Shown here: one piece after another, positions 1 through 64,000 of the stretch
How positions within the stretch are numbered: the stretch's first letter is position 1
How the letters are laid out: the number at the start of each line of letters is the position of its first letter
NCBI GenBank assembly: GCA_964444705.1
Contig: CAYUHX010000002.1
Location: 22,869 to 86,868 of the forward strand
Source of the DNA: an uncultured Gammaproteobacteria bacterium
GTDB lineage: Bacteria > Patescibacteriota > Patescibacteriia > Magasanikbacterales > GWA2-37-8
Direction of reading: 5' to 3'
Length of the DNA stretch: 64,000 nt
Program-made: the position numbers and the translations under genes
The notes under the pieces: generated by a model
What the model was told of the DNA's origin: nothing
The model's input: only the letters and a program-made list of their open reading frames with translations
The model's database searches: none

Positions 1-254
1 CGGGGGCGATGCGAGGAATTGGCTGGGCTATTTTATATTTTGATCCAAAAGGGGATCGTTATTTTAACTGTTGGGTGAATGAACATGATATGGGTCACCT
101 CGCCGGCTGTGTACCACTTTTAGTGATGGATGTTTTTGAACACGCTTTTATGCTTGATTATGGCACTAAGCGCGCCGATTATATCCAAAGTTTTGTAAAA
201 GCTATTGATTGGCAGAAAGTAGATGAGCGCCGGAGTGTGGTGTCTGCTGCGTAG
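1..254 (+). CDS. sodA: Fe/Mn superoxide dismutase, C-terminal part (5' end lies outside the window)
   Basis: Translation ...DVFEHAFMLDYGTKRADYIQSFVKAIDWQKV matches the conserved Fe/Mn-SOD C-terminal domain (DVWEHAYYL.Y.N.R..Y). The ORF runs from base 1. Confidence 0.8.
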   Translation, partial: GAMRGIGWAILYFDPKGDRYFNCWVNEHDMGHLAGCVPLLVMDVFEHAFMLDYGTKRADYIQSFVKAIDWQKVDERRSVVSAA

Positions 255-261
255 ACTCAGC

Positions 262-591
262 ATGATTGAGACGTGTGTGAAATTATTTTTCCCCAAAACC
301 ATTTTGAGTGATCCTGATTTTGCACTTCGACGGGCAGGATATGGTTTTGTTGTTGATCGACACAGTCGGCAGGTAAAAAGTTATGTGCATCGTCTTGACC
401 GAGATTCATACCCACGGTTTCATGTGTATGTAGAAGACGCGGGTGAAAAGTGGTCGCTCAATCTGCATCTTGATCAACGACCGTCAGTATATGAAGGCGC
501 GACTGCACATTCTGGAGAATATGATGGTGCGGTGGTGGAACGTGAAGCGGCGCGTATCACTCATGTGCTCGAGAAAAAAAACTCTGATTAA
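262..591 (+). CDS. hypothetical protein
   Basis: Open frame downstream of sodA (MIETCVKLFFPK...). No recognisable motif. The start is uncertain. Confidence 0.35.
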   Translation: MIETCVKLFFPKTILSDPDFALRRAGYGFVVDRHSRQVKSYVHRLDRDSYPRFHVYVEDAGEKWSLNLHLDQRPSVYEGATAHSGEYDGAVVEREAARITHVLEKKNSD

Positions 592-611
592 AAAATTAGT
601 ACAGCGCGTAA

Positions 612-1163
612 ATGGTGTTTTTGATTATGGAATTATTTTTCTTCCTCCTTTTTTTTCTATTACTTTTTACGTTTGTATATGGGAGTCTTTCGGCGGCGCC
701 GTGGGTGCCGGGACGAACGAGTGATGTGAAGCGATTTGTAGAGCTCGTGGAAATCAAACCTGGTCAGCTCATGTATGATTTAGGGTGTGGTGATGGGCGT
801 TTTGTGTGTGCCGCCGCCACGGCCGGAGCGAGAGCTGTGGGGTTTGAAGTTTCTCTGCTGCCTTATTTTTTGGCACAGGTACGCCGTTTAATGTTAACAA
901 AGGAAGCGCGTGCCCGTTGTGAGATACGATTTAAAAATTTTTGGAAAATTTCACTGCACGAAGTTGATGTGCTTTATTGTTTTCTTTTGCCGGAGGTGTA
1001 TGATCGTTTGAAAGAAAAATGTGAACGTGAGTTGAAACCCACAGCCAAAGTGGTGGTATATGTGTGGGCCATGAAAGATTGGGAGCCGGTAGTAGTAAAC
1101 AAATGCACCGATCGACCGGTGATGTACGTGTATGAAAAAATAAATTCAAATACAAAAAATTGA
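612..1163 (+). CDS. class I SAM-dependent methyltransferase with hydrophobic N-terminal anchor
   Basis: Motif I LYDLGCGDGRF (hh[DE]hGCGxG) followed by acidic motif II/III spacing. The N-terminus is hydrophobic. Confidence 0.6.
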   Translation: MVFLIMELFFFLLFFLLLFTFVYGSLSAAPWVPGRTSDVKRFVELVEIKPGQLMYDLGCGDGRFVCAAATAGARAVGFEVSLLPYFLAQVRRLMLTKEARARCEIRFKNFWKISLHEVDVLYCFLLPEVYDRLKEKCERELKPTAKVVVYVWAMKDWEPVVVNKCTDRPVMYVYEKINSNTKN

Positions 1164-1181
1164 ATAGTAATGGCTAAAATT

Positions 1182-1532
1182 TTAGTTGGAATTTTTATCA
1201 CTTTTTTGATGTTCTTCGGCAAGAGCAAGAAGCACATCATCACGTTGTTCGATTGTTTTTTGTCTGGCGCGCAACTCGTCACGTTTGGTTTCTAATTCTT
1301 TAAGGAGGGTAAAGAGTTCTGTAAGCTCGTGAGATTTTTGATCGATAGCTTGTTCGATTTTATGAGTCGAGCGTTTTCGAAGGAGAGGTTTGATTTGTTC
1401 TTGCAGATCAGTGATTGATTGAGACACCGTTATGATTGTCTGCTCGATTTGAGCGAGTAATTTTTTTGTTTCAGCAAGGAGTGTGCGTGTGTCAGAAAAT
1501 AAAATTTCTGGGGGTGGAACCGTTTCTTTCAT
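1182..1532 (-). CDS. hypothetical coiled-coil protein
   Basis: 116-aa ORF, heptad-rich and charged (LLAQIEQTIITVSQSITDLQEQIKPLL). No recognisable motif. Confidence 0.4.
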   Translation of the reverse strand: MKETVPPPEILFSDTRTLLAETKKLLAQIEQTIITVSQSITDLQEQIKPLLRKRSTHKIEQAIDQKSHELTELFTLLKELETKRDELRARQKTIEQRDDVLLALAEEHQKSDKNSN

Positions 1533-1589
1533 ATAAGAAAAATGGAGAGAGTGAATTTTGGGTAAAGATAGTTTGTGTAATGATAGTTG

Positions 1590-2174
1590 TTATTGTTTTT
1601 GTTCTGTTGAACTGGTTGTTTCGTCAAGAATAGGAAAGGTGGAAGTGGTATCGTCTAGTTGAAACATTTCATTTTGAGGAAGTTTTTTTTCAGGGTTAAA
1701 TAAAGGGGAAAAATAACTTATTACCACAAAATAGGGAACCCAAAGCAGCTGCAGGATAAAAAAAGCAATGCCGACTGGTCGCCAATGGGCTTGGGCACGT
1801 TTAAATTTTTCGACACTTTCCCATTCGTTTTTGCGCCAAGCCCATTCGTTGCCTTTGAGGCCAAGCACAATCCACCACACTAATTTAAATCCAGGAATAA
1901 AATTGAGTAGAAAGAACCAGCTGCGATGATATATTCCCCAGACCATTGGCACAAAAGCCGCGGCCCAATTCCAGCCAGCGATTTCTTTTGGTAGCTCTGA
2001 CATTTTTCCTTTTCCTGAGCGAGGGTCAATGATTGTGAGGGGTGCGTCTTGTTTTTTGATGGCTTGAATTACTAAACTTACGACGAGCACCTCTAGACCG
2101 CCAATGATAGCAATGAGTACAAGCATGGCTAAGAAAACAAACGCGGTGATGAATAGAATTGCGGGAAGAGGCAT
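1590..2174 (-). CDS. integral membrane protein (DUF-like, W-rich cytoplasmic loop)
   Basis: 194 aa with 3-4 predicted TM helices and a GNEWAWRKNEW loop. No catalytic motif. Confidence 0.5.
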   Translation of the reverse strand: MPLPAILFITAFVFLAMLVLIAIIGGLEVLVVSLVIQAIKKQDAPLTIIDPRSGKGKMSELPKEIAGWNWAAAFVPMVWGIYHRSWFFLLNFIPGFKLVWWIVLGLKGNEWAWRKNEWESVEKFKRAQAHWRPVGIAFFILQLLWVPYFVVISYFSPLFNPEKKLPQNEMFQLDDTTSTFPILDETTSSTEQKQ

Positions 2175-2246
2175 ATTTTAAAAATGAATAAAAATAAAGA
2201 TATTTTAGCTGTGTGAATGGTAATTAGTTGAATAAGTTGTTTTTGG

Positions 2247-2468
2247 TTATTCTTGAGTTGTTTTTGCGGCTATCCTTTCCCAAGCAAGAATGGTGGGTAC
2301 AACAAAGGGGAAAATTCCGTAGAGTAAATCGCTCACCGAATTAACGTGCTGGTTTACAGCAAATGTGGTGTGCACACAAAAAGTGAGAGCAGCGAGGGTG
2401 ATAAGCCAACCCTGCCAGGAAAGAGGATAATACCAAACACCAAATTTTTTAAACCAAGGTAAAGTCAT
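2247..2468 (-). CDS. small membrane protein
   Basis: 73 aa with two hydrophobic helices. Confidence 0.35.
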   Translation of the reverse strand: MTLPWFKKFGVWYYPLSWQGWLITLAALTFCVHTTFAVNQHVNSVSDLLYGIFPFVVPTILAWERIAAKTTQE

Positions 2469-2540
2469 AGAGCAAAGCTAAATAACTGATTGGTGCAATT
2501 AAAACATATCGCCTAGTTAATGTATAGAGTTTTTTAAAAT

Positions 2541-2566
2541 AAAAACTCCAGCTAAGTGGAGTTTTT
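2541..2566 (-). terminator. Rho-independent terminator (10-bp perfect stem, A/T-flanked)
   Basis: aaaaactcca-gctaag-tggagttttt lies downstream of the 2650..3156 minus-strand gene. T-runs on both strands. Confidence 0.55.
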
Positions 2567-2649
2567 GGAGGATCGCTCACGCTTCAGACCTCGGTTTTTT
2601 AGCCAAAGTCTCAAGTGTGAGCGAGCGATCGGTGGGGGGTGGCTCAGGT

Positions 2650-3156
2650 TCACCGTGAGATCGTGAAGTTCACGGTGAAAGGGTCGTCCCGTTTTGCTGC
2701 CTCACCCAGGTGGAAGAGGAGGTTTAAGAAGTTTTTGCGGTTATCTGGTATTTGTTGATACCAGACCAGGAATTTTTGGACGCTGTAGACATCCAGCCCA
2801 CTAGGGAAGAAAATGGTAAAGACCACGTTCGTGCCGTCCCGGAAGCGGACGGTGAATGTACTGCCATCTTCCAGGCGGAAGATGGGGTTCCACCAATAGC
2901 GTCCAGGGGGAATCGCCCAGACGATGTTGTAAGAAAGCTGCCACCAGCTTTCTCCCGGCTGGACGACCTGGTGGTTTTTGACCGCCCGATGCACGCTGTA
3001 GGCGACTAGCACCACGGCGGCAGTGCCCCACCAGGTGATGAGGCCAGAGATCGTGAGCAGGAACAGCCCAAGACCGCCGAGCACCAGGGCCGGCAGGAGA
3101 CGGTTTTTTGGTGCCTTTGACCAGATCGTAAAATCGTGGGGAGGGAGAAACGTCAT
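2650..3156 (-). CDS. GC-rich membrane-anchored hypothetical protein (likely horizontally acquired)
   Basis: 168 aa with N-terminal TM helices. Local GC is about 55-58% versus about 40% in the flanks. GAGGTG lies 7 nt upstream of the ATG. Confidence 0.45.
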   Translation of the reverse strand: MTFLPPHDFTIWSKAPKNRLLPALVLGGLGLFLLTISGLITWWGTAAVVLVAYSVHRAVKNHQVVQPGESWWQLSYNIVWAIPPGRYWWNPIFRLEDGSTFTVRFRDGTNVVFTIFFPSGLDVYSVQKFLVWYQQIPDNRKNFLNLLFHLGEAAKRDDPFTVNFTISR

Positions 3157-3222
3157 TGGAGCACCTCGCTTTCAGGGGTATCTTTACCATGAGGTGGGGG
3201 AGAGAAGCAAGGATGTAAGAAT

Positions 3223-3867
3223 CTAGGCTAAATTAAGAAAGGAGGTTTTGGTCGCAACAAACTCAAGTAAAGCCGCCACTGTGCGCCCTTCGCTGATTTC
3301 TCCATGGGCGCATTTATCTAAAATTTCAGTAAAGGTAAACCACTTGCCTTGGTGAATGTCTTCACCTTCTTCATGAAGTTTATTCGTGGCGCTGCCGCAT
3401 ATCTCTTCGGCCAGGATGTAGTACAAATCCCATTCGACGGTGGCACCACATTCTTTTTTGGCAAAAAAGCGTAGTTGTGTGGCTTCAAGCTGGGCTTCTT
3501 CGCGCAATTCTTTGGCCGCTGCCGCCAGGATCATAGCTTCGGGCACCGCTTGGGTAAGGTAGGGGCGATAGTCATTAAAACTATCGACGACTTTTCCTCC
3601 GGGTAAGCGCCAGTCCAAAACGTTATTTCTTTCTAACCGAGCCTCTTGTTGCAAATAAATAGTTTTATTTTGTACCGCAATAATTCGGGTGCCAGGTGCG
3701 CGGACAAATTTTTCAAACACTTTGGCTATATAACCCTTACCTTCATCAACCAGCACTGGAAATTGTACAATTGCCCCAATGCGCCCTTCGCTTAAAATGG
3801 TCGGCGCGCCATTAGGGATAATTTTTGGTTCGTCAGGAGTGCGGATTCGAACAACATTCATTGTCAT
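3223..3867 (-). CDS. NUDIX-like hydrolase (degenerate Nudix box)
   Basis: LPGGKVV...KELREEAQLEA resembles the Nudix box (GX5EX7REUXEEXGU) with substitutions. Confidence 0.5.
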   Translation of the reverse strand: MTMNVVRIRTPDEPKIIPNGAPTILSEGRIGAIVQFPVLVDEGKGYIAKVFEKFVRAPGTRIIAVQNKTIYLQQEARLERNNVLDWRLPGGKVVDSFNDYRPYLTQAVPEAMILAAAAKELREEAQLEATQLRFFAKKECGATVEWDLYYILAEEICGSATNKLHEEGEDIHQGKWFTFTEILDKCAHGEISEGRTVAALLEFVATKTSFLNLA

Positions 3868-3965
3868 ATTTTTTAAAAAATAATTAAATCATTAGGCTGA
3901 GCAATATTTTGAAATTTTGTGCATAGAGCTATACCCGCGCACCGGTTAAATTACCACTTTCGTAT

Positions 3966-4610
3966 TTACTTGCCGCTGATTCGTTGCACTTCAAATTCTC
4001 CGTTGCTTCGTTTAATGAGACGATAAAAAGCATATACCGTTTGTCCTTCATGTGGAGCGGCCACGCCAAAAATAAAAGGTCGGTCGGATGATAAATTACC
4101 TCGGGTATAATATTCTTCAAAGACGGCCATTGCATCACCATCTGATGGTTGCCAAGGGCGCTGGTGTGCGTCGAGTTCGTGTGTTTCCACCGGATGAGTG
4201 TGCACATCGCCAATGAATTCTAAATTTCTATACTGTGGATACGCCCTTCGTAGTTCCTCGATTGAGCGCTGAATGGCGGCTAAGTTGGGTAATACGTATT
4301 CAACATGCTCGGTATACAGCGCTTCGCCCTGAGCATCTCGAGAGTCATGCGGGTCAACTTGCATTACTGCTTCGATAGTTACATGGACTGAATTTTTTTC
4401 TTGCGGCCGCACTTTTCCTAGAAGTATGGCGTATTTTTCTCGTCGTGCCCTTAGATCACTCGGCGTAACTTCTGGGAGATGCGCACCAACTTTTTCAGTA
4501 AAAGAAAAAGTGACTCGCAAATTTTCATCGAGAAAATCTATCTTTTGCGATGTGGCGTCTCTGGCTTCGGTTGCCGATCCCCTTCTATTAAAACGATCTC
4601 GTGGAGGCAT
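3966..4610 (-). CDS. hypothetical protein with HxH...SDGD metal-binding-like motif (possible JAB/MPN-like)
   Basis: GDVHTHPVETHE...QPSDGD resembles a JAMM-type motif but with non-canonical spacing. Confidence 0.4.
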   Translation of the reverse strand: MPPRDRFNRRGSATEARDATSQKIDFLDENLRVTFSFTEKVGAHLPEVTPSDLRARREKYAILLGKVRPQEKNSVHVTIEAVMQVDPHDSRDAQGEALYTEHVEYVLPNLAAIQRSIEELRRAYPQYRNLEFIGDVHTHPVETHELDAHQRPWQPSDGDAMAVFEEYYTRGNLSSDRPFIFGVAAPHEGQTVYAFYRLIKRSNGEFEVQRISGK

Positions 4611-4613
4611 AAG

Positions 4614-5159
4614 TTAAAAAGTACAACCAGGTTTGGCGGCAGTTGAAAGCAGCATTTTAAAAATTGTGTCGAATAGCTCGTTCGTGCCCGAAGCTAAGAT
4701 TATTTTTTTCTTTCCGGCATCAGATGCTATCTCAATAAATAAACTGGCCCGGTCGGGGTTGGGCAAATGTGAGCCAATGATATCAGGTAAACTCCAAAAA
4801 GTCGGCCGACCGAAATAGCCATCAAGAGCGATCAGTTGCTCCATAGTAATTTTTTCATCTTTTTTAATACACGAGCTGGGGTAATCGGAAATAATTTTTC
4901 CGTTTTCGTTTTCAGTATTCGGTGTAACGCCCGGACTCAGAAGAGTAATAGTATAAGGTTTGATGTTGCCACCCATTCGGCCGAAAGAAACTTTACTAAA
5001 ACCAGAATACGCCCCCGCCGGATTTGGGTCAGCGGCGTTTGGTGTAGAGGTGGTAGTGCGAGGGGGTTGGTCGTTTAGAACTGAATTGGTTGCAGGAGTG
5101 TTACTACAGCCAACTCCGAGGAGTGAAATCAAGGGAATTAAAAATAGAAAATTTTTCAT
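4614..5159 (-). CDS. lipoprotein, hypothetical
   Basis: Signal peptide MKNFLFLIPLISLLGVGCS with lipobox LGVGC. The mature part is S/T/P/N-rich. Probably co-transcribed with 3966..4610. Confidence 0.55.
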   Translation of the reverse strand: MKNFLFLIPLISLLGVGCSNTPATNSVLNDQPPRTTTSTPNAADPNPAGAYSGFSKVSFGRMGGNIKPYTITLLSPGVTPNTENENGKIISDYPSSCIKKDEKITMEQLIALDGYFGRPTFWSLPDIIGSHLPNPDRASLFIEIASDAGKKKIILASGTNELFDTIFKMLLSTAAKPGCTF

Positions 5160-5240
5160 ATACTTTGTTAATTAGAGAATGATGTGAGTATAGCAGTATG
5201 CCTAAATTAGTTCGAGTTTTTTGCTGGAAAAAAATAAAAA

Positions 5241-5261
5241 AGCCTGGAACAGGCTTTTTTT
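5241..5261 (-). terminator. Rho-independent terminator 3' of tRNA-Gly (bidirectional)
   Basis: agcctg-gaa-caggct, flanked by A7 upstream and T7 downstream. Confidence 0.55.
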
Positions 5262-5262
5262 G

Positions 5263-5334
5263 AGCGGGTGAGGGGAGTCGAACCCCTGTCACCAGTTTGG
5301 AAAACTGGGATAATAGCCGTTATATGACACCCGC
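5263..5334 (-). tRNA. tRNA-Gly (anticodon UCC)
   Basis: Reverse complement folds as a cloverleaf. Acceptor GCGGGTG/CACCCGC; D-loop with GG; anticodon stem CCAGT/ACTGG with loop TTTCCAA giving UCC; T-arm AGGGG-TTCGACT-CCCCT; discriminator U. CCA is not encoded. Confidence 0.75.
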
Positions 5335-5512
5335 AGTGAGTGAAAAGAAAAAGATTTTTCTTTTCCGAACGAAGGGCGGTATATACCTTAGTATATGACA
5401 CCCGTAACAAGTGAAGGCACTTTAAAAAAGTGCTGTTTCTTTAAAGTGATTTTAAGTATACTATACGAAAAAGAAATGTCAATAATTTCTTTAAAAGTAA
5501 CCTTCAAATGGT

Positions 5513-5833
5513 ATGTGGCAGGAGTATTCTTCATATTTTACACCTTTAAACGCGCTTTTGGCCTATCTCGTGGGGATAAATTTTGTAGCCTTTTTGGCAT
5601 ATGGATTTGATAAATGGGCGGCACGGGCTGGTTGGTGGCGAGTGCGGGAGCGAACGTTGTTGTTGTGCGCCCTTTTGGGTGGCAGTCTTGGGGCAGCGCT
5701 CGGGATGAATTATTTTCGTCACAAAACAAAAAAAGAGTCATTTTTTCTTTGGGTACTTCTCATTATAGTATTTCAGGTAGCCATTTTTGGGTATCTATTT
5801 TTTCGGTTTTTTCTTTCGGAGCAAAGCACTTGA
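5513..5833 (+). CDS. DUF1294-family small membrane protein
   Basis: FDKWAARAGWWRVRERTLLLCALLGGSLGAALGMNYFRHKTKK matches the DUF1294 signature (DK.A....WR.PE..L....GG..GA..G...FRHKT.K). Confidence 0.6.
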   Translation: MWQEYSSYFTPLNALLAYLVGINFVAFLAYGFDKWAARAGWWRVRERTLLLCALLGGSLGAALGMNYFRHKTKKESFFLWVLLIIVFQVAIFGYLFFRFFLSEQST

Positions 5834-5864
5834 CGCTGTTTTCAAACCTGGTAAAATATTTTTC

Positions 5865-5888
5865 ATATTTTACTCTAGAGTAAAATAT
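5865..5888. promoter_or_regulatory. perfect 24-bp palindrome ATATTTTACTCT|AGAGTAAAATAT (candidate operator)
   Basis: Exact 12+12 inverted repeat centred on CTAG, 33 nt upstream of the acidic micro-ORF. Confidence 0.4.
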
Positions 5889-5920
5889 ACACAGTATTTA
5901 CTTACATAACCTTCCCCTAT

Positions 5921-6076
5921 ATGGCACTAGATTTTGCCTTGGAAGAAGACGTCGACTTAGACGGCGAAGACGAAGAAGAAGTGGATGAAGACGAAGAAGA
6001 TGATGATATGGACGAAGAGGATGAAGCTGGTGCCGGAGATTATACCGACGGCGATGACGATGATGATGACGAATAG
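5921..6076 (+). CDS. hyper-acidic 51-aa micro-protein (MALDFALEEDVDLDGEDEEEVDEDEEDDDMDEEDEAGAGDYTDGDDDDDDE)
   Basis: ATG-initiated ORF ending in TAG, followed by an intrinsic terminator. It is absent from the ORF track (<60 aa). The antisense 66-aa H/R/L-rich frame is judged spurious. Confidence 0.35.
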   Translation: MALDFALEEDVDLDGEDEEEVDEDEEDDDMDEEDEAGAGDYTDGDDDDDDE

Positions 6077-6089
6077 CGAAGAGTGGAAA

Positions 6090-6112
6090 ATCCCCCAAAA
6101 GGGGATTTTTTG
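6090..6112 (+). terminator. Rho-independent terminator
   Basis: atcccc-caaaa-ggggat followed by TTTTTT, immediately 3' of the acidic micro-ORF. Confidence 0.5.
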
Positions 6113-6150
6113 TTGAGTAAAGCAGTTTTCTTCAACCACGCTGTGCTACC

Positions 6151-6179
6151 CTTGACAATAGTGTTAAGGTGTGATTTAA
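6151..6179 (+). promoter_or_regulatory. sigma70-like promoter (TTGACA-17-TTTAAT)
   Basis: TTGACA, 17-nt spacer, TTTAAT, upstream of the GC-rich lipoprotein gene. GGAGGA SD lies before ATG 6350. Confidence 0.4.
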
Positions 6180-6349
6180 TACCGCGTCGTATGGTTTGAT
6201 ATGAATAGTTGATGGTTCTTTAAAATACTTAAAAGTGTGTGGTGAAGCGAAGAAAGCGCTTGCCCCAGCTGACAAAGGCAGAAATAGTTTGTGTCTTGTT
6301 TAGCTGGAGGCAAAGGCCTCGCAAGCGTTTTCAACCCTGGAGGATCGTC

Positions 6350-6865
6350 ATGAAGCGCAACACGTGTCTGTTCCCCGGTTTCTTCGCCATTGCGGCCGCC
6401 ATCGGCTGCGGCAGTGCCCCTCCTACCGACCAGAACTTCAGCATCCCGGCGCCGGCGGAGTGCGACCAGCGGCAGCTCGAGGTGCGGGGTGACCGCAAGG
6501 TGACTAAGATCGAGTTCCCCGTGCCGAACGCAGGCTCGTACTACGTCGTGCAGAACGGCTACTCCGTCCGGTCCCCCTTCCCGGACGGGTACTACCCCGG
6601 CGTGGATGTGGTCAAGGACAGCTGCGGCAAGCCGGCCGTGAGCATCGACACTAGCGGCGCCTCGGTCTGGGCGAACCCGGGGCAGAAGGTGGGCGCCTGC
6701 CCCAAGGGCGGCGCCCAGCCGAACGGTGGGGCCCAGTGCTACAACTTCGAGGTCGGGCAGGGTGGCGTCATCACGCCGTACCTGGCGCCGCCCACGGACG
6801 AGCAGATCCAGGCGGAGCAGGCGATGGTCGCGGAGATCGCGGCCGAGCAGGCCGCCCAGGAGTAG
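6350..6865 (+). CDS. GC-rich secreted lipoprotein, hypothetical (likely horizontally acquired)
   Basis: MKRNTCLFPGFFAIAAAIGCGS has signal peptide plus lipobox. About 65% GC in an about 40% GC context. GGAGGA SD 7 nt upstream. The track start at 6239 is judged upstream read-through. Confidence 0.55.
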   Translation: MKRNTCLFPGFFAIAAAIGCGSAPPTDQNFSIPAPAECDQRQLEVRGDRKVTKIEFPVPNAGSYYVVQNGYSVRSPFPDGYYPGVDVVKDSCGKPAVSIDTSGASVWANPGQKVGACPKGGAQPNGGAQCYNFEVGQGGVITPYLAPPTDEQIQAEQAMVAEIAAEQAAQE

Positions 6866-7051
6866 CCACTTCGGCAACTCCGCGGCAGCCCCGATCGCTC
6901 TACACCTCCGACTCCACCTGCCCACCGTCAGCGCTAACCAGCGCGTGCGGTGGGCCTCGACTGATCTCGCCTCCGTATGTATTTGTTCACTTGAGTGGAG
7001 AAATGCATACGCGAGATCAGTTTGAGTGAAGTGTGGTTGGGAAAATAAAAA

Positions 7052-7080
7052 ATCCCTCTTATCAAGTCGATAAGAGGGAT
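7052..7080. terminator. bidirectional Rho-independent terminator
   Basis: atccctcttatc-aagtc-gataagagggat flanked by A6 and T5. Lies between the convergent lipoprotein (+) and VKOR (-) genes. Confidence 0.6.
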
Positions 7081-7111
7081 TTTTAGTTGTTTCAAATTTT
7101 GTGTTGCGGAG

Positions 7112-7579
7112 TTATAGCGAAGGAAATAATTTTCGTTTTAGTCGAGAAAGCCACGATTCATTTTTTCGCTCAAGCAAATACCACATTCCCAAGCCAAAGA
7201 GCGTGGTTGACGTGGCGGCCGAGAGTAAACAATATTGGCAAAAGCTGTGAAGAATAAATGCTTGCAGAAATAAAAACCACAGTGAAGCGAGAAGTCCGGC
7301 GCTAGTGAACCAGGCAAGGTGTTCGAGAATTTTTTCTCGGGCGGTATCAAAATAAAAAAGCGCTCCCACCACAATGCCGAGATAATACAGCGCCCCAAGG
7401 AGCGCGACCGGTATTCCTGCCGCAGTGGCGTAGGGGCTCGTGAGTACACGTTCACAACCTTGCACCACGGAGCAAGGAGGGATGGTTCCTTGAAAATGTT
7501 CAACGGTTAAATAGGTAGCATCGAGAAAGCCCAAAAAACCTACAAAGAGAAAAAGACCAGCAAATTTTTTTGAAGTCAT
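7112..7579 (-). CDS. vitamin K epoxide reductase (VKOR) family protein
   Basis: Multi-TM protein with loop Cys pair CSVVQGC and TM CXXC (CQYC), typical of bacterial VKOR. Immediately followed by DsbA. Confidence 0.7.
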   Translation of the reverse strand: MTSKKFAGLFLFVGFLGFLDATYLTVEHFQGTIPPCSVVQGCERVLTSPYATAAGIPVALLGALYYLGIVVGALFYFDTAREKILEHLAWFTSAGLLASLWFLFLQAFILHSFCQYCLLSAATSTTLFGLGMWYLLERKNESWLSRLKRKLFPSL

Positions 7580-7592
7580 AGCAGGTGTCTGG

Positions 7593-8318
7593 TTATTTGG
7601 TTGAAGAAGGTGTTGTTGCTAGAGAGGAATTGTCGATCGTTTGTTTAATCGCATTTCTAAATTCATCAAAATTTTGGGGCTTTAGACGCACACCATTTAA
7701 AAAGAAAGAAGGTGTGGCATCAACGCCTGCAGCGTTACCACTTTTTTCATCTCGTTCAATATGGGCGGTGAGGTTGCCAGAAGAAAGATCTTTTTGAAAT
7801 TGTTCCACGTTGAGAGGAATTTCGCTGGCCAAACGAATAAATATTTTTTGAGCACCTTCATCGGTTTCGCCTTCCCAACTATTTTGGCTGGCAAATAATT
7901 TGTCATGCATTTCCCAAAATTTTCCTTGGCGTCCTGCAGCTTCAGCAGCCAGTGCTGCCGCTTGGCTATGCGCATGTTGTTGTAGGGGGAAGTGTCGGTA
8001 GACAAAACGCACACGCGTACCAAATTCCGCCATTACACGCACAATGAGAGGTTCAAAGGCGGCACAGGCGGGGCATTGAAAGTCGCTGTATTCAACCACC
8101 GTGACGCGTGACAGCACATTGCCACGTACCCAATCGGTTGATTCAACGGGAGCAAGATTGGCAGGGGTAGTGCTCATTATTGGGGTTTGTCCGCGTTCAC
8201 CAAGTTTGGCAATTCCCCAGATTGACAGAACAATCAATAGTAATACGCCGCCCCACAGCCCAATTCGTTTCCAAGGGATATTTTTTGCAGACGATTGTTT
8301 TTGTGTAGTGGAGGGCAT
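7593..8318 (-). CDS. DsbA-family thiol:disulfide oxidoreductase (membrane-anchored)
   Basis: QCPACAAF (CPAC) thioredoxin-fold active site, HFPL motif and an N-terminal TM anchor. Start chosen at MPSTTQ. The track ORF extends to 8453. Confidence 0.75.
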   Translation of the reverse strand: MPSTTQKQSSAKNIPWKRIGLWGGVLLLIVLSIWGIAKLGERGQTPIMSTTPANLAPVESTDWVRGNVLSRVTVVEYSDFQCPACAAFEPLIVRVMAEFGTRVRFVYRHFPLQQHAHSQAAALAAEAAGRQGKFWEMHDKLFASQNSWEGETDEGAQKIFIRLASEIPLNVEQFQKDLSSGNLTAHIERDEKSGNAAGVDATPSFFLNGVRLKPQNFDEFRNAIKQTIDNSSLATTPSSTK

Positions 8319-8468
8319 AGAAAAGATTAAAAACAAAGTATGTGTAGAAATAGTATCTCTCGAAATTGAAATTAGTTCAATGTGCGCCTTGATTGCTTGG
8401 GCGGTGGCAGACCCTTCTTTTTTTAGAAAGAAAGGCCTGCGAGGCAGAAACAATCGTTGGAGTAGTGG

Positions 8469-9452
8469 TTATTTTTTGAGTTCAGCGTCAATTGCTTGCT
8501 GAAAATCAGAGAGCGGTCGTGCACCGACGACGAGTTTGCCATTTACAAATGTGGCCGGAGTTCCTTGGACACCTTTCGCTACACCTTCTTGGTAATCTTG
8601 TTGCACTTTAGCAGTGAATTTTCCAGAATCAAGACAGGTGTTAAATGTGGTGGCGTTGAGACCAATTTCTTTCGCCCATTGTTTTAAGGATTCAAAGCTT
8701 AGTGCCTGTTGATTTTCAAACACCTTGTCGTGGAATTCCCAGAATTTGTTTTGCTCACCAGCACATTCAGATGCCTCAGCTGCTTTTATCGCATAGGGAT
8801 GAATTTCGCTTAAAGGAAAATGTTTGTAGACGATACGAACTTTGTTGCCATAGGTGGCGGCAATTTGTTTGAGCGTGGGGTAGTGGCGGCTGCAGTAAGG
8901 ACATTGAAAATCAGAAAACTCAACCAAGGTTACAGGCGCATTAAAGCTGCCGAGGATATGATCTTCTTTGGTAATGGTGAACGATTGTACTGGTGGTGGT
9001 GTGTTCGCGTCAGCACCGCTTGGTTGTGGTTGAGCTTGTGCCTGCCCGTTAGGAATAGCGATGGTGTTTGTGCTTGGTCGACGCAGGAGTACTACCGCGA
9101 GAGTGATGTTGATGATCAGCGAGAGTATGCTGAACGCACTCAAAAAACCAACGAACATAAGAGCGGCGGGTGATAAGCTCCAGATGCCATTGTGGGTTGG
9201 GGTAGAGGAAGGGGTTGACATAGGTGAAGGGGTTGGGTCAATTTTTAATGTTTCGTAGGGGCCCGTTTTATGCACGGTGGTTAGAATTACATTTTCGTTC
9301 ACGATGGTTTCATCGTAAGCAGCGGCACCTTTTTTTGATTCAAAATTTACTTTGGCATTGAGCACGCCAGGAATTTGTTTAAGCATTTTCTCAAGCTGCG
9401 CTGCGCCGGCGAGATCAGCAAGGCCAATGATTTGAAACGTGACTTTTTGCAT
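8469..9452 (-). CDS. DsbA-like oxidoreductase with N-terminal cysteine-less HMA-like domain and TM anchor
   Basis: C-terminal FQCPYCSRHYP active site with KHFPL. The N-terminus MQKVTFQIIGLADLAGAAQLEKMLKQIPGV has an HMA-like fold lacking the CxxC. A central TM helix is present. Confidence 0.65.
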   Translation of the reverse strand: MQKVTFQIIGLADLAGAAQLEKMLKQIPGVLNAKVNFESKKGAAAYDETIVNENVILTTVHKTGPYETLKIDPTPSPMSTPSSTPTHNGIWSLSPAALMFVGFLSAFSILSLIINITLAVVLLRRPSTNTIAIPNGQAQAQPQPSGADANTPPPVQSFTITKEDHILGSFNAPVTLVEFSDFQCPYCSRHYPTLKQIAATYGNKVRIVYKHFPLSEIHPYAIKAAEASECAGEQNKFWEFHDKVFENQQALSFESLKQWAKEIGLNATTFNTCLDSGKFTAKVQQDYQEGVAKGVQGTPATFVNGKLVVGARPLSDFQQAIDAELKK

Positions 9453-9483
9453 AGGCAAAAATAAATAAAAAAATAAATTAATA

Positions 9484-11058
9484 TTATAAGGCTTCAATCA
9501 CTCCGTTATACATTCCCATCGAGCAACTAAATTTGTATTTTCCTGGTCGCGTTACTTCAAATTCCTTCACACTCGTTTCTCCCTGGCGTAAAATTATTTT
9601 ATCGTTAAACAGCTCCCTGGCGATAATGACATTTTCACAGCCGCCGGCTCCTTGATCGGTAATTTCCCAGCGCACTGGTTTTCCAGTACGGATTTTAAAG
9701 TAATTAGGAGAATAGGCTCTCGGTATGGCGTTCATTTTGAGAAGTTGTTTTCCGTTGATGAGTGGAGCAAAGGCAGTGCCATCGTCTGCACGAGTGTGTA
9801 CACCAAAAGATAGATCGTTTAGGCTTGGTAATCCGAGTAGATTAAATTCAGAATTGATGGTGTAAAGAGAAAAAAAGAGTACCACAAATCCGGCAACTAA
9901 AGAAAAATAGCGTGAGAAGCGCGGAGTGGAAGCAAAAGAAATACTGCCAAGACCAATTGTAAGCAGAGTGGGGAGGGTGCCTAGGGCAAAGAAAAACATG
10001 ATGAGCCCACCGTGCCAGGCTGCGCCAGAGATAAGTGCAATTCCTTGAACAATGAGAGTGAAGCCACACGGAAGAAAAAAAGTGGCTGCGCCCAAAAAGA
10101 ATGGCATCAATCGACCAGCAAAATTTTTTTCGTCAGTAAGTTGTGTGGTAAATTTTTTTGGCAAATGAAGTTGTATTTTTTGAAAAAAAGGAATTTCTAA
10201 CATTTGCAACGCAAGCACGATCATTAAGAGTGAAACAAAAATAGTGAGAATAGAAGTGGTGGTAAGAGAAGGTGAAATGAGATTTCCTACTGTTCCAAGA
10301 ATCATTCCACCAAGACCATAAGCGGTGAGACGCCCCGCATTAAAAAGTAGGTGAGGTTGCATCCGGCGAAGACTTGAGACCTCGTTACCGTAGGTGGAAG
10401 ACCACTTTTTTGACAAAGAAAGTACGAGCCCGCCTACCAGAGCCGCGCAGGTAGAAAAACTTGCGATAAGACCAAAGATGGTAAAAGAAAAAAGTGAAGA
10501 GGTGTTCGTGAGGGAAAGTCGTGATGCCAATCCTTGAGTGTTTAACCACAAGAAACTAATAAGAAAGATAAATGCGATACAAAAAGCGCGCCACCATTCT
10601 TTGTCTAAAAAAGGCTGGGTCTTTTTTTGAGAGAGAGAAAAATGATAACCCTCATTTTTAAAAAGAGTATCAAGGGAACTGATTTCTGGTGCCGTGCCCG
10701 AGTGAGTGATGGTAAGCGTGCCGTGTGTAGTTGAGGCCTCAACGAGATGCACTCCCGGCAGAGTTGAGATTTTTTTCTCAAGTATGATTTCACAGGCGGC
10801 GCAGTGGAGGCCGGTGACAAAGTACAGCTGTTGTGCAGTAGCTGCAATCTCCTCTTTTTGGAAAGAAATGTTTTTTTCTCGAAGAAGGGTGAGAACTGAA
10901 TTCTTGGCGGTTTCAGAAGCAAAAGAAACAAAACAGCGATTTTTTTTGGGATTAAAACGTATTTCTTTCACTTCTCCAAGAACAGAGAGTTCGGTTTCAA
11001 GAGAAGTGCTGACCTCGACGGAAAGAGGGGGTTCAAAATGCAAAATAATGTGTGTCAT
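9484..11058 (-). CDS. HMA domain - CcdA/DsbD-like (or TauE-like) transmembrane - C-terminal cupredoxin-like domain protein
   Basis: N-terminal GLHCAACEIIL (HMA MxCxxC). About 8 TM helices with conserved Cys in TM segments (FSTCAAL, FLPCGF). C-terminal beta-rich region ends ...KYKFSCSMGMYNGVIEAL. Confidence 0.6.
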   Translation of the reverse strand: MTHIILHFEPPLSVEVSTSLETELSVLGEVKEIRFNPKKNRCFVSFASETAKNSVLTLLREKNISFQKEEIAATAQQLYFVTGLHCAACEIILEKKISTLPGVHLVEASTTHGTLTITHSGTAPEISSLDTLFKNEGYHFSLSQKKTQPFLDKEWWRAFCIAFIFLISFLWLNTQGLASRLSLTNTSSLFSFTIFGLIASFSTCAALVGGLVLSLSKKWSSTYGNEVSSLRRMQPHLLFNAGRLTAYGLGGMILGTVGNLISPSLTTTSILTIFVSLLMIVLALQMLEIPFFQKIQLHLPKKFTTQLTDEKNFAGRLMPFFLGAATFFLPCGFTLIVQGIALISGAAWHGGLIMFFFALGTLPTLLTIGLGSISFASTPRFSRYFSLVAGFVVLFFSLYTINSEFNLLGLPSLNDLSFGVHTRADDGTAFAPLINGKQLLKMNAIPRAYSPNYFKIRTGKPVRWEITDQGAGGCENVIIARELFNDKIILRQGETSVKEFEVTRPGKYKFSCSMGMYNGVIEAL

Positions 11059-11076
11059 AGCAGTGTGAGAATCTTT

Positions 11077-12045
11077 TTAGTGCGAACGGTTTGAAGAACA
11101 AGTTGTTACTTTATCCCATGATGAAAACAAAAGAGGAGTGCTGAGAGTTTGATTAAAGGTGCATTGATGCACTGTCGAAGAAGGTGTTTGGCGGGCAAAA
11201 ACGAGGGGAATAAAAGCTTGGGCAAAAAGTAAAATGCTTGCTATGACCGCAAAAATTGCATACCCAATTTGTCGGAAAGAATGGGGCGTAGCTTTGGTTG
11301 AATTAGTGAGGCGGTCGATGCGAGCTTCGAGCGTCGAAAAAGCAGCCGTGGTGCTCGTAGAAAAAAATGACGTACCTCCAGTTGAAATAATTTTGAGCAG
11401 TGCGCTTCCTAGGGTGTGGGGGGAAACCTCTTTGAGGGCGCCATTGTCGGCCGCAAATTCATGAGCAAGTTCCATTTTTTTAAGAAGGAGTTCGCGTGCA
11501 GGGATATACCACCAGAGTGCTAAGAGGCTGCGCAGTAAAAGTGTGCGGAGGGGATGTTTTTCTTCTTGATGAATTTTTTCGTGCGTGAGAATAGCGGTGA
11601 TTTCTGAAGGGGTGCAGTGTTGAAGTATTCCTTTTGAGAGATAAATGGTAGGTCGAAAAAAACCAATCGTGCAGGCAAAAGAACGTTCGTCATTGGGTAC
11701 ATACACTTGAATATTTGGGGAGGTAAAAGATGCGCTAAAGCTATGGGCGCGAAGTCGTCGTTCAAGACGCGCAGAACGCCAGATTTCAATGAATAAAGAA
11801 TATACTGCGAATATAAGACCGCTTCCAATGAGAAAGAGAGTAGCTAAGAGAGCGCGGTGTCCAGAGCTGATTAAAAAAGAGGTAAAAGAACTAAAGATTC
11901 CTTGGCAGCAAGAAGCAAGAAAATTTTGCCACTCAGTGCGGAGGTAGGTGTTGCCAAAAAAAAGCGCTTTTGCGCCGAGTGCAATTGTGGTTACCAGAAA
12001 AAAAATAAGAATTTTTTGTAGAGAGATGCGTTTGAAAAAAATCAT
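11077..12045 (-). CDS. BlaR1-type M56 family membrane metallopeptidase (sensor-transducer, no penicillin-binding domain)
   Basis: TM helices plus HEKIH (HExxH) zinc motif in M56 context. Directly downstream of a BlaI-family repressor. Confidence 0.65.
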   Translation of the reverse strand: MIFFKRISLQKILIFFLVTTIALGAKALFFGNTYLRTEWQNFLASCCQGIFSSFTSFLISSGHRALLATLFLIGSGLIFAVYSLFIEIWRSARLERRLRAHSFSASFTSPNIQVYVPNDERSFACTIGFFRPTIYLSKGILQHCTPSEITAILTHEKIHQEEKHPLRTLLLRSLLALWWYIPARELLLKKMELAHEFAADNGALKEVSPHTLGSALLKIISTGGTSFFSTSTTAAFSTLEARIDRLTNSTKATPHSFRQIGYAIFAVIASILLFAQAFIPLVFARQTPSSTVHQCTFNQTLSTPLLFSSWDKVTTCSSNRSH

Positions 12046-12046
12046 A

Positions 12047-12475
12047 CTAGTGTGGGTCGAGAGTATCTACAAATTGTTTTAATTTTTTTACTGTTTCTTC
12101 GTCAAGCTCATTTTTCATATCGGCAAAATGAGCGACACTGAAAAGTGATGGATCATGGATGAGAGCACGTAGAAAATGGTGTGCAATCATTTTAGTAAAG
12201 TCTTTGTACGATATTGTGGCGTGGTATAAAAATACACCTTCTTTTTTTTCTTTAGCCAAAAGTTTTTTCTCCACTAGACGGTTCATGACGGTCATGGTGG
12301 CGTTGGTTGAGAGTGGTTTGTAGGCGTGGTGCAAGATGGTGCGCACACCTTGAACTCCTAAACCTTCTTTGTTTTCCCAAATGGCGTGCATGATTTTGGC
12401 TTCCAGTTCACCGAGTACTTTGCCTACTCCTTCTGCGCGGGGGTGGAAAAGCGAAGGAATGAATGAAGTCGCCAT
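12047..12475 (-). CDS. BlaI/MecI/CopY-family transcriptional repressor
   Basis: Winged-helix penicillinase-repressor pattern (MHAIWE...TILHHAYKPLSTNATMTVMNRLVEKKLL). No C-terminal Cys cluster, so BlaI-like rather than metal-binding CopY. Confidence 0.7.
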   Translation of the reverse strand: MATSFIPSLFHPRAEGVGKVLGELEAKIMHAIWENKEGLGVQGVRTILHHAYKPLSTNATMTVMNRLVEKKLLAKEKKEGVFLYHATISYKDFTKMIAHHFLRALIHDPSLFSVAHFADMKNELDEETVKKLKQFVDTLDPH

Positions 12476-12501
12476 AGGGAAAAATAAAAAACAACACCCT
12501 T

Positions 12502-12530
12502 ATAATACTACAGTGTGTAGTGTGATACAA
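12502..12530 (-). promoter_or_regulatory. promoter (TTGTAT-17-TATTAT on minus strand) with embedded TACA-N3-TGTA dyad (candidate BlaI-family operator, 12509..12519)
   Basis: Minus-strand reading cTTGTATcacactacacactgtagTATTAT. The spacer contains TACACACTGTA, which resembles the BlaI/CopY TACAnnTGTA box. Confidence 0.4.
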
Positions 12531-12590
12531 GATGACTCGTGTGGATAAGAAAATATTCTTTTAACAGACACGGGTCGGTGTGTAAGAAAA

Positions 12591-13397
12591 TTAAATGCGA
12601 GCACTTATTTTTTCTACCTGGGCGAGTAATTCAGCGTTGGAATATTGGGTGCGATCAATTTTTTGCCATATATTTGACGAGAGAGATTGGTCGTAGGGGC
12701 AAATTCTGCGCACCCAATCAACAAAAGGAGAGATATCGTTGGGGTTTTGTGGGTTGACTCGACTGTATTCAATTATTTCGGTGTTATAAATTCTATCGGT
12801 TGGCGTTTTTGATTTTTCTAGATCGTGGCATTCTTCGGCAGAAAGTCGTTCGATCAGTGTCTGGAAAGTGCGCATTACTTCACCGTGACAGACGATGATA
12901 ATTCGGTTGTCTGTACATTCGCGATGGAGCGTGTTCATAATACCCGCACGAATACGTGTGCAGACCTCGGCCAGTGATTCGCCTTCTGGTGGATACCAAT
13001 AAAAACGATGGAGTGCGCGTTGGCGCAAATGTTCAGGAAAGCGTTCTTGGCGTTCATTTTCAGGCATCACCTCCATTATGCCTTTGTCACGCTCGCGGAG
13101 TCCGTATTCAATTCGCCACGACGCACCATCAAGCTCAAGATGAGCGGCTGTTTCGAGCGCTCGTACGTAGTTGGAGCAGTAGTATCGGTCAAAATGAGTG
13201 TGTCCATTTTCTTTTAGCCATTTTCCGGCAATTTTTGCTTGTTCAATACCAAGTGAAGTTAGCCGCCAACTGGAACCATGGCGATTGCGAAATTCGGGTG
13301 TGAAGGCACTGTTATCACCTTTTCGAGAAAGCTCGTTTGCTTTGTTGCCTTCTGACTCACCGTGGCGAACAAGAACAAGATGAAGAGGGAGGGACAT
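12591..13397 (-). CDS. histidine phosphatase (phosphoglycerate mutase-like) family protein
   Basis: N-terminal LVRHGESEGN (RHGE catalytic motif) and downstream H motif (VCHGEVM). Confidence 0.65.
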   Translation of the reverse strand: MSLPLHLVLVRHGESEGNKANELSRKGDNSAFTPEFRNRHGSSWRLTSLGIEQAKIAGKWLKENGHTHFDRYYCSNYVRALETAAHLELDGASWRIEYGLRERDKGIMEVMPENERQERFPEHLRQRALHRFYWYPPEGESLAEVCTRIRAGIMNTLHRECTDNRIIIVCHGEVMRTFQTLIERLSAEECHDLEKSKTPTDRIYNTEIIEYSRVNPQNPNDISPFVDWVRRICPYDQSLSSNIWQKIDRTQYSNAELLAQVEKISARI

Positions 13398-13430
13398 AGG
13401 TAGTGTGTGGTTACAATAGGCTGAAGAACA

Positions 13431-13454
13431 AAATAACCCTTTGCAGGGTTATTT
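13431..13454 (-). terminator. Rho-independent terminator downstream of recA
   Basis: aaataaccct-ttgc-agggttattt 10-bp stem. Confidence 0.5.
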
Positions 13455-13467
13455 TAAGAGTGGTCTT

Positions 13468-14547
13468 TTATTCAGTGGCGAGAGGTGCTTCCTCAGTAGC
13501 CGCTCCGGGTTCGCCGGTTTCTTCTTCTGGCGGTTCGCCTTTTTCAGTTACTTCCCAGACCGCGTCTTTAATTTGTTTGAGCAATTTGGGGTTTTCGCGT
13601 AAGAATCGTTTGGCACTTTCTCGGCCAACACCAAGTTTTTCTTCTTTAAACATGTAGGAGTTGCCTTTTTTATCTACCACTCGATAGGTGACCGCAGTAT
13701 CAAGCACATCGCCTGAAACAGATATACCTTCGTTATACATGATGTCAAATTCACAGGTTCTAAACGGAGCGGCCACTTTGTTTTTAACCACCTTCACTTT
13801 TACTCGGTTGCCGATAATTTTGTCGCCCTGTTTAATTTGGGCCGCGCGACGAACCTCAACACGCATGGAGGCATAAAATTTTAAGGCCACACCGCCGGTG
13901 GTTGTTTCTGGATTGCCAAACACAATGCCAATTTTTTGGCGGGTTTGGTTGATGAAAATTACGGTTGTTTTAGATTTACTAATAATACCAGTGAGTTTGC
14001 GGAGTGCCTGACTCATAAGACGGGCTTGGAGACCCATGTGTTGGTCACCCATTTCACCTTCGATTTCTGCTTTTGGCACAAGTGCTGCCACCGAGTCGAT
14101 GACAACTACGTCAACCGCATTGGAACGCACCAGTGTTTCCACAATCTCAAGTGCTTGTTCTCCGGTGTCAGGTTGTGAAATGAGAAGCTCGTCAACTTGT
14201 ACGCCAATTTTTTTGGCGTAGTCGGGGTCGAGGGCGTGTTCGGCGTCGACGAAGGCCGCAATGCCGTGCATTTTTTGGGTTTCAGCAACAATGTGTTGTG
14301 CGAGAGTGGTTTTACCACTGGCTTCTGGGCCGTAAATTTCTACAATGCGTCCACGTGGTACGCCACGTACGCCGAGAGCGATGTCGAGTGACAAACAGCC
14401 GGTAGGAATCACATCAACTTGCATGGTTTTGGCTTCGCCAAATTTCATGATTGATCCTTCGCCAAAGCGGGTTTTGATTTGCTCAATTGCGCTTTCGGCT
14501 GCTTTTAATTTTTCTTTTACCTCTTCAGAGATAGATGCTTTCGCCAT
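13468..14547 (-). CDS. recA: recombinase RecA
   Basis: Walker [11 protein letters not shown] and canonical RecA core ([31 protein letters not shown]...[21 protein letters not shown]). Full length. Confidence 0.9.
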
Positions 14548-14603
14548 AGAAAACAATTAGATTAAAGCTCAAGAACTAAGAATTAAGCAAAAATTAATCG
14601 CGC

Positions 14604-15320
14604 CTAATTCTTTGATCTCGAATCGTCGCCCAAACTCACTGTACCTAAGCCTTTTTTTAATACCACATGACGAGTGAGTGAGCTTGTTTTACTGCCATGT
14701 TTTTTGGCCGCTACCACGGTAATGGTGTTTAAACCTTGAGCCAAATTAATAGTCAGAGAAAAATGACCTTTTTCGTTTACGACAATGTCCTGGCCGTTTA
14801 CTAAAAGTTTTGTCTCTGGTTCAGTACTTCCCTGAATGAGGGTGTTGGCGCTTCCAGTGATCTCGCCCTCGTTTGGGGAAAATAGACTTAATGCAGGCGG
14901 TTTGAGGAGTGTATTTACTTGATTGATTGAATATCCTACAAATAAGACCACAAACCCTGCGATGAGACTGTTTTTTACCAAGAGGGAAATTGATCCAAAA
15001 GGAATTTTAGAGAGCTTGGTGGGAAGTTTGGTGAGAGTCGAAAGACCGTCGAGGCCACCTTGTTGGGTAAGCCTTGTAACACATTCCTCGCTTGAGAGAC
15101 GTAAAAACTCTGCAAGTTGTTTTACGTAGGCCAGTCGATAAAGGCGTGATTTTGGTAACCGAGCGAACGCATTTTCTTCAAGCGCGGTGATGTAGCGAGG
15201 TGAAAGTCGCAATTGCGCAGCAAGTTCGGTCAAAGACATTTTTCTTTGTTCCCGTGCCCGGCGAAATAGTTGACCGATAGTGACCGTTTCTTCTAATTTT
15301 TTAAAACAGAAAATGGCCAT
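14604..15320 (-). CDS. RodZ-like helix-turn-helix membrane protein
   Basis: N-terminal XRE-type HTH (LGQLFRRAREQRKMSLTELAAQLRLSPRYITALEENAF) similar to RodZ, a single TM helix and an extracytoplasmic C-terminal domain. Confidence 0.55.
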   Translation of the reverse strand: MAIFCFKKLEETVTIGQLFRRAREQRKMSLTELAAQLRLSPRYITALEENAFARLPKSRLYRLAYVKQLAEFLRLSSEECVTRLTQQGGLDGLSTLTKLPTKLSKIPFGSISLLVKNSLIAGFVVLFVGYSINQVNTLLKPPALSLFSPNEGEITGSANTLIQGSTEPETKLLVNGQDIVVNEKGHFSLTINLAQGLNTITVVAAKKHGSKTSSLTRHVVLKKGLGTVSLGDDSRSKN

Positions 15321-15379
15321 ACGTCATTTAACTTTTCAAAAATTGCGCAACGACTTTGAGGGATAAAAGAGAAAAGAAA

Positions 15380-17668
15380 CTACGGTGAAGAGTTGGTAGT
15401 GTTGGAAGGTGGGTCAAAAACTGTTCCGCCCGCATCCATGGTTTGTTCGTCTTCAGGTAATTCTTCTTCTGCTTCAGGGCGAAGATGTTCAGTAAACAAC
15501 TCGCGTGGTTTTGCTCCATCAGCCGGTCCTACTATACCAGCTTCTTCTAGTTCGTCAAGCAGACGCGCAGCACGAGCGTAGCCCACTTTTAATCGTCGTT
15601 GGAGCAGGGAAGCGCTGGCTTTTCCTGATTCCACAATTATTTTTTTAGCATCGTCAAACAAAGAATCTTGGGTGTCGCTGGCGCCGCCAAACATATTCAC
15701 GGTGCCAAGTGAGGAGGCTTTCGCCACAATAGATTCGTCGTAAACGGGCGGTTCATCACCTTTCAGATAATTCACCACCTTTTTTAATTCCTCTTCTGAT
15801 ACATAGGCACTTTGTACGCGCCGTGGTTTAGAAAGATCTGCCGTAAGAAATAACATGTCGCCGCGTCCGAGTAATTTTTCAGCACCGGAGCAGTCTAAAA
15901 TGGTGCGTGAATCAATGAGTGACGCCACAGAAAAGGCCATACGTCCAGGAATATTTGCTTTCATAAGACCGGTGATAACCTCAACACTCGGGCGTTGTGT
16001 GGCAACCACGAGATGAATACCCACCGCACGTGCCATTTGTGCCAAGCGAATGATTCCGGCTTCAACTTCACTTGCCGCCATGGCCATGAGATCGGCCAGT
16101 TCATCGATTACAAATACAATGAAAGGCAAGGGTTCGGCTGCTTCTTTGTTGTACGTTCCAATGTCGCGTTTTCCAGCCGCAGCTAAAAGATCAAAGCGAC
16201 GTTCCATTTCACCAATTGTCCATTTAAGTGCATTCACGGTTTTGGCTGGATCGGTAATCACAGGCGTTAACAAATGTGGAATGCCGTTGTAAAGCGTGAG
16301 TTCTACACGTTTGGGATCAACCATGATAAAGCGCAATGTTTCTGGAGTGTTTTGATAAAGAAGGCTGAGAATGAGTGTGTTGATACCCACCGTTTTACCT
16401 GATCCAGTCGCTCCGGCGATGAGTAGGTGAGGCATTTTGGGTAAGTCGGCCAAAATAGTCGTGCCCGATACGTCTTTTCCAACTGCCACATACATGGAGT
16501 GATCACGTTTTTGAAATTCAGGGCTTTCAAATAATTCACGCAAAGAAACCATGGCCACTTTTTGATTTGGCACTTCAATTCCTACCAATGATTGGCCGGG
16601 AATGGGCGCTTCAATACGAAGCGGGTGCGCAGCGAGCGACAAAGCAAGATCGTTTTGGAGGGCGGTGATGCGAGTAAGTTTAATTCCTTTGGCTGGTTTG
16701 AGTGAATACTGTGTCACCGTGGGCCCCACACGCACTTCGCCCATTTCTACTTCAATGCCAAAATTTTTGAGCGTCTCTTGAATCATGACGGCGTTGTGGC
16801 GGATATCGCCCGAAGTAGGTTTGCTCTTAGAAGAAACAAGAAGATCGAGTGAGGGAAGAGCTTTCACGTTGCTTGCTTTAGGCACACCCACCGGAATGAG
16901 AGGTTTTGGTTGGGGTAAAGTAGCGGGTTCAGGAGCTGATTTTTTGAGAGTAGCGGCAGATACTGGTTTTCGTTCAAAATGGTGATCTTCAACCGGTTCG
17001 TCTTCTGCGGCGTCGTCGGTCGTTTCTTCATCAGGCACTGTTTCGTGCTCCCCTTTAATACGAAAGGAAACATGATCTTCTTCTTTGTGAAAGACTGTTT
17101 TAGCAGCAGCAAATAGTTGGCTAAAAAACCAACCCACGTACCAAACCAAGCGGTGGGGTAATGATAAAAGACTGGTAAGTGTGGTGTTAAAGATAATAAT
17201 GAGCGCTGCCAGAAATAACCCTGAGAGAATGAGGAGTCCACCCCAATAACCAATAAATTTGGCGAGTGGCCAGGCCAAGAGTAGTCCCACCACACCACCA
17301 CCATAGCCGCTGCGGGCGAGAAGAGGCATCTCTTCGAGCGGTTTAGAAAGGTGAACCAATCCATTGAAGCTCAAAAAAAATAAAATGCCGCCAATGAGTT
17401 GTGCGGGTTGGTAGGTATATTCGGTTTCTTTTAAAAGCAAAATAGCAATAAGGGTAAGTACTGCGGGAAAAACATAGCGCACCTCACCAAACGCAATAGC
17501 CAGAAGAGCGTTGATAAATTCGCCCATCACGCCAGCGTAGGAAAAAAAACTAAGGAGGGCGAGACCGCTTACGATAAATAAAAAAAGAGCCAGCAAGCCG
17601 CGGCTGATTTCGGGGTTAAGGTTAAAGCGTTCAGAAAAAGTTGCTTTTTGTGGGCGAACTCGAGACAT
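15380..17668 (-). CDS. ftsK: DNA translocase FtsK/SpoIIIE
   Basis: N-terminal TM helices, a P/E-rich linker, Walker A GATGSGKTVGIN, and a C-terminal gamma winged-helix domain (LLQRRLKVGYARAARLLDELEEAGIVGP). Confidence 0.85.
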   Translation of the reverse strand: MSRVRPQKATFSERFNLNPEISRGLLALFLFIVSGLALLSFFSYAGVMGEFINALLAIAFGEVRYVFPAVLTLIAILLLKETEYTYQPAQLIGGILFFLSFNGLVHLSKPLEEMPLLARSGYGGGVVGLLLAWPLAKFIGYWGGLLILSGLFLAALIIIFNTTLTSLLSLPHRLVWYVGWFFSQLFAAAKTVFHKEEDHVSFRIKGEHETVPDEETTDDAAEDEPVEDHHFERKPVSAATLKKSAPEPATLPQPKPLIPVGVPKASNVKALPSLDLLVSSKSKPTSGDIRHNAVMIQETLKNFGIEVEMGEVRVGPTVTQYSLKPAKGIKLTRITALQNDLALSLAAHPLRIEAPIPGQSLVGIEVPNQKVAMVSLRELFESPEFQKRDHSMYVAVGKDVSGTTILADLPKMPHLLIAGATGSGKTVGINTLILSLLYQNTPETLRFIMVDPKRVELTLYNGIPHLLTPVITDPAKTVNALKWTIGEMERRFDLLAAAGKRDIGTYNKEAAEPLPFIVFVIDELADLMAMAASEVEAGIIRLAQMARAVGIHLVVATQRPSVEVITGLMKANIPGRMAFSVASLIDSRTILDCSGAEKLLGRGDMLFLTADLSKPRRVQSAYVSEEELKKVVNYLKGDEPPVYDESIVAKASSLGTVNMFGGASDTQDSLFDDAKKIIVESGKASASLLQRRLKVGYARAARLLDELEEAGIVGPADGAKPRELFTEHLRPEAEEELPEDEQTMDAGGTVFDPPSNTTNSSP

Positions 17669-17899
17669 AGAATATTTAAAAGTTATCGTAGTATAGCATG
17701 AATAGACAGCAGATTGTAGATAAACAAAAACAGACTTTACACAAAAGTCTGTTTAGAAGAGCGTGGAGCACGCTCGTGGTAACGTATCTCATCTCATTCC
17801 GCTACATCTGAATTTAAGCTTTAAATTTAGATGTAGGTGGCGGAACGAGGAAGTGGGCTCGAGTGGGGAGAAGCCACCTCGGAGCCGGCGCGGTGGCTC

Positions 17900-19129
17900 C
17901 TAGAACTCGGCGGCCGTGCGGCCGATTCCTCGGCAAAGGGGGTCGCGCTGGTCGGTGAATTCATTTATGTTCACCGCCGGGTCCCCGATTTGCGCCCTGA
18001 ACGCGGCCTCGTCGATCAGCAGGTCGCGCGAGCTACACGGTGATACCTTCACCGAGTTGGCATAAGGGTTGTCACCATGGTCCAGAAACAACCCTTCGGT
18101 GGGGAAGCTGATGAGTTCGTGTTCGCACACCCAGATGGGCTGGGTGGGGATGTTGATGCTCTTCAGCAGAGCCACCATAAAGCCCACACTTCCGTGACAG
18201 CCCGCGGTCCAGTGTTGGACCCCTGCGTCTGGATTGTTGGTATCAATAGTACCTTCAATGATTGCGCCCAGCGGTGCGAATCCTGCATACCCCCATACTG
18301 CTAGATGGTTGGTGTATGAGGATGGCCCATAGTAATGCGTCATCATGTGCCGCATCCAATCAATCAGGTTCACAATTGTGCTTAGGCGATTTTCACCGAC
18401 TATTCCCTGGCTCGCAAGCCAGTTGTACAGCGCTCGTGGGGGCGCGTAGGGTGTTTGTGCGCGGTTATCTTTTGTGAAATAAGGTGTGCCTATTTCACTC
18501 GTCCCAACCGTGTAGACTACGGGAGAATATTCGAGCCGCCACCCAATGGCCGCGCTGTCAAACAGTTCTCGGAGTTGTTCGTCGTTGTACCCGGTGATGC
18601 TCCACCCAAGGGTAGTGGAGGTCTCGAGCGCGAGCGAGAAGCCCACTTGGGCAACATAAAGTCGCCACATGTAGGTTTCTTCGAACTCCTTCGCAACTTT
18701 GCAGTTTGGGCAACGATCGCCGTTATTATTGTTCGACGGCCTATCGGTCAGACCATCGGCGATGAAGCCTACAGGCGTTGCTCCACCCCGTAGCCAGTCG
18801 TAGGCGGTTTTGTAGGCGGTTTCGAGGTCCGCCTTTTGGACAGTCGACCATTTGGTGTAGTTTTGTTTTTCGCTATCTGTCGGCGGTGTGTAGGCGTTAA
18901 GAGACGCCTGAGCGTGCTGCCACTTGATGGCCGTTGCCACCTGGGGGTGGTTGGCTAACCACTGCGCCGCGGTTGGTGGTTTGCTTGGAATGATTACTAC
19001 CGGTGGGTCATCCGTGGGTCGTTCGCCCATGTCTGCGACCGATGGTGGCCGCTCTTGATTTGTGGGGCTTGGCCCGCAAGCGGTGGTGCAGAAAAGCCAG
19101 AAAAGAATCAGACCAACGAGACGTTGCAT
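17900..19129 (-). CDS. GC-rich secreted lipoprotein, hypothetical (likely horizontally acquired)
   Basis: MQRLVGLILFWLFCTTACG signal/lipobox. About 60% GC. No recognisable catalytic motif. Confidence 0.5.
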   Translation of the reverse strand: MQRLVGLILFWLFCTTACGPSPTNQERPPSVADMGERPTDDPPVVIIPSKPPTAAQWLANHPQVATAIKWQHAQASLNAYTPPTDSEKQNYTKWSTVQKADLETAYKTAYDWLRGGATPVGFIADGLTDRPSNNNNGDRCPNCKVAKEFEETYMWRLYVAQVGFSLALETSTTLGWSITGYNDEQLRELFDSAAIGWRLEYSPVVYTVGTSEIGTPYFTKDNRAQTPYAPPRALYNWLASQGIVGENRLSTIVNLIDWMRHMMTHYYGPSSYTNHLAVWGYAGFAPLGAIIEGTIDTNNPDAGVQHWTAGCHGSVGFMVALLKSINIPTQPIWVCEHELISFPTEGLFLDHGDNPYANSVKVSPCSSRDLLIDEAAFRAQIGDPAVNINEFTDQRDPLCRGIGRTAAEF

Positions 19130-19345
19130 GGTTTTGATCTCCAAATTTCGGGCTCATGGCCCGGGTAGGGGTGATTTGGGGTGAAGTAATAATGCACCGG
19201 CATCTTAATTGTAAGATAATAATGGTGCGTTATCACGGATAAAAAGAGCCAAGATTTGACACTAGCACAAAAATGAAAAATGTCAAGTCTAAGAAGGTGT
19301 TTTTTATCTTAATTAAGCAAAATAGTGCGTATTTAAAAAAATAAA

Positions 19346-19376
19346 AAACCCGAGAATATCGGGTTTAGCTTTTTTC
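19346..19376 (-). terminator. orphan Rho-independent terminator (stronger on minus strand)
   Basis: aaacccga-gaata-tcgggttt with a T-run on the + side (agctttttt) and T6AT7 on the minus side. No annotated gene ends here. Confidence 0.45.
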
Positions 19377-19759
19377 ACCATTAAGCTGCGGGAAGATCTG
19401 CATGTTAAGCGCGAGTCGGATTCCAAAAAACGGCTCCTTTAAAACATGAGACACATTTTAAGGGAAAAAAGATTGTTTTAGGATTCTAATTCGATTGAAA
19501 CATCAAATCTACCGCAACTTATTAGTGAAAAATATGAAAAAGGTTTGGTCATTGTAAGCTTCACCCTGCCGACTGTCAAGTGCGCTTAAAAAACGAAAAA
19601 ATAACCAATAAATCGTATAAACTCGATTTCAACCTTGGGTATTTTTAAATCACTTGTTGATAAGTAAAGTAGGGCTGCAAATGCGAGTGGTGTTATTTTG
19701 GCATAATCTAGTTAAAAATAAGAATAAAATTGACAAACTAGCACTCGCTTGTTCTTCAC

Positions 19760-19788
19760 TTGACACGCGGAAAATATCCGGCTAAAAT
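19760..19788 (+). promoter_or_regulatory. sigma70-like promoter for rpoBC (TTGACA-17-TAAAAT)
   Basis: TTGACAcgcggaaaatatccggcTAAAAT lies about 240 nt upstream of the rpoB start. A second TTGACA sits 30 nt further upstream. Confidence 0.45.
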
Positions 19789-20027
19789 GAATCCACTTTA
19801 GAGATGTGCAGAGGATTGGCATGGCAAGACAAAAAAGAGATCGATGTACTTTTTCGTCTTTTCATTCCAAGTCCCTCTCTTGCCTTATAAAGAGGTGTTT
19901 AATTATTTGAAACCCTTATTTAATGTGGTTAGAGAGTGATTATTTCCACCAAAAACCCTTTTAGGGTTTCATTTTGTTTTCTTTAAAAAAATTAGTTTCA
20001 ATCATAATTTCATCCTTCTTTAAAACT

Positions 20028-23000
20028 ATGTCTATGAAGGTACCTATTTTTAAAAAGCAGCCAGTGAAGGGTCGGGAGCGTAAATTTTTTACGCCAGTTA
20101 AAAATTGCCCACTACCCGATTTGATTGAAATTCAAAAAAATTCCTACCAATGGTTTTTGCAATCAGGAGTTAAAGAATTGTTCGAAGAAATTTCGCCGAT
20201 CACTGATTTTACCGGTCGTGATTTAGAGCTATCTCTCGACAGTTATTACCTCGACGAGCCACGTTTCGATGAGGTTACCTGTCGTGATCGCAACATCACC
20301 TACGAAGCCCCGCTCCGTGCGGTTGCTCGTTTGGTAAACAAACGTGACAAACAATCTAAAAGTCAAGAAATTTATTTAGGCGACATTCCGCTCATGACCA
20401 GCCGCGGCACGTTTGTGGTTAATGGTATTGAGCGCGTGGTTGTGTCGCAGTTTATTAGAAGTGCTGGTGCTTTTTTTACCGCTGAATCAGTGCGTGGTCG
20501 TCGTTATTATGGTGCAAAAATAATTCCAAATCGTGGTGCCTGGATTGAAATTGAAACTGATCTTAATAACGTTCTTTGGATTAAAGTTGATCGCAAACGC
20601 AAAGTAGCAGCTACATCGCTTTTGCGTGCGTTTGGTTATGAAGATGACGAAAAATTACTTGAATGTTTTAAAGATGTTGATGTCCACCCAACTATCAACT
20701 ATGCCGAAGCGACCATCAAAAAAGATCTTGCAAAAAACATGGATGAGGGTTTGATCGAAGTCTATAAGAGAATTCGTCCGGGTGATTTGGCAACGGCCGA
20801 CAATGCCAAAAGTTTGATCTACGCCATGTTCTTCAATTTTGATCGTTATGATCTTGGACGCGTTGGTGTGTACAAATTTAATACTAAATTTGATCTTGGT
20901 TACACCGAGGGTGATTATGACAAAAAAGAACACCGAGTACTTTCTGCCGAAAAATTGTTAGCGGTTTTGAAAGAAGTTGTTCGTCTTAATGTTACCCAAG
21001 AAGAACCTGATGATGTTGACCATCTTGGTAACCGCCGCGTGCGTGCGGTGGGTGAACTTGTGCAAAATCGTTTTCGTGTTGGTCTTTCCCGCATGGAACG
21101 CATCATCAAAGATCGCATGAGCACCTATGAGCTCGATCAGTTAACACCAAACAAGCTTATTAACGCCCGCCCAGTCACGAGTGCCATTCGTGAGTTTTTC
21201 ATGAGTTCACAGTTGTCGCAATTCATGGATCAAACTAATCCTTTGGCTGAGCTTGAACACAAACGTCGTTTGAGTGCTCTTGGCCCTGGAGGTCTTGGCC
21301 GTGATCGGGCTGGGTTTGAAGTGCGTGACGTGCATACTACCCATTATGGCAAGGTATGTCCGATTGCGACTCCGGAAGGACCAAATATCGGTCTCGTTAA
21401 CCATCTGGCAAGTTATGCCAAAATTAACGAATTTGGTTTTGTTGAAACAGCCTATCGAAAAATTTTAAAAGAAGTTGCCAATGAGCCACGTTTTACCGAG
21501 GGTGAAATTTTGCGTGGAGATCAAGGTGGTTTTAAAGATGGCACACCCATCACAAAAGATGTGGCTGAAAAATTGGCGAAAGTAAAAGTAGAAAAAATCT
21601 TGGTGAAATCTCGTCTTACTAGTGAAGTGGTGTATCTTAATGCCTTTAAAGAAGAAAAAGTAATCACTGCGGCTGCCAACACACGCACAGATGAGAAAGG
21701 TTATTTCCTTGATGGTACGGTGCCTGCTCGTGTGTACAGCAAACCAGGCGTCGCGCATGTGAACGACTTAGATTATATCGACGCAGCCTCGAATGAAATT
21801 GTGAGTATTGCCACCTCATGTATTCCTTTTCTTGAACATGATGACGCCACACGCGCACTCATGGGAACAAACATGCAGCGTCAGGCGGTGCCTTGTATTC
21901 GTCCGGAGCCGCCACTCGTGGGCACTGGCATGGAAAGAGATGCGGCTCGCTACACCGGTCAAATTGTGATCGCCGATGCTGATGGTGAGATCACCGAATT
22001 TGATGGTAAACACATTGTGCTTACCACTAAAAAAGGTGAAAAATTTGTCTATAATCTAAACAAATTCGTACGCTCCAATGCGTCAACATGTATTAACCAA
22101 CATCCATGTGTGTCACTTGGTCAACAGGTGAAGAAAGGCGATGTGCTGTCAGACGGGCCTTCTATCAGTGATGGTGAGTTGGCACTCGGCCAAAATGTGC
22201 TCGTGGCGTATATGATTTGGGAAGGGTTCAACTATGAAGACGCCATTATTACTTCAGAAAAATTAGTACAACGCGACAGCTTCACTTCTGTACATATTGA
22301 AGATTATACTGTCGACGTGTGTGAAACCAAACTTGGACCAGAAGTAGTCACTGCTGATATTCCGAATGTCAGTGAAGAAAAATTAAAAAATTTAGACAGC
22401 GAAGGCATAATTCGTATCGGTGCCGAAATCAAATCTGGTGATATTTTGGTTGGTAAGATTACGCCAAAAGGTGAAACCGAGCTTAGCGCTGAAGAACGTT
22501 TGCTTCGCGCCATCTTTGGTGAAAAAGCTCGCGATGTACGTGATTCTTCTTTGTATCTTGAGCATGGCGAACACGGTAAAGTAATTGGTGTGCAAGTGTT
22601 TTCTGCCGAAAATGGCGACAAACTTGAACCAGGTGTCATTAAACGTATTCAAGTCACGGTGGCTGATCTCCGTAAGATTCAGGTGGGAGATAAGATGGCA
22701 GGACGCCACGGTAATAAAGGTGTGGTTTCGAAGATTGTTCCGGCTGAAGATTTGCCTTTCCTTGAAGATGGTACCTCCGTGGACATTGTGCTTTCCCCAC
22801 TCGGCGTTATTTCTCGTATGAACTTGGGGCAATTGCTTGAAACTCACCTTGGTCTTGCGGCGAATGCGCTGGGATATAAAGTCGCAACGCCGGTATTAGA
22901 CGGGTTAAACGAAGAGCAAATTAAGAGCGAGCTTGAAAAAGGAGGCTTTCCTCTCAATGGACAAGTGCAGCTTTATGATGGACGTACCGGTGAACCGTTT

Positions 23001-23447
23001 GATCACAAAACGACCATTGGTTACAAATACATGCTCAAACTCAACCACATGGTTGAAGATAAAATTCACCAACGTTCAATTGGTCCATACAGCTTAATTA
23101 CACAGCAACCGCTTGGTGGTAAGGCTCAATTCGGTGGTCAGCGTTTCGGAGAAATGGAAGTGTGGGCACTCCAAGCGTATGGTGCCGCACACACCTTGCA
23201 AGAAATGTTAACGATCAAGTCAGATGACGTACCAGGCCGCTCTAAAGCATATGAGGCTATCATTAAGGGCGAAAAGGTAAGTCGAGTCAACATTCCTGAA
23301 TCATTCAACGTGCTTGTACGCGAATTGAAAGGTTTGTGTCTCGATGTGAGCTTGCTCAAGAAAACAGAATCCGGTCAGTATGTTCCAGCAGAGGATTTGA
23401 AAACCCAAGAAGAACGAACTGCACAAAAAGAAGACATGCCGCTTTAG
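20028..23447 (+). CDS. rpoB: DNA-directed RNA polymerase subunit beta
   Basis: Full-length RpoB with conserved blocks ([48 protein letters not shown]). Start chosen at ATG MSMKVP. The track ORF begins at an upstream TTG. Confidence 0.93.
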
Positions 23448-23483
23448 TCTTATTCTTTTGCAATCTTTGTAACCTTACCTCTT

Positions 23484-26400
23484 ATGCGCGACCAATTACA
23501 TTCCATGGATTTTGACGCCATCCGCGTAACCCTTGCCTCTCCTGAGCGTATCCGAGAAGGATCGCATGGCAAGGTAGAAAAACCAGAGACAATTAACTAC
23601 CGCACGCAGAAGCCAGAAAAAGGCGGTTTGTTTGCGGAAGAAATTTTCGGGCCGATTAAAGATTACGAATGCTATTGTGGTAAATATAAAAAAATTCGTT
23701 ACAAAGGCATTGTGTGTGACAAGTGTGGTGTTGAAGTAACCCACTCATTGGTGCGCCGTGAACGTATGGGTCATATTGAGCTCATTGCGCCAGCTGCCCA
23801 TATTTGGTTTTTGCGTTCGGTGCCGTCTAAGGTTGGTCTGATTCTTGATCTCTCGGCGCAATCTCTTGAGAAAGTCATCTACTTTGCTTCGTTTGTCATT
23901 ATTCATGTTGACGAAGAAACCAAGAAACAAACATTCGACTTGTTGCGTCAGGAATATAAATCAAAAAAGAAACAGCTGGAAAAAGAATTAGCGACATATC
24001 TTGAGACCGCAGGTAAAGAAAAAGAGAAAGGCAAAGACGATGGGGCAGCTGAGTTTGAACGCAAAATAAAAGCGCTTGATTTAGATTTTACTCAAGCCGA
24101 AAAAGAATTGAAAGAACTTCAAGTAATGAAAATTATTTCAGAAAACAAATATCAGGAGCTCTCTCTGCGCTATGGTCATTTGTTTGAAGCATCTATTGGT
24201 GCCGAGGCGGTGTATACTTTGCTTAGTCGAATTAACCTTGAAGAAACAATTAAAAAACTAGAAGACGAGCAAGCCAAAGCTAAAGGGGCTAAATTGGAAA
24301 GAATTATCCGCCGCCGCAAATTATTGCGCAGCTTGCTTTTCACCAAAATTCGTCCGGAATGGATGGTGCTTAAAGTGTTGCCGGTTATTCCTCCAGATTT
24401 GCGCCCAATGGTGGCGTTGGACGGTGGTCGTTTTGCCACATCCGATCTCAACGATTTGTATCGTCGCGTAATTAATCGCAACAATCGCTTGCGTCGCTTG
24501 CTTGAACTTGATGCTCCAGAAGTGATTTGTCGCAATGAAAAAAGAATGTTACAGGAAGCAGTTGATGCGCTCATCGACAACAACGCCCGTCATTCCAAAA
24601 CGGTCACCGCTTCAACCGGTCAAAAAAGACAGTTGCGTTCCTTGGCAGATATTCTTAAAGGTAAACAAGGTCGTTTCCGTCAAAACTTGCTCGGTAAACG
24701 TGTGGACTATTCTGGTCGTTCTGTTATCGTCGTCGGTCCGCAGCTTAATATGGACGAATGTGGTTTGCCGAAACGCATGGCCCTCGAATTATTCAAGCCA
24801 TTCATCATGAGCGAAGTTATTCGTCGTGAGCTGGCACACAATGTGCGCAGTGCGAGCCGCTATATCGAAGCAGGCAGCCCTGAAGTGTGGGATATTTTAG
24901 AAGAGCTTACCAAAAATACGCGCGTCATGTTGAATCGTGCGCCAACGTTGCATCGTTTAGGTATTCAGGCTTTTCATCCACGCTTGATTGAAGGTAAAGC
25001 CATTCAACTTCATCCTTTAACCTGTACTGCTTTTAACGCCGACTTTGATGGTGACCAAATGGCAGTGCATTTGCCACTCACCGACGAAGCGCGTTGGGAA
25101 GCAGAGAACCTCATGGCCGCAGAAAAAAACTTGCTCAAACCGGCAACTGGTAAAGTTGTGGCCACTCCAAAGCAAGACGTAGTGTTTGGTTGTTATTATC
25201 TTACTAAATATCTTCTTCAAGACACCGCGCCAGTGACCAAAATATTCTCTTCTGAAAAAGAAGCTAAATTAGCTTACAAAACTCGCGCGATCACTTTGCA
25301 TCAACGCATCAAAGTGCGGTTCACCAGCATGGAAAAGTTTCCTGAGGGCACCAATCATATTATTGAAACATCTATCGGCCGCGTGCTCTTCAATGAAATC
25401 ATCCCACCGAAATTGCCGTATTATAATGAAGTCATTACGGTTAAAAAACTTGGCAACATTATCTTGCTCTGTCTTGAAATGTATGGCCAAGAATACACCG
25501 CACATTTCTTGGACGAATTAAAAAATCTTGGTTTCCGCTACATTACCAAATCTGGCTTCTCGCTGGGTATGGATGATTTTCCAAAGATTCAGGGAAAACA
25601 AGAATACATTGCTTCAGCCGATTCCAAAATTGTGGAAATGGAACAGCAATATCAAGAAGGTTTGCTCACGCAAGCTGAACGCCATGCTACCATTATTGAA
25701 ATTTGGACCGATGCCAAAAATAAAATTGCCGCTCGTAGTAAAGACTTCCTCGATAAGAATGGTCCAGTGTTCGCGATGATGGATTCTGGTGCGCGTGGTA
25801 GTGAAGCGCAGCTTACCCAAGTTACTGCTATGAAAGGTTTAGTGGTGTCGCCTTCTGGTGATATTATCGAGCTGCCAATCAAGGGTAACTTTAAAGAAGG
25901 TTTCAGTGTACTTGAATTCTTTATCTCTTCCCACGGTACGCGTAAAGGTTTGTCTGATACCGCACTTCGTACCGCGAATGCGGGGTACCTCACCCGTCGT
26001 TTGGTAGATGTGTCGCAAGATGTGGTAGTGGCCGAAGAAGATTGTGGTGACACTGTTGGTGAAATTTTTTCAACCGAGCAATCTAAGGAGATGGGTGAAA
26101 AATTAGCTGATCGCGTGTGGGGTCGCTATGTGGTGGCTGAAGTAAAAGTAGGTAAAGAGGTGATTGTTGAAGTTGGACAGGCTATTGATGATCGCGCTGC
26201 TCGCCGCATTGAAGAACTGGAAGTGTCATCTGTGCATGTACGAAGTGTGCTTCAGTGCCGTCTCTCTAAAACAGTTTGCCGCAGATGTTATGGTTTTGAT
26301 TTGGCACACAATAAGCCCGTTGAGTTTGGAACTGCGGTGGGTGTTATTGCTGCTCAATCAATTGGTGAACCGGGTACACAGCTTACTCTTCGTACGTTCC

Positions 26401-27377
26401 ATTCTGGTGGTGTGGCTGGAGGCGATATTACCCAAGGTTTGCCTCGCGTAGAAGAGTTGTTTGAGCTTCGTACTCCTAAACACCAAGCTTTTTTGGCTAC
26501 GGTTTCCGGCAAAATTGAAATTGAAGACGCTGATGGAAAAATGATTATTGGTCCAACAGGCAAGAAAGTTTTTGAAGGCCGCAGCGGACAAAAAATTGTA
26601 CGCGTGCATTTTGAAGGTATGGATGAAATGACCATGAAGTATAAATCTGAAGATGAAATTCGGGTGAAGGATGGTGAGCGCGTCGCAAAAGATCAGGTAC
26701 TCTTGGTACGCGGCAGTACTGGTGAAGAAATTATGGCCAAGTATAGTGGTCAGGTAAAATTTGCCAAAAATCAAATCAGTTTGGTGTACGAAGGTCCGCG
26801 TGTGCATGAGCATGTAGTGCCGATGGGGTATAAAATCATGGTAAAAAATGGTGATATGGTAGAAAAAGGCGATCGCTTGACTGATGGTAGTATTAACCTC
26901 CAAGAATTACATGAATTAAAAGGACGTGCTGCGGTACAGCGCTATATCTTAGAAGAAGTACAGTCAATTTATTCTTCTCAAGGTCAGAAAGTGAACGACA
27001 AGCATGTAGAACTCATTATTCGTCAAATGTTTAGTCGTGTGTATCTCGAAGATACTGGGGAAACTGAACTTATTCCAGGTGAGGTGGTTGAAAAACATCA
27101 GGTGGAATTGGCCAACAATTTGCTTAAGAAGGCAAGTGCCAAACAGGCTGTTGGGCGCGAACTCCTCCTTGGTATTAGTAAGGTGGCGCTTTCAACACAA
27201 AGCTTCCTCTCGGCGGCATCGTTTCAAGAAACCGCTCGCGTACTTATCAACGCTGCCTCAACCGGTAAGATTGATTATCTCGAGGGCTTGAAAGAAAATG
27301 TGATCATCGGTCGGCTCATTCCAGTGGGCACTGGTTTTAAATCTCCCTTTACCGCTGACGTAGTAAAAAATGGCTAA
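23484..27377 (+). CDS. rpoC: DNA-directed RNA polymerase subunit beta'
   Basis: FDAIRVTLASPE N-terminus, zinc-finger cysteines (CYCGKYKKIRYKGIVCDKCG), catalytic NADFDGDQMAVH, and a 1297-aa length. Confidence 0.93.
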   Translation: MRDQLHSMDFDAIRVTLASPERIREGSHGKVEKPETINYRTQKPEKGGLFAEEIFGPIKDYECYCGKYKKIRYKGIVCDKCGVEVTHSLVRRERMGHIELIAPAAHIWFLRSVPSKVGLILDLSAQSLEKVIYFASFVIIHVDEETKKQTFDLLRQEYKSKKKQLEKELATYLETAGKEKEKGKDDGAAEFERKIKALDLDFTQAEKELKELQVMKIISENKYQELSLRYGHLFEASIGAEAVYTLLSRINLEETIKKLEDEQAKAKGAKLERIIRRRKLLRSLLFTKIRPEWMVLKVLPVIPPDLRPMVALDGGRFATSDLNDLYRRVINRNNRLRRLLELDAPEVICRNEKRMLQEAVDALIDNNARHSKTVTASTGQKRQLRSLADILKGKQGRFRQNLLGKRVDYSGRSVIVVGPQLNMDECGLPKRMALELFKPFIMSEVIRRELAHNVRSASRYIEAGSPEVWDILEELTKNTRVMLNRAPTLHRLGIQAFHPRLIEGKAIQLHPLTCTAFNADFDGDQMAVHLPLTDEARWEAENLMAAEKNLLKPATGKVVATPKQDVVFGCYYLTKYLLQDTAPVTKIFSSEKEAKLAYKTRAITLHQRIKVRFTSMEKFPEGTNHIIETSIGRVLFNEIIPPKLPYYNEVITVKKLGNIILLCLEMYGQEYTAHFLDELKNLGFRYITKSGFSLGMDDFPKIQGKQEYIASADSKIVEMEQQYQEGLLTQAERHATIIEIWTDAKNKIAARSKDFLDKNGPVFAMMDSGARGSEAQLTQVTAMKGLVVSPSGDIIELPIKGNFKEGFSVLEFFISSHGTRKGLSDTALRTANAGYLTRRLVDVSQDVVVAEEDCGDTVGEIFSTEQSKEMGEKLADRVWGRYVVAEVKVGKEVIVEVGQAIDDRAARRIEELEVSSVHVRSVLQCRLSKTVCRRCYGFDLAHNKPVEFGTAVGVIAAQSIGEPGTQLTLRTFHSGGVAGGDITQGLPRVEELFELRTPKHQAFLATVSGKIEIEDADGKMIIGPTGKKVFEGRSGQKIVRVHFEGMDEMTMKYKSEDEIRVKDGERVAKDQVLLVRGSTGEEIMAKYSGQVKFAKNQISLVYEGPRVHEHVVPMGYKIMVKNGDMVEKGDRLTDGSINLQELHELKGRAAVQRYILEEVQSIYSSQGQKVNDKHVELIIRQMFSRVYLEDTGETELIPGEVVEKHQVELANNLLKKASAKQAVGRELLLGISKVALSTQSFLSAASFQETARVLINAASTGKIDYLEGLKENVIIGRLIPVGTGFKSPFTADVVKNG

Positions 27378-27392
27378 AATTTTAGCTGCTAA

Positions 27393-27425
27393 AACCATCT
27401 GTCTTCATGGCAGGTGGTTTTTTTA
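27393..27425 (+). terminator. Rho-independent terminator after rpoC
   Basis: aaccatctg-tcttcatgg-caggtggtt (one G-U pair) followed by T7. Confidence 0.6.
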
Positions 27426-27469
27426 TTAGCTTGTTTTTTATATTTTTTTGGCGTAAAATAGGTTAAACT

Positions 27470-29242
27470 ATGGATAAAAAATATATATTCACCACGGTAG
27501 TACTGGTCGCTAGTGCTAGTTTTCTCGCTTTTGTTTTAAAAACCACTAGTGCTGATTTTTTGTCAGCGAATGCCAAATCAGCGGCCAGAAATAGCATTAT
27601 CGGTATGCGTGAAACCGCTGATGTGCGCTCGACTACATTGGGCGCTTCTTCGACAAAGATGGTTCTACCGTCTTCAACCATCGTTTCGGCACTAATTTCT
27701 GATGAGGATGAGCATGTCGACGAAACGAAGGCGCTTTTAGCCGCGATTGAAAAACAGTCTCCCGAAACAATAGTAGTGTTTTTAGATTCTTTGATTGGTG
27801 AATCGTCTAGTGTTAAAACACGTTTTACCACAAATACACCAGCGGCAAATTCCGTCGCATTTATTACTCGTTTTTTTGAGCGCATGCACGAGCAAACAAC
27901 CGCGCCGATAGAAAATAAAGAAATAATAAACGAGCAACCAAAACTTATTTCACAACTTCAAGCAATATTTCCCGCAGCCACAGTGGTGCCAGTTGTTGTA
28001 GAAAATAAGATGAGTACAACCACTTTGCGTGAATTTGCACGTTTGCTTGCTAAAAATTTGCCTGAAAAAAGTGTAGTGCTTGCACGTGTACGTTTTTTGC
28101 CACAACGATCACCGGCAGTAAAAAAATTTGCTGCAGAGGTTTTTGAAAATGTACTTAAAACCGGGAATGCTGAGCGATTGGCCCGAACGCATATAGCTGA
28201 TTCAGCAGGGCTATACACATTGTTCCAATTTAACGCCTACGCAAAAGCTCAGACATTTTCACCGGTTGTTTTTATTGACACGCCAAATAGCACTTTTTTT
28301 CCTTTAGGCTATTTTTCTTCTGGGGCGCCAGATGACACCACTCTTGTTGGGGTGCATTTTTTTGGTGACATCATGCTTGATCGCAATGTGGCAAAAGCTA
28401 TGGGTAAAAAGGGTCTTGAATATGTATTCGAAAAAATGATACCACCAAAAGATACTTTTTTAACTGGAGCCGATTTTGTGATTGCTAATTTAGAAGGTCC
28501 GTTTGCCAAGGCTCGGGTGAAAACAAGCAAATCAATTGCGTTTCGTTTTGATCCCGCTCTTGCGCCACAATTAAAAAAATATGGCTTTTCTGGATTTAGC
28601 TTGGCCAACAATCATAGCCTGGATATGGGACTAAAAAATGTTGATTTTACTCGCCGTCTTCTTGAAGAAAATGGGCTCGGTCATTTTGGTGATCAGATTC
28701 GAGAAGGGGCAGAGTATACATGGTTTGCCCGTGTGCCCGGCACAACAACGACCATTGCGTTTGTGGGCATTAATACTACCGATCACTCAATTGAACGGGC
28801 GAAAGTAAAAAACGCATTGGCCGAAGCTCGCAAAAAAGCAACGTATGTTTTTGTGATGATGCATTGGGGAGTTGAATATAAACAAGTATCAAGAATTGAC
28901 GAACGTAATTTGGCACACCTGTTACTTGATGAAGGAGCAGATGCCATTATTGGTGCACATCCACATGTGGTGGAAGAGATGGAATTGTATAAGGAAAAAC
29001 CAATCTTTTATTCGCTGGGGAATTTTGTGTTTGACCAATATTTTTCTAAAGAAACCCAGGAAGGTTTGAGTGTTGGTCTCACTTTTGAAGAGGGAAAGGT
29101 TAAAAATATTTATCTCTTTCCGTTCGCCGAAGAAAAATCTCAGCCGCAGCTGATGGAAGGAAAAAGAAGAGATGATTTTTTGGAGTGGTTTAGTACAAGT
29201 AGTCGTGTGGGAGGAAAAAAAATCGAACAGGGAAAAATATAA
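27470..29242 (+). CDS. CapA/PGA_cap family (poly-gamma-glutamate synthesis-type metallophosphatase) protein with N-terminal signal/TM and unknown N-domain
   Basis: C-terminal half has CapA motifs (GDIMLDR, ANLEGP, LANNHSLD, MMHWGVEY, GAHPHV, SLGNFVFDQ). N-terminal hydrophobic segment. Confidence 0.65.
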   Translation: MDKKYIFTTVVLVASASFLAFVLKTTSADFLSANAKSAARNSIIGMRETADVRSTTLGASSTKMVLPSSTIVSALISDEDEHVDETKALLAAIEKQSPETIVVFLDSLIGESSSVKTRFTTNTPAANSVAFITRFFERMHEQTTAPIENKEIINEQPKLISQLQAIFPAATVVPVVVENKMSTTTLREFARLLAKNLPEKSVVLARVRFLPQRSPAVKKFAAEVFENVLKTGNAERLARTHIADSAGLYTLFQFNAYAKAQTFSPVVFIDTPNSTFFPLGYFSSGAPDDTTLVGVHFFGDIMLDRNVAKAMGKKGLEYVFEKMIPPKDTFLTGADFVIANLEGPFAKARVKTSKSIAFRFDPALAPQLKKYGFSGFSLANNHSLDMGLKNVDFTRRLLEENGLGHFGDQIREGAEYTWFARVPGTTTTIAFVGINTTDHSIERAKVKNALAEARKKATYVFVMMHWGVEYKQVSRIDERNLAHLLLDEGADAIIGAHPHVVEEMELYKEKPIFYSLGNFVFDQYFSKETQEGLSVGLTFEEGKVKNIYLFPFAEEKSQPQLMEGKRRDDFLEWFSTSSRVGGKKIEQGKI

Positions 29243-29253
29243 TTTATTATTCT

Positions 29254-29976
29254 ATGTCAGGTCACAGCAAATGGCATAATATTCAAGGGCGAAAAGGCAA
29301 ACAAGATGCGCTTCGCAGCAATTTGTTTACCAAACACGCCAAAGCAATTGCGCTCGCGGCGCGGAAAGGCGGTGTTGATCCAGCGACAAATTTTTCATTG
29401 CGTTTGGCCATTGATCGATCACGTGCCGATGGCATGCCAAAAGACAATATTGAACGCGCGGTGAAACGCGGCGCAGGCGACTCGGGCGAAGCTGAGATGG
29501 AAGAATATATCTACGAAGCGTTTGGCCCGGGTGGGGTGGCAATTATGTTGAAAGCAGTGACCGATAATAAAAATCGGACTATTTCTGATGTGAAACACAT
29601 TATGTCGGTTCATGGTGGCTCGTTTGCCAGTGCGGGCAGTGTGCAATGGATGTTTACAGAGTGCGGTCTTGTGACTATTGGTACAGAGTATTTGGCAAAT
29701 GGGCGCCTCGAGCTTGAGCTCAAACTTATTGAAGCTGGTGCTGAAGATATCACCGATGTTCCAGAAGGGATTGTAGTGAAAAGCAAGGTAGAACACTTGC
29801 AAAAAATACTTCATGAGTTAAAAGAATTGCAGATTACGCCACTGCGTTCGGGAATTGAATGGGTGGCGAAAGATGTGGTGATGGTCGATCAAGAAACCGG
29901 AAAAAAATTAGAAGACTTGTTTGGCGCGCTGGAAGCACATGATGATATTGAAGACTATTTCACAAACGCAGGTTGA
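29254..29976 (+). CDS. yebC: YebC/PmpR-family transcriptional regulator
   Basis: MSGHSKWHNIQGRKGKQDALRSNLFTKHAKAIALAARKGG.DP is the canonical YebC N-terminus. 240 aa. TGA stop. Confidence 0.85.
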   Translation: MSGHSKWHNIQGRKGKQDALRSNLFTKHAKAIALAARKGGVDPATNFSLRLAIDRSRADGMPKDNIERAVKRGAGDSGEAEMEEYIYEAFGPGGVAIMLKAVTDNKNRTISDVKHIMSVHGGSFASAGSVQWMFTECGLVTIGTEYLANGRLELELKLIEAGAEDITDVPEGIVVKSKVEHLQKILHELKELQITPLRSGIEWVAKDVVMVDQETGKKLEDLFGALEAHDDIEDYFTNAG

Positions 29977-30077
29977 ATTTCGTAAAAGAAAATGAGGTGT
30001 GTGTAAATGCTCAGTTGGTTTATTTTACGGAAAAGGATTCTGTTGTTCACGCTGAACAGTAATACTATATTGAATAT

Positions 30078-30656
30078 ATGACAGAAGTTAGGCATCTAGA
30101 AAAAGAAATTACATTTATTGAAGGACCGCATATTTTTTTAGATAAAAAAATTGCTGAAATTGATGAGCGTATTGCGGAGATAAATAGGGTGCTTGCACCT
30201 TGGCGGGCTTCGTTTCCCCAGCATGAGATGTATGAGCAGGATGAGTTGGGTGCTTTGCAGATTAGAAAAGATGTGGGAGAAGGGGTATTGCGGCAAAAAA
30301 GCGCCCTTGAAAAAGTGCAAAAAGAATTAGTGCTGCAACGACAATTGGAAGTCACCAAAAGTTGTCTGCTTGATTTTCAAAACCGCCTAAAGGTTTTAAT
30401 TAAAACGGTTGGTGCGGCGCGAAAAGAAGCGCGAAAAAATATTGTTATTGATTTAATGAAGCAGAAGGGAATTGAAGATGTAAAACTCAATAAGTGGAAG
30501 CATGATTATCTTCGTGATTACGGTCGAGATGGTTTGGATGAGAAAAAATTTTTTGAAGCGAGTCAGTTGACGCAGCTTAGTATTAATCTCATTGTTGAGC
30601 GTATCGAATTGCTTGAAGAACTTGAAAACAGATTAAATGATATGCCGTGGCATTAA
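30078..30656 (+). CDS. hypothetical coiled-coil protein
   Basis: 192 aa, charged and heptad-rich. No recognisable motif. Confidence 0.4.
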   Translation: MTEVRHLEKEITFIEGPHIFLDKKIAEIDERIAEINRVLAPWRASFPQHEMYEQDELGALQIRKDVGEGVLRQKSALEKVQKELVLQRQLEVTKSCLLDFQNRLKVLIKTVGAARKEARKNIVIDLMKQKGIEDVKLNKWKHDYLRDYGRDGLDEKKFFEASQLTQLSINLIVERIELLEELENRLNDMPWH

Positions 30657-30659
30657 TTC

Positions 30660-31175
30660 ATGTCTATGAAATCAGCTGCAACTGTTTCTATTCTTGGCAT
30701 TGATCCTGGTTTTGGGCGAATTGGCTATGGAGTGGTGGTGCAAAAAAAAGGAAAAGAATGGCAAGCGCTTGATTATGGATGTATAGAAACTAATCCGCGT
30801 GATTCTTTTTTAGAGCGTCTGGCTGAAATGCATCGTGAGATCACTAGGCTCATTGAGACATATCGGCCAGAGCGTTTGGCGGTGGAAGAATTATTTTTTT
30901 TTAAAAATGCAAAAACCGCCATTCAGGTGGCGCAAGCACGTGGTGTCATTTTGCTTACCGGTATTCAAAATGGACTTGAGGTTGATGAATTTACTCCACT
31001 TGAAGTGAAACAGGCCATCACCGGTTATGGCCGTGCTGAAAAAGCACAAATGCAAAAAATGGTTGCGGCTATTCTTGGAATTAAAGAGAAAATCACCTCT
31101 GATGACGCCGCAGATGCGCTGGCGATTGCACTTTGCGCCGGGCAAAGTTTGTGGGTAAAAAATCTTAGATCTTAA
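30660..31175 (+). CDS. ruvC: crossover junction endodeoxyribonuclease RuvC
   Basis: ILGIDPGFGRIGYGVV N-terminus (catalytic Asp), ...VEELFF, and C-terminal DDAADALAIALC. Confidence 0.85.
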   Translation: MSMKSAATVSILGIDPGFGRIGYGVVVQKKGKEWQALDYGCIETNPRDSFLERLAEMHREITRLIETYRPERLAVEELFFFKNAKTAIQVAQARGVILLTGIQNGLEVDEFTPLEVKQAITGYGRAEKAQMQKMVAAILGIKEKITSDDAADALAIALCAGQSLWVKNLRS

Positions 31176-31181
31176 TTCGCT

Positions 31182-31652
31182 ATGGCTGAAAGAAAAATAG
31201 TACTCGTAGTTCCCAATGTACGGAGTGGGCATAATGTTGGGGCGATGCTTCGCACTGCCGATGGTGCTGGTGTAGCTAAAGTCTATCTTACAGGGTACTC
31301 TCCGTGCCCGCCGCATCCGCAGGTTGATAAAGTGTCGCTTGGTGCTGAAAAATTTGTTCATTGGGAGCATTGCCATCAAACAGGGCCACTGCTTAAAAAA
31401 TTAAAAAAAGAGGGCTATACAATAGTTGCCTTGGAACAAACAAAGAACAGTGTTAGTATATATGAATGGAAACCAACTTTTCCTTTGGCCTTGGTGGTAG
31501 GAAATGAAAAAACGGGTGTGACAAAATCGTTGCGTTCGTTGTGTGATGTGATAGTTGATTTGCCTATGAGAGGAAAGAAAAATAGTTTAAATGTAAGTGT
31601 GGCCGCCGGTATCGCTTTATATCAACTGTCTTTTGCGCCATCTTTTTCGTGA
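31182..31652 (+). CDS. TrmH/SpoU-family (SPOUT) RNA 2'-O-methyltransferase
   Basis: LVVPNVRSGHNVGAMLRTADGAGV ... ALVVGNEKTGV ... SLNVSVAAGIALYQL are SpoU motifs 1-3. Confidence 0.7.
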   Translation: MAERKIVLVVPNVRSGHNVGAMLRTADGAGVAKVYLTGYSPCPPHPQVDKVSLGAEKFVHWEHCHQTGPLLKKLKKEGYTIVALEQTKNSVSIYEWKPTFPLALVVGNEKTGVTKSLRSLCDVIVDLPMRGKKNSLNVSVAAGIALYQLSFAPSFS

Positions 31653-32395
31653 ATTATTATTTTGAATCACGTATGCAGTCAACTATTGCGCTTTTTCGTC
31701 ACCTTTATAAAAACATTCCACCGCTTTTTCCTAAAGAGATGAGTGAGAAAATGGCTCATGCGCTTTCTCATTTAGAGAAAGATCAGACCGTCACACTCGA
31801 TGAAATTGAAGACACTATGATTGCTTTTGGGTACGAAGTATGGCCATGGAATCAAGCGTATAAAGAGTTTGTGGCTGCCGCAGAAACGCAAATTGGTGAA
31901 CACTCACTTTTGCCCAGGCTGTCGTTGCCGCTGCAAAAAAAATATCATGATTTTAAATCATTTGGTGGTTCACTTCGTGATTTGCATTCGGGTCGGCCGG
32001 CTGATTATTTTTCTCCAGAAGATCGAGTTGAGTTGTGTGAAGCATTGGTTGAAATGCAAATTGATTTGCGTCAGTATGCAAAGCAAGAAGTGTGTGGTGT
32101 GAGTAAACAAAAATATCTAAAACGTGTAGCAGAGTTTACCACGCTTTTGCAAGATATTAAAAAAAATTTAGATTCCATGCGCCAGCTTGCGGGCAAGGAA
32201 CAAGATCATCCTACACTCGCCGATGAAATTCGAGCACGCGTACGCGGTTTTGAACACGGGCTTTGTTTGCTTGGACCAGAGCTTGAATATCATGCGGTCT
32301 GCAACTCACTTGAATTTTTTCACGGCCGCAAACAAGAGATGAACAGAATGAAAGGAATTAACGAGCCGTTGCAGGTTGATTTTTATAATGAATAG
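31649..32395 (+). CDS. hypothetical protein
   Basis: 248-aa ORF overlapping the upstream stop by 4 nt (ATGA). No recognisable motif. Confidence 0.4.
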   Translation: MNYYFESRMQSTIALFRHLYKNIPPLFPKEMSEKMAHALSHLEKDQTVTLDEIEDTMIAFGYEVWPWNQAYKEFVAAAETQIGEHSLLPRLSLPLQKKYHDFKSFGGSLRDLHSGRPADYFSPEDRVELCEALVEMQIDLRQYAKQEVCGVSKQKYLKRVAEFTTLLQDIKKNLDSMRQLAGKEQDHPTLADEIRARVRGFEHGLCLLGPELEYHAVCNSLEFFHGRKQEMNRMKGINEPLQVDFYNE

Positions 32396-32491
32396 TCAGA
32401 AGTAAAAATATTCGTTTTAAAAAAATAAAAATAGGAGTTCTTTTCAAAATTAACCACCAAAGTTAGCTGGCACAAAAAAAGGAGAGTAATC

Positions 32492-32980
32492 ATGTTTCAA
32501 ACGATGCTGAGAGCGGACATTCTTCTTTTGGAAATCGAGGCTGAAGCTGATCCGCGGCGACGGAAGGCACGTGTGCTTTCGCAGCCTGAGGGTGCGGTGC
32601 AGCGCTTGGTCAACGCGCTCGCACCCGGGTCGTACAGTTGCCCACACAGGTTTCGCGGCACTCAGACAATCGCCTGCCTCAACGGCCGGCTCGCGGCGAT
32701 CCTATGGGACGCCGAGGGTGTTCAGGATGGTGTGGTAAAACTAGAAAAAGGTGATGTGCTGGATTTAATCGAGCCGGCGCCCTACCACGCGCTCGTGGCC
32801 TACGACGGCCCGGTGACGATCTTGGAGACGCTGACAGGTCCGTATCGGCTGGAAAACCGCGAGGATTTGCCTGGATTCCCTGTTGAGGTGGGAAAGCCCG
32901 GAGGCGCTTTTGACGAAGAAATTCGTCGGCAGGAAATGCTCAGGGTGTGGGTACAGAAAATCAAGGAATATTCTAGGTAA
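32492..32980 (+). CDS. GC-richer small cupin-like hypothetical protein (possibly WbuC-like)
   Basis: 162 aa with beta-rich composition. Strong SD AAAGGAGAG 6 nt upstream. Local GC about 58%. Confidence 0.4.
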   Translation: MFQTMLRADILLLEIEAEADPRRRKARVLSQPEGAVQRLVNALAPGSYSCPHRFRGTQTIACLNGRLAAILWDAEGVQDGVVKLEKGDVLDLIEPAPYHALVAYDGPVTILETLTGPYRLENREDLPGFPVEVGKPGGAFDEEIRRQEMLRVWVQKIKEYSR

Positions 32981-33060
32981 ACAGGAAGGTTTTTTAGTTC
33001 CTTCTAGTTCGCTAGGAAATTTCCTCTTACCGCGCATCGCGCACACGATCGCGGTCATAC

Positions 33061-33092
33061 AAAAACAGTTCTAAATTAAAAGAACTGTTTTT
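33061..33092. terminator. bidirectional Rho-independent terminator
   Basis: aaaaacagttct-aaattaaa-agaactgttttt 12-bp perfect stem between the convergent cupin (+) and PfkB (-) genes. Confidence 0.55.
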
Positions 33093-33165
33093 GTATAGTG
33101 TGTTTAAATTATTTGGTGAAACGGTGTTAAAATGAGTATTGTGGCAATGAATGCGCGCACCTTCG

Positions 33166-34152
33166 TTATATTTTTTGTGGGCGCTGGCTTTCAAACTCGC
33201 GAATGATCTCGGTAATTCCACTGAGATTTTGGAGTCCGCCATGTGGGCCATGTTTTTGAATAACGCTTGAGCTGTTTGCAATACCCCATTCTAGTGCTTC
33301 AGAAATGTGTTTGCCGTAAAAACGTGCCGCCAGATAACCTGAAGAAAACGCATCACCTGCACCAGTTTTAGAAATGGGAGTGACTGGATAGGCGGGTAAA
33401 TGCCACAACTCTTCTTTTGTGCCCGCCCAGGCACCCCGGGCTGCATCGGTCAACGCGACTTCTTTGGCGCCCAGTGAGAAGAGTCGGTGGAAGAGGCTGG
33501 AAATTGTTTTTTCATTAGACAAAGTTGTTGCAACGATTTTTTCAGCCTCTTCTAAGTTAAGAACCAAGAGATGGGTATGTTGAATTATTTCTTGGAGCGC
33601 GGGTAGAGCGTGCTTTAGCATGTACGAACCTGGGTTAACACCGAGGCGAATTTCAGGATGTTTGGCGAGATGTTCGAGTAATTTTTCTTGCACCGTTTCG
33701 TAGCCTTGGCTAAGGCCGGTGTAGTAGATCCAACCAATGCCAGGGAGAGTGGTTGGCCATAGATATTTTTTTTCATCAGAATAGGAAAGAATGGTGCGCT
33801 CCCCACGATAGTTGAGCACAATGGAATACCGGCTTTGGTGCTGCGGATCAAAACTGATAAGCGAGGTATCAACGCCATGATGTTTTAATTCATGGAGGGC
33901 AATTGATCCGTTGGTATCTTCTCCGACGGTGCTCAGAATTCCGGTGGAAAGCCCAAGCCTGCGCGCGCCAATAGCTACATTGGCTGCGTTACCACCAAGT
34001 GATTGAAAACTATCGGTGATCGCAATTTTTTCACCATATGCCAAACAAAGCTGGTTACGTGTTCCGGGCACCACCTGGCAATCTGTGCATGCTTCATCAA
34101 TTTGCACATGCGTATCGATGATGGGATCACCAATGGTGAGAAGATCAAACAT
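33166..34152 (-). CDS. PfkB-family carbohydrate/nucleoside kinase (ribokinase-like)
   Basis: N-terminal GG dipeptide region (SLGGNAANVA) and the C-terminal signature GAGDAFSSGYLAA. Confidence 0.75.
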   Translation of the reverse strand: MFDLLTIGDPIIDTHVQIDEACTDCQVVPGTRNQLCLAYGEKIAITDSFQSLGGNAANVAIGARRLGLSTGILSTVGEDTNGSIALHELKHHGVDTSLISFDPQHQSRYSIVLNYRGERTILSYSDEKKYLWPTTLPGIGWIYYTGLSQGYETVQEKLLEHLAKHPEIRLGVNPGSYMLKHALPALQEIIQHTHLLVLNLEEAEKIVATTLSNEKTISSLFHRLFSLGAKEVALTDAARGAWAGTKEELWHLPAYPVTPISKTGAGDAFSSGYLAARFYGKHISEALEWGIANSSSVIQKHGPHGGLQNLSGITEIIREFESQRPQKI

Positions 34153-34158
34153 AGTACG

Positions 34159-34497
34159 TTATTTTTTTTCAGGAGTGTATAATTTTCCTTTGGGATTTTT
34201 CACCACATCAGAAGGAAAACAGACATGGTGGTGTCGTCCGGTAAGAATTTGAATAAGTTCAAATAAGCTGGCAAGCACGAGGCCGCCCATAGCGAGCATA
34301 AAAATGGCATTATTAATCCAAAGCGCGTATCCAAAAAGACATGATCCGCCGACAATAAAAACTAAATCTTGACGTCGTTCTGCTTCTAAAAAAACTGCAT
34401 AGATGATAAGCAGCGCGCCAAGGAATGCAATAACTGTGGCAATGATTTGGCTAAGCGGCCAAGTGACTGCGGGTAGAAGAGTAAAAAGTGATGACAT
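34159..34497 (-). CDS. small 3-TM membrane protein (paralog A)
   Basis: 112 aa. Shares TM1 - (V/F)xGGxCLxxYxxxL - TM architecture with the next ORF. Confidence 0.4.
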   Translation of the reverse strand: MSSLFTLLPAVTWPLSQIIATVIAFLGALLIIYAVFLEAERRQDLVFIVGGSCLFGYALWINNAIFMLAMGGLVLASLFELIQILTGRHHHVCFPSDVVKNPKGKLYTPEKK

Positions 34498-34514
34498 ACT
34501 GTTTGGTTTAAAAT

Positions 34515-34778
34515 TTAAGATTTAAATGTGTGCTGAGGAGTAGTGGGTTCGTGTGTTCTATTTTTACCTCGAGTGTGCGCTATTTCGTAAAGACTCGAAA
34601 TAATAAACACAATTTGGAGAGGAATAAAGATGGGATCACGAAGGTATATGCTGTATATTAGCAAACACACACCGCCGGCCACAAAGATTTCATCGCGTTT
34701 GGTGGCTTTTTTTACCGAGACGCCGTAAGAGATGAGAAGAAGGCCGAGAATGGCGATGATTTTTAGTAGGTAGGTCAT
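34515..34778 (-). CDS. small 3-TM membrane protein (paralog B; LAB_N/SemiSWEET-like size)
   Basis: 87 aa. FVAGGVCLLIYSIYL motif is paralogous to FIVGGSCLFGYALWI in the neighbour. Confidence 0.4.
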   Translation of the reverse strand: MTYLLKIIAILGLLLISYGVSVKKATKRDEIFVAGGVCLLIYSIYLRDPIFIPLQIVFIISSLYEIAHTRGKNRTHEPTTPQHTFKS

Positions 34779-34852
34779 ATTGTTTTATAACTCATGATAC
34801 AGATCGCACGACTCATAACCCGTGCGTCAGGTTAGTTGAGTCGTGATTTGTG

Positions 34853-35797
34853 TTAAGGCTTCCACAAGTTAATATATTCAATCGCAGCTAATGCCGCAAC
34901 AATGCCCTGGCCGGTGGCAATGCCAATTTGTTTGTAGGGAATGTCCGTGACATCGCCAGCGGCAAAAATGCCGGGCACATTGGTACGGCAGCGGCTATCA
35001 ACCATCAGCTGCCCTTGGGCGTCTTTGGTGAGAAGTGTTGCAAATTGTGAGTTGGGAATCATGCCTATGTGCACCATTACTCCATCAACGGCGAGTTCTT
35101 TGGTTTCACCACCAGCAATACATTTGAGGCCAGTAACTTTTTTATCTCCCAGAATTTCGAGTGTTTTTGCTTCGTAGAGAATTTCTAAGTTTGGATATGT
35201 TTTTAATTTTTCGACTAAAATATTTTCGCCTTTGGGAAAACCCCAGGCCGCTTCTTTGGTGTTTGGGTATTTGGTGAGGAGATATACTTTTTGTGCGATT
35301 CCCACCATCATGAGTGCGGATTCAAGGGCACTATTACCCGCACCAATGGTGGCTGTGGTTTTGTTTCGAAAAAGTGGCCCGTCGCACACGGTGCATGTGG
35401 TAACACCTTTGCGAAGAAGTGATTCTTCGCCCGGCACACCAAGATGTTTGGGGTGAATGCCACTGCCAATGATCACTGCTTTTGTTTCGTAGGTTTTAAT
35501 TTCTCCGTTGCTGTTTTGCGCCGTGACTACATGATAATTTTTTTCTGGAGTGATACTAGTCACTTCTAATCCTTCTTCAATGTCGGCGCCATACGATCGC
35601 ACATGTTCGGTAAATTTTTGTGCCAATTCAAAACCTTGGATAGACAAAATGCCTGGCCAGTTGCCCACTTCACCCGAGAGAGCTACTTCACCACCGAGGT
35701 CTTTGGTGATTATTTTAAAATTAAGTCGTCGGCGGGCTGCATAAATTGCTGCGCTCGAGCCAACCGCCGCGCCGCCGATAATGATAAGATCAAGCAT
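34853..35797 (-). CDS. trxB: thioredoxin-disulfide reductase
   Basis: FAD site IIGGAAVGSSAAIYAARR, redox CTVCDG (CxxC), NAD(P) site GAGNSALE, and C-terminal GIFAAGDV. Confidence 0.85.
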   Translation of the reverse strand: MLDLIIIGGAAVGSSAAIYAARRRLNFKIITKDLGGEVALSGEVGNWPGILSIQGFELAQKFTEHVRSYGADIEEGLEVTSITPEKNYHVVTAQNSNGEIKTYETKAVIIGSGIHPKHLGVPGEESLLRKGVTTCTVCDGPLFRNKTTATIGAGNSALESALMMVGIAQKVYLLTKYPNTKEAAWGFPKGENILVEKLKTYPNLEILYEAKTLEILGDKKVTGLKCIAGGETKELAVDGVMVHIGMIPNSQFATLLTKDAQGQLMVDSRCRTNVPGIFAAGDVTDIPYKQIGIATGQGIVAALAAIEYINLWKP

Positions 35798-35839
35798 AAA
35801 ATTATTTCAGATTGAAAATTAAAAATAAAAAAGTATTTT

Positions 35840-36478
35840 TTAATTTTTAATTTTAGATCTTAAATCGTTGTGTGCTTTTTTTACATCTGGCATCCAAGTG
35901 AGGGCACTGCCCACGTTGGCAATGTCGACACCCCACGAATTGATAAGACGAATAGTGTCTGGTTTTACGCCACCATCGAGAGCGCAAAGTGGTCGATTGG
36001 TGCGCGTGGTAAACGTTTTAATTTTTTCACCCACTTCGGGTAAAAAAGGTGCACCATTTTTGCCAGGATGCACCGCCATGCACATGAGCACATCAACGCC
36101 TGACAGAAATGGTTCGGCGGCGCTGATGGGTGTTTCGGGGTTTAAGACGAGACCGGTGTGCCAGCCTTTCTTTCGGGCAGCCGCAAGGCTTTCGGCCAGA
36201 TTGTCTTTGGCTTCGGCATGGATGAGTGCACGAAAGACGCCATGAACTTTTGCCCATGCTTCAATTGCGAGAATGGGGTGATTCACCATAAGGTGCAATT
36301 CCCATTGTAACGTTGTGGCGATCTCATTTATTTTTTCAATATCAACAAACGATCGGCTGGGAACAAATTCTCCGTCCATCACGTCGATGTGTGCATAGGG
36401 AAAAAGTCCGTCAATTTTGTGGACGGCAATTTTAAAATCAGCAAATGTGGTGGCTAAAATCGTGGGAATTATGTTCAT
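35840..36478 (-). CDS. rpe: ribulose-phosphate 3-epimerase
   Basis: PTILATTFADF...HIDVMDGEFVP...HLMV...GLVLNP...VLMCMAVHPG..GAPF are canonical RPE motifs. Confidence 0.8.
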   Translation of the reverse strand: MNIIPTILATTFADFKIAVHKIDGLFPYAHIDVMDGEFVPSRSFVDIEKINEIATTLQWELHLMVNHPILAIEAWAKVHGVFRALIHAEAKDNLAESLAAARKKGWHTGLVLNPETPISAAEPFLSGVDVLMCMAVHPGKNGAPFLPEVGEKIKTFTTRTNRPLCALDGGVKPDTIRLINSWGVDIANVGSALTWMPDVKKAHNDLRSKIKN

Positions 36479-36486
36479 ACACGAAA

Positions 36487-36924
36487 CTATTCGATGGCGG
36501 CGATTTTATCTATCCGGCGTTGATGTCGGCCGCCGTCAAAAGCAGTTTCGAGGAATTTTTTGACAATGGCAATGGCATGTTCTTCTGAAATAACGTCTGC
36601 TGCCAGGCAAAGCACGTTGATGTTGTTGTCACGCCGAGCAAATTCGGCCGCCTCAATGCTGTACCCAAGGCCAGCGCGAATACCTTTTACCTTATTGGCG
36701 GCAATGCAGGTGCCATTGCCCATACTGCAAATGACAATGCCGCGATTTTCTGTTTTTTCGGCTACTTTTTGAGCGAGGGGAATGGCAAAATCGGGATAAT
36801 CATCTTCTTTGTTATATTCTGTTGGGCCAAGGTCAATGGCTGGCTGTTTCGTTTGTTTTTCTAAAAATCGGAGAAGATATTTTTTGAGTTGGTAGCCGCC
36901 GTGATCTGAGGCGAGGTAGAGCAT
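36487..36924 (-). CDS. rpiB: ribose-5-phosphate isomerase B
   Basis: LASDHGGYQLK..., GIVICSMGNGTCIAANKVKGIRA (RpiB/LacAB signature). 145 aa. Confidence 0.85.
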   Translation of the reverse strand: MLYLASDHGGYQLKKYLLRFLEKQTKQPAIDLGPTEYNKEDDYPDFAIPLAQKVAEKTENRGIVICSMGNGTCIAANKVKGIRAGLGYSIEAAEFARRDNNINVLCLAADVISEEHAIAIVKKFLETAFDGGRHQRRIDKIAAIE

Positions 36925-36933
36925 AGGTGTTAT

Positions 36934-37311
36934 TTAAGCTTGGGTATTGAGGTAGGCCTTCAACGCATCTTCAAGTCGACTTGTTTGTGGTGAAAAAAGA
37001 CGTATCCCGTTAACTGTAGTCGTTGGTCCTTCCGCGTGTACTTTTTCGTCCATACTTGGCCAGCTGGCGTTATCTTTAATTTGTTTTAATAGATCGGCTG
37101 CGACACTACCATTTAACTCAGGAAGAGGTATGCCCAGATTATCTATGACTGTTTTTAATTTTTCGATTGGATCAAGTGGGGCGAAATCACCGGTTTGAGA
37201 CATTCTTTCGCTCATAGAGTTTAAATTAGAGTAATTAATAGTTAAATTATAGCTTACTTTAGGGAATTTGTGAATATGTGTGTTACATGACAGAAAACAA
37301 AAACCGCCCAC
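36934..37311 (-). CDS. hypothetical protein
   Basis: 125-aa ORF. An internal Met at MSERMSQ may be the true start. No recognisable motif. Confidence 0.35.
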   Translation of the reverse strand: MGGFCFLSCNTHIHKFPKVSYNLTINYSNLNSMSERMSQTGDFAPLDPIEKLKTVIDNLGIPLPELNGSVAADLLKQIKDNASWPSMDEKVHAEGPTTTVNGIRLFSPQTSRLEDALKAYLNTQA

Positions 37312-37402
37312 GTCTCCTGCGCCGAGCGGCGAGAAATCTCGTCGCCACGCGTAGGGGTGTGGGCGGGGTTTGTGCGTGCGGCAACTTGGTGGGCAGCAGC
37401 CT

Positions 37403-38362
37403 CTATGGGGTTACCTCAAAGCGGTCTCGGGTGGTGGTGCCACGATCAAAGAATACTTCCTTGGCTGTAACCTCCACGTTGCCATTCGGCAAAAATTCAA
37501 CTAGCGCATAGCCGTTGAAGGGGTTTTCCCATCCTTCATGGAAGGCCGCACCGCCGTTGCCCACTATCACATCGCGGTAGTGTCCGCGGACGAGCGTATT
37601 CTTCACATGCTCATATTTGTGATCATGGCCGGCGAAGTACAGAGTGATGTTGTGCCGCTGCAGAATAGCTTTAATTTCCGCTTCGATCCACGGAGTGGTT
37701 CCGTGGGAGTCGAAGTACTGATGGCGGAGCACGAACGTGTATTCCGTGGGGATGGCCATCACGGTTTTGAGCCACTTGGCCTGAAGACGATCTTTGTCGC
37801 CCTTCCAGACGTCCGTGGCGATCGAGACGAATTTCGCCCGTCGGCCCTGTTCGTCCTCGATGAGGAACCACCAGTAGTATGGCGCCTCCTCGCCAAGCAT
37901 CCGCATTACCTGGAGACAGGGGAATTCGTGATTGCCGAGCGTGGTATGGATGGGGGCCTTGAGGTGGGCGCGGGCGGCGAGAAGGATGTTGACCTGGGCG
38001 GCGATGGTGTCGGCCGGGCATCCTCGATCAACGTACACTTGGTCGCCGGTGTCCCCAACAACCACCGCCTCATCCTCGTCGATGGCCTTGAAAATCGCTT
38101 CCACGACCTTTGCTGGATAGGAATTGATTTCATTTTTTTTTGGCGGCCGATGATCGCCCGTGATGGCGAACCGCGTCCTTGCTAGCCGTTTGACCTTGAT
38201 GGTCGGCTTTTGATGGAGGGGTGCCATCCCCAGGATGGCCGAGGCAGTGTGGGGCACGATGTCAGTGGCCAGCTGGGTCGCCGTTTCCTGGTTGCAGGCC
38301 GTGAGGCAGCTGAGGATGACGATGATTCCGAAAATTTTCACGTTGCCACTGTTCATACGCAT
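37403..38362 (-). CDS. secreted (lipoprotein) calcineurin-like metallophosphoesterase, GC-rich
   Basis: Signal/lipobox ILSCLTAC. Metallophosphoesterase motifs GDTGDQ, GNHEF and AGHDHKYEH. About 60% GC. A strong terminator hairpin lies 3' of the gene on the minus strand (37304..37365 + TTTTTGTTTTC). Confidence 0.65.
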   Translation of the reverse strand: MRMNSGNVKIFGIIVILSCLTACNQETATQLATDIVPHTASAILGMAPLHQKPTIKVKRLARTRFAITGDHRPPKKNEINSYPAKVVEAIFKAIDEDEAVVVGDTGDQVYVDRGCPADTIAAQVNILLAARAHLKAPIHTTLGNHEFPCLQVMRMLGEEAPYYWWFLIEDEQGRRAKFVSIATDVWKGDKDRLQAKWLKTVMAIPTEYTFVLRHQYFDSHGTTPWIEAEIKAILQRHNITLYFAGHDHKYEHVKNTLVRGHYRDVIVGNGGAAFHEGWENPFNGYALVEFLPNGNVEVTAKEVFFDRGTTTRDRFEVTP

Positions 38363-38550
38363 GGGCTACTCCTGTGCGAGTGGTTTTAAAGGGCGAATGT
38401 TCCCAACTGAGAGGAACAGATGACTCTATCAAATACAAGGCTGTTCAGCAAGTTTTAAATTTAAAAAACCAGATGCAGCCTTTCAACTCAAATTGCATTG
38501 AGACGAAGGGCTAGGGCATCTGGTTTTGTGGCGGAAAGATGTGCTGGACT

Positions 38551-39075
38551 TCAGTTGCAGCCGGCCGGAGTGCAACCACTCGGGCAGTCTTGGGTAGCTG
38601 CGGCGCAGTAGCCTTCGGGCAGGCACTTGCCCGTGGCGTACATCATCACGCCGCCGCCGCTGTAGTTGACGCACTTCTTCACCGTGCCGCTCAGCGAGCA
38701 GCAATCAAGATCGGATCGGCAGGCATTGCACCCTCCGATGACTGCAGTCTCTGGCGGTACGCACAGTTTGGTGCCGTCTTTTTGGGTGTGGCAGTTGGAC
38801 CATCTCCAGCAGCTGGTCACGAAGGGGCACAGCGCCCCTTCCGCCATTCCCTCGCACCGCCGAACCGTGTTCGGTTCGTACGGCCCGGTGCAGAGACCGC
38901 CAAGGTCGATGGTCGGTTGGGACGTCATCAGATCGGCCGGGCTGCCGCCGTCCATGATCGACATGAGGTCGTCGTTGGCAGGGGTGATTCTTGCCATCGA
39001 TCCGTCTGTCGACGGGTTGCAGGCGATGGTGAGAGCAGTCAGTGCTACATAAAGAGACAAACTCGGAGTGCGCAT
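38551..39075 (-). CDS. cysteine-rich secreted lipoprotein, hypothetical, GC-rich
   Basis: MRTPSLSLYVALTALTIAC signal/lipobox. About 20 Cys in about 150 mature residues (CNAC, DCCS, CPSGC). About 63% GC. Confidence 0.5.
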   Translation of the reverse strand: MRTPSLSLYVALTALTIACNPSTDGSMARITPANDDLMSIMDGGSPADLMTSQPTIDLGGLCTGPYEPNTVRRCEGMAEGALCPFVTSCWRWSNCHTQKDGTKLCVPPETAVIGGCNACRSDLDCCSLSGTVKKCVNYSGGGVMMYATGKCLPEGYCAAATQDCPSGCTPAGCN

Positions 39076-39255
39076 TGTGTTCCTTTCGTCGCGCGACGCC
39101 CCTATGGCGCCCGACCCTTTTTCTCGGGTCTAAAAAATGCCTCCCCACACGAGAGACATTGTTTGGATCAGAGATAAGAACGAACGCGTGAATTTAACCC
39201 AAGGAATATCATGAAATACTTAATTAGTCAATTAATATAGGGTGAATATTTCGAT

Positions 39256-40989
39256 TTATTTTTTTTCAGAATTACCACCGTGCGAGCCAGGTGTTCCTTC
39301 ATTGCCGCTTCTTCGGGTGGGAAAAGCCGCTCGTAATTTTGGAACTTCTTTTTTACGAGTAAGTTCGCCCGGAGCTTTTATTTCTCCGGTTTTAAAATAA
39401 TGAACGGCTCGGCCGCGACTTTCCTCATTAAAACCAGTATTAGTAGCATTGGGTTCTAAAAACAGCGCCTGTTTTTCGGGTGGTTCGGAGAAATAGGGTG
39501 CGAGCAGCTCCAGTACTCGTTCTACATTCACTGGTTCGCCGCCGTAATCTTCTAACCCCGCCAGCATTGCTTTGGCTTTTGTTTTAAATTCAGCAAAGCG
39601 TGCAGGTAAACTTCCTCGTACCTCGGCTGAGTCGGTAAAAATAATGGTGAGCGGTTTTCCGAGGCGATCAAGTTGTGAAATTTCTTTTGCCACTTCTTTA
39701 GGAGTAGTAAAAAAACTTTCATCAATTGCTACTAATCCTTTGGTAGAGCGTTCAATTTGCGTGCCCAAGCGTTCCGACCAGTTGGCCACGCCGCCGTCAA
39801 TCGACACATTCAGGCGAGCGAGCGCCAATACCGCGGGTGAAACTGTGGCGGCTGCTCCGGGTTTAGGTTCGGCGCGGGTAAGACGTTGTTGGTCGATTGC
39901 CATTTGCATGCCAAGTTGCTCGGAAAGCAAGGCGCACAGTTCAAGCATGGGGCCAGCCTTGGTGCTGCGGTATGATACAAAGAAAAAATCGAGACCGTTT
40001 TCTTTTAAACGATTGCGCAACTCTTCGCGTAGGCGGGCAACCTTGCCCAAAAATTTTTTGACCACGGCTTGATCGGGAATTGAACGGATATCTGCTGCCA
40101 ATTGTATAATTTCATCAGCCAGCTGTTTCCACGATCCTTTCATTTCGGCTGTGAGTTCTTTAAGAGCAGTCAAACCTTCAGTTGGAGAAAGTGTTTCAGT
40201 TGTAGTTGCGCCCGCTTTTGCTGCTTTCACTTCATCAAAAGTAAAATCATCATCATCATTGAGCACGCGGCCACGGCGAATAAATTCTTGGATAATAGTT
40301 TTTCCTTCTTGTGAGAAAGAGGTAGTGCCATCGGTGGTAATGCGACACGCATTAAGCTTTCTTAGTTTAAGCACTGCATCACTGCCTTGAGTTTTAGCCA
40401 ACTGAGAAAAATAGCCTTCTTTGCCCGGTTTATCGTTGAATTTAGCGAGCTCGGCTTGGGGCCCAAACCATACCATCATAATGGGTTTTTTAGCCGCCTG
40501 CAGGGCCTCCATTTTTTCAATCACCGAATTAAATTCAGCCGGGTTGGTAAAAAATTCAGGTGTAATAAATACGGCCGCATGTGAGCAGGAAGCAATGTCT
40601 GTCGTCGTGCCCACTGCTTCTGCCGAAGTGTGAAAACGATTGCCCAGTTTGGCTGCATTTTTTAATTCGGCATCAAGGCCAGCTTTGAGTTCATTAAAAC
40701 CAACGCGTGCAGACCCCTGTTCGTCGGCAAGGGCGACGCTCGTTTCGTCTAAAGACAGATATAGTCGCGTTGGTCGCCACACCTCTTTATTTTCTCCAAG
40801 GCATACTCTGAGAGCCTCACGTAGCTGTGCCAGGCCACGCAATCGTCTGCTTCTTTCACTGGAATCAAGAAGGGGTGGGGCGTCTTTTAATGCTTCACAT
40901 TTTTGCTGCAAAGCATCAAGTTTTCGATCAATGGCCTCGCGTTGCATTTGTTCGGCCGCCGCCGCACGAGAAGATTCAAAATCGGTCAT
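39256..40989 (-). CDS. protein with two tandem TIR-like domains, each preceded by a coiled-coil segment
   Basis: Internal repeat at aa about 75-180 and aa about 334-456. Unit B: DFFFVSYRS (TIR betaA-like DvFISY) ... GLVAIDESFFTTPKEVAKEI ... KPLTIIFTDSAEV (TIR betaD-like IPIFY.VDPS.V). Unit A: AVFITPEFFTNPAEF ... KPIMMVWFGPQAEL. Confidence 0.5.
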   Translation of the reverse strand: MTDFESSRAAAAEQMQREAIDRKLDALQQKCEALKDAPPLLDSSERSRRLRGLAQLREALRVCLGENKEVWRPTRLYLSLDETSVALADEQGSARVGFNELKAGLDAELKNAAKLGNRFHTSAEAVGTTTDIASCSHAAVFITPEFFTNPAEFNSVIEKMEALQAAKKPIMMVWFGPQAELAKFNDKPGKEGYFSQLAKTQGSDAVLKLRKLNACRITTDGTTSFSQEGKTIIQEFIRRGRVLNDDDDFTFDEVKAAKAGATTTETLSPTEGLTALKELTAEMKGSWKQLADEIIQLAADIRSIPDQAVVKKFLGKVARLREELRNRLKENGLDFFFVSYRSTKAGPMLELCALLSEQLGMQMAIDQQRLTRAEPKPGAAATVSPAVLALARLNVSIDGGVANWSERLGTQIERSTKGLVAIDESFFTTPKEVAKEISQLDRLGKPLTIIFTDSAEVRGSLPARFAEFKTKAKAMLAGLEDYGGEPVNVERVLELLAPYFSEPPEKQALFLEPNATNTGFNEESRGRAVHYFKTGEIKAPGELTRKKEVPKLRAAFPTRRSGNEGTPGSHGGNSEKK

Positions 40990-41224
40990 ACAGGTATAAA
41001 AAATAATTATGGTAGATAGTCAACTACCTTAATACAATCATTCTAAATAATCAATTTGAAAAAACAAAACCCCTATCATTATTGAGAAGGGGTTTCGGAG
41101 CATCAAGTGCTTCTTCAGCCTCTCGTTATTACTACAAAGCGTTTATAGAAATAACGAGTCTGGAGGTTGGAGAGGCGTCGCAGCTCGTCGGTCGTGGACG
41201 GCTGGCCGACCTGGGGCGCTGTCC

Positions 41225-42325
41225 TTAGAGGGCACCGACCCGACGCATAATCTCGATCGCCGCCTTGAGGAGCGCTTCTTCCGTCGCGTTCTGGCGGCGG
41301 TCGTCCAGCCCTTCCTCACCATAAGGACCATGATCCGTCTCGCTCTCAACGTACGCGCTCGCCGCAGGCGTGTGGTCTTCGGGCCAGACGCTGATACCTT
41401 CGAAGCGTTGGTCGCTCCCGAAATCAACCGCCCGGAGCATAAGGACGAGCTCCTCGGCACCGGTTTCCGTCGGGGTGTTATCCATCGCGATGTAGTCGGT
41501 GCTCATGCACCGAACAATCAACGCGGCCCGCTCCCACAGCGACGCAATCTTGGTTGCGGGCGTGTGCTCCGTCACCCGCTCGTAGCGCAGTGGCCTTCCG
41601 CTAAAGTGTGACAGCATCCTCTCGATCATGGTGAGATCGTCCATGGCGTGGTGGAAGAGTACAAGCGGGATCTTGCTCGCCGCGATCTCCGCATCCACCC
41701 GGGTCGCCTCCTTCGCGAGATTGATCTTGTCAGCTCGCACCCCGCCGCGAGTGAGGAGTTTGAAGCCACCGTCCGTTGCTTCCGTATTGATGTTGATACG
41801 ATGCGCATCGGCGTGGGTGGCTGCCAGGTCGGCGGAATCTTTAAGGTTACGTCCCTTGGCGATGCTGATGTAGAACCCCCGTGATGCCCGGGCCGCGACA
41901 TCGTCATATTCCGCTACCTCGTTTCCGAGAAGGAACATGAGACCGTCATTTCCCTCCACCAAGGGCGCTAAGGATGCTGCCCCCCAACACACGTTGGCGA
42001 AGATGCCGAGAACGCTGGGGAATTTTCGGACCAGTCGGGTGAGGTGCGCGGGGACGAGGATGAACGGTTCCCCATCCTCAGTCGTCAGGATGATTTCCGC
42101 TTCATTGCCGTGGCCGATGAAGTGGATGATGTGGGGGCTGAAATCCGTCAGAGCATCGGACAAGGCTTCGAGCGTGCCGTCCGCACAGAAGCGGAATTCA
42201 AACTCGTTCGTTCGTCCAGCCTTTTCAAGGGCGCTGATGATTCTTTCCATCTCCCCCTGGCCCACCTTGTTTGCAGTCTTTGGAATGGCCTCGAACACTA
42301 ATACGCGAATCGGCGGCATGTTCAC
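41225..42325 (-). CDS. CHAT/caspase-like (peptidase C14-fold) domain protein with C-terminal domain of unknown function
   Basis: HIIHFIGHGNE (CHAT HfaGHG motif, His72) and LGIFANVCWGAAS (catalytic Cys113) give the caspase His-Cys dyad spacing. C-terminal 200 aa unassigned. About 62% GC. Confidence 0.55.
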   Translation of the reverse strand: MNMPPIRVLVFEAIPKTANKVGQGEMERIISALEKAGRTNEFEFRFCADGTLEALSDALTDFSPHIIHFIGHGNEAEIILTTEDGEPFILVPAHLTRLVRKFPSVLGIFANVCWGAASLAPLVEGNDGLMFLLGNEVAEYDDVAARASRGFYISIAKGRNLKDSADLAATHADAHRININTEATDGGFKLLTRGGVRADKINLAKEATRVDAEIAASKIPLVLFHHAMDDLTMIERMLSHFSGRPLRYERVTEHTPATKIASLWERAALIVRCMSTDYIAMDNTPTETGAEELVLMLRAVDFGSDQRFEGISVWPEDHTPAASAYVESETDHGPYGEEGLDDRRQNATEEALLKAAIEIMRRVGAL

Positions 42326-42608
42326 CTCTCTGTTGGGATTTCAGAACTGCGGTCTTTGGCGTCCATTACCTGGAGCCTTCCGCAATAGCAACAGGGTTCT
42401 GTATAAACCCTGCTTTTATCGCGAAAGGTGTCAGGCTAGGTTTAGCCCAAGTTCACATTTTTATTTTTAAATTATGAATGAACGGTCGCAGATGTAATCC
42501 ATTCCACATGGCTCATTGATTTTTATGAGCAATCGGGAATGGAGGGGGCCGGCCGGGTGCAGAAGGCACCGGCAGCGAAGAGGCCCCACGTCCATGTGTT
42601 CTTTGTTC

Positions 42609-43652
42609 TTAGGCGGGCTGCGCAGCCGTCGGGGCCGGGCCGGCCCCGACCTGAGCCGTGGACTCGCTCTTGAACCAGGCGCCGGCGTTCGCGAGAAGCG
42701 CCTTCTCGACCAGTTCCACGAGCGCCTTGAGGTCGCTGCCCTCGTCCACCGAGATGGCGAGCGGCTCCAGCACGTTGAGGGTCTGGAGGCAGAGGGCGAG
42801 CCGAAGCTCGTCCTCCGGGCTCTGCCGCGCGGCCGAAGCGACGCCGACCAACCATCCGAGACCCGCGAGCGGCAGCACCGTCTCGAGCACCCCCAGCCCA
42901 CCGTTCAGCCACCAGACGCGGCTGGTGAGCATGGCCAGCTCCTCCTGCTTCTTGCGCAGGTAGGAGAGCTGGCCCTTGTCCACGTCCGTCAGCCTCTCGG
43001 TGACGTAGGTGGCCGGGGTCAGCAGCGCCGTTTTGAGGTTTTTCTCGATGTCAGCCATCTCATCAGAGCTGAGCTTGTCCAGCGCGCAGGTGGGGATGGC
43101 CGCTCCCACCTTGCCGATGAATTCCTCGCGGGTGAGGAGGCTGGCCCTGAACGTGAAGAGGAGGCTCTTGATCTGCTCGGACGCGACCCTGCACAGCTGG
43201 TGCACGCGTCCGTAGCGCGCCACCCCGCCCCGCAGCAGCCCCACCAGAGCAGCCAGTGCTGAAGCGCTGACCGCCGGGTGCCAGGCGTGCCAGGGGATGA
43301 GGTGGAAGCCGCAGGCCGCGATGAGCATGGTGAGAGGCAGGAGCACAATCGCTCGGCGTCGCCAACGCACGGGCTTCTCAAGCGGCGTCAGCCCCACCAC
43401 GAGGGTGAGAAGCAGGGCGCCGATGAGCGTCTCGTTGGGTAGCCAGTTCTTGGTCGCCAAGACGGCCGCCAGCACCACGATGGGCGCCAGCACCTTGACG
43501 AGGCGGTTGAGGCGCTGGGCCATGGCGTCAGCGCGACTCGCAGTCTTGCTGCACTCGCGCTGCTTGGTCGCCGCGTGCCGCAGCGCTTGGACATTGCCAG
43601 TTGTCGGGGTGTACGGTTTCGTCGCAGGAGTCGTCGGGTCGTCCATCTGCAC
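42609..43652 (-). CDS. multi-pass membrane protein (4 N-terminal TM + 1-2 C-terminal TM), hypothetical effector
   Basis: Hydrophobic helices LVKVLAPIVVLAAVLA, LIGALLLTLVVGL, AIVLLPLTMLIAACGF and WWLNGGLGVLETVLPLAGLGWLVGVASAA. About 65% GC. An AT-rich promoter region lies upstream. Confidence 0.45.
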   Translation of the reverse strand: MQMDDPTTPATKPYTPTTGNVQALRHAATKQRECSKTASRADAMAQRLNRLVKVLAPIVVLAAVLATKNWLPNETLIGALLLTLVVGLTPLEKPVRWRRRAIVLLPLTMLIAACGFHLIPWHAWHPAVSASALAALVGLLRGGVARYGRVHQLCRVASEQIKSLLFTFRASLLTREEFIGKVGAAIPTCALDKLSSDEMADIEKNLKTALLTPATYVTERLTDVDKGQLSYLRKKQEELAMLTSRVWWLNGGLGVLETVLPLAGLGWLVGVASAARQSPEDELRLALCLQTLNVLEPLAISVDEGSDLKALVELVEKALLANAGAWFKSESTAQVGAGPAPTAAQPA

Positions 43653-43870
43653 CTCTTTCAGGGGTGTGGGGTTACAGGAAAAACAAATCTCTAAATAACC
43701 ATCTTATAAAGAAACACATGGATTGTAATGAGCAAAATCAGTAGGAATCTGAAAATGATGTACTACCAAACCTTTTTCAAATTCTTAAGCTGAATTTTAA
43801 GTGAGAGAGAGTTTTTAGAGAAGAAAAATTAAGTGAATGAAGAAGAAAAAAATTGAAAATTTCTGGGGGG

Positions 43871-43916
43871 CCTGATCGCCGTCGTCTGCGCGTGGGGCAG
43901 GGCGACGGCGATCAGG
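43871..43916. terminator. 14-bp perfect inverted repeat hairpin (terminator between convergent or adjacent island genes)
   Basis: cctgatcgccgtcg-tctgcgcgtggggcaggg-cgacggcgatcagg. Confidence 0.45.
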
Positions 43917-43958
43917 TGGTCTTCTGTACGCGCACGGGGGTGAGATGAGGTAGCGGGC

Positions 43959-44441
43959 CTAGCCGCCGCGGATGCTACCGTCGCGGAGCTGATCGTCCTC
44001 GTCGCGCGAGGGGCGGCCGTTCAGTGGCTCGTCGATGCAGCGCAGGTGCTCGTCCCGGCAGCGGTGGCTGTTGTCCAGCTCGAGGAGCTTGCTCAGCTCG
44101 ATCGCCGGGAAGCTGGACGTCCAGCTCAGCCGCCAGCCGTTGCTGTGCCAGGCGGCGACCACCGCCTTCTCCACCTCGGGGTGGCTCATCAGCTCGATGA
44201 GCTGCTGCGCCTTGTCCCGGTGCAGGTCACCGCCGAGGCCGATGAACATCGACCCTCGGTCCTGGTCCTCCATCTGCATGAAGAAGGTGATGAGCGGGTT
44301 GGCCCGCCGCACCATCTCCTGCACCTCGTGGGCGGTCAGGGGCCGCGGCTTGGGCCGGTGCGCGTCGGGGATGCCGTCCCCGTTCGCGTCGGGGAAGGTG
44401 CTGCCCGGTGAAGTTGTTTCACGATCAGGGTTCCAAGGCAT
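43959..44441 (-). CDS. GC-rich hypothetical protein with DGDGIPD (thrombospondin type-3-like Ca-binding) motif
   Basis: Start chosen at MPWNPD with GGAGGA SD 6 nt upstream. The track ORF extends to 44543. About 65% GC. Confidence 0.4.
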   Translation of the reverse strand: MPWNPDRETTSPGSTFPDANGDGIPDAHRPKPRPLTAHEVQEMVRRANPLITFFMQMEDQDRGSMFIGLGGDLHRDKAQQLIELMSHPEVEKAVVAAWHSNGWRLSWTSSFPAIELSKLLELDNSHRCRDEHLRCIDEPLNGRPSRDEDDQLRDGSIRGG

Positions 44442-44779
44442 GGGTCGTCCTCCAACAGTGCATCGCCGTGGTTTCTCACAACACAAACGCTTGTGGGCGC
44501 TGTGTTCCCTATCGCCGGCGTGCGACAAGGGTAATAAACTCAAAAAAATGTAAGTTTAGTATCCTTGCCACATTTTCGGCGACACTGCGTACAAAAGAGT
44601 TATTTTTGGCTAATTTATCTGTAGTGGATAAAAAAGACACGAAAATAACTATTCATTATAGCATATTTTTACTCGTTTGTCAACGGAACCATGCGGACAA
44701 AATTTTTATATCCTGCACCATTGAATAGTTTAAAAATTATGCTATAGTGGCTAAGTATATACTTATTTTATCTTAATAT

Positions 44780-45388
44780 ATGCCCCGTGAACGAAGTTGG
44801 CCTCCGCAAGAAGGTGACGTAGACAAAAAGAAACCAAAAGAGAAGCCGGCTGAGCAACCTAAACCACCTCGAGAAAGAGCCAAGAAAAAAAATACTATAA
44901 ATGTGTACAGCGCGGATGGTCTGATTGAGGCGGCTGACCCTGGTGTAGCTACCTCAGCGGAGGAGGACGCATCCACATCTTCTGCCGCTGAAACTTCTCC
45001 AGACATTAAACTCACTCCTGAAACCGCGGAAGCGGGGCTTACAAGAGCGCTCGAATTAATACGTGCTGCACTAGAAAGATTATGTAAAGACTCGGGTAAT
45101 CGTGCCCGTTTAGAAACAAAGCTTCCCATTCCTTTAAGTAAAGGTATGGGGGAGTTACGCGGTCTTTTACTTGAGCTCACCCGTCTGTGGAAGGAAAAAA
45201 AATTAATGGAGCGATTGAATCAGGTGGCCCATCGCGGGCATATTGATTTGTGTGAACCAGATTTTGAATCTAGTTTTCCTAGCCTTGGGGCGCGATGGTT
45301 TGAAAAACCTGAAGAAGTAGACCCTGTGGATGCCATGAAAGAGGGGTCACCGGCGGGTGGGGCATCCGGCGGAAGATCGTGGGTATAA
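44780..45388 (+). CDS. hypothetical protein (Lys/Pro-rich N-terminus), uncertain
   Basis: 202-aa ORF overlapping the ileS start. An antisense ORF also exists. No recognisable motif. Confidence 0.3.
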   Translation: MPRERSWPPQEGDVDKKKPKEKPAEQPKPPRERAKKKNTINVYSADGLIEAADPGVATSAEEDASTSSAAETSPDIKLTPETAEAGLTRALELIRAALERLCKDSGNRARLETKLPIPLSKGMGELRGLLLELTRLWKEKKLMERLNQVAHRGHIDLCEPDFESSFPSLGARWFEKPEEVDPVDAMKEGSPAGGASGGRSWV

Positions 45389-45405
45389 CAGTCAGAACAA
45401 CTACT

Positions 45406-48400
45406 ATGCTCTATAATGCGAATCAGGAAGAAAAAGAAATTTTAAACTGGTGGGAAAAACATGCGGTCTTCGAGCGTTCGGTGTCTGAACGCCCGGACGA
45501 CAAACCGTATGTGTTTTATGACGGCCCACCATTTGCCACCGGCTTGCCGCATTATGGGCATATTTTAAGTTCGGTGATTAAAGATGTGGTGCCACGCTAT
45601 TTCACCATGAAAGGCTATCGTGTGCCGCGCCGTTGGGGCTGGGATTGTCATGGGCTTCCCATTGAAAGCTTGGTGGAAAAAGAGTTGCAAATTACTGGCG
45701 GCAAAAAACAAATTGAGGAAGAACTAGGAGTAGAAAAATTCAATGAAGCTTGCCGTTCGAAAGTGCTGACGTATACCAAAGATTGGAAAACCATGGTCGA
45801 TCGCATTGGCCGCTGGGTGGAGTTTGATAATGCCTACAAAACCATGGATGCCACATATATGGAAAGTGTGTGGTGGGCGCTCAAAACAATTTGGGACAAA
45901 CAATTGATTTATGAAGGGAGAAAAGTGCTCATGTATTGTCCGCGCTGCGAAACACCAGTATCAAAAGCCGAGATCGCGATGGATAATAGTTATAAAGACG
46001 TGACGGAAGAATCGGCCACCGTAAAATTTAAATTAAAGGAACAAGGAACAAGGAACAAGGAACAATTTAAGGATATTAATGGACCGATTTTTGTGCTTGC
46101 GTGGACCACGACACCGTGGACATTGCCGGGGAATGTGGCGCTCGCGGTTGGGGCTGAGATTGAGTATGTGCTGCTGAAGGAACAAGGAGCAGTGAACAAG
46201 GAACGGCCAGCTCAAGAATCATCGGCATATTATGTAGTCGCGAAAGAACGTTTAGGAGTTGTTTTTAAAGATAAGTCGTACGAGATCGTAAAAGAATTTA
46301 AAGGTTCAGATTTAGCTGGTCTTGAATACGAACCACTGTTCAATTTGTCAGCTGTGAGTGCGACGGGCAAGAAAGCGCACTACATTGCCGCGGCTGATTT
46401 TGTGACGACCACTGATGGCACGGGTGTGGTGCACACGGCGGTGATTTATGGTGAAGATGATTATCAGCTGGGCGTAAAATTAGATTTACCGATGGTGCCG
46501 ATGCTTGATGCCAAGGGGCATTTCAATGAAGCGGCACCTGAATTAGTGCGAGGTGAATATTTTAAGAAAGCAGAAAAATTAATTAAAAATAATTTGGAAG
46601 AGCGCGGATTACTTTTTAAGCGTGAACAGTTTACACACTCGTATCCGCATTGTTGGCGCTGTGACACGGCGCTTATTTACAACGCCATCTCAGCCTGGTT
46701 TATTGATATTCAAAAAATTAAGCCACGCCTCCTTGCGCTGAATGAAAAAATCAATTGGTATCCAGAGCATTTGAAGCACGGCCGCTTTTTGAACATTCTT
46801 GAAACTGCGCCAGATTGGAATATTTCACGCAACCGGTATTGGGCCACACCATTGCCGTTTTGGAAGTGTAGTGAAGGAAAAAGGAAAAATGAAAAAGGAG
46901 AAAGTGTCCCATGCACGAATGTGGTGTGTGTGGGTAGTGTGGCGGACTTGAAAGCCAAGGCGCTTAATTTTGCGGAAGTATTTTCTTCAGACAAGGTGGA
47001 AGAGATTGATTTGCACAAGCATGTTGTGGATAAAATAAAGCTGAAGTGTGACGCGTGTGGTGGTGCGATGGAACGAATTCCGGAGGTGATTGATTGTTGG
47101 GTGGAGTCGGGTTCGATGCCGTTTGCCGAGTGGCATTATCCGTTTGAAAATAAAGAGGTATTTCAACAGCGTTTTCCGGGGCAATATATTGCCGAGTATA
47201 TTGCGCAAACCCGCGCCTGGTTTTATTACATGCACGTGATGGCTGTGCTTTTGTTTGATAATGTTAGTTTTGAAAACTGCGTCACCACAGGCAATGTGTT
47301 GAACGAAAAAGGCGAAAAGCTTTCTAAGTCAAAGAAAAATTATCCTGACCCGTGGGGGCTGATTGAAACCCACGGTGTTGATGCATTGCGTTTTTATCTC
47401 ATGACGAGTCCAGTGATGCAGGCCGATGATTTATTTTTCAGTGATCGTGAAGTAAAAGAAGCGTACAACAAAGTGCTCAACCTTTTGTGGAATGTGGTTG
47501 AGTTTTATCTGCTGTATGCGGGTGAATATGATGGCACCACACAAATGCACCACAGCACCAACTTGCTTGATAAATGGATTGTGGCCAAAGCCAACCTTTT
47601 GGTAAAAGAAGTGACTGAACACATGGATCATTATGATACGGTTAAAGCCGGTCGCCCAATTAAAGATTTTGTTGATGAGCTTTCTACGTGGTATTTGCGC
47701 CGCAGCCGTGAACGTTTGAAAGGTGAAGACCAGCAAGGCAAGCAGCACGCACTCGCTACACTTCATCATGTGCTACTCGTGCTGGCAAAAGTCATGGCAC
47801 CATTCACTCCATTCATGGCGGAAAAAATCTATCAAGAATTAAGGAACAAGGAGCAAGGAACAAGGAGTGTTTTTAAAGAAAGTGTCCACCTTGAGGATTG
47901 GCCTCATTTCCATGAAGAGCATCATCATGAAAAAGTATTAGAAGAAATGATTGCTGTACGAAAGATTGTAGAAATGGGTCTGGCGCTTCGGGCTGAGCAT
48001 AAACTCAAAGTGCGCCAGCCGCTCTCTGAGCTGCGTATCAACAACGACCACTTGCCGCATGAGCTTTTAAATATTGTTGCCGAAGAATTGAATGTAAAAA
48101 AAGTGGAATACGCTGAGTTTGTTGAAGGTGATGAGTGGAAAGAAAAGAAAGATGGTGCGGTGTGTGTGTGGCTTAATACGCTCCTTGATGATACGCTGAA
48201 AGTAGAGGGAGTATTACGTGAAATAATTCGGGCGATTAATCAACTGCGCAAAGAGCAGGGTCTCACTATTCACGATCGGGTGGAGGTGTGGTATGCGGTA
48301 GCTGGTTCACGGTTGGCGGATATTTTTCAGACGCACGCGGCGGAAATTCAAGCCGCCACGCTTGCCAACGAGCTCGCAGCCACAACTCTCTCCACAGAAA

Positions 48401-48474
48401 CTGCAAAAGTGAAAATTGAATTTGAAGGTGAGAGTGCGGAAATTGCAATTTATAAAAAAGAAACCAACATCTAG
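45406..48474 (+). CDS. ileS: isoleucine--tRNA ligase (type 2)
   Basis: FYDGPPFATGLPHYGHIL (HIGH), KMSKS as KLSKSKKNYPDP, the CP1 editing domain and the zinc region. Start chosen at MLYNANQEEKEILNWWEK. Confidence 0.9.
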   Translation: MLYNANQEEKEILNWWEKHAVFERSVSERPDDKPYVFYDGPPFATGLPHYGHILSSVIKDVVPRYFTMKGYRVPRRWGWDCHGLPIESLVEKELQITGGKKQIEEELGVEKFNEACRSKVLTYTKDWKTMVDRIGRWVEFDNAYKTMDATYMESVWWALKTIWDKQLIYEGRKVLMYCPRCETPVSKAEIAMDNSYKDVTEESATVKFKLKEQGTRNKEQFKDINGPIFVLAWTTTPWTLPGNVALAVGAEIEYVLLKEQGAVNKERPAQESSAYYVVAKERLGVVFKDKSYEIVKEFKGSDLAGLEYEPLFNLSAVSATGKKAHYIAAADFVTTTDGTGVVHTAVIYGEDDYQLGVKLDLPMVPMLDAKGHFNEAAPELVRGEYFKKAEKLIKNNLEERGLLFKREQFTHSYPHCWRCDTALIYNAISAWFIDIQKIKPRLLALNEKINWYPEHLKHGRFLNILETAPDWNISRNRYWATPLPFWKCSEGKRKNEKGESVPCTNVVCVGSVADLKAKALNFAEVFSSDKVEEIDLHKHVVDKIKLKCDACGGAMERIPEVIDCWVESGSMPFAEWHYPFENKEVFQQRFPGQYIAEYIAQTRAWFYYMHVMAVLLFDNVSFENCVTTGNVLNEKGEKLSKSKKNYPDPWGLIETHGVDALRFYLMTSPVMQADDLFFSDREVKEAYNKVLNLLWNVVEFYLLYAGEYDGTTQMHHSTNLLDKWIVAKANLLVKEVTEHMDHYDTVKAGRPIKDFVDELSTWYLRRSRERLKGEDQQGKQHALATLHHVLLVLAKVMAPFTPFMAEKIYQELRNKEQGTRSVFKESVHLEDWPHFHEEHHHEKVLEEMIAVRKIVEMGLALRAEHKLKVRQPLSELRINNDHLPHELLNIVAEELNVKKVEYAEFVEGDEWKEKKDGAVCVWLNTLLDDTLKVEGVLREIIRAINQLRKEQGLTIHDRVEVWYAVAGSRLADIFQTHAAEIQAATLANELAATTLSTETAKVKIEFEGESAEIAIYKKETNI

Positions 48475-48477
48475 TTT

Positions 48478-49557
48478 TTGTGCATCTCAACCGATATGCA
48501 GCCACGTGAATCAAATTCACTGCCTCCTAAAACTGCTCAAGATTATAAGAAAGAGAAGAATGAAATAACAGTCACAGAATTGTCACTAAAAGTGGAGCGG
48601 CTGCAGCAGGCGCTTGACGTATTAGTGCAAGAAGAAAAAGAACTGCGTTCTCGTCTGCAGACTATTAAAAAGACTCAAAAGTCTTTGGCTCTTGGAGACA
48701 GCCTGCACGAGAAAAAAGTGAACGGGCCAGTGGCGATTACGCGGTGTGGTCAGGTCTACGCGGCGAAGCTCAACCGTTTTGATAGCGCTCTGTTAACTGA
48801 AGGTCAAATTATTGCTGGGCTTAGTGCTGGAGTAAGCTATTCATTTGATTGCAATGCACTTAAAAAAACAGATTTAGATCAGCTTGCCGCTGGTTGGTTC
48901 CGCGGTCGGAGAGAAAAAATGATGAGTGAGTTGCAGCTCGCAGAAGCGCTTGTGGTGGCGATAGAACGCGCACCGAATGCCCCGGAGACCGAGGCTTATC
49001 GAGAACTGTATCGCACCAAAGATGCCGAACGAATGGGTAAAATTGCTGAACAGATGGTCTATCGTTTGCTCCAGCGCGTAGCTTACGATTTTGGTAGTGA
49101 CTTATTTTCGGTTGAGCCAGCGAGCGCTGCTGAAGACGTTGAGGCCAAGATGGATTTTAAGGTAGTGTATAAGGGTGGTCGTGATAAAAAAATTAAGCGT
49201 GGTGTGGCGGTTGAAGCGGACGAAAAAGTAACGAGCAGTGCCGAGGTATTTGGTATACAGTTCACGCTCAAAACATCAGCTGCGGATCGTGCGTTTAAAG
49301 CACGTCAGATTGAAAATACACGCGGATTGCGGGAAGAAATTGCAGATACGGTGCTCGTAAGTATTAATTTAGACAACGTCCTCAAAATAGTGCGTGTGTG
49401 GGAAAAAGATGCGGAGCGATATTGTGCGCCTGAAGAAAAATTTCCTGTGATTGTGCAACAAATGATTGTGCGGGAGGTGCTTCGAAAAATTGCCGAGCCA
49501 AGTGAAATTGATGTGCTCTGTCGTGCTCTTGAATTAAAGAAGACCGTTGCTGATTAA
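48478..49557 (+). CDS. hypothetical protein
   Basis: 359-aa ORF with a coiled-coil N-terminus. No recognisable motif. Confidence 0.45.
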   Translation: MCISTDMQPRESNSLPPKTAQDYKKEKNEITVTELSLKVERLQQALDVLVQEEKELRSRLQTIKKTQKSLALGDSLHEKKVNGPVAITRCGQVYAAKLNRFDSALLTEGQIIAGLSAGVSYSFDCNALKKTDLDQLAAGWFRGRREKMMSELQLAEALVVAIERAPNAPETEAYRELYRTKDAERMGKIAEQMVYRLLQRVAYDFGSDLFSVEPASAAEDVEAKMDFKVVYKGGRDKKIKRGVAVEADEKVTSSAEVFGIQFTLKTSAADRAFKARQIENTRGLREEIADTVLVSINLDNVLKIVRVWEKDAERYCAPEEKFPVIVQQMIVREVLRKIAEPSEIDVLCRALELKKTVAD

Positions 49558-49562
49558 ACTAT

Positions 49563-50570
49563 ATGAATCATTCTCAACCGACTGGCTTTTTTCCGGTCAT
49601 CGCAGCCCTCTTGGGAAACATCTGCATCACCACCATGAAAATTGTGGGGTTTGTGCTAACTGGTTCTTCGGCGATGTTTTCGGAAGCAATACACACCGCC
49701 GCAGACACGGGTAATCAGGCTCTTCTCATGATTGGTATCAAACGCTCACAACGCAATGCCGATAAAAAATATCAATATGGATTTGGACAAGAACGATTTT
49801 TTTGGGCGCTTATCAGCGCGTGTGGCATATTTTTTTTGGGCGCAGGTGTCACGTTGTATCATGGTTTTGTGTCTTTGTTTACGCACGAACCAGTACACAC
49901 GAATCTGTTGGGATACATAATTTTGGGAGTTTCCACCTTGATTGAAAGCACCACTTTATTTTTTGCCTATTACGAATTAAAAAAACACAGCATCGAAACA
50001 GGCGTGCTGCAGATTATTCAATCAGCCGATCCCACCACGCTCGCGGTGCTCTATGAAGATGGCGTGGCGGTGTTGGGGTCTCTGCTGGCAGCCGTTAGCA
50101 TTGCCCTCTCTGCGTATACGCACAATGCGGTGTGGGATGCGATTGGTTCTTTGCTTATTGGTGGTTTACTTCTTTTGGTTGCAATAGCGCTTATTATAAA
50201 AAATAGAAGTTATCTACTTGATAAAGCTATGCCGCCGGCACTAGAAGAACGAGCGATGGCTATTTTAAACAATGAGCCGTCGATAGAGAAAGTGATTGAT
50301 TTTAAATCAACGGTACTTGATGTTGATGTATATCGCATTAAATGTGAGGTGGAATTTAATGGGAGTGAGCTTTTGAAAGAGATTAATAATTATGGAGAGT
50401 TGCGCGAAGATTTTGATGAGGTGCGTGCCGATTATTCACATTTTCTTCGTTTCTGCTCCGAGCTTGCCGATCGAGCGCCGCGTTTAATTGGTACCAAAAT
50501 AAATCAGATTGAAAAACGTATTATTGAGCAAATACCACAAGTGCGGCATATTGATATTGAAATCAATTAA
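49563..50570 (+). CDS. cation diffusion facilitator (CDF) family transporter
   Basis: 6 TM with SEAIHTAADTGNQ and HTN motifs, plus a C-terminal cytoplasmic domain. Confidence 0.8.
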   Translation: MNHSQPTGFFPVIAALLGNICITTMKIVGFVLTGSSAMFSEAIHTAADTGNQALLMIGIKRSQRNADKKYQYGFGQERFFWALISACGIFFLGAGVTLYHGFVSLFTHEPVHTNLLGYIILGVSTLIESTTLFFAYYELKKHSIETGVLQIIQSADPTTLAVLYEDGVAVLGSLLAAVSIALSAYTHNAVWDAIGSLLIGGLLLLVAIALIIKNRSYLLDKAMPPALEERAMAILNNEPSIEKVIDFKSTVLDVDVYRIKCEVEFNGSELLKEINNYGELREDFDEVRADYSHFLRFCSELADRAPRLIGTKINQIEKRIIEQIPQVRHIDIEIN

Positions 50571-50631
50571 ATTTTTTCATACGAAAATTTGAGGAAATTA
50601 TTTTTAGTATAAAAGGAATAAAAATTTTTTT

Positions 50632-50829
50632 ATGAAATGGTATAAAAAACAACTTGATGCATTAAAGAAAAAGAGCAGTGGTAATCAGGATGCAAAAAAT
50701 AATGATGAAAAGATTAATTCAGTGCACACATTAAGCGGCACAGATCGTACGACCAAAAAAGCATTTGTGAAAGGTGTTGATTCTATGGCGCAACGTAATA
50801 AAAATAGACCAAAGACAGATCTCTATTGA
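50632..50829 (+). CDS. small basic hypothetical protein
   Basis: 65-aa Lys-rich ORF followed by a terminator. Confidence 0.35.
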   Translation: MKWYKKQLDALKKKSSGNQDAKNNDEKINSVHTLSGTDRTTKKAFVKGVDSMAQRNKNRPKTDLY

Positions 50830-50876
50830 TGGGTAAACGAGGTTTTTGTGCGTGCAGGGAATTAATTATATTGAAT

Positions 50877-50903
50877 ACGTCGCTTGGCCGACGTATTTTT
50901 TTT
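50877..50903 (+). terminator. Rho-independent terminator
   Basis: acgtcg-cttggc-cgacgt followed by ATTTTTTTT. Confidence 0.5.
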
Positions 50904-50984
50904 CGGAAAAATACGGTATGTGATGGATGTGGTTTGTTCGTTAATATTTGCTTTAAGATTTAACAAGCATTTGCCGAGGATATC

Positions 50985-51013
50985 TTGACAATATCATGAA
51001 AATGTGCTATGTT
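50985..51013 (+). promoter_or_regulatory. sigma70-like promoter (TTGACA-17-TATGTT)
   Basis: TTGACAatatcatgaaaatgtgcTATGTT lies about 30 nt upstream of ATG 51046. Confidence 0.4.
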
Positions 51014-51045
51014 GAGGAGTCTTTAGTAATAATTTACACACGAAT

Positions 51046-52674
51046 ATGTCTTTTTTTAAAAAAATGAGTGTGGTTGTTGTGTTGGCAAGTCTGTGTGGAA
51101 CCTCTCTGGCAGAAGCGGCAACAATGCCGGGAAGAAGTGCGGAAATGAAGTTGGTTGCACCAATTAGCCCAGCGCTTTTCCCTAAACAGCCACTTTGTTC
51201 GCCGGTATCTAAACCAGGTGCACATTGTGTGAAACCAGAAATTAAGGTGCCACCTTGTTTACCGAAGATGGCGAGTGCACAGCCTATTTCTTGGACTTCA
51301 TTAGATTTTTCTAGTATTTCTGAATGGCTCAAACGGTTTCCAGTTGCAAACATGCCCAAAACATCGCAAACGGGCAAAAAGGAACCGCAACCATTTTCGA
51401 ATGCTGATAGTAAGAATTTAGAAGTATATAAAAAAGCCTTAGATCAAATTATTGGCCCAATTCCTAAAAATTGTGTGCCTCTAAATTTAAGCATTGATTC
51501 AATAAATTTGCATTTAACCGCGGATGAAATGGCTCAAGCCTCCATCACCCCAATTACTGCTGATGGTACGGATAGTGGAATGATACTTGGATATCGCTTA
51601 ACGCCGAACAAAACAGTTTTTGGCACCAGCCCAAGCGCCAGTGACTCAGCCCGGATTTTCTATATTACTTTCAGTGATGTGGTTGGACAAAAAGTGGCCG
51701 GATATATATTAGTTCCCGAGGACGCTGCTGGCCAAATAATGCCAGGATCCTTACCTTCAGTTGTTGCTTTTCATCAAACATATAATGAGTGTGGTAAAAA
51801 AGAACAAATCAACGCCTGTCCGTCTACTGTGCCGTGGGCTGATTTTGCGCCAGAGATGGTTCGCCGTGGTTTCGTCACAATAGTAGTAGACATGCCAAAT
51901 TATGGAGAGTCATGGGATCAGTCCACTGTCGAGAATATTGAATATAACTCAACTCCGGTACAGAATATTTTAAAATATTATCCACGGGCGAGTGAGCTTG
52001 GTATTGAATTGTCGTATACTGAACGAACTTTAGAGGTGCTTAAACAGCAAGATATTGTGACTTTAAACGATGATATTGGGATTATTGGTCATTCTAAAGG
52101 TGGAACCAATGCACTGCTTGCAAAAATTTATTTTCCCCAAATTAAAGCTGCCATTGTCAATGCCGGAGGTCTGCACATGTTTCGCTCTGACGATTTGATT
52201 GGCGACCATAACGGTATTGATCTAAAAGGAAGTTTGGGACGATGGTGTAAATACGGATATTTACCGGCATTATGTAATTACATCGGAAAAATTGACCAGT
52301 TACCTTTTGAATTGCATCATTTATATGCCCTGGCGCTTAAAGATGGAGCATTATTTAGTTACCAGATTCAGGATGACGGGTACCCTAAGTATGATGGCCT
52401 GGGTAATCAAATGAGTACCTATTGGGATTCAATAGATTTCGTTAACACCCAGGTAGCGCGCATTGCCCCCAAAATTAATGGAGAATATCACTATGCGGTG
52501 AAGCAAAGTGGACGGTTTGACACCTACCCTGGAACCAAAGAATGTTTTGAAACTGCAGGGAGCGATATCGGAAAGATTGAATATTGTTTAACATACTTTG
52601 GGTATAATCATGGTGTTTATCCCAAAGATATGAATCCATTCATGGATCGGTTTGAACAAATTTTGAAGAAATAA
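51046..52674 (+). CDS. secreted alpha/beta-hydrolase (esterase/dienelactone-hydrolase-like)
   Basis: Signal peptide MSFFKKMSVVVVLASLCGTSLAEAA. Nucleophile elbow GHSKGG (GxSxG) in the C-terminal half. Confidence 0.6.
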   Translation: MSFFKKMSVVVVLASLCGTSLAEAATMPGRSAEMKLVAPISPALFPKQPLCSPVSKPGAHCVKPEIKVPPCLPKMASAQPISWTSLDFSSISEWLKRFPVANMPKTSQTGKKEPQPFSNADSKNLEVYKKALDQIIGPIPKNCVPLNLSIDSINLHLTADEMAQASITPITADGTDSGMILGYRLTPNKTVFGTSPSASDSARIFYITFSDVVGQKVAGYILVPEDAAGQIMPGSLPSVVAFHQTYNECGKKEQINACPSTVPWADFAPEMVRRGFVTIVVDMPNYGESWDQSTVENIEYNSTPVQNILKYYPRASELGIELSYTERTLEVLKQQDIVTLNDDIGIIGHSKGGTNALLAKIYFPQIKAAIVNAGGLHMFRSDDLIGDHNGIDLKGSLGRWCKYGYLPALCNYIGKIDQLPFELHHLYALALKDGALFSYQIQDDGYPKYDGLGNQMSTYWDSIDFVNTQVARIAPKINGEYHYAVKQSGRFDTYPGTKECFETAGSDIGKIEYCLTYFGYNHGVYPKDMNPFMDRFEQILKK

Positions 52675-52781
52675 ACGATCGACTCAGCTATTCTGAGAGA
52701 GGTTTCAAAAAACACGCTTTTTGTTTGACAGAGCGTGTTTTTTTGCCTATAGTAAAAGAAATTTAGTTTAGATTTTTTTAT

Positions 52782-53744
52782 ATGAATGTAGCTCAAATTT
52801 TTGATCTTGGCATTAAGCTTGGCAGCGCCGCCGATCCGCGTGGCCAAAAAGGAGTAGAAAAATATGTAAAGATGATTAAAAAGGAATACGAAGATTTGAA
52901 AGATAAAGATAAAAAATATGTTGATCCCAGTAAATTAGTTAATCCTTATCCTGATAGTTGTATTCATGTCGACGATGGTCGTAAAGAAGTGAAGCGTATT
53001 CTTGCAGGTATTGATATTGATGAGGGCGAAGTGCTGCTTGCAAGTCAGCTTAATGAACGTGGTAAAAAAATTGATTTAGTAGTATCGCACCATCCGGTGG
53101 GAAATGCGCTCGCTAATTTACACGAGGTGATGGAAATGACAAGCGGTATTTTTGAAAGTTTGGGATTGCCGGTACATGTGGCGGAGCGTGTGGTGGAAGA
53201 GCGTATGAAAGAGGTTGGTCGCGGTCTTCACCCGGTGAATCACCATCGCGCGGTTGATATTGCTAAAATTTTGGGAATAAATTTCATGAGCACCCACACC
53301 ATTACCGATAATTTGGTGCATCAGTTTATTGTGGATCTTATTGAAAAAAATAAACCGGAAACAGTCGGAGAAGTGATTGAGCTTTTGATGGAAATTCCAG
53401 AATATCAAGAAGCCAAACGCCGTGGTGCTGGGCCAAAAGTGGTGGCGGGTAGTAGTAAAAAACGTATCGGTCGGTATGTGGTAGAAATGACGGGAGGTAC
53501 CAACCCTTCAAGTCAGGTGTACGAAGAATTTTCTCGCATTGGGTATAGCACCATGCTCAGCATGCATATGAAAGAAGACGCGGTAAAAAAAGCGCAGGAG
53601 CAGCATATGAATATTATTATCACCGGCCATATGTCATCAGATTCGCTTGGCATGAATTTATTCTTAGATGAGCTCGAGAAAAAAGGAATTGAAATTATGG
53701 CGTGTGGCGGCCTTATTCGGGTCAGCCGAAATAAAAAGAAATAA
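52782..53744 (+). CDS. Nif3/YqfO-family dinuclear metal centre protein
   Basis: DLVVSHHPV (Nif3 HHP motif) and a C-terminal ITGHMSSD metal-site-like motif. Confidence 0.65.
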   Translation: MNVAQIFDLGIKLGSAADPRGQKGVEKYVKMIKKEYEDLKDKDKKYVDPSKLVNPYPDSCIHVDDGRKEVKRILAGIDIDEGEVLLASQLNERGKKIDLVVSHHPVGNALANLHEVMEMTSGIFESLGLPVHVAERVVEERMKEVGRGLHPVNHHRAVDIAKILGINFMSTHTITDNLVHQFIVDLIEKNKPETVGEVIELLMEIPEYQEAKRRGAGPKVVAGSSKKRIGRYVVEMTGGTNPSSQVYEEFSRIGYSTMLSMHMKEDAVKKAQEQHMNIIITGHMSSDSLGMNLFLDELEKKGIEIMACGGLIRVSRNKKK

Positions 53745-53749
53745 ATAGT

Positions 53750-54334
53750 ATGATTGCACTTCTTGTTGGCAGAGTACAAAGTAATGTTGACGGTGAGCTT
53801 GTGGTGCTTACAAGTGGTGGTGTGGGGTATAAAATGCTCGCGAGCCCGGCGGCGCTGCAAAAAGCCAAAGTTGGTGAAGAAACAATACTTGAAACTCATT
53901 TAGTTGTACGGGATGACGCGCTTGAGCTCTATGCCTTTGGGAGCGTGACAGAAAAAAAATTATTTCAATCATTTGTTTCGGTGAGTGGGGTGGGGCCAAA
54001 AACAGCCCTGCATCTTTTAGAACTAGGCAGTGCTGAAGAAATAACCCGTGCGATCAGTCGTGGAGATTTGGAGTATTTAACTAAAGTGAGTGGTATAGGC
54101 AAAAAAACTGCTGAACGAATTGTGCTTGAGCTTAAATCAAAAATGCACGATCAAGGATTTAGTGCCGCTGATGAAGGTGGCTTTGAAGGCGATGGTGTGC
54201 TTGGTGATGTCATAGATGGTTTAGTGACACTGGGTTATTCTGCTCTTGAGGCGCGCGCCGTGGTCAAGAAATTGGATGCCGGCGGTAAAACGAGTGAGCA
54301 ACTGCTACGTGAGGCGCTCCAAACAATTAAATAA
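53750..54334 (+). CDS. ruvA: Holliday junction branch migration protein RuvA
   Basis: MIALLVGRV...LYAFGS...LFQSFVSVSGVGPKTALHLL (HhH motifs) and C-terminal domain III. Confidence 0.85.
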   Translation: MIALLVGRVQSNVDGELVVLTSGGVGYKMLASPAALQKAKVGEETILETHLVVRDDALELYAFGSVTEKKLFQSFVSVSGVGPKTALHLLELGSAEEITRAISRGDLEYLTKVSGIGKKTAERIVLELKSKMHDQGFSAADEGGFEGDGVLGDVIDGLVTLGYSALEARAVVKKLDAGGKTSEQLLREALQTIK

Positions 54335-54468
54335 AAATCATTAAAAAAAGTATGGATCCAGAAACAAAAAGGGCGCTAGAGACAAAAGGGAAGAAAAAAT
54401 CAGGGTTTCATATTGTGTTAATTTAAAATATTTATTAATTAAGCTGAAAAGCTGTTAAATTTAAATAT

Positions 54469-55227
54469 ATGGGTTGGATTATCGTCTTACTTATCATGGT
54501 TGTGCTCTTAGGCCTACGTACTGTTAAACAGTATGAAAAAGGCGTGATTTTTCGATTTGGAAAAATTGTCGGAATAAAAGAGCCTGGATTAAATTGGGTT
54601 ATTCCGTTTATAGATCAGATGCGTAAGGTTGATATGCGCACCGTCACATTGCCGGTGCAAAAACAACAAATTATCACCAAAGATAATGTGTCAGTCGATG
54701 TGTCAGCGGTTGCATATTATAAAGTATCTGATGCAGTAAAGAGTATTGTGGCTATTGAAAACGTCATGAGTGCTATCAACCAGATCGCTCAAACTTCGAT
54801 TCGCAACATTGTAGGTAAATTTCAGCTTGATCAAATTTTAAGTGAACGTGAAACCATCAACAAAGAAATCACTGAAGTGCTTGAAACCCACACCGCCAGC
54901 TGGGGAATAGATGTGACGTTGGTTGAGATGAAAGATATGGAACTACCAGAAGGTATGAAACGTGCTATGGCCAAACAAGCCGAAGCCGAACGCGAAAAAA
55001 GAGCAAAAATCATAGCCGCCGAAGGTGAATTTTTATCTTCGCAGAAATTGGCCGAGACAGCTGATGTGATGGCGGCACACCCGATCGCTTTGCAGCTCCG
55101 CAATCTTCAAACTATGGCCGAGATCAGTGTCGAGAAAAATTCAACTATAATTTTTCCTGCACAATTTATGACGACAATTGGTGACGTACAAAAATTTGTG
55201 AATCAAGAAATGAGTGTAAAAAAATAG
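54469..55227 (+). CDS. SPFH/band-7 (stomatin-like) domain protein
   Basis: N-terminal TM, then VTLPVQKQQIITKDNVSVDVSAVAYYKV...RNIVGKFQLDQILSERETI and the AEAEREKRAKII coiled-coil. Confidence 0.8.
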   Translation: MGWIIVLLIMVVLLGLRTVKQYEKGVIFRFGKIVGIKEPGLNWVIPFIDQMRKVDMRTVTLPVQKQQIITKDNVSVDVSAVAYYKVSDAVKSIVAIENVMSAINQIAQTSIRNIVGKFQLDQILSERETINKEITEVLETHTASWGIDVTLVEMKDMELPEGMKRAMAKQAEAEREKRAKIIAAEGEFLSSQKLAETADVMAAHPIALQLRNLQTMAEISVEKNSTIIFPAQFMTTIGDVQKFVNQEMSVKK

Positions 55228-55235
55228 GGCTTTCT

Positions 55236-56000
55236 ATGTCGGAAAAAAAAGATTCGTGGAAAGTTGGTGGTAAAGACACTGAAGAAGTGGTTGATTCCCG
55301 TGAGGTGGGCGCAGTTGTTCCCGAGGAGTATAAGGAAGATTTAAATGACTGGCTCAAAAAAATTTCTGGAGGAGAGCTCGCACAGTTTTTTAGGGCGCTG
55401 GCTGGTGTGATGAAAACTACTGTAGAGATGATTGAACCGGAACGTATGTTTCAAAAATCACCCGCCTTTGCTGCTCATCATCGCGCACATGGCCAAGAGG
55501 TATTTGAAGAGATGGGGAGCCGAGCTGATTTTCCACCCGATGTCGTGAGAGCTTTTCAAAATGATCCCTTATTAAATTGTGCGCAGGCGTTGACCGAGAT
55601 GGAAGGGCTCCGTTGGGATTGGCAAGAAAAAATTAAAGAGTGCCTTGCTCTTAGTGAGGTTGAATTTAAAAGATATTTGACCGAAGTGGTAGATGACTAT
55701 GTGGCAAATACTCTCTATGCGGCAGGGCGTATGGTAAAAGATTTCTTGTCTAAACTTAATGGTGCTGAGCAACTTCGATTTCTTGCTTTTTTAGAATCAC
55801 ATCGAATTGAGAGTGCGGTGATATCTCGTCATGAAGAGCTCGAAGAGTGGGTTGATTTTCGAGTGGTACAGCCACCACAGTCAAGAGATGATTTTTGGAT
55901 GCGCGCCGAGATGTTTGAAAAATTAGGAGAATATATCGGCGCTAGAGATTCCACACCCCGAGTCAACAGAAGAGTTCCAAGCAGTGGTTCGTTAAACTAA
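55236..56000 (+). CDS. hypothetical protein (downstream partner of the SPFH gene)
   Basis: 254-aa ORF starting 9 nt after the SPFH stop. No recognisable motif. Confidence 0.45.
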   Translation: MSEKKDSWKVGGKDTEEVVDSREVGAVVPEEYKEDLNDWLKKISGGELAQFFRALAGVMKTTVEMIEPERMFQKSPAFAAHHRAHGQEVFEEMGSRADFPPDVVRAFQNDPLLNCAQALTEMEGLRWDWQEKIKECLALSEVEFKRYLTEVVDDYVANTLYAAGRMVKDFLSKLNGAEQLRFLAFLESHRIESAVISRHEELEEWVDFRVVQPPQSRDDFWMRAEMFEKLGEYIGARDSTPRVNRRVPSSGSLN

Positions 56001-56020
56001 AACTCAAACGCACATAATAA

Positions 56021-56048
56021 AAATAGGCCTCTTAGGCCTATTTTTATT
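56021..56048. terminator. bidirectional Rho-independent terminator
   Basis: aaataggcct-ctt-aggcctattt followed by TTTTT, between convergent genes. Confidence 0.55.
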
Positions 56049-56056
56049 AGAGTGCT

Positions 56057-56875
56057 TTATCTCCAGCGATTTATTTCATCTTGTAGCTTCATTGCCTCTT
56101 CCCGTGATCTCTCAGCAAAGTTTTCTCCGCTTGATGCAAAAATGATACCTCGTGATGAATTGATAATGAGGCCAGATTTGTAGGAGTTGAGGCCGGCTTT
56201 GACTGTTTTTTCAAGATCGCCACCTTGAGAATTAACCCCTGGAGTAAGAATAAAAGTATCTCCGGCCAAGCGACGAATTTCGCCGAGTTCTTCGGGGTAG
56301 GTGGCGCCAGCAACAATAAAACAGTTATGGTTTTTGTTCCATTCGGTCACGGTTTTTCGTGTCACAATTTTGTAAAGTGCTTCGCCGTCAACAAGAAGAT
56401 CTTGAAATTCTCCTGCGCCAGGGTTAGATGTGCGGCACAAAATAAAAGAGCCTTTATCTTTTCTTTCTAGAAAAGGTTGCAATGCTTCCCCGCCAAGGTA
56501 GGGGTTTAGGGTCACAGCATCAGCTTGTAAATAATCAAATCCGTAGGCTGCTGAAGAGGTCATAGTGTTGCCAATGTCGCCGCGTTTTAAATCCACGAGG
56601 AGAAAAATGTCTGGATAGTTTGCGCGAATATAATCGCATGTGAGTTTTAATTCACGTACGCCGGCTTCACCACGGGCTTCATAAAAGGCAGGATTGGGTT
56701 TGTAGGTGCAGACAAGATCAGCGGTCGCATCTATTATTTTTTTATTAAAATCAAATTGAGGTGTAGGCGATGTCTTAAACTGTTCGGGCAATTTCGCCAT
56801 TTCTGGGTCGAGACCTATACACAAAAGTGAGTTATTTTTTTGAATGATGGTATCAAGGTTTTTTTGAATAAGCAT
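56057..56875 (-). CDS. pyrF: orotidine-5'-phosphate decarboxylase (type 2)
   Basis: LCIGLDP...LVDLKRGDIGNT are type-2 OMPdecase motifs. 272 aa. Confidence 0.8.
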   Translation of the reverse strand: MLIQKNLDTIIQKNNSLLCIGLDPEMAKLPEQFKTSPTPQFDFNKKIIDATADLVCTYKPNPAFYEARGEAGVRELKLTCDYIRANYPDIFLLVDLKRGDIGNTMTSSAAYGFDYLQADAVTLNPYLGGEALQPFLERKDKGSFILCRTSNPGAGEFQDLLVDGEALYKIVTRKTVTEWNKNHNCFIVAGATYPEELGEIRRLAGDTFILTPGVNSQGGDLEKTVKAGLNSYKSGLIINSSRGIIFASSGENFAERSREEAMKLQDEINRWR

Positions 56876-56878
56876 AGT

Positions 56879-57616
56879 TTAAAGTGAAAGCGAATCAGGA
56901 GACAGGTGTGAAAACTCGGCTAAGAGCGCGTGACGTTGTATGTCTGAAAGTTGTGGCCACACTTCAAGAATAATGTCGTCAATCGTGGCTACATAGCCAA
57001 TGGAACGGATGCCTTCTTTGGCCAAGGTGTGTAGTGCGCGCTCGGTTTCGCGTACCACACCAATTTCAAGATGAAAACGAGCGTCATTAAAAATTGATGG
57101 ATATTCTTTTTTGAGAAGAGCAGCTGTCTCGGCCACAGTGTTACCAGTGGTTAAAACACTATCAAGAAATACAAAAATAGGTTGGGCAGGCATTTCTCTC
57201 GGAAGACGGATCGTCTTGCCAGAACCTTTTTCTAATTCAGCTAAATGAGTGCTGATAATTTCAATTTGAGGTCTTTCGAGAAGGTAGGCGAGTGTACCGG
57301 TGAGTTGAGGACTTGTTTTGCCGTGTATGTTTATGAACACTGTTTGGTCTATTGGAAGTGTCGTCAAAATCGAATCGCGCATTGCCTCCACAAATGGTTT
57401 AAACGTGTCTGGTTGATTAATCACATCGCTGTGATCAATATAGATCCACGATTTTTTACCGCTGCGCAGAGTGTGCACGCCTTCGGGGTTGGTGTTTTTA
57501 TCAAACGGCTCATCGTTGCCAGCGATTTTTATGGCACCAGCCAGCACCAAGGCATCGATGTAGGCGGCTTTGGAGCGTTCTTTGTTTGGTTTAGTTAAGA
57601 GTGGCATTGAAGACAT
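56879..57616 (-). CDS. phosphoribosyltransferase-domain protein (second PRTase in the pyr cluster)
   Basis: PRPP-binding motif IFVFLDSVLTTGNTV. Confidence 0.5.
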   Translation of the reverse strand: MSSMPLLTKPNKERSKAAYIDALVLAGAIKIAGNDEPFDKNTNPEGVHTLRSGKKSWIYIDHSDVINQPDTFKPFVEAMRDSILTTLPIDQTVFINIHGKTSPQLTGTLAYLLERPQIEIISTHLAELEKGSGKTIRLPREMPAQPIFVFLDSVLTTGNTVAETAALLKKEYPSIFNDARFHLEIGVVRETERALHTLAKEGIRSIGYVATIDDIILEVWPQLSDIQRHALLAEFSHLSPDSLSL

Positions 57617-57624
57617 ATAGGTCG

Positions 57625-58272
57625 TTAAAGATGTGAAAAACGCGCGCTCCAGGCTTCAGGGTCAGCACTCCAATTAAGCGCTTGTTCTTTTTCTTGAGAG
57701 TTTAAGTAGTGTTCAGTTGTTGCGGTGTCTAATAAAGTAGAAAAATTACTGAGAGTATACAGATTAATATTTTTTTCGGCAAATGCTTTTTTTGCCTGGC
57801 TCATTTGATAGTCAAAAATTGCAATCACATCAGTGACAATCGCAGTGCGTTCATTCATGCATGCGGCGGCAGATTTGAGCGAGCTACCTCCTGTTGAAAT
57901 CAGATCTTCCACGATGAGCACGCGCGCACCATTTTTTAGTGCGCCCTCCACTTGTTTTCCTTTACCATGATCTTTAGGTTCTGGACGAATATATACCATT
58001 GGTTTGTTGAGTGTGTAGGCTAAAAAAGATGCCCAAGGCACGGCAGCTAGAGCAGTTCCTCCTATGACATCAAATTCAATCTTTTTTTCTTCAATAAGAC
58101 GAACAAAACCATTAATTATTTTTTTTCGTTCTTCGGGGAAAGAAATAAGTAGGCGATTGTCACAGTAAATAGGTGATTTTAGTCCGGATGACCAGGTGTA
58201 CGGTGGGTTCGTGCTGAGAGTAACCGCTTTGGCGCTAAGAAGAATATGGGCGATTTCTTGGTCTATAGACAT
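57625..58272 (-). CDS. pyrE: orotate phosphoribosyltransferase
   Basis: SGLKSPIYCDNR...VLIVEDLISTGGS are PyrE motifs. 215 aa. Confidence 0.8.
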   Translation of the reverse strand: MSIDQEIAHILLSAKAVTLSTNPPYTWSSGLKSPIYCDNRLLISFPEERKKIINGFVRLIEEKKIEFDVIGGTALAAVPWASFLAYTLNKPMVYIRPEPKDHGKGKQVEGALKNGARVLIVEDLISTGGSSLKSAAACMNERTAIVTDVIAIFDYQMSQAKKAFAEKNINLYTLSNFSTLLDTATTEHYLNSQEKEQALNWSADPEAWSARFSHL

Positions 58273-58290
58273 AGGTGTATGTATATAAAA

Positions 58291-58548
58291 TTATAATGCT
58301 CCCTCTTTTTTTAAAATAGAAATTTTTGTGTTTTCACCGCGATTGTAGCCGCCAGTTTTTCCATCAGAGCGCACTACCCGGTGACAAGGAATAGTGGGGT
58401 CAAAATTTTTATTTAAAATATTTCCCACCGCGCGATAAGCCCCCGGTCGCCCAGCGGCATCAGCTACTTGTTTGTAGGTGAGGGTTTTTCCTTTGGGAAT
58501 TTTTTTCACTACCGAGTAAACTGATTTGGTGAAAGAAACTTTTTCCAT
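58291..58548 (-). CDS. MGMT-family protein (O6-alkylguanine-DNA alkyltransferase-like DNA-binding domain only)
   Basis: 85 aa with IPCHRVV (PCHR active-site motif) and a helix-turn-helix YKQVADAAG. Confidence 0.6.
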   Translation of the reverse strand: MEKVSFTKSVYSVVKKIPKGKTLTYKQVADAAGRPGAYRAVGNILNKNFDPTIPCHRVVRSDGKTGGYNRGENTKISILKKEGAL

Positions 58549-58614
58549 ACGTTATGTGATTGGTTGATAGATGTTAAAAAATTTCTGTCACACATACAAA
58601 GTAAAAAACTTATT

Positions 58615-59361
58615 TTAGTTAGGTAGTTCGTTTTTTTTAACTGTATGACCATTGTCCATATTTTCCATTACAGCAGCTATTTCTTTATCAAGAAGTCTGA
58701 TTTTTTCTTCCTCATCTTGTTCAATTTGCCGAATGGTTTCTGGATCAAGCGAATCACGAAGAGCTGCCAGTTTATTTAGTTCTTCTTTATAAGTTGGGGT
58801 GGTGCCGAGAATTGTATCTCTCAATTTTTGCGCTCTCCTATCTCCTTCAAAATTTTCTGAGCTCGTTTTTATGCCTACACTTTTAAGAAGTTGTGCTTGA
58901 TTCCATACTTCTTTTGTATTATTTGAACTTTTTGGAAATGCTGCATCGTAGCGTATATCGTCTGCGGCATCAAGATCTTGCCAGCTTGCGCGGTGAAATT
59001 TAAGAGGTTCTGCGGCAGGATCTAATTCAGCAGAATCAATTGAGCGATATTTATTGTGTGAAGGAGGGTGATTTATAGTTTTTTTGGTTTCATTTATTAT
59101 ACGCGCTTCTGCTTTTTGTAAATTTTCTTCTGCAAGAACAGAGTCTTGAAGGTCAAAGACGCGTAGATCTCCTTGTCGTTTTGCATCGAAACTGGTCGCT
59201 ATACCGACACCATCGAGAAGTTCTCGATGTTTTTTTCTAGCCTCATCAGCTGAATTTTCTGGATCAAGTCTGAGGTTTTGAAGTCGATCGTTCTGTTCTC
59301 GAATCATATCGGCTGCTTTTAAAGCATCCTGTGAAGCTCGAGGGTTAATTTCTCCAATCAT
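58615..59361 (-). CDS. hypothetical coiled-coil protein
   Basis: 248 aa, charged. No recognisable motif. Confidence 0.4.
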   Translation of the reverse strand: MIGEINPRASQDALKAADMIREQNDRLQNLRLDPENSADEARKKHRELLDGVGIATSFDAKRQGDLRVFDLQDSVLAEENLQKAEARIINETKKTINHPPSHNKYRSIDSAELDPAAEPLKFHRASWQDLDAADDIRYDAAFPKSSNNTKEVWNQAQLLKSVGIKTSSENFEGDRRAQKLRDTILGTTPTYKEELNKLAALRDSLDPETIRQIEQDEEEKIRLLDKEIAAVMENMDNGHTVKKNELPN

Positions 59362-59373
59362 ATAGATGTTTAA

Positions 59374-60483
59374 TTATTTAGAAATATTTTTTAAAGTGTT
59401 GTGGTAATTTGTTGCAAGGTATGGATTCCACATCATGCCCGTGGCGACGAGTGCATATTCTGCTCCGGCGTGGATAAATTCATCAAAATGCTTCGGTTCG
59501 GTGATGCCACCAACGCCAATGAGAGTTAAACCAAGCTTCTCTTTATCAATTAGACTACGCGCTTCACGGACAAAATCAAGCGCCGCGGCGCGTATAGGGC
59601 CACCACAGATACCGCTGCTGAGCCGGCCTTCGCCTAGGGCTGGAAGGCCGTCAGTGGTAACCACTTTGCGCCCCACGGTGTTGATGCCCTCGATTGCTCG
59701 CACCCCAGCGCGGGCTGCAGCGACAAACACTTTTTTCATGAGCACCTTGTCGGGATATACACCAACTTTAATGATAAGTGGAATATCAATTCCCAGCGCT
59801 TTTACCAGCTTCTCGCTTATTTCTGCAACCGTGTCGGGATTGGTGAAAATGCTACCCTCACCACTACATACATTGGGACAAGAAAAATTAGCTTCGATGA
59901 TTTCGGCACCAGCCTCTTTGGCAATCATCGCTGCAGCGATAAAATCAGCGACAAAATCTTCACCTTCGCGTGGTGTGCCAACAACGGACACAATCAACAC
60001 CTGTCCGGGGAGGAGTGCTTTTTTAGCGCGGGCAATATCTTCTAAAAGAAAGGCGCGGTCATATGAAGGCATGCCAAACGAATTAGTGACCGCGAGTTCG
60101 GCCATAGAGTTGGGTAAGTCGCTCGTGGCAGAAAGTGTGGCAGAAGTTTCTCGAATATCGGTTGCGCCTTTCATATCGACATAGAGCATGTTCGGCAGTG
60201 GGTGCCCTGTCTGCGTCTGGCTGCGAATGGTTTTGTAGGTGACAATGTCAAAGCCGAGCTGGCTGGCAAGCGTCGTCCATTTTGAATTTAAAAGAGGGCC
60301 AGCAGGCACGCCAATCCGTGACGCAATGCGGTGGCCTAAAAAATCAATCCATTTTTCTTTTGGTGGAAAGATTCGTTCGGGAATGTGTCCGTCAAAAAAT
60401 GGGCCGTACTCAGCGTTATCGTGGTAACTTTTATTAATATCGTACAAAGGTGGATGAGATGGAAACCAGTTGAAAATAGACAT
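59374..60483 (-). CDS. pyrD: dihydroorotate dehydrogenase (class 1-like)
   Basis: GVPAGPL...ANFSCPN...GGPI...LIGVGGI are DHOD TIM-barrel motifs. Confidence 0.8.
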   Translation of the reverse strand: MSIFNWFPSHPPLYDINKSYHDNAEYGPFFDGHIPERIFPPKEKWIDFLGHRIASRIGVPAGPLLNSKWTTLASQLGFDIVTYKTIRSQTQTGHPLPNMLYVDMKGATDIRETSATLSATSDLPNSMAELAVTNSFGMPSYDRAFLLEDIARAKKALLPGQVLIVSVVGTPREGEDFVADFIAAAMIAKEAGAEIIEANFSCPNVCSGEGSIFTNPDTVAEISEKLVKALGIDIPLIIKVGVYPDKVLMKKVFVAAARAGVRAIEGINTVGRKVVTTDGLPALGEGRLSSGICGGPIRAAALDFVREARSLIDKEKLGLTLIGVGGITEPKHFDEFIHAGAEYALVATGMMWNPYLATNYHNTLKNISK

Positions 60484-60492
60484 AAAAAACCA

Positions 60493-61104
60493 TTAGGTGG
60501 CTAGATCACGCTGGCTATAGCCTTGTTTTCTTAAAGCAAGAAAGACAGGAAGTAAATAAATGTTGAGTGCATTAAGGGCGTCTCGAGATAGAGCTGCTTG
60601 ATTTTTATCAATGGCGTGACTTCGTTCGTCAATTAAGCGTTTTATTTCATCGCTCGACCGGTTGCACGCAACAAGAGTAGTATCAATTTCTCTCAAAAAT
60701 TCTTGATTATTTTGTCCTATTCGTCTTGGGCTTGAGGAAGTATTTTTTTCTTTTTTCATTTGAGTGTCTGGTTCTTTTTCTTCTAAGAGAAAGCGAGTAG
60801 AATTTAGTTGGTGTGAAAAATAGCAATGAAAATTATTAAGCCAGCGTGCTAAAATACGCAATCGGACACTTTTTTCATCTGGTGGCATGCCTACATCGCT
60901 CAGTGTCATACCCTGCTTGGCGAGAGTTTTATTGATCAATTCTTCTGATGCCAGTTGGTCTTCTTCAGTTTTTCTTAATTCCTCAATAATTGTTTTGGGA
61001 AGTGTAGTGGGAATATCCGGACAAAGTGAATAAAGCCACTCGGGCGTTGGTGCAGATTCTTTTTCTAAAAGATGCACAATTTCTAGCGGGTTTTGTTCAC
61101 TCAT
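60493..61104 (-). CDS. hypothetical protein
   Basis: ORF between pyrC and pyrD. Start trimmed to MSEQNPLEIV to abut the pyrC stop. Confidence 0.4.
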   Translation of the reverse strand: MSEQNPLEIVHLLEKESAPTPEWLYSLCPDIPTTLPKTIIEELRKTEEDQLASEELINKTLAKQGMTLSDVGMPPDEKSVRLRILARWLNNFHCYFSHQLNSTRFLLEEKEPDTQMKKEKNTSSSPRRIGQNNQEFLREIDTTLVACNRSSDEIKRLIDERSHAIDKNQAALSRDALNALNIYLLPVFLALRKQGYSQRDLAT

Positions 61105-62297
61105 AAGGTAGCAAGAGACAGGTATAGAGTAGGAAAAGATAGTGCGGTGGGCCAACCTTGTATGTCTTTTTCTGCAAATGGTGACCAGTGACATTTTGTT
61201 TTTAAATTTTCATTTTTAATTTTCTTTTTTAAATTTAGATCGACAATTACCCACTCGTTTGTTTCAGGTAGATTGAAAATTTTTTGTGGATTGGTGTGGG
61301 TAAGGGCAACAATTTTTTCGAGAGTAATTTTTCCTTTATGGTATGCATTAAGAAGAAGGGGAAGAGTGGTTTCAATGCCGGGTACGCCAGAAGGAGAAGC
61401 GGGGTACTCTACATTTTTTTCGGCAAGAGTGTGGGGAGCATGGTCTGAGCCAATGGTATCGATCGTGCCATCCTGCACCGCTTCCCAGAGTGCGTCTTGA
61501 TCTTCATTTGTGCGAAGGGGTGGATTCATTTGGGCGAGCGTGCCAAGTCGGTCGTAATCGTCAACCGTGAGGAAAAGATGGTGAGGGGTGGTTTCAGCGT
61601 ATACGCGCACGCCACGTTTTTTGGCAGCTCGGATGAGCGAAAGCTCTTCTTTAGTGCTGATGTGTAGAAGATAGAGCGAAGAAGAAAATTGTTCTGCGAG
61701 CTCAATGGCGCGGGCAACACCAGTGGCTGCCACTGTGTTTGAGCGAATGAGTGAATGGTCTGAAGTGGTTGGAGAAGGATGCGTGAGTTTGTTGGCGTTA
61801 ATCAGCGCCTCGTCTTCGGCATGGGCAACAATGGGTAAGTTGAGTTCGTGTGCAAGAGCAAATATTTTTTCTTGATCAGATTTTTTATCAACGAGCAAAG
61901 TGCCGGTGCTCGAGCCCATAAAAATTTTAATTCCAATTACTTCATTTTTACATTTACGTATCTCATCGGCGTTATTTGTAGTTGCACCAATGTAAAAATA
62001 CGGATGAATTGGGTAGAGAGAATTTTTGAGTAATTCATGTATCTGTTGTTTTTTTTGCTTGAGAAGGTCATAGGTAGTGATACTTGGCACATTATTTGGC
62101 ATATCACAGACTGTTGTCACACCGCCTGCGTGTGCGGCCATAGTTCCGCTCAACCAATCTTCTTTATATTCTTGGCCTGGTGTACGAAAATGTACATGGC
62201 AATCAATGAGTGCGGGTAGGGTGATATGGTGTTCTGTGAGCTCATTAACAATGTGTGGTAAAGAAATAGTTTTTCCGTGGTAGGTTTTAATCTGCAT
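61101..62297 (-). CDS. pyrC: dihydroorotase
   Basis: ALIDCHVHFRTPG (HxH metal site), ...GGVTTVCDMPNN, ...VAHAED and GSDHAPH motifs. Confidence 0.8.
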   Translation of the reverse strand: MQIKTYHGKTISLPHIVNELTEHHITLPALIDCHVHFRTPGQEYKEDWLSGTMAAHAGGVTTVCDMPNNVPSITTYDLLKQKKQQIHELLKNSLYPIHPYFYIGATTNNADEIRKCKNEVIGIKIFMGSSTGTLLVDKKSDQEKIFALAHELNLPIVAHAEDEALINANKLTHPSPTTSDHSLIRSNTVAATGVARAIELAEQFSSSLYLLHISTKEELSLIRAAKKRGVRVYAETTPHHLFLTVDDYDRLGTLAQMNPPLRTNEDQDALWEAVQDGTIDTIGSDHAPHTLAEKNVEYPASPSGVPGIETTLPLLLNAYHKGKITLEKIVALTHTNPQKIFNLPETNEWVIVDLNLKKKIKNENLKTKCHWSPFAEKDIQGWPTALSFPTLYLSLATL

Positions 62298-62302
62298 AGA
62301 GT

Positions 62303-62782
62303 TTAGGTGCGATAGTCTTTTATTTCTTTACGCAAGAAGGTGCGCTCGCAGTATTTACAAGTGAGGGTGAGGAGAGTTTTATTAGTTTGTGTGAGGTAGA
62401 AAAAACTATCCATGGGTTCATGGTTGGTGATGCATTTGCCGTTAGGGCAAATGATGAGACGGGTGATATGCGTAGGTACTTCCAAGATAAATTTTTTAAT
62501 AACCGCGTAGTTTTTGATGATATTGACTGTTGCGCCGGGAGAAAGCAGGGCTATTCGTTTACCTTCATCTAAAGTAAGTTCCCAATCTTCAATTTTTATT
62601 AAATCTTTGGTGCCCTTACTTTTGCTTGGCAAATTAATGCCAATAGTAATAATTTTTTCGTGAGTATCTTTTAAATCAAGCAAGTCAACAATTTTAAGTG
62701 CTTGTTTTGATTCAATGTGGTCAATCACCGTGCCGTTTTTAAGTGCGGCAACATGAAGTTTCTTTGGTTCAGGCATACGCAT
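62303..62782 (-). CDS. pyrI: aspartate carbamoyltransferase regulatory subunit
   Basis: LHVAALKNGTVIDHI allosteric-domain N-terminus and a C-terminal Zn domain with 4 Cys (CPNGKC...CKYC). ATGA overlap with pyrB. Confidence 0.85.
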   Translation of the reverse strand: MRMPEPKKLHVAALKNGTVIDHIESKQALKIVDLLDLKDTHEKIITIGINLPSKSKGTKDLIKIEDWELTLDEGKRIALLSPGATVNIIKNYAVIKKFILEVPTHITRLIICPNGKCITNHEPMDSFFYLTQTNKTLLTLTCKYCERTFLRKEIKDYRT

Positions 62783-63705
62783 TATTTAATTTTTCCTAAT
62801 ACCAAACCGAGCAATGCTTGTCGCACATAGAGTGCATTTTTTGCTTGCTCAAAATAATATGCTTGGGTCATAGTATCAATTGAGGTGTGAATCTCATTGA
62901 CGCGCGGTAGTGGGTGTAGAATTTTTAAATTTTTTTTGGTTTTTTCGAGATGCCGAGGATGAAGAATATAAAGATCTTTGAGCTGTTCGTATTCCAAAGG
63001 ATCAGGAAAGCGCTCTGCCTGGATACGCGTCATGTAGACAATATCTACTTCATCGATGATGTCTTCAATCTTTTCGTGACACGAAAATTTAATGCCAGCC
63101 TCACGAAGTGAAGCGCAAATGGCTGCAGGCATAGCGAGTGGTTCGGGCGCAACAAAGTAGAGGCGTGCGTCGAAATGAGTGAGCGCGTGCGCCAGTGAAT
63201 GCACGGTACGCCCATATTTGAGATCGCCAACCATGGCAATTTTTAGGCCAGTCAATTTTTTTTGACATTCTTGAATGGTGTAAAGATCAAGGAGGGTTTG
63301 AGTGGGATGTTGATTGGCTCCATCACCGCAATTGATCACTGGTTTCTCGGTGGCTTCGGCTGCCCGGCGGGCGGCGCCTTCAAGGTAGTGTCGGATGACG
63401 ATGACATCGGCATAGTGGCTCATCATTTTGGTGGTGTCGTAGACCGTCTCGCCTTTTTTGGTTGAAGTGACTCCGGCATCGGCAAATCCCACCACGCGAC
63501 CACCAAGACGTTGCATGGCAGTTTCAAATGACAATCGTGTTCGAGTGGAGGGTTCAAAAAAGCAACTTCCCATAATGAGTCCTTGAAGTAGTTTTGGTCG
63601 AGGACGTTTTCTAATTTCTTTTGCAACGCGAAGAACATGTTCAATTTCTTTTTTTGAAAATTCTTCAATTGAGATGATGTCGCGGTTATGAAATGAAAGT
63701 GTCAT
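62782..63705 (-). CDS. pyrB: aspartate carbamoyltransferase catalytic subunit
   Basis: FFEPSTRTRLSFETA (carbamoyl-P site), HPTQ and HPLP motifs. 307 aa. Confidence 0.9.
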   Translation of the reverse strand: MTLSFHNRDIISIEEFSKKEIEHVLRVAKEIRKRPRPKLLQGLIMGSCFFEPSTRTRLSFETAMQRLGGRVVGFADAGVTSTKKGETVYDTTKMMSHYADVIVIRHYLEGAARRAAEATEKPVINCGDGANQHPTQTLLDLYTIQECQKKLTGLKIAMVGDLKYGRTVHSLAHALTHFDARLYFVAPEPLAMPAAICASLREAGIKFSCHEKIEDIIDEVDIVYMTRIQAERFPDPLEYEQLKDLYILHPRHLEKTKKNLKILHPLPRVNEIHTSIDTMTQAYYFEQAKNALYVRQALLGLVLGKIK

Positions 63706-63834
63706 ACGATAAAAAAATAGCCACCCTGTTCGGGTGGCCGATTATAGATGAATGGTTTAAATTAAAGATGATTACTCGCATGAATTCTTAGTTATCTGTA
63801 TCTGACTCAGTTTATCAGAAGCCACTTATCTGGT

Positions 63835-64000
63835 CAAACAGGGGTAGTATCCACAGAGGAGTGTTGTGAGGTCATGTATTCTTGCCATGATGTGGGCTCG
63901 ATTATATCGTTATTTACTTCAACTAAACAGCGTAAAAATAATTGAGCAATAGGTAAATTTGTGATGAGAGGAATTTTGTGGTCAATGGCCTGGCGGCGAA
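63835..64000 (-). CDS. carB: carbamoyl-phosphate synthase large subunit, C-terminal (MGS-like) end, partial
   Basis: Reverse-strand frame ...RRQAIDHKIPLITNLPIAQLFLRCLVEV...* resembles the CarB C-terminal MGS domain. The gene runs off the window end. Confidence 0.45.

Follow-up and report, generated by a model that had tools for sequence, protein, structure and literature searches.

GC-rich genes probably acquired from high-GC bacteria in a low-GC Patescibacteria chromosome

The 64,000-nucleotide stretch of DNA analysed here (the window) belongs to a low-GC (~43%) Patescibacteria/CPR chromosome related to Candidatus Magasanikbacteria. Nine GC-rich genes in this CPR backbone were probably transferred into it horizontally from several unrelated bacteria of ~55–70% GC, and surface lipoproteins make up almost half of the acquired genes. 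Foreign GC3, insertion sites that vary between relatives and homologues found at native composition in mostly high-GC genomes together support horizontal acquisition.

Composition and coding content of the GC-rich modules

The window as a whole has a GC content of 45.2% and its background one of 42.8%, rather than the figure of about 40% given in the initial annotation. The four GC-rich segments singled out there (G1–G4) stand up well to measurement: in order, their GC contents are 55.5%, 64.3%, 56.6% and 56.0% and their maximal-scoring GC segment scores 63, 224, 131 and 80, against a maximum of 44 in block-shuffled background. A larger island between rpiB and ileS adds scores of 212 and 624. 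Gene by gene, GC3 is bimodal, with 50 background genes at 0.385 ± 0.044 (maximum 0.466) and nine at 0.63–0.92. These nine genes of foreign composition are all intact and spread over five loci, and GC-rich foreign DNA accounts for ~13% of the window. The modules outside the island are:

2573..3200, minus strand: module G1, ORF 2650–3156, 168 amino acids, GC3 0.71
6303..6975, plus strand: module G2, ORF 6350–6865, 171 amino acids, lipoprotein, GC3 0.92
17836..19190, minus strand: module G3, ORF 17900–19129, 409 amino acids, lipoprotein, GC3 0.64
32492..32980, plus strand: module G4, 162-amino-acid WbuC-family cupin, GC3 0.63

Their coding content is as first described, namely a transmembrane (TM) protein (G1), two lipobox proteins (G2 and G3) and a small cupin (G4). 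The G1 protein combines two TM helices with a beta-rich C-terminal part and has no family in Pfam, NCBIfam or PADLOC. Hairpins lie on its 3′ side at 2573–2624 and 2541–2566, a co-oriented NUDIX gene ends 66 bp upstream and G1 probably lacks a promoter of its own. G2 (lipobox AIGC, several Cys residues) is an ORFan whose sole match among 5.8 billion clusters is itself; its GC-rich 3′ flank of ~110 bp includes a hairpin at ~6920–6955, and a host-type terminator follows at 7048–7084. G3 occupies the divergent ftsK/rpoB intergenic region and encodes a lipobox (TTAC) followed by a conserved domain of ~360 amino acids, in which Cys311, His337, His351 and Asp353 are invariant; its 3′ hairpin is at 17802–17836. 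G4, which scores 59.8 bits against the WbuC family (cutoff 42) and in which no signal peptide was found, lies between ORF248 and a convergent pfkB-family kinase gene, with a hairpin of a perfect 16 bp at 33057–33096.

The island consists of two GC-rich blocks parted by a gene of native GC content (I3), and its six genes all share one strand:

37304..38362, minus strand: I1, ORF 37403–38362, 319 amino acids, GC3 0.71
38465..39075, minus strand: I2′, ORF 38551–39075, 174 amino acids, Cys-rich lipoprotein, GC3 0.75
39256..40989, minus strand: I3, 577 amino acids, host-like (GC 0.47, GC3 0.39)
41121..42325, minus strand: I4, ORF 41225–42325, likely ATG start at 42319, 366 amino acids, GC3 0.73
42498..43652, minus strand: I5, ORF 42609–43652, likely ATG start at 43646, 347 amino acids, GC3 0.88
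43871..44441, minus strand: I6, ORF 43959–44441, 160 amino acids, GC3 0.92
44655..44683, minus strand: sigma-70 consensus site (TTGACA-17-TGnTATAAT, 12/12 positions) in the AT-rich spacer upstream of I6

I1 is a lipoprotein (LTAC) that carries a calcineurin-like metallophosphoesterase domain and has a GC-rich terminator hairpin at ~37304–37366, and I2′ has the lipobox TIAC and a terminator hairpin at ~38465–38527. The initial account of the island had passed over I2′ (38551–39075, minus strand). A longer ORF on the plus strand, 38539–39177, was judged spurious on its wrong codon-position GC pattern. A family search with I3 gave no match. The N-terminal ~165 amino acids of I4 are CHAT/caspase-like (motifs HFIGHG and NVCW), with neither a signal peptide nor a TM helix predicted, whilst I5 has 4–5 TM helices, weak sub-threshold matches to SLATT_1 and DUF4231, and two 3′ hairpins (42498–42587). 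I6 starts at an ATG with a GGAGG site upstream, has a 3′ hairpin at ~43871–43916 and gave no signal peptide, TM helix or family match. The perfect sigma-70 site (44683–44655) is a candidate promoter for I6–I5–I4.

The nine GC-rich genes encode four lipoproteins, two multi-TM proteins and three soluble proteins. Lipoproteins are over-represented (4/9 against 1/50 in the background, Fisher p=0.0013), which suggests that the acquired set would mainly remodel the cell surface; here expression and surface function are what we infer. Envelope proteins overall are not significantly enriched (6/9 against 21/50, p=0.28), so the description of the GC-rich DNA as almost exclusively encoding lipoproteins or membrane proteins was overstated: the enrichment is confined to the lipoprotein subclass. 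The further claim that every segment, island included, encodes an envelope protein or a small cupin holds for I1, I2′ and I5 and fails for I4 and I6. Besides lipoproteins, the cargo would include a cupin, a CHAT-like protease and a multi-TM protein.

All modules have a common layout, in which an ORF with ≤60 bp upstream and a 30–90 bp 3′ hairpin is set within AT-rich spacer; GC drops to 0.2–0.35 no more than ~60 bp upstream and 30–90 bp downstream of each GC-rich ORF. The GC-rich state thus reaches into the 3′ non-coding flanks. The ORFs have visible Shine-Dalgarno (SD) sites and a coding-type GC1/GC2/GC3 periodicity, and in G2, I5 and I6 GC1 and GC2, which reflect the amino-acid level, are also shifted as expected of high-GC genomes. 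Hairpin terminators had been proposed beside the modules, and the 3′ flanks of eight of the nine genes indeed fold far better than shuffled sequences (z −2.9 to −8.1). The AT-rich promoters proposed for each module fare less well: apart from the perfect site upstream of I6, promoter-like sites match at ≤9/12 positions and are no more numerous than in shuffles.

Units of one ORF with a structured 3′ end of 60–90 bp, six of them co-oriented in the island, resemble integron-type (attC-bearing) cassettes or the cargo of small mobile elements. We consider such an origin extremely improbable, however. In the window we found no integrase (neither IntI nor any other tyrosine recombinase), transposase, tRNA-linked att site, attC site or phage or plasmid signature; the RYYYAAC...GTTRRRY pair is absent near every module; the modules share no border motif or k-mers, and direct repeats on either side of them are no commoner than expected by chance. 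Several of the hairpins end in T-runs, as ordinary terminators do. Searches of phage records and viral contigs gave no matches, and those of plasmids only domain-level CHAT matches.

We give equally little credence to chimeric assembly or binning, in which high-GC reads from the community were joined to a CPR contig. The contig is metagenome-assembled, and the majority of its GC-rich genes occur as singletons in the protein collection. Against this, the junctions, at least 12 in number, all coincide with gene borders and leave ORFs, SD sites and terminators intact; an independent Logan assembly (SRR13287418) runs through both G4 junctions in a 1046-bp match of 100% identity; and a metagenome-assembled genome (MAG) from another project bears similar GC-rich genes at the same locus.

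The host backbone and its insertion sites

The backbone of the window is syntenic with that of three relatives (L045, L049 and L051) at 40–68% amino-acid identity, and exact proteins of L045 and L051 carry the annotation Candidatus Magasanikbacteria. Two insertion sites, that of G4 and that between ileS and rpiB, could be compared across these few syntenic relatives. The gap between pfkB and ORF248 measures 770 bp in the window, with G4 inside it, and 121 bp in L049. That between rpiB and ileS spans 8.5 kb in the window; L045 and L049 have 0.78–0.86 kb there, and L051 has 2.7 kb of cargo with native GC content. Since the sites are empty or natively loaded in relatives, they appear to be insertion hotspots, in a comparison of five very divergent genomes (39–47% protein distance) as opposed to a species pangenome.

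Under the horizontal-transfer reading, at least these two sites are variable-cargo hotspots across the lineage. The modules lie in intergenic regions at operon boundaries, each acquired gene being kept as a minimal module of ORF, Shine-Dalgarno site and 3′ hairpin/terminator. Because no mobility machinery is visible, DNA taken up by the cell was probably inserted by recombination, either illegitimate or facilitated by homology.

Homologues, donors and age of the acquired genes

Homologues could be placed in their DNA context for G3 and I1; G1, I2′, I5 and I6 were searched by tblastn against plasmid and phage records, with negative results. A four-protein query gave 833 library matches at E≤1e-3, and almost all of the top 150 were to G3, which belongs to a large, uncharacterised family. 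Its homologues lie at 43 GTDB loci, none labelled Patescibacteria/CPR, with the best in Gemmatimonadaceae (48%), Holophagaceae and Thermoanaerobaculia. Those placed in DNA context are mostly from Gemmatimonadota and Acidobacteriota, and at every one of these loci the GC of the gene follows that of its flanks. The fragments most similar to G3 (54% and 50% identity) come from native contigs of 58% and 68–70% GC, the best full-length match has a 65% GC context, and G3 itself, at 0.56, is as GC-rich as the best Gemmatimonadaceae match (0.566). G3 sits on a long branch with its nearest relatives only 48–54% identical, which suggests that the direct donor is unsampled. Distant homologues of I1 (28–32% identity) are all in 67–68% GC contexts, one of them labelled Myxococcales.

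The best matches are not genes of a low-GC lineage with host-like GC3. Foreign composition, variable sites and the homologues of G3 and I1 bear out the suggestion of repeated acquisition from high-GC sources, but not specifically the actinobacterial or proteobacterial donors offered with it as examples, the homologues pointing to Gemmatimonadota, Acidobacteriota and Myxococcota-like lineages. GC3 falls into classes of ~0.63, ~0.72 and ~0.9, and together with the separate sites this points to several events or donors, not to a single one; both the direction and the number of transfers are as we infer them.

The age of the genes is harder to read. A divergent MAG (L126) carries GC-rich homologues of I1 (46% identity) and I4 (~28%) in the same order at the ileS/rpiB site, with GC3 values (window/L126) of 0.71/0.67 for I1 and 0.73/0.83 for I4. 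Fourfold sites are near saturation between the two genomes (0.42 identical against 0.34 expected), so vertically inherited I1 and I4 should have lost most of their GC excess by neutral amelioration. Similarly, the only close homologue of G4 (52% identity; L125) is GC-rich with AT-rich flanks. The GC-rich positional homologues of I1, and more weakly of I4, suggest that some acquisitions may not be recent.

One reading is that the genes are old in the clade, by acquisition or by origin there, and have stayed GC-rich against AT-biased mutation pressure, through selection (on expression, mRNA structure or surface-protein codon choice) or recombination-linked GC-biased conversion at hotspots. Consistent with this, a CHAT-like gene followed by a Metallophos-lipoprotein gene in the same orientation is common to the window and L126; both copies are GC-rich despite near synonymous saturation of backbone and I1; the divergence figures of I1 (46–50%) match those of the backbone (50–68%); and G4 and its L125 homologue, which are 50% identical and saturated at synonymous sites, are each GC-rich within AT-rich surroundings. 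We nevertheless consider it unlikely. Outgroup homologues of G3 and I1 belong to other, mostly high-GC phyla and have native composition there, GC1 and GC2 are shifted in G2, I5 and I6, and the 3′ non-coding flanks are GC-rich as well. The window and L126 differ in what their islands contain, indicating turnover, and the five genomes compared are about equidistant, so that the window and L126 need not be sisters. Nor do we know of any bacterial mechanism that gives a GC3 gap of 0.3–0.5 between adjoining genes.

Alternatively, as a variant of horizontal acquisition in which all GC-rich genes are recent and unameliorated, the window and L126 may each have reloaded the hotspot separately from related high-GC donors, such as their respective hosts. 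Hotspot cargo differs in every genome compared, GC-rich genes private to each genome attest to ongoing gain, the I4 and L126 CHAT proteins (~28%) fall far below backbone identity, and the IleS comparison leaves the two genomes ungrouped. Separate reloading would, however, require an identical gene order to arise twice; the two I1 copies share 46% identity, far above the 28–32% seen with high-GC homologues, and the adjacent CHAT–Metallophos pair is in no donor context examined. This too seems improbable in its specific form.

Comparison with known systems

In having short single-ORF units with structured 3′ ends and co-oriented island genes, the modules recall integron cassettes and CALIN arrays, membership of which was rejected for want of an integrase, an attC signature or a common border sequence. 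Alien genes and their amelioration were reportedly modelled from GC3 and codon-position GC by Lawrence and Ochman in 1997. The genes described here are likewise atypical in these measures, with values suited to the equilibrium of another genome, and embedded between native genes, but whereas bacterial alien genes are usually AT-richer than the host, these inserts are much GC-richer. The GC-rich homologues of I1, I4 and G4 in low-GC contexts at saturated synonymous sites are also not what simple amelioration would predict for one ancient transfer.

Chromosomal integration hotspots between core genes are said to have been described by Oliveira et al. (in Nat Commun, 2017), and in many of them no mobile-element gene can be recognised. 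The rpiB/ileS and pfkB/ORF248 sites similarly hold differing cargo in each related genome, although in our case those genomes are very divergent.

A further parallel is within the Patescibacteria themselves, in which horizontal transfer and genomic islands of up to 13% of genome length have been described; most of the transfers detected there ran between Patescibacteria, the donors also include diverse non-CPR phyla, and a relevance to host–symbiont interaction has been proposed (mSystems 2025, PMC12455944). The window likewise combines an island with individual genes in a streamlined genome, and its ~13% of GC-rich foreign DNA is of similar extent. It differs in that its units are single genes, biased towards lipoproteins and free of mobile-element genes, and in that its sources, where they can be traced, lie in high-GC Gemmatimonadota, Acidobacteriota and Myxococcota-like lineages. 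The window is a clean example of an already known process and not a new kind of system.

Composition, layout and class of the GC-rich genes

Four scattered segments of the window were described as GC-rich in the initial annotation and are so, at 55.5%, 64.3%, 56.6% and 56.0% GC, compared with 45.2% for the window overall and 42.8% without its GC-rich tracts. Their maximal-scoring GC segment scores are 63–224 and those of the stretch called the large island are 212 and 624, whilst the largest score obtained from block-shuffled background is 44. At the level of the gene, GC3 is bimodal, with nine genes at 0.63–0.92 and a background set (50 genes, each of at least 100 codons) at 0.385 ± 0.044 with a maximum of 0.466. 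The detection of alien genes by composition is a textbook concept, as is that of hotspots flanked by core genes, and the nine GC-rich genes deviate in both base composition and codon-position GC in the manner expected of alien genes. In total, ~13% of the window is GC-rich foreign DNA.

Real reading frames were picked by codon-position GC. Long antisense ORFs, which arise by chance in high-GC DNA, were dropped on this basis, and 6176-6925(-), 2801-3190(-) and 38539-39177(+) are spurious by the same measure, which also revealed a gene (I2') that had been overlooked. G1 to G4 are the scattered single-gene modules and the remainder are genes of the island.

GC-rich genes in the window (coordinates, strand, description)
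G1: 2650-3156, minus strand, protein with two transmembrane (TM) helices
G2: 6350-6865, plus strand, predicted lipoprotein
G3: 17900-19129, minus strand, predicted lipoprotein
G4: 32492-32980, plus strand, WbuC-family cupin (59.8 bits, cutoff 42)
I1: 37403-38362, minus strand, predicted lipoprotein with a metallophosphoesterase domain
I2': 38551-39075, minus strand, Cys-rich predicted lipoprotein
I4: 41225-42325, minus strand, CHAT-like N-terminal domain, no signal peptide or TM helix
I5: 42609-43652, minus strand, 4-5 TM helices
I6: 43959-44441, minus strand, no family, no signal peptide or TM helix

The island is not the single block it was taken for: a gene of host-like composition, I3 (39256-40989, minus strand, 577 aa, no family match), sits in its middle and divides the GC-rich part, and the spacers between the GC-rich island genes fall to 20-35% GC. 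In every module the GC-rich tract begins ~30-60 bp before the start codon and ends 30-90 bp beyond the stop. The 3' flank folds stably in eight of the nine genes when compared with shuffled sequence (z from -2.9 to -8.1), with several of the hairpins ending in T-runs as ordinary terminators do, and Shine-Dalgarno sites are visible in all nine. Evidence for the proposal that each gene carries its own promoter is thin, there being one perfect consensus upstream of I6 and, elsewhere, nothing above shuffles. The modules lie at operon boundaries, either at convergent or divergent junctions or at the end of a co-oriented gene. Three GC3 classes can be distinguished, ~0.63 (G3, G4), ~0.71-0.75 (G1, I1, I2', I4) and ~0.88-0.92 (G2, I5, I6), and these classes, together with the separate sites, point to several donors or events.

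Lipoproteins were called by a pattern and hydrophobicity scan for a lipobox, [LVI][ASTVI][GAS]C, ending a signal peptide. Lipoboxes of this kind follow N-terminal signal peptides in G2 (AIGC), G3 (TTAC), I1 (LTAC) and I2' (TIAC), so that lipoproteins make up 4/9 of the GC-rich genes versus 1/50 of the background (Fisher p=0.0013). The wider class of lipoprotein or membrane protein is not enriched (6/9 versus 21/50, p=0.28). The suggestion that the GC-rich genes encode lipoproteins or membrane proteins almost exclusively was thus overstated, as three of the nine products have neither a signal peptide nor a TM helix, but the bias towards surface proteins is real in the form of the lipoproteins.

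The host backbone and its variable intervals

The backbone of the window encodes RpoB/RpoC, RecA, FtsK, RuvC, RuvA, IleS, a VKOR/DsbA/DsbD cluster, a BlaI/BlaR1-like pair and a pyrimidine biosynthesis cluster. In three metagenome contigs of 34-41% GC (L045, L049 and L051), as in the window, the genes run SpoU-ORF248-PfkB-two small TM genes-TrxR-Rpe-RpiB-IleS, and the encoded proteins share 40-68% amino-acid identity with those of the window backbone. Exact L045 and L051 proteins are annotated as 'Candidatus Magasanikbacteria bacterium' (NCBI, UniRef), a group placed in the Parcubacteria group of Patescibacteria, and each host protein looked up is a singleton at 90% identity. This synteny and annotation identify the host as a relative of Magasanikbacteria within the CPR, and a poorly sampled one.

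Several features of the native sequence are worth recording. Adjoining module G2, 7112-12475(-) holds envelope redox and metal genes, all of native GC: VKOR, two DsbA-like thioredoxins (one with an HMA domain) and an HMA-DsbD-cupredoxin fusion, followed by a BlaR1-like M56 peptidase and a BlaI-like repressor. Just upstream of the same module, a putative gene at 5921-6076(+) would encode an extremely acidic, Asp/Glu-rich peptide of 51 aa (MALDFALEEDVDLDGEDEEE...), and is followed by a clean terminator hairpin. The ~830 bp upstream of rpoB (19145-19973) contain no long ORF and gave no Rfam match; they include a bidirectional terminator-like hairpin (19346-19366) and two promoter-like sites matching at 11/12 positions, 19579-19551(-) and 19760-19788(+). 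The de novo pyrimidine cluster at 56057-63705(-), all of native GC, is notable in that nucleotide biosynthesis is usually said to be missing from CPR bacteria; it encodes PyrB, PyrI, a PyrC-like amidohydrolase, a DHODH-like protein, a phosphoribosyltransferase and OMP decarboxylase. Inside it, a gene for a 248-aa protein with no Pfam match (58615-59361, minus strand) is an outlier in the AT direction, with a GC3 of 0.22, ~3.7 sd under the background mean.

Two intervals in the conserved order differ among the relatives. Between PfkB and ORF248, the window has 770 bp, in which G4 lies; L049 has 121 bp at 12% GC, and in L051 the gap is filled by a native-GC HD-domain gene. Between RpiB and IleS, where the island lies, the window has 8.5 kb, L045 and L049 have 0.78-0.86 kb and L051 has 2.7 kb of native-GC cargo. 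At the two sites compared, G4 and the island are therefore absent from the orthologous positions in these relatives, and the differences in the gaps mark both intervals as variable-cargo hotspots in a conserved backbone. Both G4 junctions are reproduced by the independent Logan assembly of SRR13287418, at 100% identity over 1046 bp, which argues against an assembler-specific chimera.

As to how the modules arrived, searches with Pfam, NCBIfam and PADLOC found no integrase or transposase in the window. By tblastn with all GC-rich proteins except G3, phage records gave no match and plasmids gave domain-level CHAT matches only, and neither I1 nor I5 had a match when IMG/VR was scanned. Integron cassettes can be rejected, with no IntI, no attC-like pairs near the modules and no shared border k-mers; the pattern RYYYAAC...GTTRRRY occurs four times in the window, never near a module, and no border motif is shared among the modules. 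Site-specific integration or transposition fares no better, as flanking direct repeats are not above chance and no tRNA lies beside a module, the sole tRNA of the window (Gly, 5262-5334) adjoining none of them. A structured-RNA gene as the hotspot target was likewise rejected, Rfam being empty in the gaps of the window and in four relatives. Integrases, tRNA targets and direct repeats are frequent in islands and are not obligatory for horizontal gene transfer. Most economically, foreign DNA would have been taken up by the CPR cell and inserted, by an illegitimate or homology-facilitated event, at permissive intergenic sites; the inserts may then have been trimmed to a minimal expressed unit in a streamlined genome.

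Homologues and possible functions of the GC-rich genes

When G1, G2, G3 and G4 were joined as one query, an exhaustive HMMER search gave 833 library matches (E<=1e-3). Of the best 150, nearly all have G3 as their target, and G1 was matched only by itself among the top matches. Within the best 150, identity to G3 is 30-47% at full length, with short fragments reaching 56%, and the matched domain is often the C-terminal portion of a longer secreted protein, up to 1446 aa. Scanning one genome per GTDB species with a profile gave 43 loci, of which the best are in Gemmatimonadaceae (48%), Holophagaceae and Thermoanaerobaculia and none carries a Patescibacteria/CPR label. At all of these loci, the GC of the gene follows that of its flanks (0.42-0.71), as against 0.56 for G3 and 0.44 for its flanks in the window. 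The closest fragments (54% and 50% identity) come from native contigs of 58% and 68-70% GC, and the best full-length match lies in a 65% GC context adjoining PHA genes. In a neighbour-joining tree, G3 occupies a long branch within a subfamily dominated by Gemmatimonadota and Acidobacteriota, and its homologues are accordingly in distant taxa, incongruent with the host lineage. The relation of GC12 to GC3 fits a donor of ~57-60% GC and is within the noise of family members of that composition, with no clear sign of amelioration decay.

The G3-family domain spans ~360 aa and has the motifs HWTAGCHGSVGF, GHEL and LDHGDxPY. Cys311, His337, His351 and Asp353 are invariant in 10/10 aligned sequences, and a transglutaminase/papain-like cysteine hydrolase, with its Cys-His-Asp triad, was considered as a possible identity. 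The best Foldseek match in the PDB for the AlphaFold model (pLDDT 73, pTM 0.78) is 3isr, a putative Cys protease, and is not significant (E=0.87); a profile search against the PDB gave no match. Since the family is large, keeps these Cys, His and Asp residues invariant and is covered by neither Pfam nor NCBIfam, G3 is a candidate for an uncharacterised secreted enzyme.

G4 passes the curated NCBIfam cutoff for the WbuC-family cupin TIGR04366, and its match to Pfam DUF6016 is weak. G4 has one close homologue only, P0094 (52% identity), a gene of 62% GC with flanks of 25-47% GC in a different neighbourhood. It lies at 459-965 on a Logan contig from SRR13208893 (L125), adjoining a gene for an FAD-dependent oxidoreductase, and repeats in another organism the pattern of a GC-rich gene in an AT-rich setting. 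No homologue of G2 was detectable, making it an ORFan.

The metallophosphoesterase domain of I1 (PF00149) is full-length and scores 48 bits against a gathering cutoff of 21.5. Every homologue in the range of 28-32% identity comes from a context of 67-68% GC and has a conserved neighbour gene, and one is labelled Myxococcales. I4 scores 16.5 bits against the CHAT/caspase-like protease family (PF12770), below the cutoff of 24, and its tblastn matches are annotated CHAT proteins (E from 2e-6 to 7e-6). I5 has two independent sub-threshold matches of SLATT type, to NCBIfam SLATT_1 (E=0.0075) and to Pfam DUF4231 (E=0.088). I6, I5 and I4 stand in series (41225-44683, minus strand) behind a perfect sigma-70 consensus promoter, and judged from sequence they may form a small module of conflict or abortive-infection type; no known defence system was found by PADLOC.

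A divergent relative and the persistence of high GC

Whilst the outgroup homologues of I1 are high in GC, its best match (46% identity) is in a related CPR genome, the divergent MAG GCA_964585245.1 (L126), which has the same backbone (~40-49% GC) and carries GC-rich genes in the same IleS-RpiB interval.

Genes in the IleS-RpiB interval of L126
CHAT-domain protein: GC3 0.83, Pfam score 31.2 bits, weakly similar to I4
Metallophosphoesterase lipoprotein: GC3 0.67
Two further lipoprotein ORFs
Native-GC gene: 497 aa

The CHAT gene followed by the metallophosphoesterase gene agrees in order and orientation between L126 and the window, and the L126 CHAT protein, which passes PF12770, has the His and Cys motifs HFxGHG and NxCW in common with I4. 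In the same cargo region (3500-8700 of contig CAZPCV010000036.1), an uncalled ORF at 4526-4918(-) encodes a Cys-rich lipoprotein that passes from an AT-rich signal-peptide part to a mature part rich in GC, and ~8200-8400 contains GC-rich patches with no clear ORF. The 497-aa native-GC gene is unrelated to I3, although it occupies the same hotspot.

Fourfold-degenerate sites at conserved residues are near saturation both in I1 (0.42 identical versus 0.34 expected) and in the backbone (0.32-0.42 versus 0.25-0.30), and a GC4 of ~0.75 is kept in both copies of I1. If the I1, I4 and G4 pairs descend vertically, neutral amelioration should have erased most of their GC excess; if they were captured separately, the donors must have been related and one site must have been used more than once. 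The five backbone genomes are approximately equidistant (protein distance 0.39-0.47) and single genes disagree on their grouping. That GC-rich homologues persist at this one site in so distant a relative is a small but real challenge to the simple model of recent import followed by amelioration.

It is conceivable, though taken as a whole we think it improbable, that GC-rich surface-protein genes are a stable trait of the whole lineage and no transient imports. Divergent bacteria of this Magasanikbacteria-like CPR group would keep the same hotspot filled, or repeatedly reload it, with high-GC lipoprotein, CHAT and phosphoesterase genes from high-GC host bacteria, whether Gemmatimonadota, Acidobacteriota or Myxococcota, and the composition of these genes would stay un-ameliorated over saturating divergence. 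Were this so, foreign composition would be a built-in tracer of the hosts of a CPR lineage, or would bring to light a mechanism protecting particular genes from AT-biased mutation pressure.

Attachment to other microbes is the presumed way of life of most CPR/Patescibacteria, and the partner is known for a minority of lineages. Surface lipoprotein genes of foreign composition are plausible leads to such contact partners and to the proteins that mediate contact, and the traceable donors (Gemmatimonadota, Acidobacteriota and Myxococcota-like) are testable candidates. For a streamlined genome, ~13% of foreign DNA is a large share. Horizontal transfer and genomic islands are already on record for Patescibacteria, where they make up as much as 13% of genome length and the donors include other phyla (PMC12455944). 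The window is a clear and well-bounded instance of this known import of genes by CPR bacteria. Its direction is unusual, the imports being much GC-richer than the host, and it also has the bias towards lipoproteins and the puzzle of persistent high GC described above.

Follow-up and report, generated by a model that had tools for sequence, protein, structure and literature searches.

Six co-directional genes lie on the minus strand of the window (i.e. the whole 64-kb stretch of DNA that was analysed), which derives from an uncultivated, small-genome CPR (Parcubacteria-type) bacterium. The original prediction had placed six open reading frames here; these were found again, and all of its domain assignments, VKOR and DsbD-like included, were upheld by a Pfam search. 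Matches for all six genes passed the Pfam gathering thresholds, with the sole exception of the HMA-like domain of gene 4.

Regulatory genes and candidate operator

A sigma-70-like promoter (12502..12530, minus strand) was read directly from the sequence and consists of a -35 hexamer TTGTAT (12530-12525), a 17-nt spacer and a -10 hexamer TATTAT (12507-12502), with the blaI ATG 27 nt downstream. This promoter was not detected by a strict consensus scan. The spacer is occupied by a dyad, ACTACAcacTGTAGT (12507..12521), that extends to the first base of the -10 hexamer and is a candidate BlaI binding site. The conserved form of this dyad is ACTACA-N3-TGTAGT and a perfect CTACA-N3-TGTAG occurs once only in the 64 kb, at this operator. 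The same dyad is present 33-60 nt 5' of blaI in related loci L019, L080, L098 and L106, whilst a second copy, perfect or with one mismatch, precedes the genes that follow the M56 protease gene in seven relatives (i.e. L032, L052, L080, L098, L106, L107 and L108). The dyad is confined to two fixed places, one 5' of blaI and the other after M56, ahead of the genes that follow. As the window has a single copy and just 18 nt separate M56 from gene 3, the latter can only be transcribed from the promoter of blaI. Location of a BlaI-type dyad operator within the promoter supports the BlaI/BlaR1-type derepression circuit that had been proposed for this locus.

Gene 1 (12047..12475, minus strand) encodes a 142-aa winged-helix repressor of the BlaI/MecI family (Pfam Penicillinase_R, 75.7 bits, E 4.6e-21) that matches Staphylococcus aureus BlaI (1sd4) with an E of 1.1e-6. 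Residues H116-F117 align with the scissile N101-F102 of BlaI. The protein has no cysteines and therefore no CopY-type metal site.

The start codon of gene 2 (11077..12045, minus strand) is 1 nt past the blaI stop. Its 322-aa product is an M56/M48 membrane zinc protease (Pfam Peptidase_M56, 58.4 bits; M48, 37 bits) with the catalytic motif H155-E-K-I-H159 plus E196, and the family profile matches BlaR1 (8exp) with an E of 1.1e-5. As originally predicted, a sensor domain is missing: the protein stops ~38 residues past the last TM helix, leaving no penicillin-binding domain. A topology based on an AF2 model and charge bias predicts an external loop bearing C46-C47 and H62, and an external tail bearing C295 and C316. 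An ecto-loop C-G-C...H-P and four tail cysteines are kept in 46-61 of 61 subfamily representatives; C46, C47, H62, C295 and C316 are the conserved Cys/His columns retained by the window protease. Members of this M56 subfamily are also found 5' of clusters in which no cop genes could be recognised (L107 and L108), the products of which are rich in CxxC/CxC.

Membrane protein and oxidoreductase genes

Gene 3 (9484..11058, minus strand) encodes a membrane protein with HMA (36.5 bits), DsbD_2 (100.5 bits) and Cupredoxin_1 (28.7 bits) domains and belongs to a family of >2,100 uncharacterised proteins for which the name D2C is coined here. The domain order is a degenerate HMA (residues 1-70) that has lost its cysteines, a second HMA with C86-A-A-C89, seven TM helices and a C-terminal cupredoxin. 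Pfam places the core in both DsbD_2 and DsbD_TM, and each half has an invariant cysteine at a helix break (i.e. C204 and P330-C331-G332). The cupredoxin carries CupA-type ligands (C474 and C512-S-M514-G-M516; pattern C...CxMxM). C204, C331, C474, C512 and M516 were invariant in 141/141 homologues and M514 was present in all but one. The AF2 model (pLDDT 79.7) superimposed in Foldseek on Streptococcus pneumoniae CupA (4f2e) with a TM score of 0.90 and an rmsd of 2.0 A. A C-terminal profile searched against the PDB gave strong matches only to CupA (E 7.3e-13, with all four Cu(I) ligands aligned) and the metal-binding domain of S. pneumoniae CopA (E 3e-12), the next match being at 1.5e-4. Charge bias predicts that the HMA domains are cytoplasmic and the cupredoxin external.

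Gene 4 (8469..9452, minus strand) encodes an HMA-like domain, a single TM helix and a DsbA-like domain. The open reading frame extends to 9497, but alignment with the N-termini of 17 related fusions, which begin at the equivalent of M16, makes M16 (9452) the most likely start. The HMA-like domain scores 22.9 bits, under the cut-off of 24.8, and has no cysteines, as had been noted in the original prediction. This cysteine-less domain was also described there as unusual; the fusion itself is a member of a recurrent family, and it is only the loss of CxxC that is uncommon (14/18 HMA-TM-DsbA fusions, counting that of the window, retain the motif). The DsbA-like domain (Thioredoxin_4, 111 bits; DSBA, 95.8 bits) has a CPYC active site and a T-P cis-Pro loop, with DsbA (4pwp/4pwo), BdbD (3eu3) and ScsC (4gxz, E 8e-13) as relatives in the PDB.

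A second membrane-anchored DsbA, DsbA2, is encoded by gene 5 (7593..8318, minus strand; Thioredoxin_4, 104.8 bits). Its reading frame reaches a TTG at 8453 and the signal-anchor starts after M46, so that M46 (8318) is the most likely start. DsbA2 has a CPAC active site, shares 37% identity with the DsbA domain of gene 4 and has an N-in/C-out charge bias. Gene 6 (7112..7579, minus strand) encodes a 155-aa VKOR (Pfam VKOR, 86.2 bits, E 2.9e-24) in which all catalytic cysteines are present (i.e. loop C36/C42 and C114-Q-Y-C117), and both pairs align with those of Synechococcus VKOR (4nv6, E 1.2e-5).

Extent of the transcription unit

With corrected starts, the genes are separated by 1, 18, 31, 150 and 13 nt. 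The sole strong intrinsic terminator of the unit is located 3' of VKOR (7048..7084, read on the minus strand as 7084-7048), where a bidirectional hairpin common to the unit and a convergent gene has a 16-17 bp stem followed by UUUUUAUUUU (-22.5 kcal/mol, z = -8.33). The two DsbA genes are 150 nt apart (8468-8319; RNA fold -34.7 kcal/mol, z = -4.25), and this gap contains a stable 14-bp hairpin (8407..8440, minus strand) without a U-tract, which may act in attenuation, in RNA stability or as a weak terminator. Neither a promoter-like site (promoter scan, minus strand) nor a BlaI operator was found in this gap. The spacings, the terminator after VKOR and the hairpin indicate that the proposed six-gene operon is secure for the first four genes and probable for the last two, DsbA2 and VKOR.

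Related loci

CsoR is encoded directly 5' of the D2C gene in 80/105 related loci, and a P-type ATPase gene is nearby in 84/105; the Cu(I) signature CPC/YN/MxxSS was present in 74/78 of the neighbouring ATPases. A DsbA-like gene follows D2C in 22/105 loci, and an HMA-TM-DsbA fusion is often the next gene. A BlaI-M56 pair is linked to D2C in six related loci: it takes the slot of CsoR, directly 5' of D2C...CopA, in four (i.e. L032, L052, L080 and L098), is directly before D2C and HMA-DsbA, after a CsoR cluster, in L106, and is upstream and divergently oriented in L019, a cluster that includes a TlpA-like reductase. Another BlaI-M56 pair adjoins COX/CtaG/SCO1/cupredoxin genes (L109), and other BlaI-M56 loci contain TlpA-like or thioredoxin-like genes and Cys-rich surface proteins. 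VKOR was absent from all related D2C and BlaI-M56 loci screened, the DsbA-VKOR tail being found at the window locus only. CopA, CopZ and CsoR were not found in the 64-kb window.

Discussion

The locus is probably a copper-linked envelope operon in which a BlaI-type repressor is removed by an M56 protease without a sensor domain. The signal had been left as either envelope thiol stress or copper stress; the CupA-type cupredoxin, the csoR-...-copA context of the family and the presence of BlaI-M56 in the CsoR slot favour copper, and the BlaI/BlaR1-type pair most likely senses copper and not antibiotics.

A close parallel is PetR/PetP, the copper switch between plastocyanin and cytochrome c6 in Synechocystis sp. 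PCC 6803, where a sensor-less M48/M56 protease degrades a BlaI-type repressor only if copper is present (bioRxiv 10.1101/2020.07.31.226407). Both systems have a repressor of the BlaI family that lacks the cysteine motif of CopY, an M48/M56 membrane protease of ~300 aa without a penicillin-binding domain, adjacent and translationally coupled genes, and an association with copper proteins. PetR/PetP differs in phylum, in its targets (petE/petJ as opposed to a copper/thiol envelope module) and in its operator (GACN5GTC as opposed to CTACA-N3-TGTAG), whilst the two loop methionines proposed as copper ligands in PetP are replaced here by Cys/His and a Cys-bearing tail is added. Staphylococcus BlaI/BlaR1 and MecI/MecR1 share the repressor fold, a TACA/TGTA-type dyad over the promoter, a gluzincin HExxH...E domain between TM helices and an aromatic residue aligned with the scissile N-F bond, but the window pair lacks the extracellular acyl-enzyme sensor and a controlled resistance gene, and its dyad spacer is 3 nt. 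CopY of Enterococcus and Streptococcus is of the same repressor family and controls copper genes from a 'cop box'-type dyad, but is itself a direct Cu(I) sensor by virtue of a C-terminal CxCx4CxC, whereas the window BlaI is cysteine-free and paired with a protease.

A classical beta-lactam-sensing BlaR1/BlaI that is adjacent to metal genes by chance is hardly credible. Family membership of both regulators is in its favour, but the unit contains no beta-lactamase or PBP2a-like gene, and the reading was rejected on the short C-terminus of the protease and an NCBIfam blaR1_generic score of 37.7 against a cut-off of 400. It is unlikely, though less so, that the switch responds to envelope thiol-disulfide state and not to copper, with reduced or mis-oxidised external cysteines, as substrates of DsbA/VKOR, activating the protease and raising oxidative folding in a homeostatic loop. 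The external cysteines are conserved in an even number (2 + 4), as disulfides would need, a count that structural disulfides or a redox sensor would fit no less well than a metal site. The presence downstream, at the window locus alone, of VKOR and two DsbA genes, and the thioredoxin-like and Cys-rich products of other BlaI-M56 loci, point the same way. A pure redox signal would, however, leave unexplained the Cu(I) ATPases and copper chaperones among the regulated genes of relatives; the conserved His beside the loop cysteines is suggestive of metal binding; and PetRP, the only characterised sensor-less pair, answers to copper. As copper oxidises thiols, the two signals may be inseparable.

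Two further alternatives concern the downstream genes. D2C could quite conceivably be a CcdA/ScsB-like electron conduit and not a copper carrier, drawing reducing power from the cytoplasm to maintain the external cupredoxin cysteines and/or the HMA-tethered DsbA-like protein in the reduced state. This is consistent with the Pfam assignment of its core, the CcdA-like single cysteine in each half, the DsbA-like gene after D2C in the loci counted above, the similarity of gene 4 to ScsC and the TlpA-like reductase of L019; on the other side, both soluble ends are Cu(I)-chaperone folds and not thioredoxin folds, and the A1 profile reached no solved CcdA/DsbD chain at E <= 1. The DsbD_2 family is also annotated as UreH-like metal permease, a further point against this role. 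An electron-carrying D2C would place an Scs-like copper-tolerance reductase/isomerase pair beside the oxidising DsbA2-VKOR. Somewhat more doubtful is a division in which BlaI, M56, D2C and HMA-DsbA are regulated and DsbA2-VKOR is a separately transcribed housekeeping disulfide pair, an arrangement compatible with either signal. The hairpin-bearing gap, the lack of VKOR in the screened relatives and the standing of VKOR-DsbA as a standard stand-alone pair (e.g. in Mycobacterium tuberculosis; PMC3792642) argue for it, whereas neither a promoter-like site nor an operator was found in the gap, its hairpin lacks a U-tract, the single strong terminator follows VKOR, and all six genes share one strand and tight spacing.

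The D2C cupredoxin shares its fold (TM 0.90 and 0.87) and C...CxMxM Cu(I) ligands with CupA and the CopA metal-binding domain of S. pneumoniae, but CupA is an N-terminally anchored chaperone of the cytoplasm, whereas the D2C domain forms the C-terminal end of a 7-TM protein, with a predicted outward orientation. Features in common with CcdA/DsbD/ScsB and ScsC (suppressor of copper sensitivity) are the DsbD-clan core with one cysteine per repeat, an adjacent DsbA/ScsC-like oxidoreductase and a link to copper tolerance; D2C differs in being flanked by metal chaperones and not thioredoxin/Ig-like redox domains, and in a presumably monoderm host. HMA+DsbD_2 proteins are predicted CsoR-regulon members (e.g. 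COG2836, HMA+DsbD_2+DUF2318; PMC4938975) and D2C is a regular member of csoR-copZ-copA operons in CPR and Chloroflexi; the window differs in its BlaI-M56 regulator, its appended DsbA-VKOR pair and the lack of a nearby CsoR/CopA. As in Actinobacteria and Cyanobacteria, a complete VKOR active site is found next to a membrane-anchored DsbA, but the host lineage here is usually without respiratory chains. Copper-induced Dsb genes are known for Pseudomonas aeruginosa DsbRS-dsbDEG (10.1101/2020.08.17.255257), which has a different type of regulator.

Counted against the copper model are the absence of CopA/CopZ/CsoR from the window, the cysteines lost from the gene 4 HMA and first D2C HMA, the missing PetP loop methionines, an operator unlike that of PetR, the hairpin-bearing gap before DsbA2, the L107/L108 clusters without cop genes, the even number of external cysteines and the lack of VKOR-D2C linkage in any screened relative.

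In the copper-linked model, BlaI at rest would sit on the dyad in the spacer of the single promoter, keeping the whole unit off, blaI included. The protease would display its short Cys/His loop and Cys-bearing tail on the outward side of the membrane, where surface copper may act on these residues as a bound ion or by copper-driven thiol oxidation. As in PetP/PetR, this cue would switch on the cytoplasmic zinc-protease domain and BlaI would be cut, probably at H116-F117, leading to derepression. D2C would then present Cu(I)-chaperone domains at both membrane faces, the HMA CxxC inside and the cupredoxin outside, joined by the DsbD_2 core. The membrane-tethered DsbA-like oxidoreductase of gene 4 would be induced and probably DsbA2 and VKOR also, with VKOR reoxidising DsbA. 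The module would thereby serve to handle extracellular Cu(I) and to repair or prevent copper damage to the thiols of exported proteins.

Organization of the transcription unit

Six minus-strand ORFs had been predicted to form one operon encoding, in order, a BlaI repressor (gene 1), an M56 protease (gene 2), a D2C protein (i.e. HMA domains, a DsbD_2 core and a CupA-type cupredoxin; gene 3), an HMA-TM-DsbA fusion (gene 4), a second DsbA (gene 5) and VKOR (gene 6). All six ORFs were recovered, spanning 12475-7112, and every domain named in the original prediction was supported by Pfam and NCBIfam. Two starts were corrected by homology, that of gene 4 most likely lying at 9452 and that of gene 5 most likely at 8318. 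With starts corrected, the intergenic spacings are 1, 18, 31, 150 and 13 nt. A stable hairpin without a U-tract lies inside the 150-nt gap preceding gene 5, and a very strong terminator (z = -8.3) is present 3' of VKOR. These spacings, the location of the sole strong terminator after VKOR and the hairpin-containing gap indicate that genes 1-4 must form a single transcript; given the 150-nt hairpin gap, extension of this transcript through genes 5 and 6, and hence the full six-gene operon, is no more than likely. No second operator or convincing promoter was found in the internal gaps of the unit. Rfam searches of the unit and its surroundings gave no RNA match, riboswitches included, apart from a tRNA-Gly at 5263-5334.

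The unit is flanked by RecA, FtsK and other housekeeping genes. The locus is unusual in containing VKOR, which was not found in any of the related loci screened, and in that no CsoR, CopA or CopZ was detected by tblastn within the 64-kb window. The combination of CsoR and a Cu(I) P1B-ATPase in one cluster, by which a CsoR-controlled cop operon is recognized, does not occur in the window. Downstream, a G+C-rich plus-strand ORF (6239-6865) with a lipobox-like signal (i.e. …AAAIGCGS) and no Pfam match converges with VKOR on one bidirectional terminator. A separate region at 38500-44500 has a G+C content of 0.50-0.60, as compared to 0.41-0.47 elsewhere, and carries several ORFs of 190-580 aa without Pfam matches as well as ORFs overlapping on both strands; this region may be foreign DNA.

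The BlaI repressor and its candidate operator

Gene 1 encodes a Penicillinase_R winged-helix domain (75.7 bits; cut-off 22.6) and matched BlaI (1sd4) over residues 25-137 with an E-value of 1.1e-6. Residues H116-F117 align with the scissile N101-F102 of Staphylococcus aureus BlaI, the relatives having Q-F or H-F, and form the putative site at which the repressor would be cleaved. CopY senses copper directly through a C-terminal CxCx4CxC site, whereas gene 1 lacks this site and contains no cysteine at all, indicating that the repressor is not a CopY-type metal sensor.

The promoter upstream of blaI consists of a -35 hexamer (TTGTAT), a 17-nt spacer and a -10 hexamer (TATTAT). The spacer is filled by a dyad, ACTACAcacTGTAGT, at 12521-12507, which extends by one base into the -10 hexamer. 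Thus a TACA...TGTA dyad of the BlaI/MecI/CopY kind overlaps the unit's own promoter; this is the sole perfect copy in the 64 kb and the dyad is kept at the same position in relatives. The exact cop-box pattern TACAnnTGTA had no match in the window because the half-sites of the actual dyad are 3 nt apart. In 1.31 Mb of loci, the pattern CTAC[AG]-N0-5-TGTAG occurred 13 times as compared to an expectation of ~15, and so is overall not above chance, whilst 9 of the 13 copies fall within the ten BlaI loci. There they occupy two fixed positions, 33-60 nt upstream of blaI and between M56 and the next gene. The second site lies behind a TTGAC -35 element in all seven relatives examined (one mismatch allowed). 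Its position before the downstream genes suggests a candidate operator through which BlaI would be tied to those genes. The window has no second site and an M56-D2C gap of just 18 nt, so its effector genes would be read from the blaI promoter.

The 9-mer TGTGGATAA, whose reverse complement TTATCCACA is the DnaA-box consensus, occurs in the window at 12540-12548, where it is inverted and situated ~10 nt upstream of the -35 hexamer. In five relatives, the 9-mer precedes the second BlaI operator by ~35 nt (L032, position 2587; L080, 7912; L106, 4112; L107, 7081; L108, 5886). In the 1.31 Mb of CPR loci, 44 copies were present (~10 expected), often at the D2C/copA junction. The 9-mer was dropped as a system-specific element since it is common across CPR loci generally; its frequency and its location at that junction argue that it is probably a general promoter-proximal element.

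A sensor-less M56 protease with a predicted Cys/His ectodomain

The M56 domain of gene 2 scored 58.4 bits (cut-off 31) and contains HEKIH, with the gluzincin residues H155, E156, H159, E196 and D200 being invariant. A profile of the M56 subfamily matched the protease domain of BlaR1 (8exp; E-value of 1.1e-5). As in BlaR1 and MecR1, the gluzincin domain sits between TM helices and is encoded adjacent to blaI. The protein is 322 aa long and ends 38 aa past its last TM helix; the penicillin-binding C-terminal sensor domain is absent (blaR1_generic 37.7; cut-off 400). The predicted lack of a sensor domain therefore holds, although a small putative ectodomain with Cys and His residues substitutes for it. 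Among the 61 closest representatives, the cysteines of an external loop motif, C-G-C...H-P, are conserved in 60 and 61 proteins and the histidine in 46, while each of four tail cysteines is present in 52-59. The window protease retains C46, C47, H62, C295 and C316. Both charge bias and the AF2 model (pLDDT 72.6, with low values for the loop and the tail) predict that these residues are on the outer face.

Relatives of this protease emerged from a locus census centred on D2C and from a six-sequence profile. The gene 2 protein as sole query retrieved no relatives from metagenome contigs and matched itself alone in a word-indexed protein search. An exhaustive profile search identified ~1,200 clusters (50% identity) with E-values of <= 1e-30 to the subfamily profile.

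The D2C protein

Gene 3 encodes a protein of 524 aa with HMA, DsbD_2 and Cupredoxin_1 domains. More than 2,100 proteins, usually labelled 'sulfite exporter TauE/SafE', make up the D2C family, and the nearest relatives of gene 3 are from Parcubacteria and other CPR genomes with some from Chloroflexi. No experimental work on the family was found in the literature. Matches to DsbD_2 (100.5 bits) and DsbD_TM (32.4 bits) were accompanied by the arrangement of the CcdA/DsbD clan, a six-TM core with one cysteine in TM1 and one in TM4. All of the 141 homologues compared retain these TM cysteines, C204 and C331, the latter within P-C-G. A profile of the homologue alignment had no match at E <= 1 among solved CcdA/DsbD chains.

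The cupredoxin residues C474, C512 and M516 are likewise invariant in the 141 homologues, and M514 is present in 140. A profile of this C-terminal domain matched Streptococcus pneumoniae CupA (E-value of 7.3e-13) and the metal-binding domain of CopA (2.7e-12). The four Cu(I) ligands were all aligned in these matches, and the structure ranked next had an E-value of 1.5e-4. Superposition of the AF2 model (pLDDT 79.7) on CupA (4f2e) gave a TM-score of 0.90 and an rmsd of 2.0 Å. The domain thus combines a cupredoxin fold with the Cys...Cys-x-Met-x-Met ligands of CupA. Seven TM helices were present in the model, with breaks exactly at C204 and P330-C331. From charge bias, the HMA domains are predicted to be inside and the cupredoxin outside. 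CupA, in contrast, is cytoplasmic and carried on an N-terminal membrane anchor, whereas the D2C cupredoxin follows the seven TM helices.

Many D2C homologues have an extra tail past the cupredoxin with the consensus PSGAxGCGCGGGxxGSC; the window's D2C is without this tail. A ~136-aa protein with no Pfam match adjoins D2C in 10 of 105 loci (e.g. between CsoR and D2C in L001, 5030-5440) and is absent from the window. Elsewhere in the window, the minus strand at 34853-35797 encodes a thioredoxin-reductase-like flavoprotein (Pyr_redox_2, 314 aa), a possible cytoplasmic source of reducing power if D2C carries electrons.

DsbA proteins and VKOR

Gene 4 encodes a DsbA (CPYC) following a sub-threshold, cysteine-less HMA domain and gene 5 a second DsbA (CPAC). 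Both have Thioredoxin_4/DSBA matches, a cis-Pro loop (T-P) and one TM helix that would serve as membrane anchor. PDB relatives are DsbA (4pwp/4pwo), BdbD (3eu3) and ScsC (4gxz). The HMA CxxC is kept in 14 of 18 HMA-TM-DsbA fusions, the gene 4 protein being counted among the 18, and has been lost in the window and one other lineage. Charge bias in 15 fusions (43 K/R on the N-side versus 34 on the C-side) does not settle orientation; as there is no signal peptide, the HMA domain is assumed to be inside and DsbA outside. VKOR (86.2 bits) combines four TM helices with a pair of cysteines in a loop and a CxxC in the last helix, with C36, C42, C114 and C117 aligning with the cysteines of Synechococcus VKOR. 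The electron acceptor characteristic of VKOR is a quinone. Electron transport chain complexes I-IV are reported to be almost universally absent from Patescibacteria MAGs (PMC8672522). A VKOR in such a lineage poses the question of where its electrons go.

Regulators and neighbours of D2C loci

The genomic context of D2C was surveyed in 105 loci (20 species genomes, 5 looked-up contigs and 80 metagenome contigs) with neighbours scored against reference proteins. CsoR was immediately upstream of D2C in 80 loci and a P-type ATPase was nearby in 84, the Cu(I) signature CPC/YN/MxxSS being present in 74 of 78 neighbouring ATPases. Small HMA chaperones were found in 24 loci and DsbA-like genes in 22, most of the latter being the same HMA-TM-DsbA fusion as gene 4. 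This census indicates that D2C and a tethered DsbA are regular parts of CPR cop operons. Proteins with HMA and DsbD_2 domains have also been listed as CsoR-regulon members of gut Firmicutes in a computational study (PMC4938975).

Five of the 105 loci (L019, L032, L052, L080 and L098) have a BlaI-M56 pair and no detected CsoR. In four of these, the pair takes the place of CsoR directly upstream of D2C...CopA; in L019 it is upstream on the opposite strand. A sixth locus, L106, contains CsoR-FtrD-SHOCT-CopZ followed by BlaI-M56-D2C-x-HMA-DsbA, the latter being the gene order of the window. In L109, a BlaI-M56 pair neighbours genes for COX, CtaG, SCO1 and a cupredoxin.

Two further CPR loci with BlaI-M56 (L107, 7182-8244; L108, 5951-7022) have downstream protein pairs ending in ...(N/D)LP(N/G)MVGGC, the larger member of each pair also containing SCE(Y/F)CC...ACGCAHS. 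Adjoining genes encode double CxDC thioredoxin-like proteins, DUF1573 proteins with (S/T)TSCxCT and small TM proteins with GCxSCG. These clusters look like an uncharacterized module of Cys-rich surface proteins that a switch of this type would control.

Nature of the signal

A proteolytic switch like PetR/PetP that responds to copper, as suggested by genomic association with copper genes, is the best-supported model; it would drive an envelope copper/thiol module. In Synechocystis, the BlaI-type repressor PetR is degraded by PetP, a sensor-less M48/M56 protease, only in the presence of copper (10.1101/2020.07.31.226407). A cysteine-less BlaI-type repressor, a sensor-less protease and coupled genes are common to that system and the window; the two differ in that PetP has two conserved loop methionines before the last N-terminal TM helix where the window protease has C46, C47 and H62. 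Copper-induced Dsb genes have a precedent in the DsbRS-dsbDEG system of Pseudomonas aeruginosa (10.1101/2020.08.17.255257).

The main rival holds that the switch responds to thiol redox. An even number of external cysteines in the protease and the presence of Dsb genes are in keeping with such a signal, but Cu(I) ATPases and chaperones are under the same control in relatives. The original interpretation, envelope thiol or copper stress, is retained in part, with copper favoured over thiol stress as the signal that we infer. Sensing of beta-lactams was ruled out by the missing sensor domain. Mercury resistance, raised by weak MerP/MerTP matches, was rejected because these reflect generic HMA similarity and no MerA was present; the predominance of the Cu(I) signature in neighbouring ATPases also disfavours it.

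Beyond the PetR/PetP-type switch, the cargo of D2C may be Cu(I) or electrons, the latter being what CcdA/DsbD-clan transporters pass from cytoplasmic thioredoxin to an external partner with a thioredoxin fold. We consider it rather unlikely that D2C is an ATP-independent Cu(I) conduit, driven by DsbA/VKOR and governed by M56 sensing, within a self-contained copper export and repair system. Under that scheme, Cu(I) would pass from the cytoplasmic HMA site via the two membrane cysteines of the DsbD-like core to the outward CupA-type cupredoxin. Oxidation of the external cysteine site by the tethered DsbA and VKOR would expel the metal and set the direction of the relay, whilst M56 would read copper or thiol status through a small ectodomain, built of disulfide and His, in place of the beta-lactam sensor. 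The system would serve bacteria without respiratory chains.

Sensor-less BlaR1-like proteases are very numerous, and of these PetP alone has a signal that is known. The present lineage is a second, independent one linked to copper genes; with its candidate operator and a conserved Cys/His set predicted to be external, it provides a testable model of how such proteases could sense when they have no sensor domain. D2C, routinely mislabelled as a sulfite exporter, accompanies CopA almost constantly in CPR bacteria. Its architecture, a DsbD-like core with a copper chaperone domain on either side, invites one to ask if cores of the DsbD type move metal besides electrons. Within this system, experiments would be most worthwhile on the D2C family and on the Cys/His ectodomain of the protease.

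Follow-up and report, generated by a model that had tools for sequence, protein, structure and literature searches.

Type IV Thoeris combines a TIR protein with a caspase-like protease that carries a C-terminal domain of unknown kind (Rousset et al., bioRxiv 10.1101/2024.10.24.620036), and the outcome expected of it is abortive infection through indiscriminate proteolysis. In type VII Thoeris, a TIR protein is paired with the SLATT effector ThsH, and the signal is cADPR (bioRxiv 10.64898/2025.12.03.692087). SLATT proteins also occur alongside TIR effectors in the conflict systems built around NTPases coupled to effector-associated domains (EADs) (Kaur, Burroughs, Iyer, and Aravind, eLife 2020, PMC7159879). 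An earlier note on the DNA analyzed here, a window of 64,000 nucleotides, held that the gene order and fused double-TIR architecture of a locus with TIR-like, caspase-like, and membrane proteins correspond to no named system. That claim is not supported, since TIR plus caspase is type IV Thoeris and TIR plus SLATT is type VII Thoeris; this domain logic is already known. The PADLOC search that the note proposed recognized no defense system, with models that date from 2023 and are older than type IV Thoeris.

The window belongs to a Candidatus Magasanikbacteria (CPR) genome, and the locus lies between rpiB (36487-36924), on its left, and ileS (from 45379), on its right. The gap between these genes is 8,454 bp here, compared with a median of 1,456 bp (121–8,766 bp) at 21 related loci with the same arrangement, in line with the extra block of DNA described earlier. 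GC-rich DNA also occupies the slot in 9 of these 21 relatives, and its cargo varies by genome, including DUF4407 proteins, ALDH together with an aminotransferase, giant surface proteins, and orphans. The rpiB–ileS slot is variable across the lineage and is best explained as a hotspot for accessory genes in Candidatus Magasanikbacteria. None of the six island proteins, here called p1 to p6, occurs in 80 related loci. A small host-like ORF upstream of rpiB (36934..37311, minus strand; GC3 0.32), with no homolog among the same 80 loci, marks the left edge and lies outside the GC-rich cargo; it probably starts at an internal Met that follows a promoter-like site (37274..37246, minus strand) matching 11 of 12 positions.

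The slot shares with defense islands and integration hotspots a fixed position between core genes and horizontally acquired cargo that differs between relatives. Unlike them, it has no integrase, tRNA, flanking direct repeat, or mobile-element gene, and its cargo seems to arrive gene by gene, with host-like spacers in between. The reported absence of integrases and transposases was confirmed by searches of Pfam, NCBIfam, PADLOC, and PHROGs, which also returned no phage family. Flanking direct repeats do not exceed chance, the sole tRNA of the window lies at 5262-5334, and the viral contigs searched hold no relatives of p3 or p4. The island is thus without the integrase, att repeats, tRNA target, and phage genes of an integrative mobile element or prophage.

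In composition the island is real but mosaic. The interval 37300-44560 has 55.7% GC, whereas the rest of the window has 43.9%, so that the GC excess stands while the contrast first described (60–65% against about 40%) was overstated. Third-position GC is bimodal, with host genes at 0.22–0.46 and outliers at 0.61–0.88, and five of the island genes are outliers (p1 0.71, p2 0.75, p4 0.72, p5 0.88, and p6 0.85; z = 7–11 relative to 46 host genes). Judged by these values, p1, p2, p4, p5, and p6 are GC-rich, foreign genes. The island is not uniformly GC-rich, however, as p3 has a host-like GC3 of 0.39 (z = 0.0). Four further GC3 outliers lie elsewhere in the window; high GC is therefore scattered across the window, being neither genome-wide nor confined to the island. 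The island ORFs are genuine coding frames, with GC3 > GC1 > GC2. The upp-like GC-rich genes of three relatives are only ~30% identical to one another, which speaks for independent imports. Simple bulk transfer gives no account of the sharp switching between GC-rich ORFs and AT-rich spacers.

The minus-strand placement of all six ORFs and the AT-rich, promoter-like spacers noted earlier both hold. The spacers run to 180–306 nt at a GC content of 0.30–0.49, where co-directional host genes are a median of 13 nt apart. A hairpin is present in four of the five that separate one island gene from the next. Two strong hairpins had been placed at the ends of the island, and both exist, each directly 3′ of a gene, but only one is terminal. 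The hairpin at 37304..37365 (minus strand), 38 nt after the p1 stop, has a GC-rich stem followed by TTTTTGTTTT and reads as the intrinsic terminator of p1. The one at 43871..43916 (minus strand; 14-nt perfect arms, inverted repeat I18) is internal, between p6 and p5, and is likely the terminator of p6, whose stop lies 43 nt away. Upstream of p6, in a spacer of 0.30 GC, a sigma-70 promoter of perfect consensus (44655..44683, minus strand; TTGACA-17-TATAAT with an upstream TG) matches at 12 of 12 positions. Because the spacers are long and contain promoter-like sites and hairpins, the island genes look like separate transcription units and not like one operon.

The 577-aa protein p3 (39256..40989, minus strand) appears to be a resident, lineage-specific protein with two domains, in which a helical, possibly coiled-coil, region at the N-terminus precedes domain 1 and a helical linker joins domain 1 to domain 2. 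Of the two tandem TIR-like domains read earlier, only the second gives a TIR signal. Domain 2 (approximately residues 330–505; 39475..40002, minus strand), with an FxF[VI]SYRST strand and a conserved Glu436, resembles TIR_2 (PF13676) below threshold: the cut-off is 28 bits, and p3 scores 15.3 (E = 0.028), its homolog P0008 17.5 (E = 0.0058). Domain 1 (approximately residues 67–245; 40255..40791, minus strand) is a degenerate version of domain 2, with residues 130–174 matching residues 424–465 internally (E = 0.005); it matches no Pfam family and has no TIR_2 hit. Run against PDB sequences, a profile built from both homologs retrieved no TIR at E ≤ 10. Glu436 is invariant in both homologs and lies near the position expected of the catalytic glutamate, which by this placement it could be. 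P0008, at 43% identity, is the one full-length homolog among 1.84 billion representatives searched, so that the family has only two known members, and it sits at another locus in a relative metagenome-assembled genome (MAG).

The evidence is firmer for p4 (366 aa; 41225..42325, minus strand), which lacks a signal peptide and, in a word-indexed search of 5.8 billion proteins, matched only itself. Its N-terminal ~175 residues are supported as a CHAT/caspase-like protease domain (residues 6–175; 41801..42310, minus strand), as the earlier note had proposed. In a phmmer search of the PDB, residues 14–175 match 8tl0_A, a SAVED-CHAT protease, with E = 9.3e-7, and the putative dyad, His72 (in HFIGHG) and Cys113 (in NVC, an NxC motif), aligns with the motifs of 8tl0; both residues are invariant in alignment A2. 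The Pfam CHAT profile itself (PF12770), whose cut-off is 24 bits, stays below threshold at 16.5 and covers residues 30–74 only. By tblastn, the domain matches 43 plasmid records, including genes annotated as CHAT, with E down to 2e-7, and at least one of these plasmid CHAT genes adjoins restriction-modification and helicase genes. A single-sequence AlphaFold2 model reached a pLDDT of 35.5, and the Foldseek hits of this low-confidence model are noise. The C-terminal half (residues 186–366; 41228..41770, minus strand) has no Pfam hit even at E ≤ 10 and no relation to the p3 family; its position, and the analogy to the caspase of type IV Thoeris, make it a candidate for sensing a ligand. The SAVED-CHAT protease of type III-B CRISPR (PDB 8tl0) is the best sequence match of p4, and the HFIGHG and NxC motifs are kept. 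In contrast to that protein, p4 has no SAVED sensor, its CHAT domain is N-terminal and not C-terminal, and none of the island proteins was identified as a CRISPR protein or a cyclase.

The multi-TM protein p5 (42609..43652, minus strand), previously proposed as a membrane effector, appears to consist of three SLATT-like 2-TM units (~43380-43559, 43149-43361, and 42675-43007, minus strand). Pairs of hydrophobic helices, recognized by eye from the sequence, lie at approximately residues 49–89, 100–143, and 242–273 and are flanked by predicted helices. Three separate regions match SLATT_1, SLATT_3, or DUF4231 with E = 7e-4 to 0.05, and each has a SLATT-type model among its two best matches, but all scores are below curated cut-offs. 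NCBIfam SLATT_1, with the best score, covers residues 1–196 (E = 6.8e-4; 19.6 bits against 41), unit 2 matches DUF4231 (E = 0.019) and SLATT_3 (E = 0.045), and the full Pfam SLATT_1 profile matches unit 3 of P0003 (E = 0.0074); the SLATT-type hits reach 16.8 bits against 26.3 for Pfam SLATT_1 and 15.9 against 24.7 for DUF4231. These matches lend weak support to p5 as a SLATT-type effector. An independent single-run Logan assembly carries p5 and both flanking spacers at 88.9% nucleotide identity and keeps the p5–p4 junction; the divergence is mosaic and recombining, as expected of a conflict gene, and dN/dS in the divergent half is 0.37. The Logan contig and this ratio indicate that the island genes are real and not an artifact.

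Two of the three remaining genes are as they had been described. p1 (37403..38362, minus strand; z = 7.0) encodes a calcineurin-like metallophosphoesterase, identified by Pfam Metallophos (E = 2.7e-12), whose lipoprotein-type signal peptide terminates in LTAC, and p2 (38551..39075, minus strand) an orphan rich in Cys (17 of 174 residues) that has a putative lipoprotein signal and no family match in Pfam, NCBIfam, PADLOC, or PHROGs. The third, p6 (43959..44543, minus strand), is a small orphan with one DANGDGIPD motif that may start at Met35; the same four collections and a plasmid search returned no match. None of the three shows a link to defense. They may instead serve the symbiont cell surface, because many GC-rich imports in the Magasanikbacteria lineage are lipoproteins.

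Collectively, these analyses lead us to favor, as rather likely, a model in which the slot is a hotspot that holds six separately transcribed genes in a defense-island-like assortment. Here, p1, p2, p4, p5, and p6 would have been imported recently and independently from high-GC donors, p3 would be a resident protein whose second domain resembles TIR_2 below threshold, and the cluster would be a small conflict- or defense-island-like assortment and not one co-inherited operon, because its genes differ in GC3 and are separated by long spacers with promoter-like sites and hairpins. The presence of p4 in this assortment is established at the sequence level, and that of p5 as a SLATT-like membrane protein is probable. 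By analogy with characterized relatives, p4 and p5 would act as effectors of the cell-suicide type, through indiscriminate proteolysis and breaching of the membrane, and p3 might, as in Thoeris types IV and VII, make an NAD-derived signal that switches them on. Against this model stand the TIR and SLATT scores below curated thresholds, the failure of PADLOC to recognize a system, the missing sensor NTPase, cyclase, or other core component, the lack of a defense link for p1, p2, and p6, and the alternation in GC that bulk transfer leaves unexplained.

A tighter arrangement, with p3, p4, and p5 as parts of a single integrated Thoeris-like system, a hybrid of types IV and VII, is conceivable but in our judgment unlikely. 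The NAD-derived product of a p3 TIR sensor would then activate the p5 SLATT pore and, in parallel, p4, on which it would act via the C-terminal domain. The three genes are neighboring and co-oriented, their domain logic fits two validated Thoeris types, and the p5–p4 junction recurs in the second assembly. A putative TIR protein occurs with a caspase-like protease, as in type IV Thoeris, and their genes p3 and p4 are adjacent and co-oriented; as in type VII, a SLATT-like membrane protein shares a cluster with a putative TIR gene. However, p3 has two domains and helical (possibly coiled-coil) segments, in contrast to the short TIR protein of type IV, its family reaches just 15–17 bits on TIR_2, and a third, SLATT-like gene is present. 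p4 resembles CHAT proteases; the effector of type IV is PsCaspase, activated by N7-cADPR. p3 and p4 are not an obvious operon, because they are separated by 235 nt with a hairpin (41122-41158) and differ in base composition (GC3 0.39 vs. 0.72). With respect to type VII, p4 intervenes between p3 and p5, so that TIR and SLATT genes are not adjacent, and p5 has three tandem sub-threshold units and not one annotated SLATT domain.

Composition and the relative MAG bear further on this arrangement. p3 is compositionally native, p4 and p5 are foreign and unlike each other, and spacers of 235–283 nt with hairpins speak against an operon; the single co-acquired system proposed earlier is not supported, each gene having a long spacer and most their own hairpin. 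The p3 homolog directly adjoins a GC-rich, effector-like gene with an EAD1 domain (E = 2.6e-8) and GHG...MAC motifs in register with the CHAT dyad (P = 0.016), but hhalign gives this neighbor a caspase-domain probability of just 2.9%. The 12.7 kb fetched around the homolog contain no p4 or p5 homolog, and with two family members only, co-occurrence statistics are impossible. The TIR call, too, is sub-threshold and confined to one p3 domain. The same EAD1 gene is a point of likeness to the EAD-coupled NTPase conflict systems, as are the repertoire of caspase-like, TIR, and SLATT domains, the high-GC, donor-like composition, and the rapid swapping of effectors between related genomes. Unlike those systems, the island lacks an NTPase core (STAND, MoxR-vWA, or GAP1 GTPase); searches of Pfam and NCBIfam found neither a core NTPase nor an EAD in any island protein, no window protein carries an EAD, and a sensor NTPase, a cyclase, or another core component is absent from the island. 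Moreover, the host is a reduced CPR symbiont and not a multicellular bacterium.

It is improbable, in our view, that the cluster is unrelated to phage defense and consists of unrelated genes imported for an episymbiotic lifestyle (such as lipoproteins of the surface, a membrane protein, and a protease that is either secreted or membrane-associated), and that p3, with its helical, possibly coiled-coil, segments, has an unrelated structural or regulatory role. Lipoprotein signal peptides on p1, p2, and several other GC-rich imports, in this window as well as in relatives, would fit this account, as would the surface proteins and metabolic genes in the slot of relatives, the silence of PADLOC, and the sub-threshold TIR and SLATT signals. 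The proposed protease, however, has no signal peptide, its structurally characterized relative is CRISPR-associated, and its other matches are plasmid CHAT genes, at least one in the restriction-modification and helicase setting described above. Equally, SLATT-type matches recur in three separate regions of p5, which diverges in the manner of a conflict gene, and the gene next to the p3 homolog has the effector-associated domain EAD1. The MAG source and the mostly orphan cargo might suggest that the GC-rich segments come from a co-occurring high-GC organism, joined to the host sequence during assembly or binning, but such chimeras are scarcely credible given host genes on both flanks within a single contig, changes of composition exactly at ORF boundaries with host-like spacers that carry promoter-like sites and hairpins, the independent recovery of p5 with both AT-rich spacers, and like patches, often at the same syntenic site, in many MAGs of different studies.

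To our knowledge, CPR/Patescibacteria are usually held to be poor in known defense systems except restriction-modification. Beyond the assortment favored above, it is a speculative and rather improbable possibility that the p3 family is a resident, Magasanikbacteria-specific TIR-like sensor with interchangeable, horizontally captured effectors, which would give an ultra-small CPR symbiont a modular immune hub of Thoeris-like kind. The sensor would work here with a CHAT protease and a SLATT-like pore, and in the sister genome with an EAD1-tagged caspase-like protein; the effector genes would be captured singly, by an integrase-free mechanism, into AT-rich slots with existing promoters. With a caspase-like protease, a SLATT-like pore, and possibly a TIR sensor in a member of the CPR, the abortive-infection logic of Thoeris would reach ultra-small episymbionts, and very divergent, near-orphan versions of all three domains would be added. 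Furthermore, single high-GC genes among host-like AT-rich spacers at a conserved slot occur in many Magasanikbacteria with no integrase involved; this single-gene pattern points to an uncharacterized way in which naturally competent symbionts capture genes, and the composition of the donors could give clues to the symbionts' hosts.

The GC excess of the island between rpiB (36487-36924) and ileS is gene-specific rather than uniform. Over 37300-44560 the GC content is 55.7%, against 43.9% in the remaining window; an earlier note was right that extra GC-rich DNA lies here, but its figures of 60-65% against 40% were too far apart, and one of the six minus-strand genes is host-like. Third-position GC (GC3) is 0.71 in p1 (37403-38362), 0.75 in p2 (38551-39075), 0.72 in p4 (41225-42325), 0.88 in p5 (42609-43652), and 0.85 in p6 (43959-44543), which places these genes 7-11 SD over host genes (46 genes, mean 0.384, SD 0.046), whereas p3 (39256-40989) has a GC3 of 0.39 (z = 0.0). 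GC content is 57-68% in the island ORFs but 30-49% in the spacers, with a sharp switch at ORF boundaries throughout 37300-44800, and the order GC3 > GC1 > GC2 on the minus strand shows that the called frames are the ones that code for protein. GC3 has a bimodal distribution across the window, with four additional outlier genes (0.63-0.87) at 2650-3156(-), 6239-6865(+), 17900-19144(-), and 32492-32980(+), for which no Pfam family was found save one weak DUF6016 match. Lipoprotein-like signal peptides occur in two of these four, and also in p1, p2, and several GC-rich genes of relatives. Imported GC-rich genes seem enriched for surface proteins.

The possibility that the island is an assembly artefact can be set aside: in the independent Logan assembly SRR13612670, a stretch of 88.9% nucleotide identity spans p5, the AT-rich spacers on both sides of it, and the opening bases of p4. 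Compared with this relative (L001, 118-1143), p5 shows mosaic divergence: the two hardly differ over codons 1-190 (dS 0.02), while codons 190-345 have a dS of 0.49 and a dN/dS of 0.37, which points to a recombination breakpoint in the middle of a gene under purifying selection.

Had the island come in bulk from a high-GC donor, AT-rich DNA between its genes would be unexpected. The island spacers are 180-306 nt long (0.30-0.49 GC), compared with a median of 13 nt between co-directional host genes, and they carry host-type promoter-like sites and hairpins, including a perfect TTGACA-17-TATAAT promoter upstream of p6. At 37304-37365, just 3′ of the p1 stop, a GC stem is followed by TTTTTGTTTT; at 43871-43916, just 3′ of the p6 stop, lies a hairpin with perfect 14-nt arms; and the spacers that follow p2 and p4 contain hairpins as well. 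The two hairpins once taken to mark both island ends thus exist, but they are 3′-end structures of p1 and p6, and the second lies inside the island. In the island, searches turned up neither RNA genes nor an integrase, a transposase, or phage families, in agreement with the earlier note on the two enzymes.

The evidence also leans against co-inheritance of the island genes as one system. The composition of p3 is native, while p4 and p5 are foreign and unlike each other; each gene has a separate spacer and most have their own hairpin; and the one homolog of p3, P0008, sits at a different locus, with no p4 or p5 homologs within the 12.7 kb fetched around it. Against separate inheritance stands the observation that P0008 is likewise flanked by GC-rich foreign genes. 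Repeated import can be followed in three relatives, which have GC-rich uracil-phosphoribosyltransferase-like (upp-like) genes downstream of ileS (L005 8040-8726, L006 18315-19136, and L023 20872-21654). Their mutual identity is ∼30%, compared with ∼65% for ileS, so they are independent imports rather than inherited orthologs, which suggests that the same function was acquired repeatedly and independently. The high-GC genes of the island are independently imported, the GC-rich ORFs apparently having been captured gene by gene between host-like spacers without an integrase.

The site of these imports is shared across the lineage. The ileS flanking the island is 60-69% identical to that of Candidatus Magasanikbacteria metagenome-assembled genomes (MAGs), and the order ribokinase, two small transmembrane genes, trxB, rpe, rpiB, and then ileS is kept in these relatives, which makes the window part of a CPR/Patescibacteria chromosome whose background GC is ∼44%. 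Between rpiB and ileS the window has 8,454 bp; in the 21 relatives that share this arrangement the distance is 121-8,766 bp (median 1,456 bp), and nine of them have a GC-rich patch there. The scan of related loci found GC-rich patches of 0.4-2.5 kb in 25. No homolog of an island protein was found in any of 80 related loci, and the cargo of the gaps (L002-L081) is unlike from relative to relative: a DUF4407 membrane protein (L027 7169-9286), an aldehyde dehydrogenase with an aminotransferase, as read from the sequences (L022 6045-9437), two giant surface-repeat proteins that are not GC-rich (L013 1409-9939), and also orphans. The rpiB-ileS slot is therefore a genuine, lineage-wide accessory-gene hotspot in a CPR genome. 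Several of the assemblies compared (L002, L004, L007, L008, L009, and others; ENA TPA records) are titled “uncultured Gammaproteobacteria bacterium,” evidently wrongly: their ileS genes are 65-69% identical, and where the records extend far enough (L002, L004, and L007) the gene order from ribokinase to rpiB is that of Magasanikbacteria. The ileS start is probably the Met at 45406 (MLYNANQ...), since the L013 ortholog begins MYNANKEE, which makes the 10-nt overlap with ORF 44780-45388 an ORF-calling artefact. An 18-nt inverted repeat (36917 versus 45396) reflects only common Met-Leu-Tyr codons.

Among the proteins encoded, p1 belongs to the calcineurin-like metallophosphoesterases (E = 2.7e-12) and carries a lipoprotein signal peptide; p2, an orphan rich in Cys, has a signal that is lipoprotein-like; and p6 has no relatives detectable in family, profile, and plasmid searches. 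The 366-aa p4 is a well-supported caspase-like CHAT protease, its activity predicted. Over residues 14-175 it matches 8tl0 (E = 9.3e-7), a SAVED-CHAT protease of known structure whose identity was confirmed, and the HFIGHG and NxC motifs line up, which bears out the His-Cys reading of the earlier note, although Pfam CHAT is below threshold. The same residues match 43 plasmid records, some with genes annotated CHAT, and His72 and Cys113 are invariant in an alignment with three actinobacterial homologs; residues 186-366 have no match in plasmid, p3-family, or Pfam comparison. p5 is probably a SLATT-type membrane protein: three hydrophobic helix pairs can be read from its sequence, and SLATT-type models match each of these regions weakly, with NCBIfam SLATT_1 at residues 1-196 (E = 6.8e-4), DUF4231 (E = 0.019) and SLATT_3 (E = 0.045) in the second unit, and, in the third unit of a 90%-identical relative, the whole Pfam SLATT_1 profile (E = 0.0074), all below curated cut-offs.

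The gene for p3 (577 aa) reads as resident, and the TIR-like features of the protein are weak. Among 1.84 billion representatives it has exactly one true homolog, P0008 (611 aa, 43% identical, full length). TIR_2 is the Pfam family that scores best on domain 2 of both proteins (E = 0.028 in p3, 0.0058 in P0008), with the two matches falling at identical profile positions, but the 15-17 bits reached are below the cut-off of 28. A profile built from both proteins found no TIR among PDB sequences, and domain 1 is linked to domain 2 by one 45-residue match only (E = 0.005). The double TIR proposed earlier is thus plausible but unproven, and amounts at most to a single divergent TIR_2-like domain with a degenerate copy of it. 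Another protein, P0009 (3,875 aa), which matches p3 residues 215-264, was rejected as an informative relative: it comprises ∼12 near-identical repeats of ∼233 aa, each with a 47-residue stretch resembling the p3 linker (30 bits each), so that repetition inflates the score sum.

P0008 belongs to the closest related MAG (GCA_964533715.1), whose rpiB-ileS gap is only 507 bp, on a contig other than that of ileS. The GC-rich foreign genes on either side of it are non-homologous: upstream a partial gene (L085 12-569(+), GC3 0.95) and downstream a 322-aa gene (L085 3290-4258(+), GC3 0.87). In the latter, the effector-associated domain EAD1 is bona fide (E = 2.6e-8, over the gathering cut-off), and N-terminal caspase-like GHG...MAC motifs are in register with the CHAT dyad (only P = 0.016). 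Caspase-like peptidase effectors fused to EAD1 have been described (Kaur et al. 2020, PMC7159879). With only two p3-family members, this recurrence of foreign effector-like genes next to the family is a hint, not a statistic.

Type IV and type VII Thoeris have overtaken the view in the earlier note that this locus corresponds to no named system. Type IV combines a TIR protein with a caspase-like protease bearing an unknown C-terminal domain, as would p3 and p4, and type VII combines a TIR protein with a SLATT effector, as would p3 and p5; the trio thus unites the domain logic of both types, as a candidate rather than an established member of either. p3 and p5 fall short of the TIR and SLATT profile thresholds, the operon structure of the trio is doubtful, p4 is likened to the type IV effector by domain logic, and PADLOC recognized no system. 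A Thoeris-like abortive-infection role is most likely for the three central genes, but their coupling in it is inferred.
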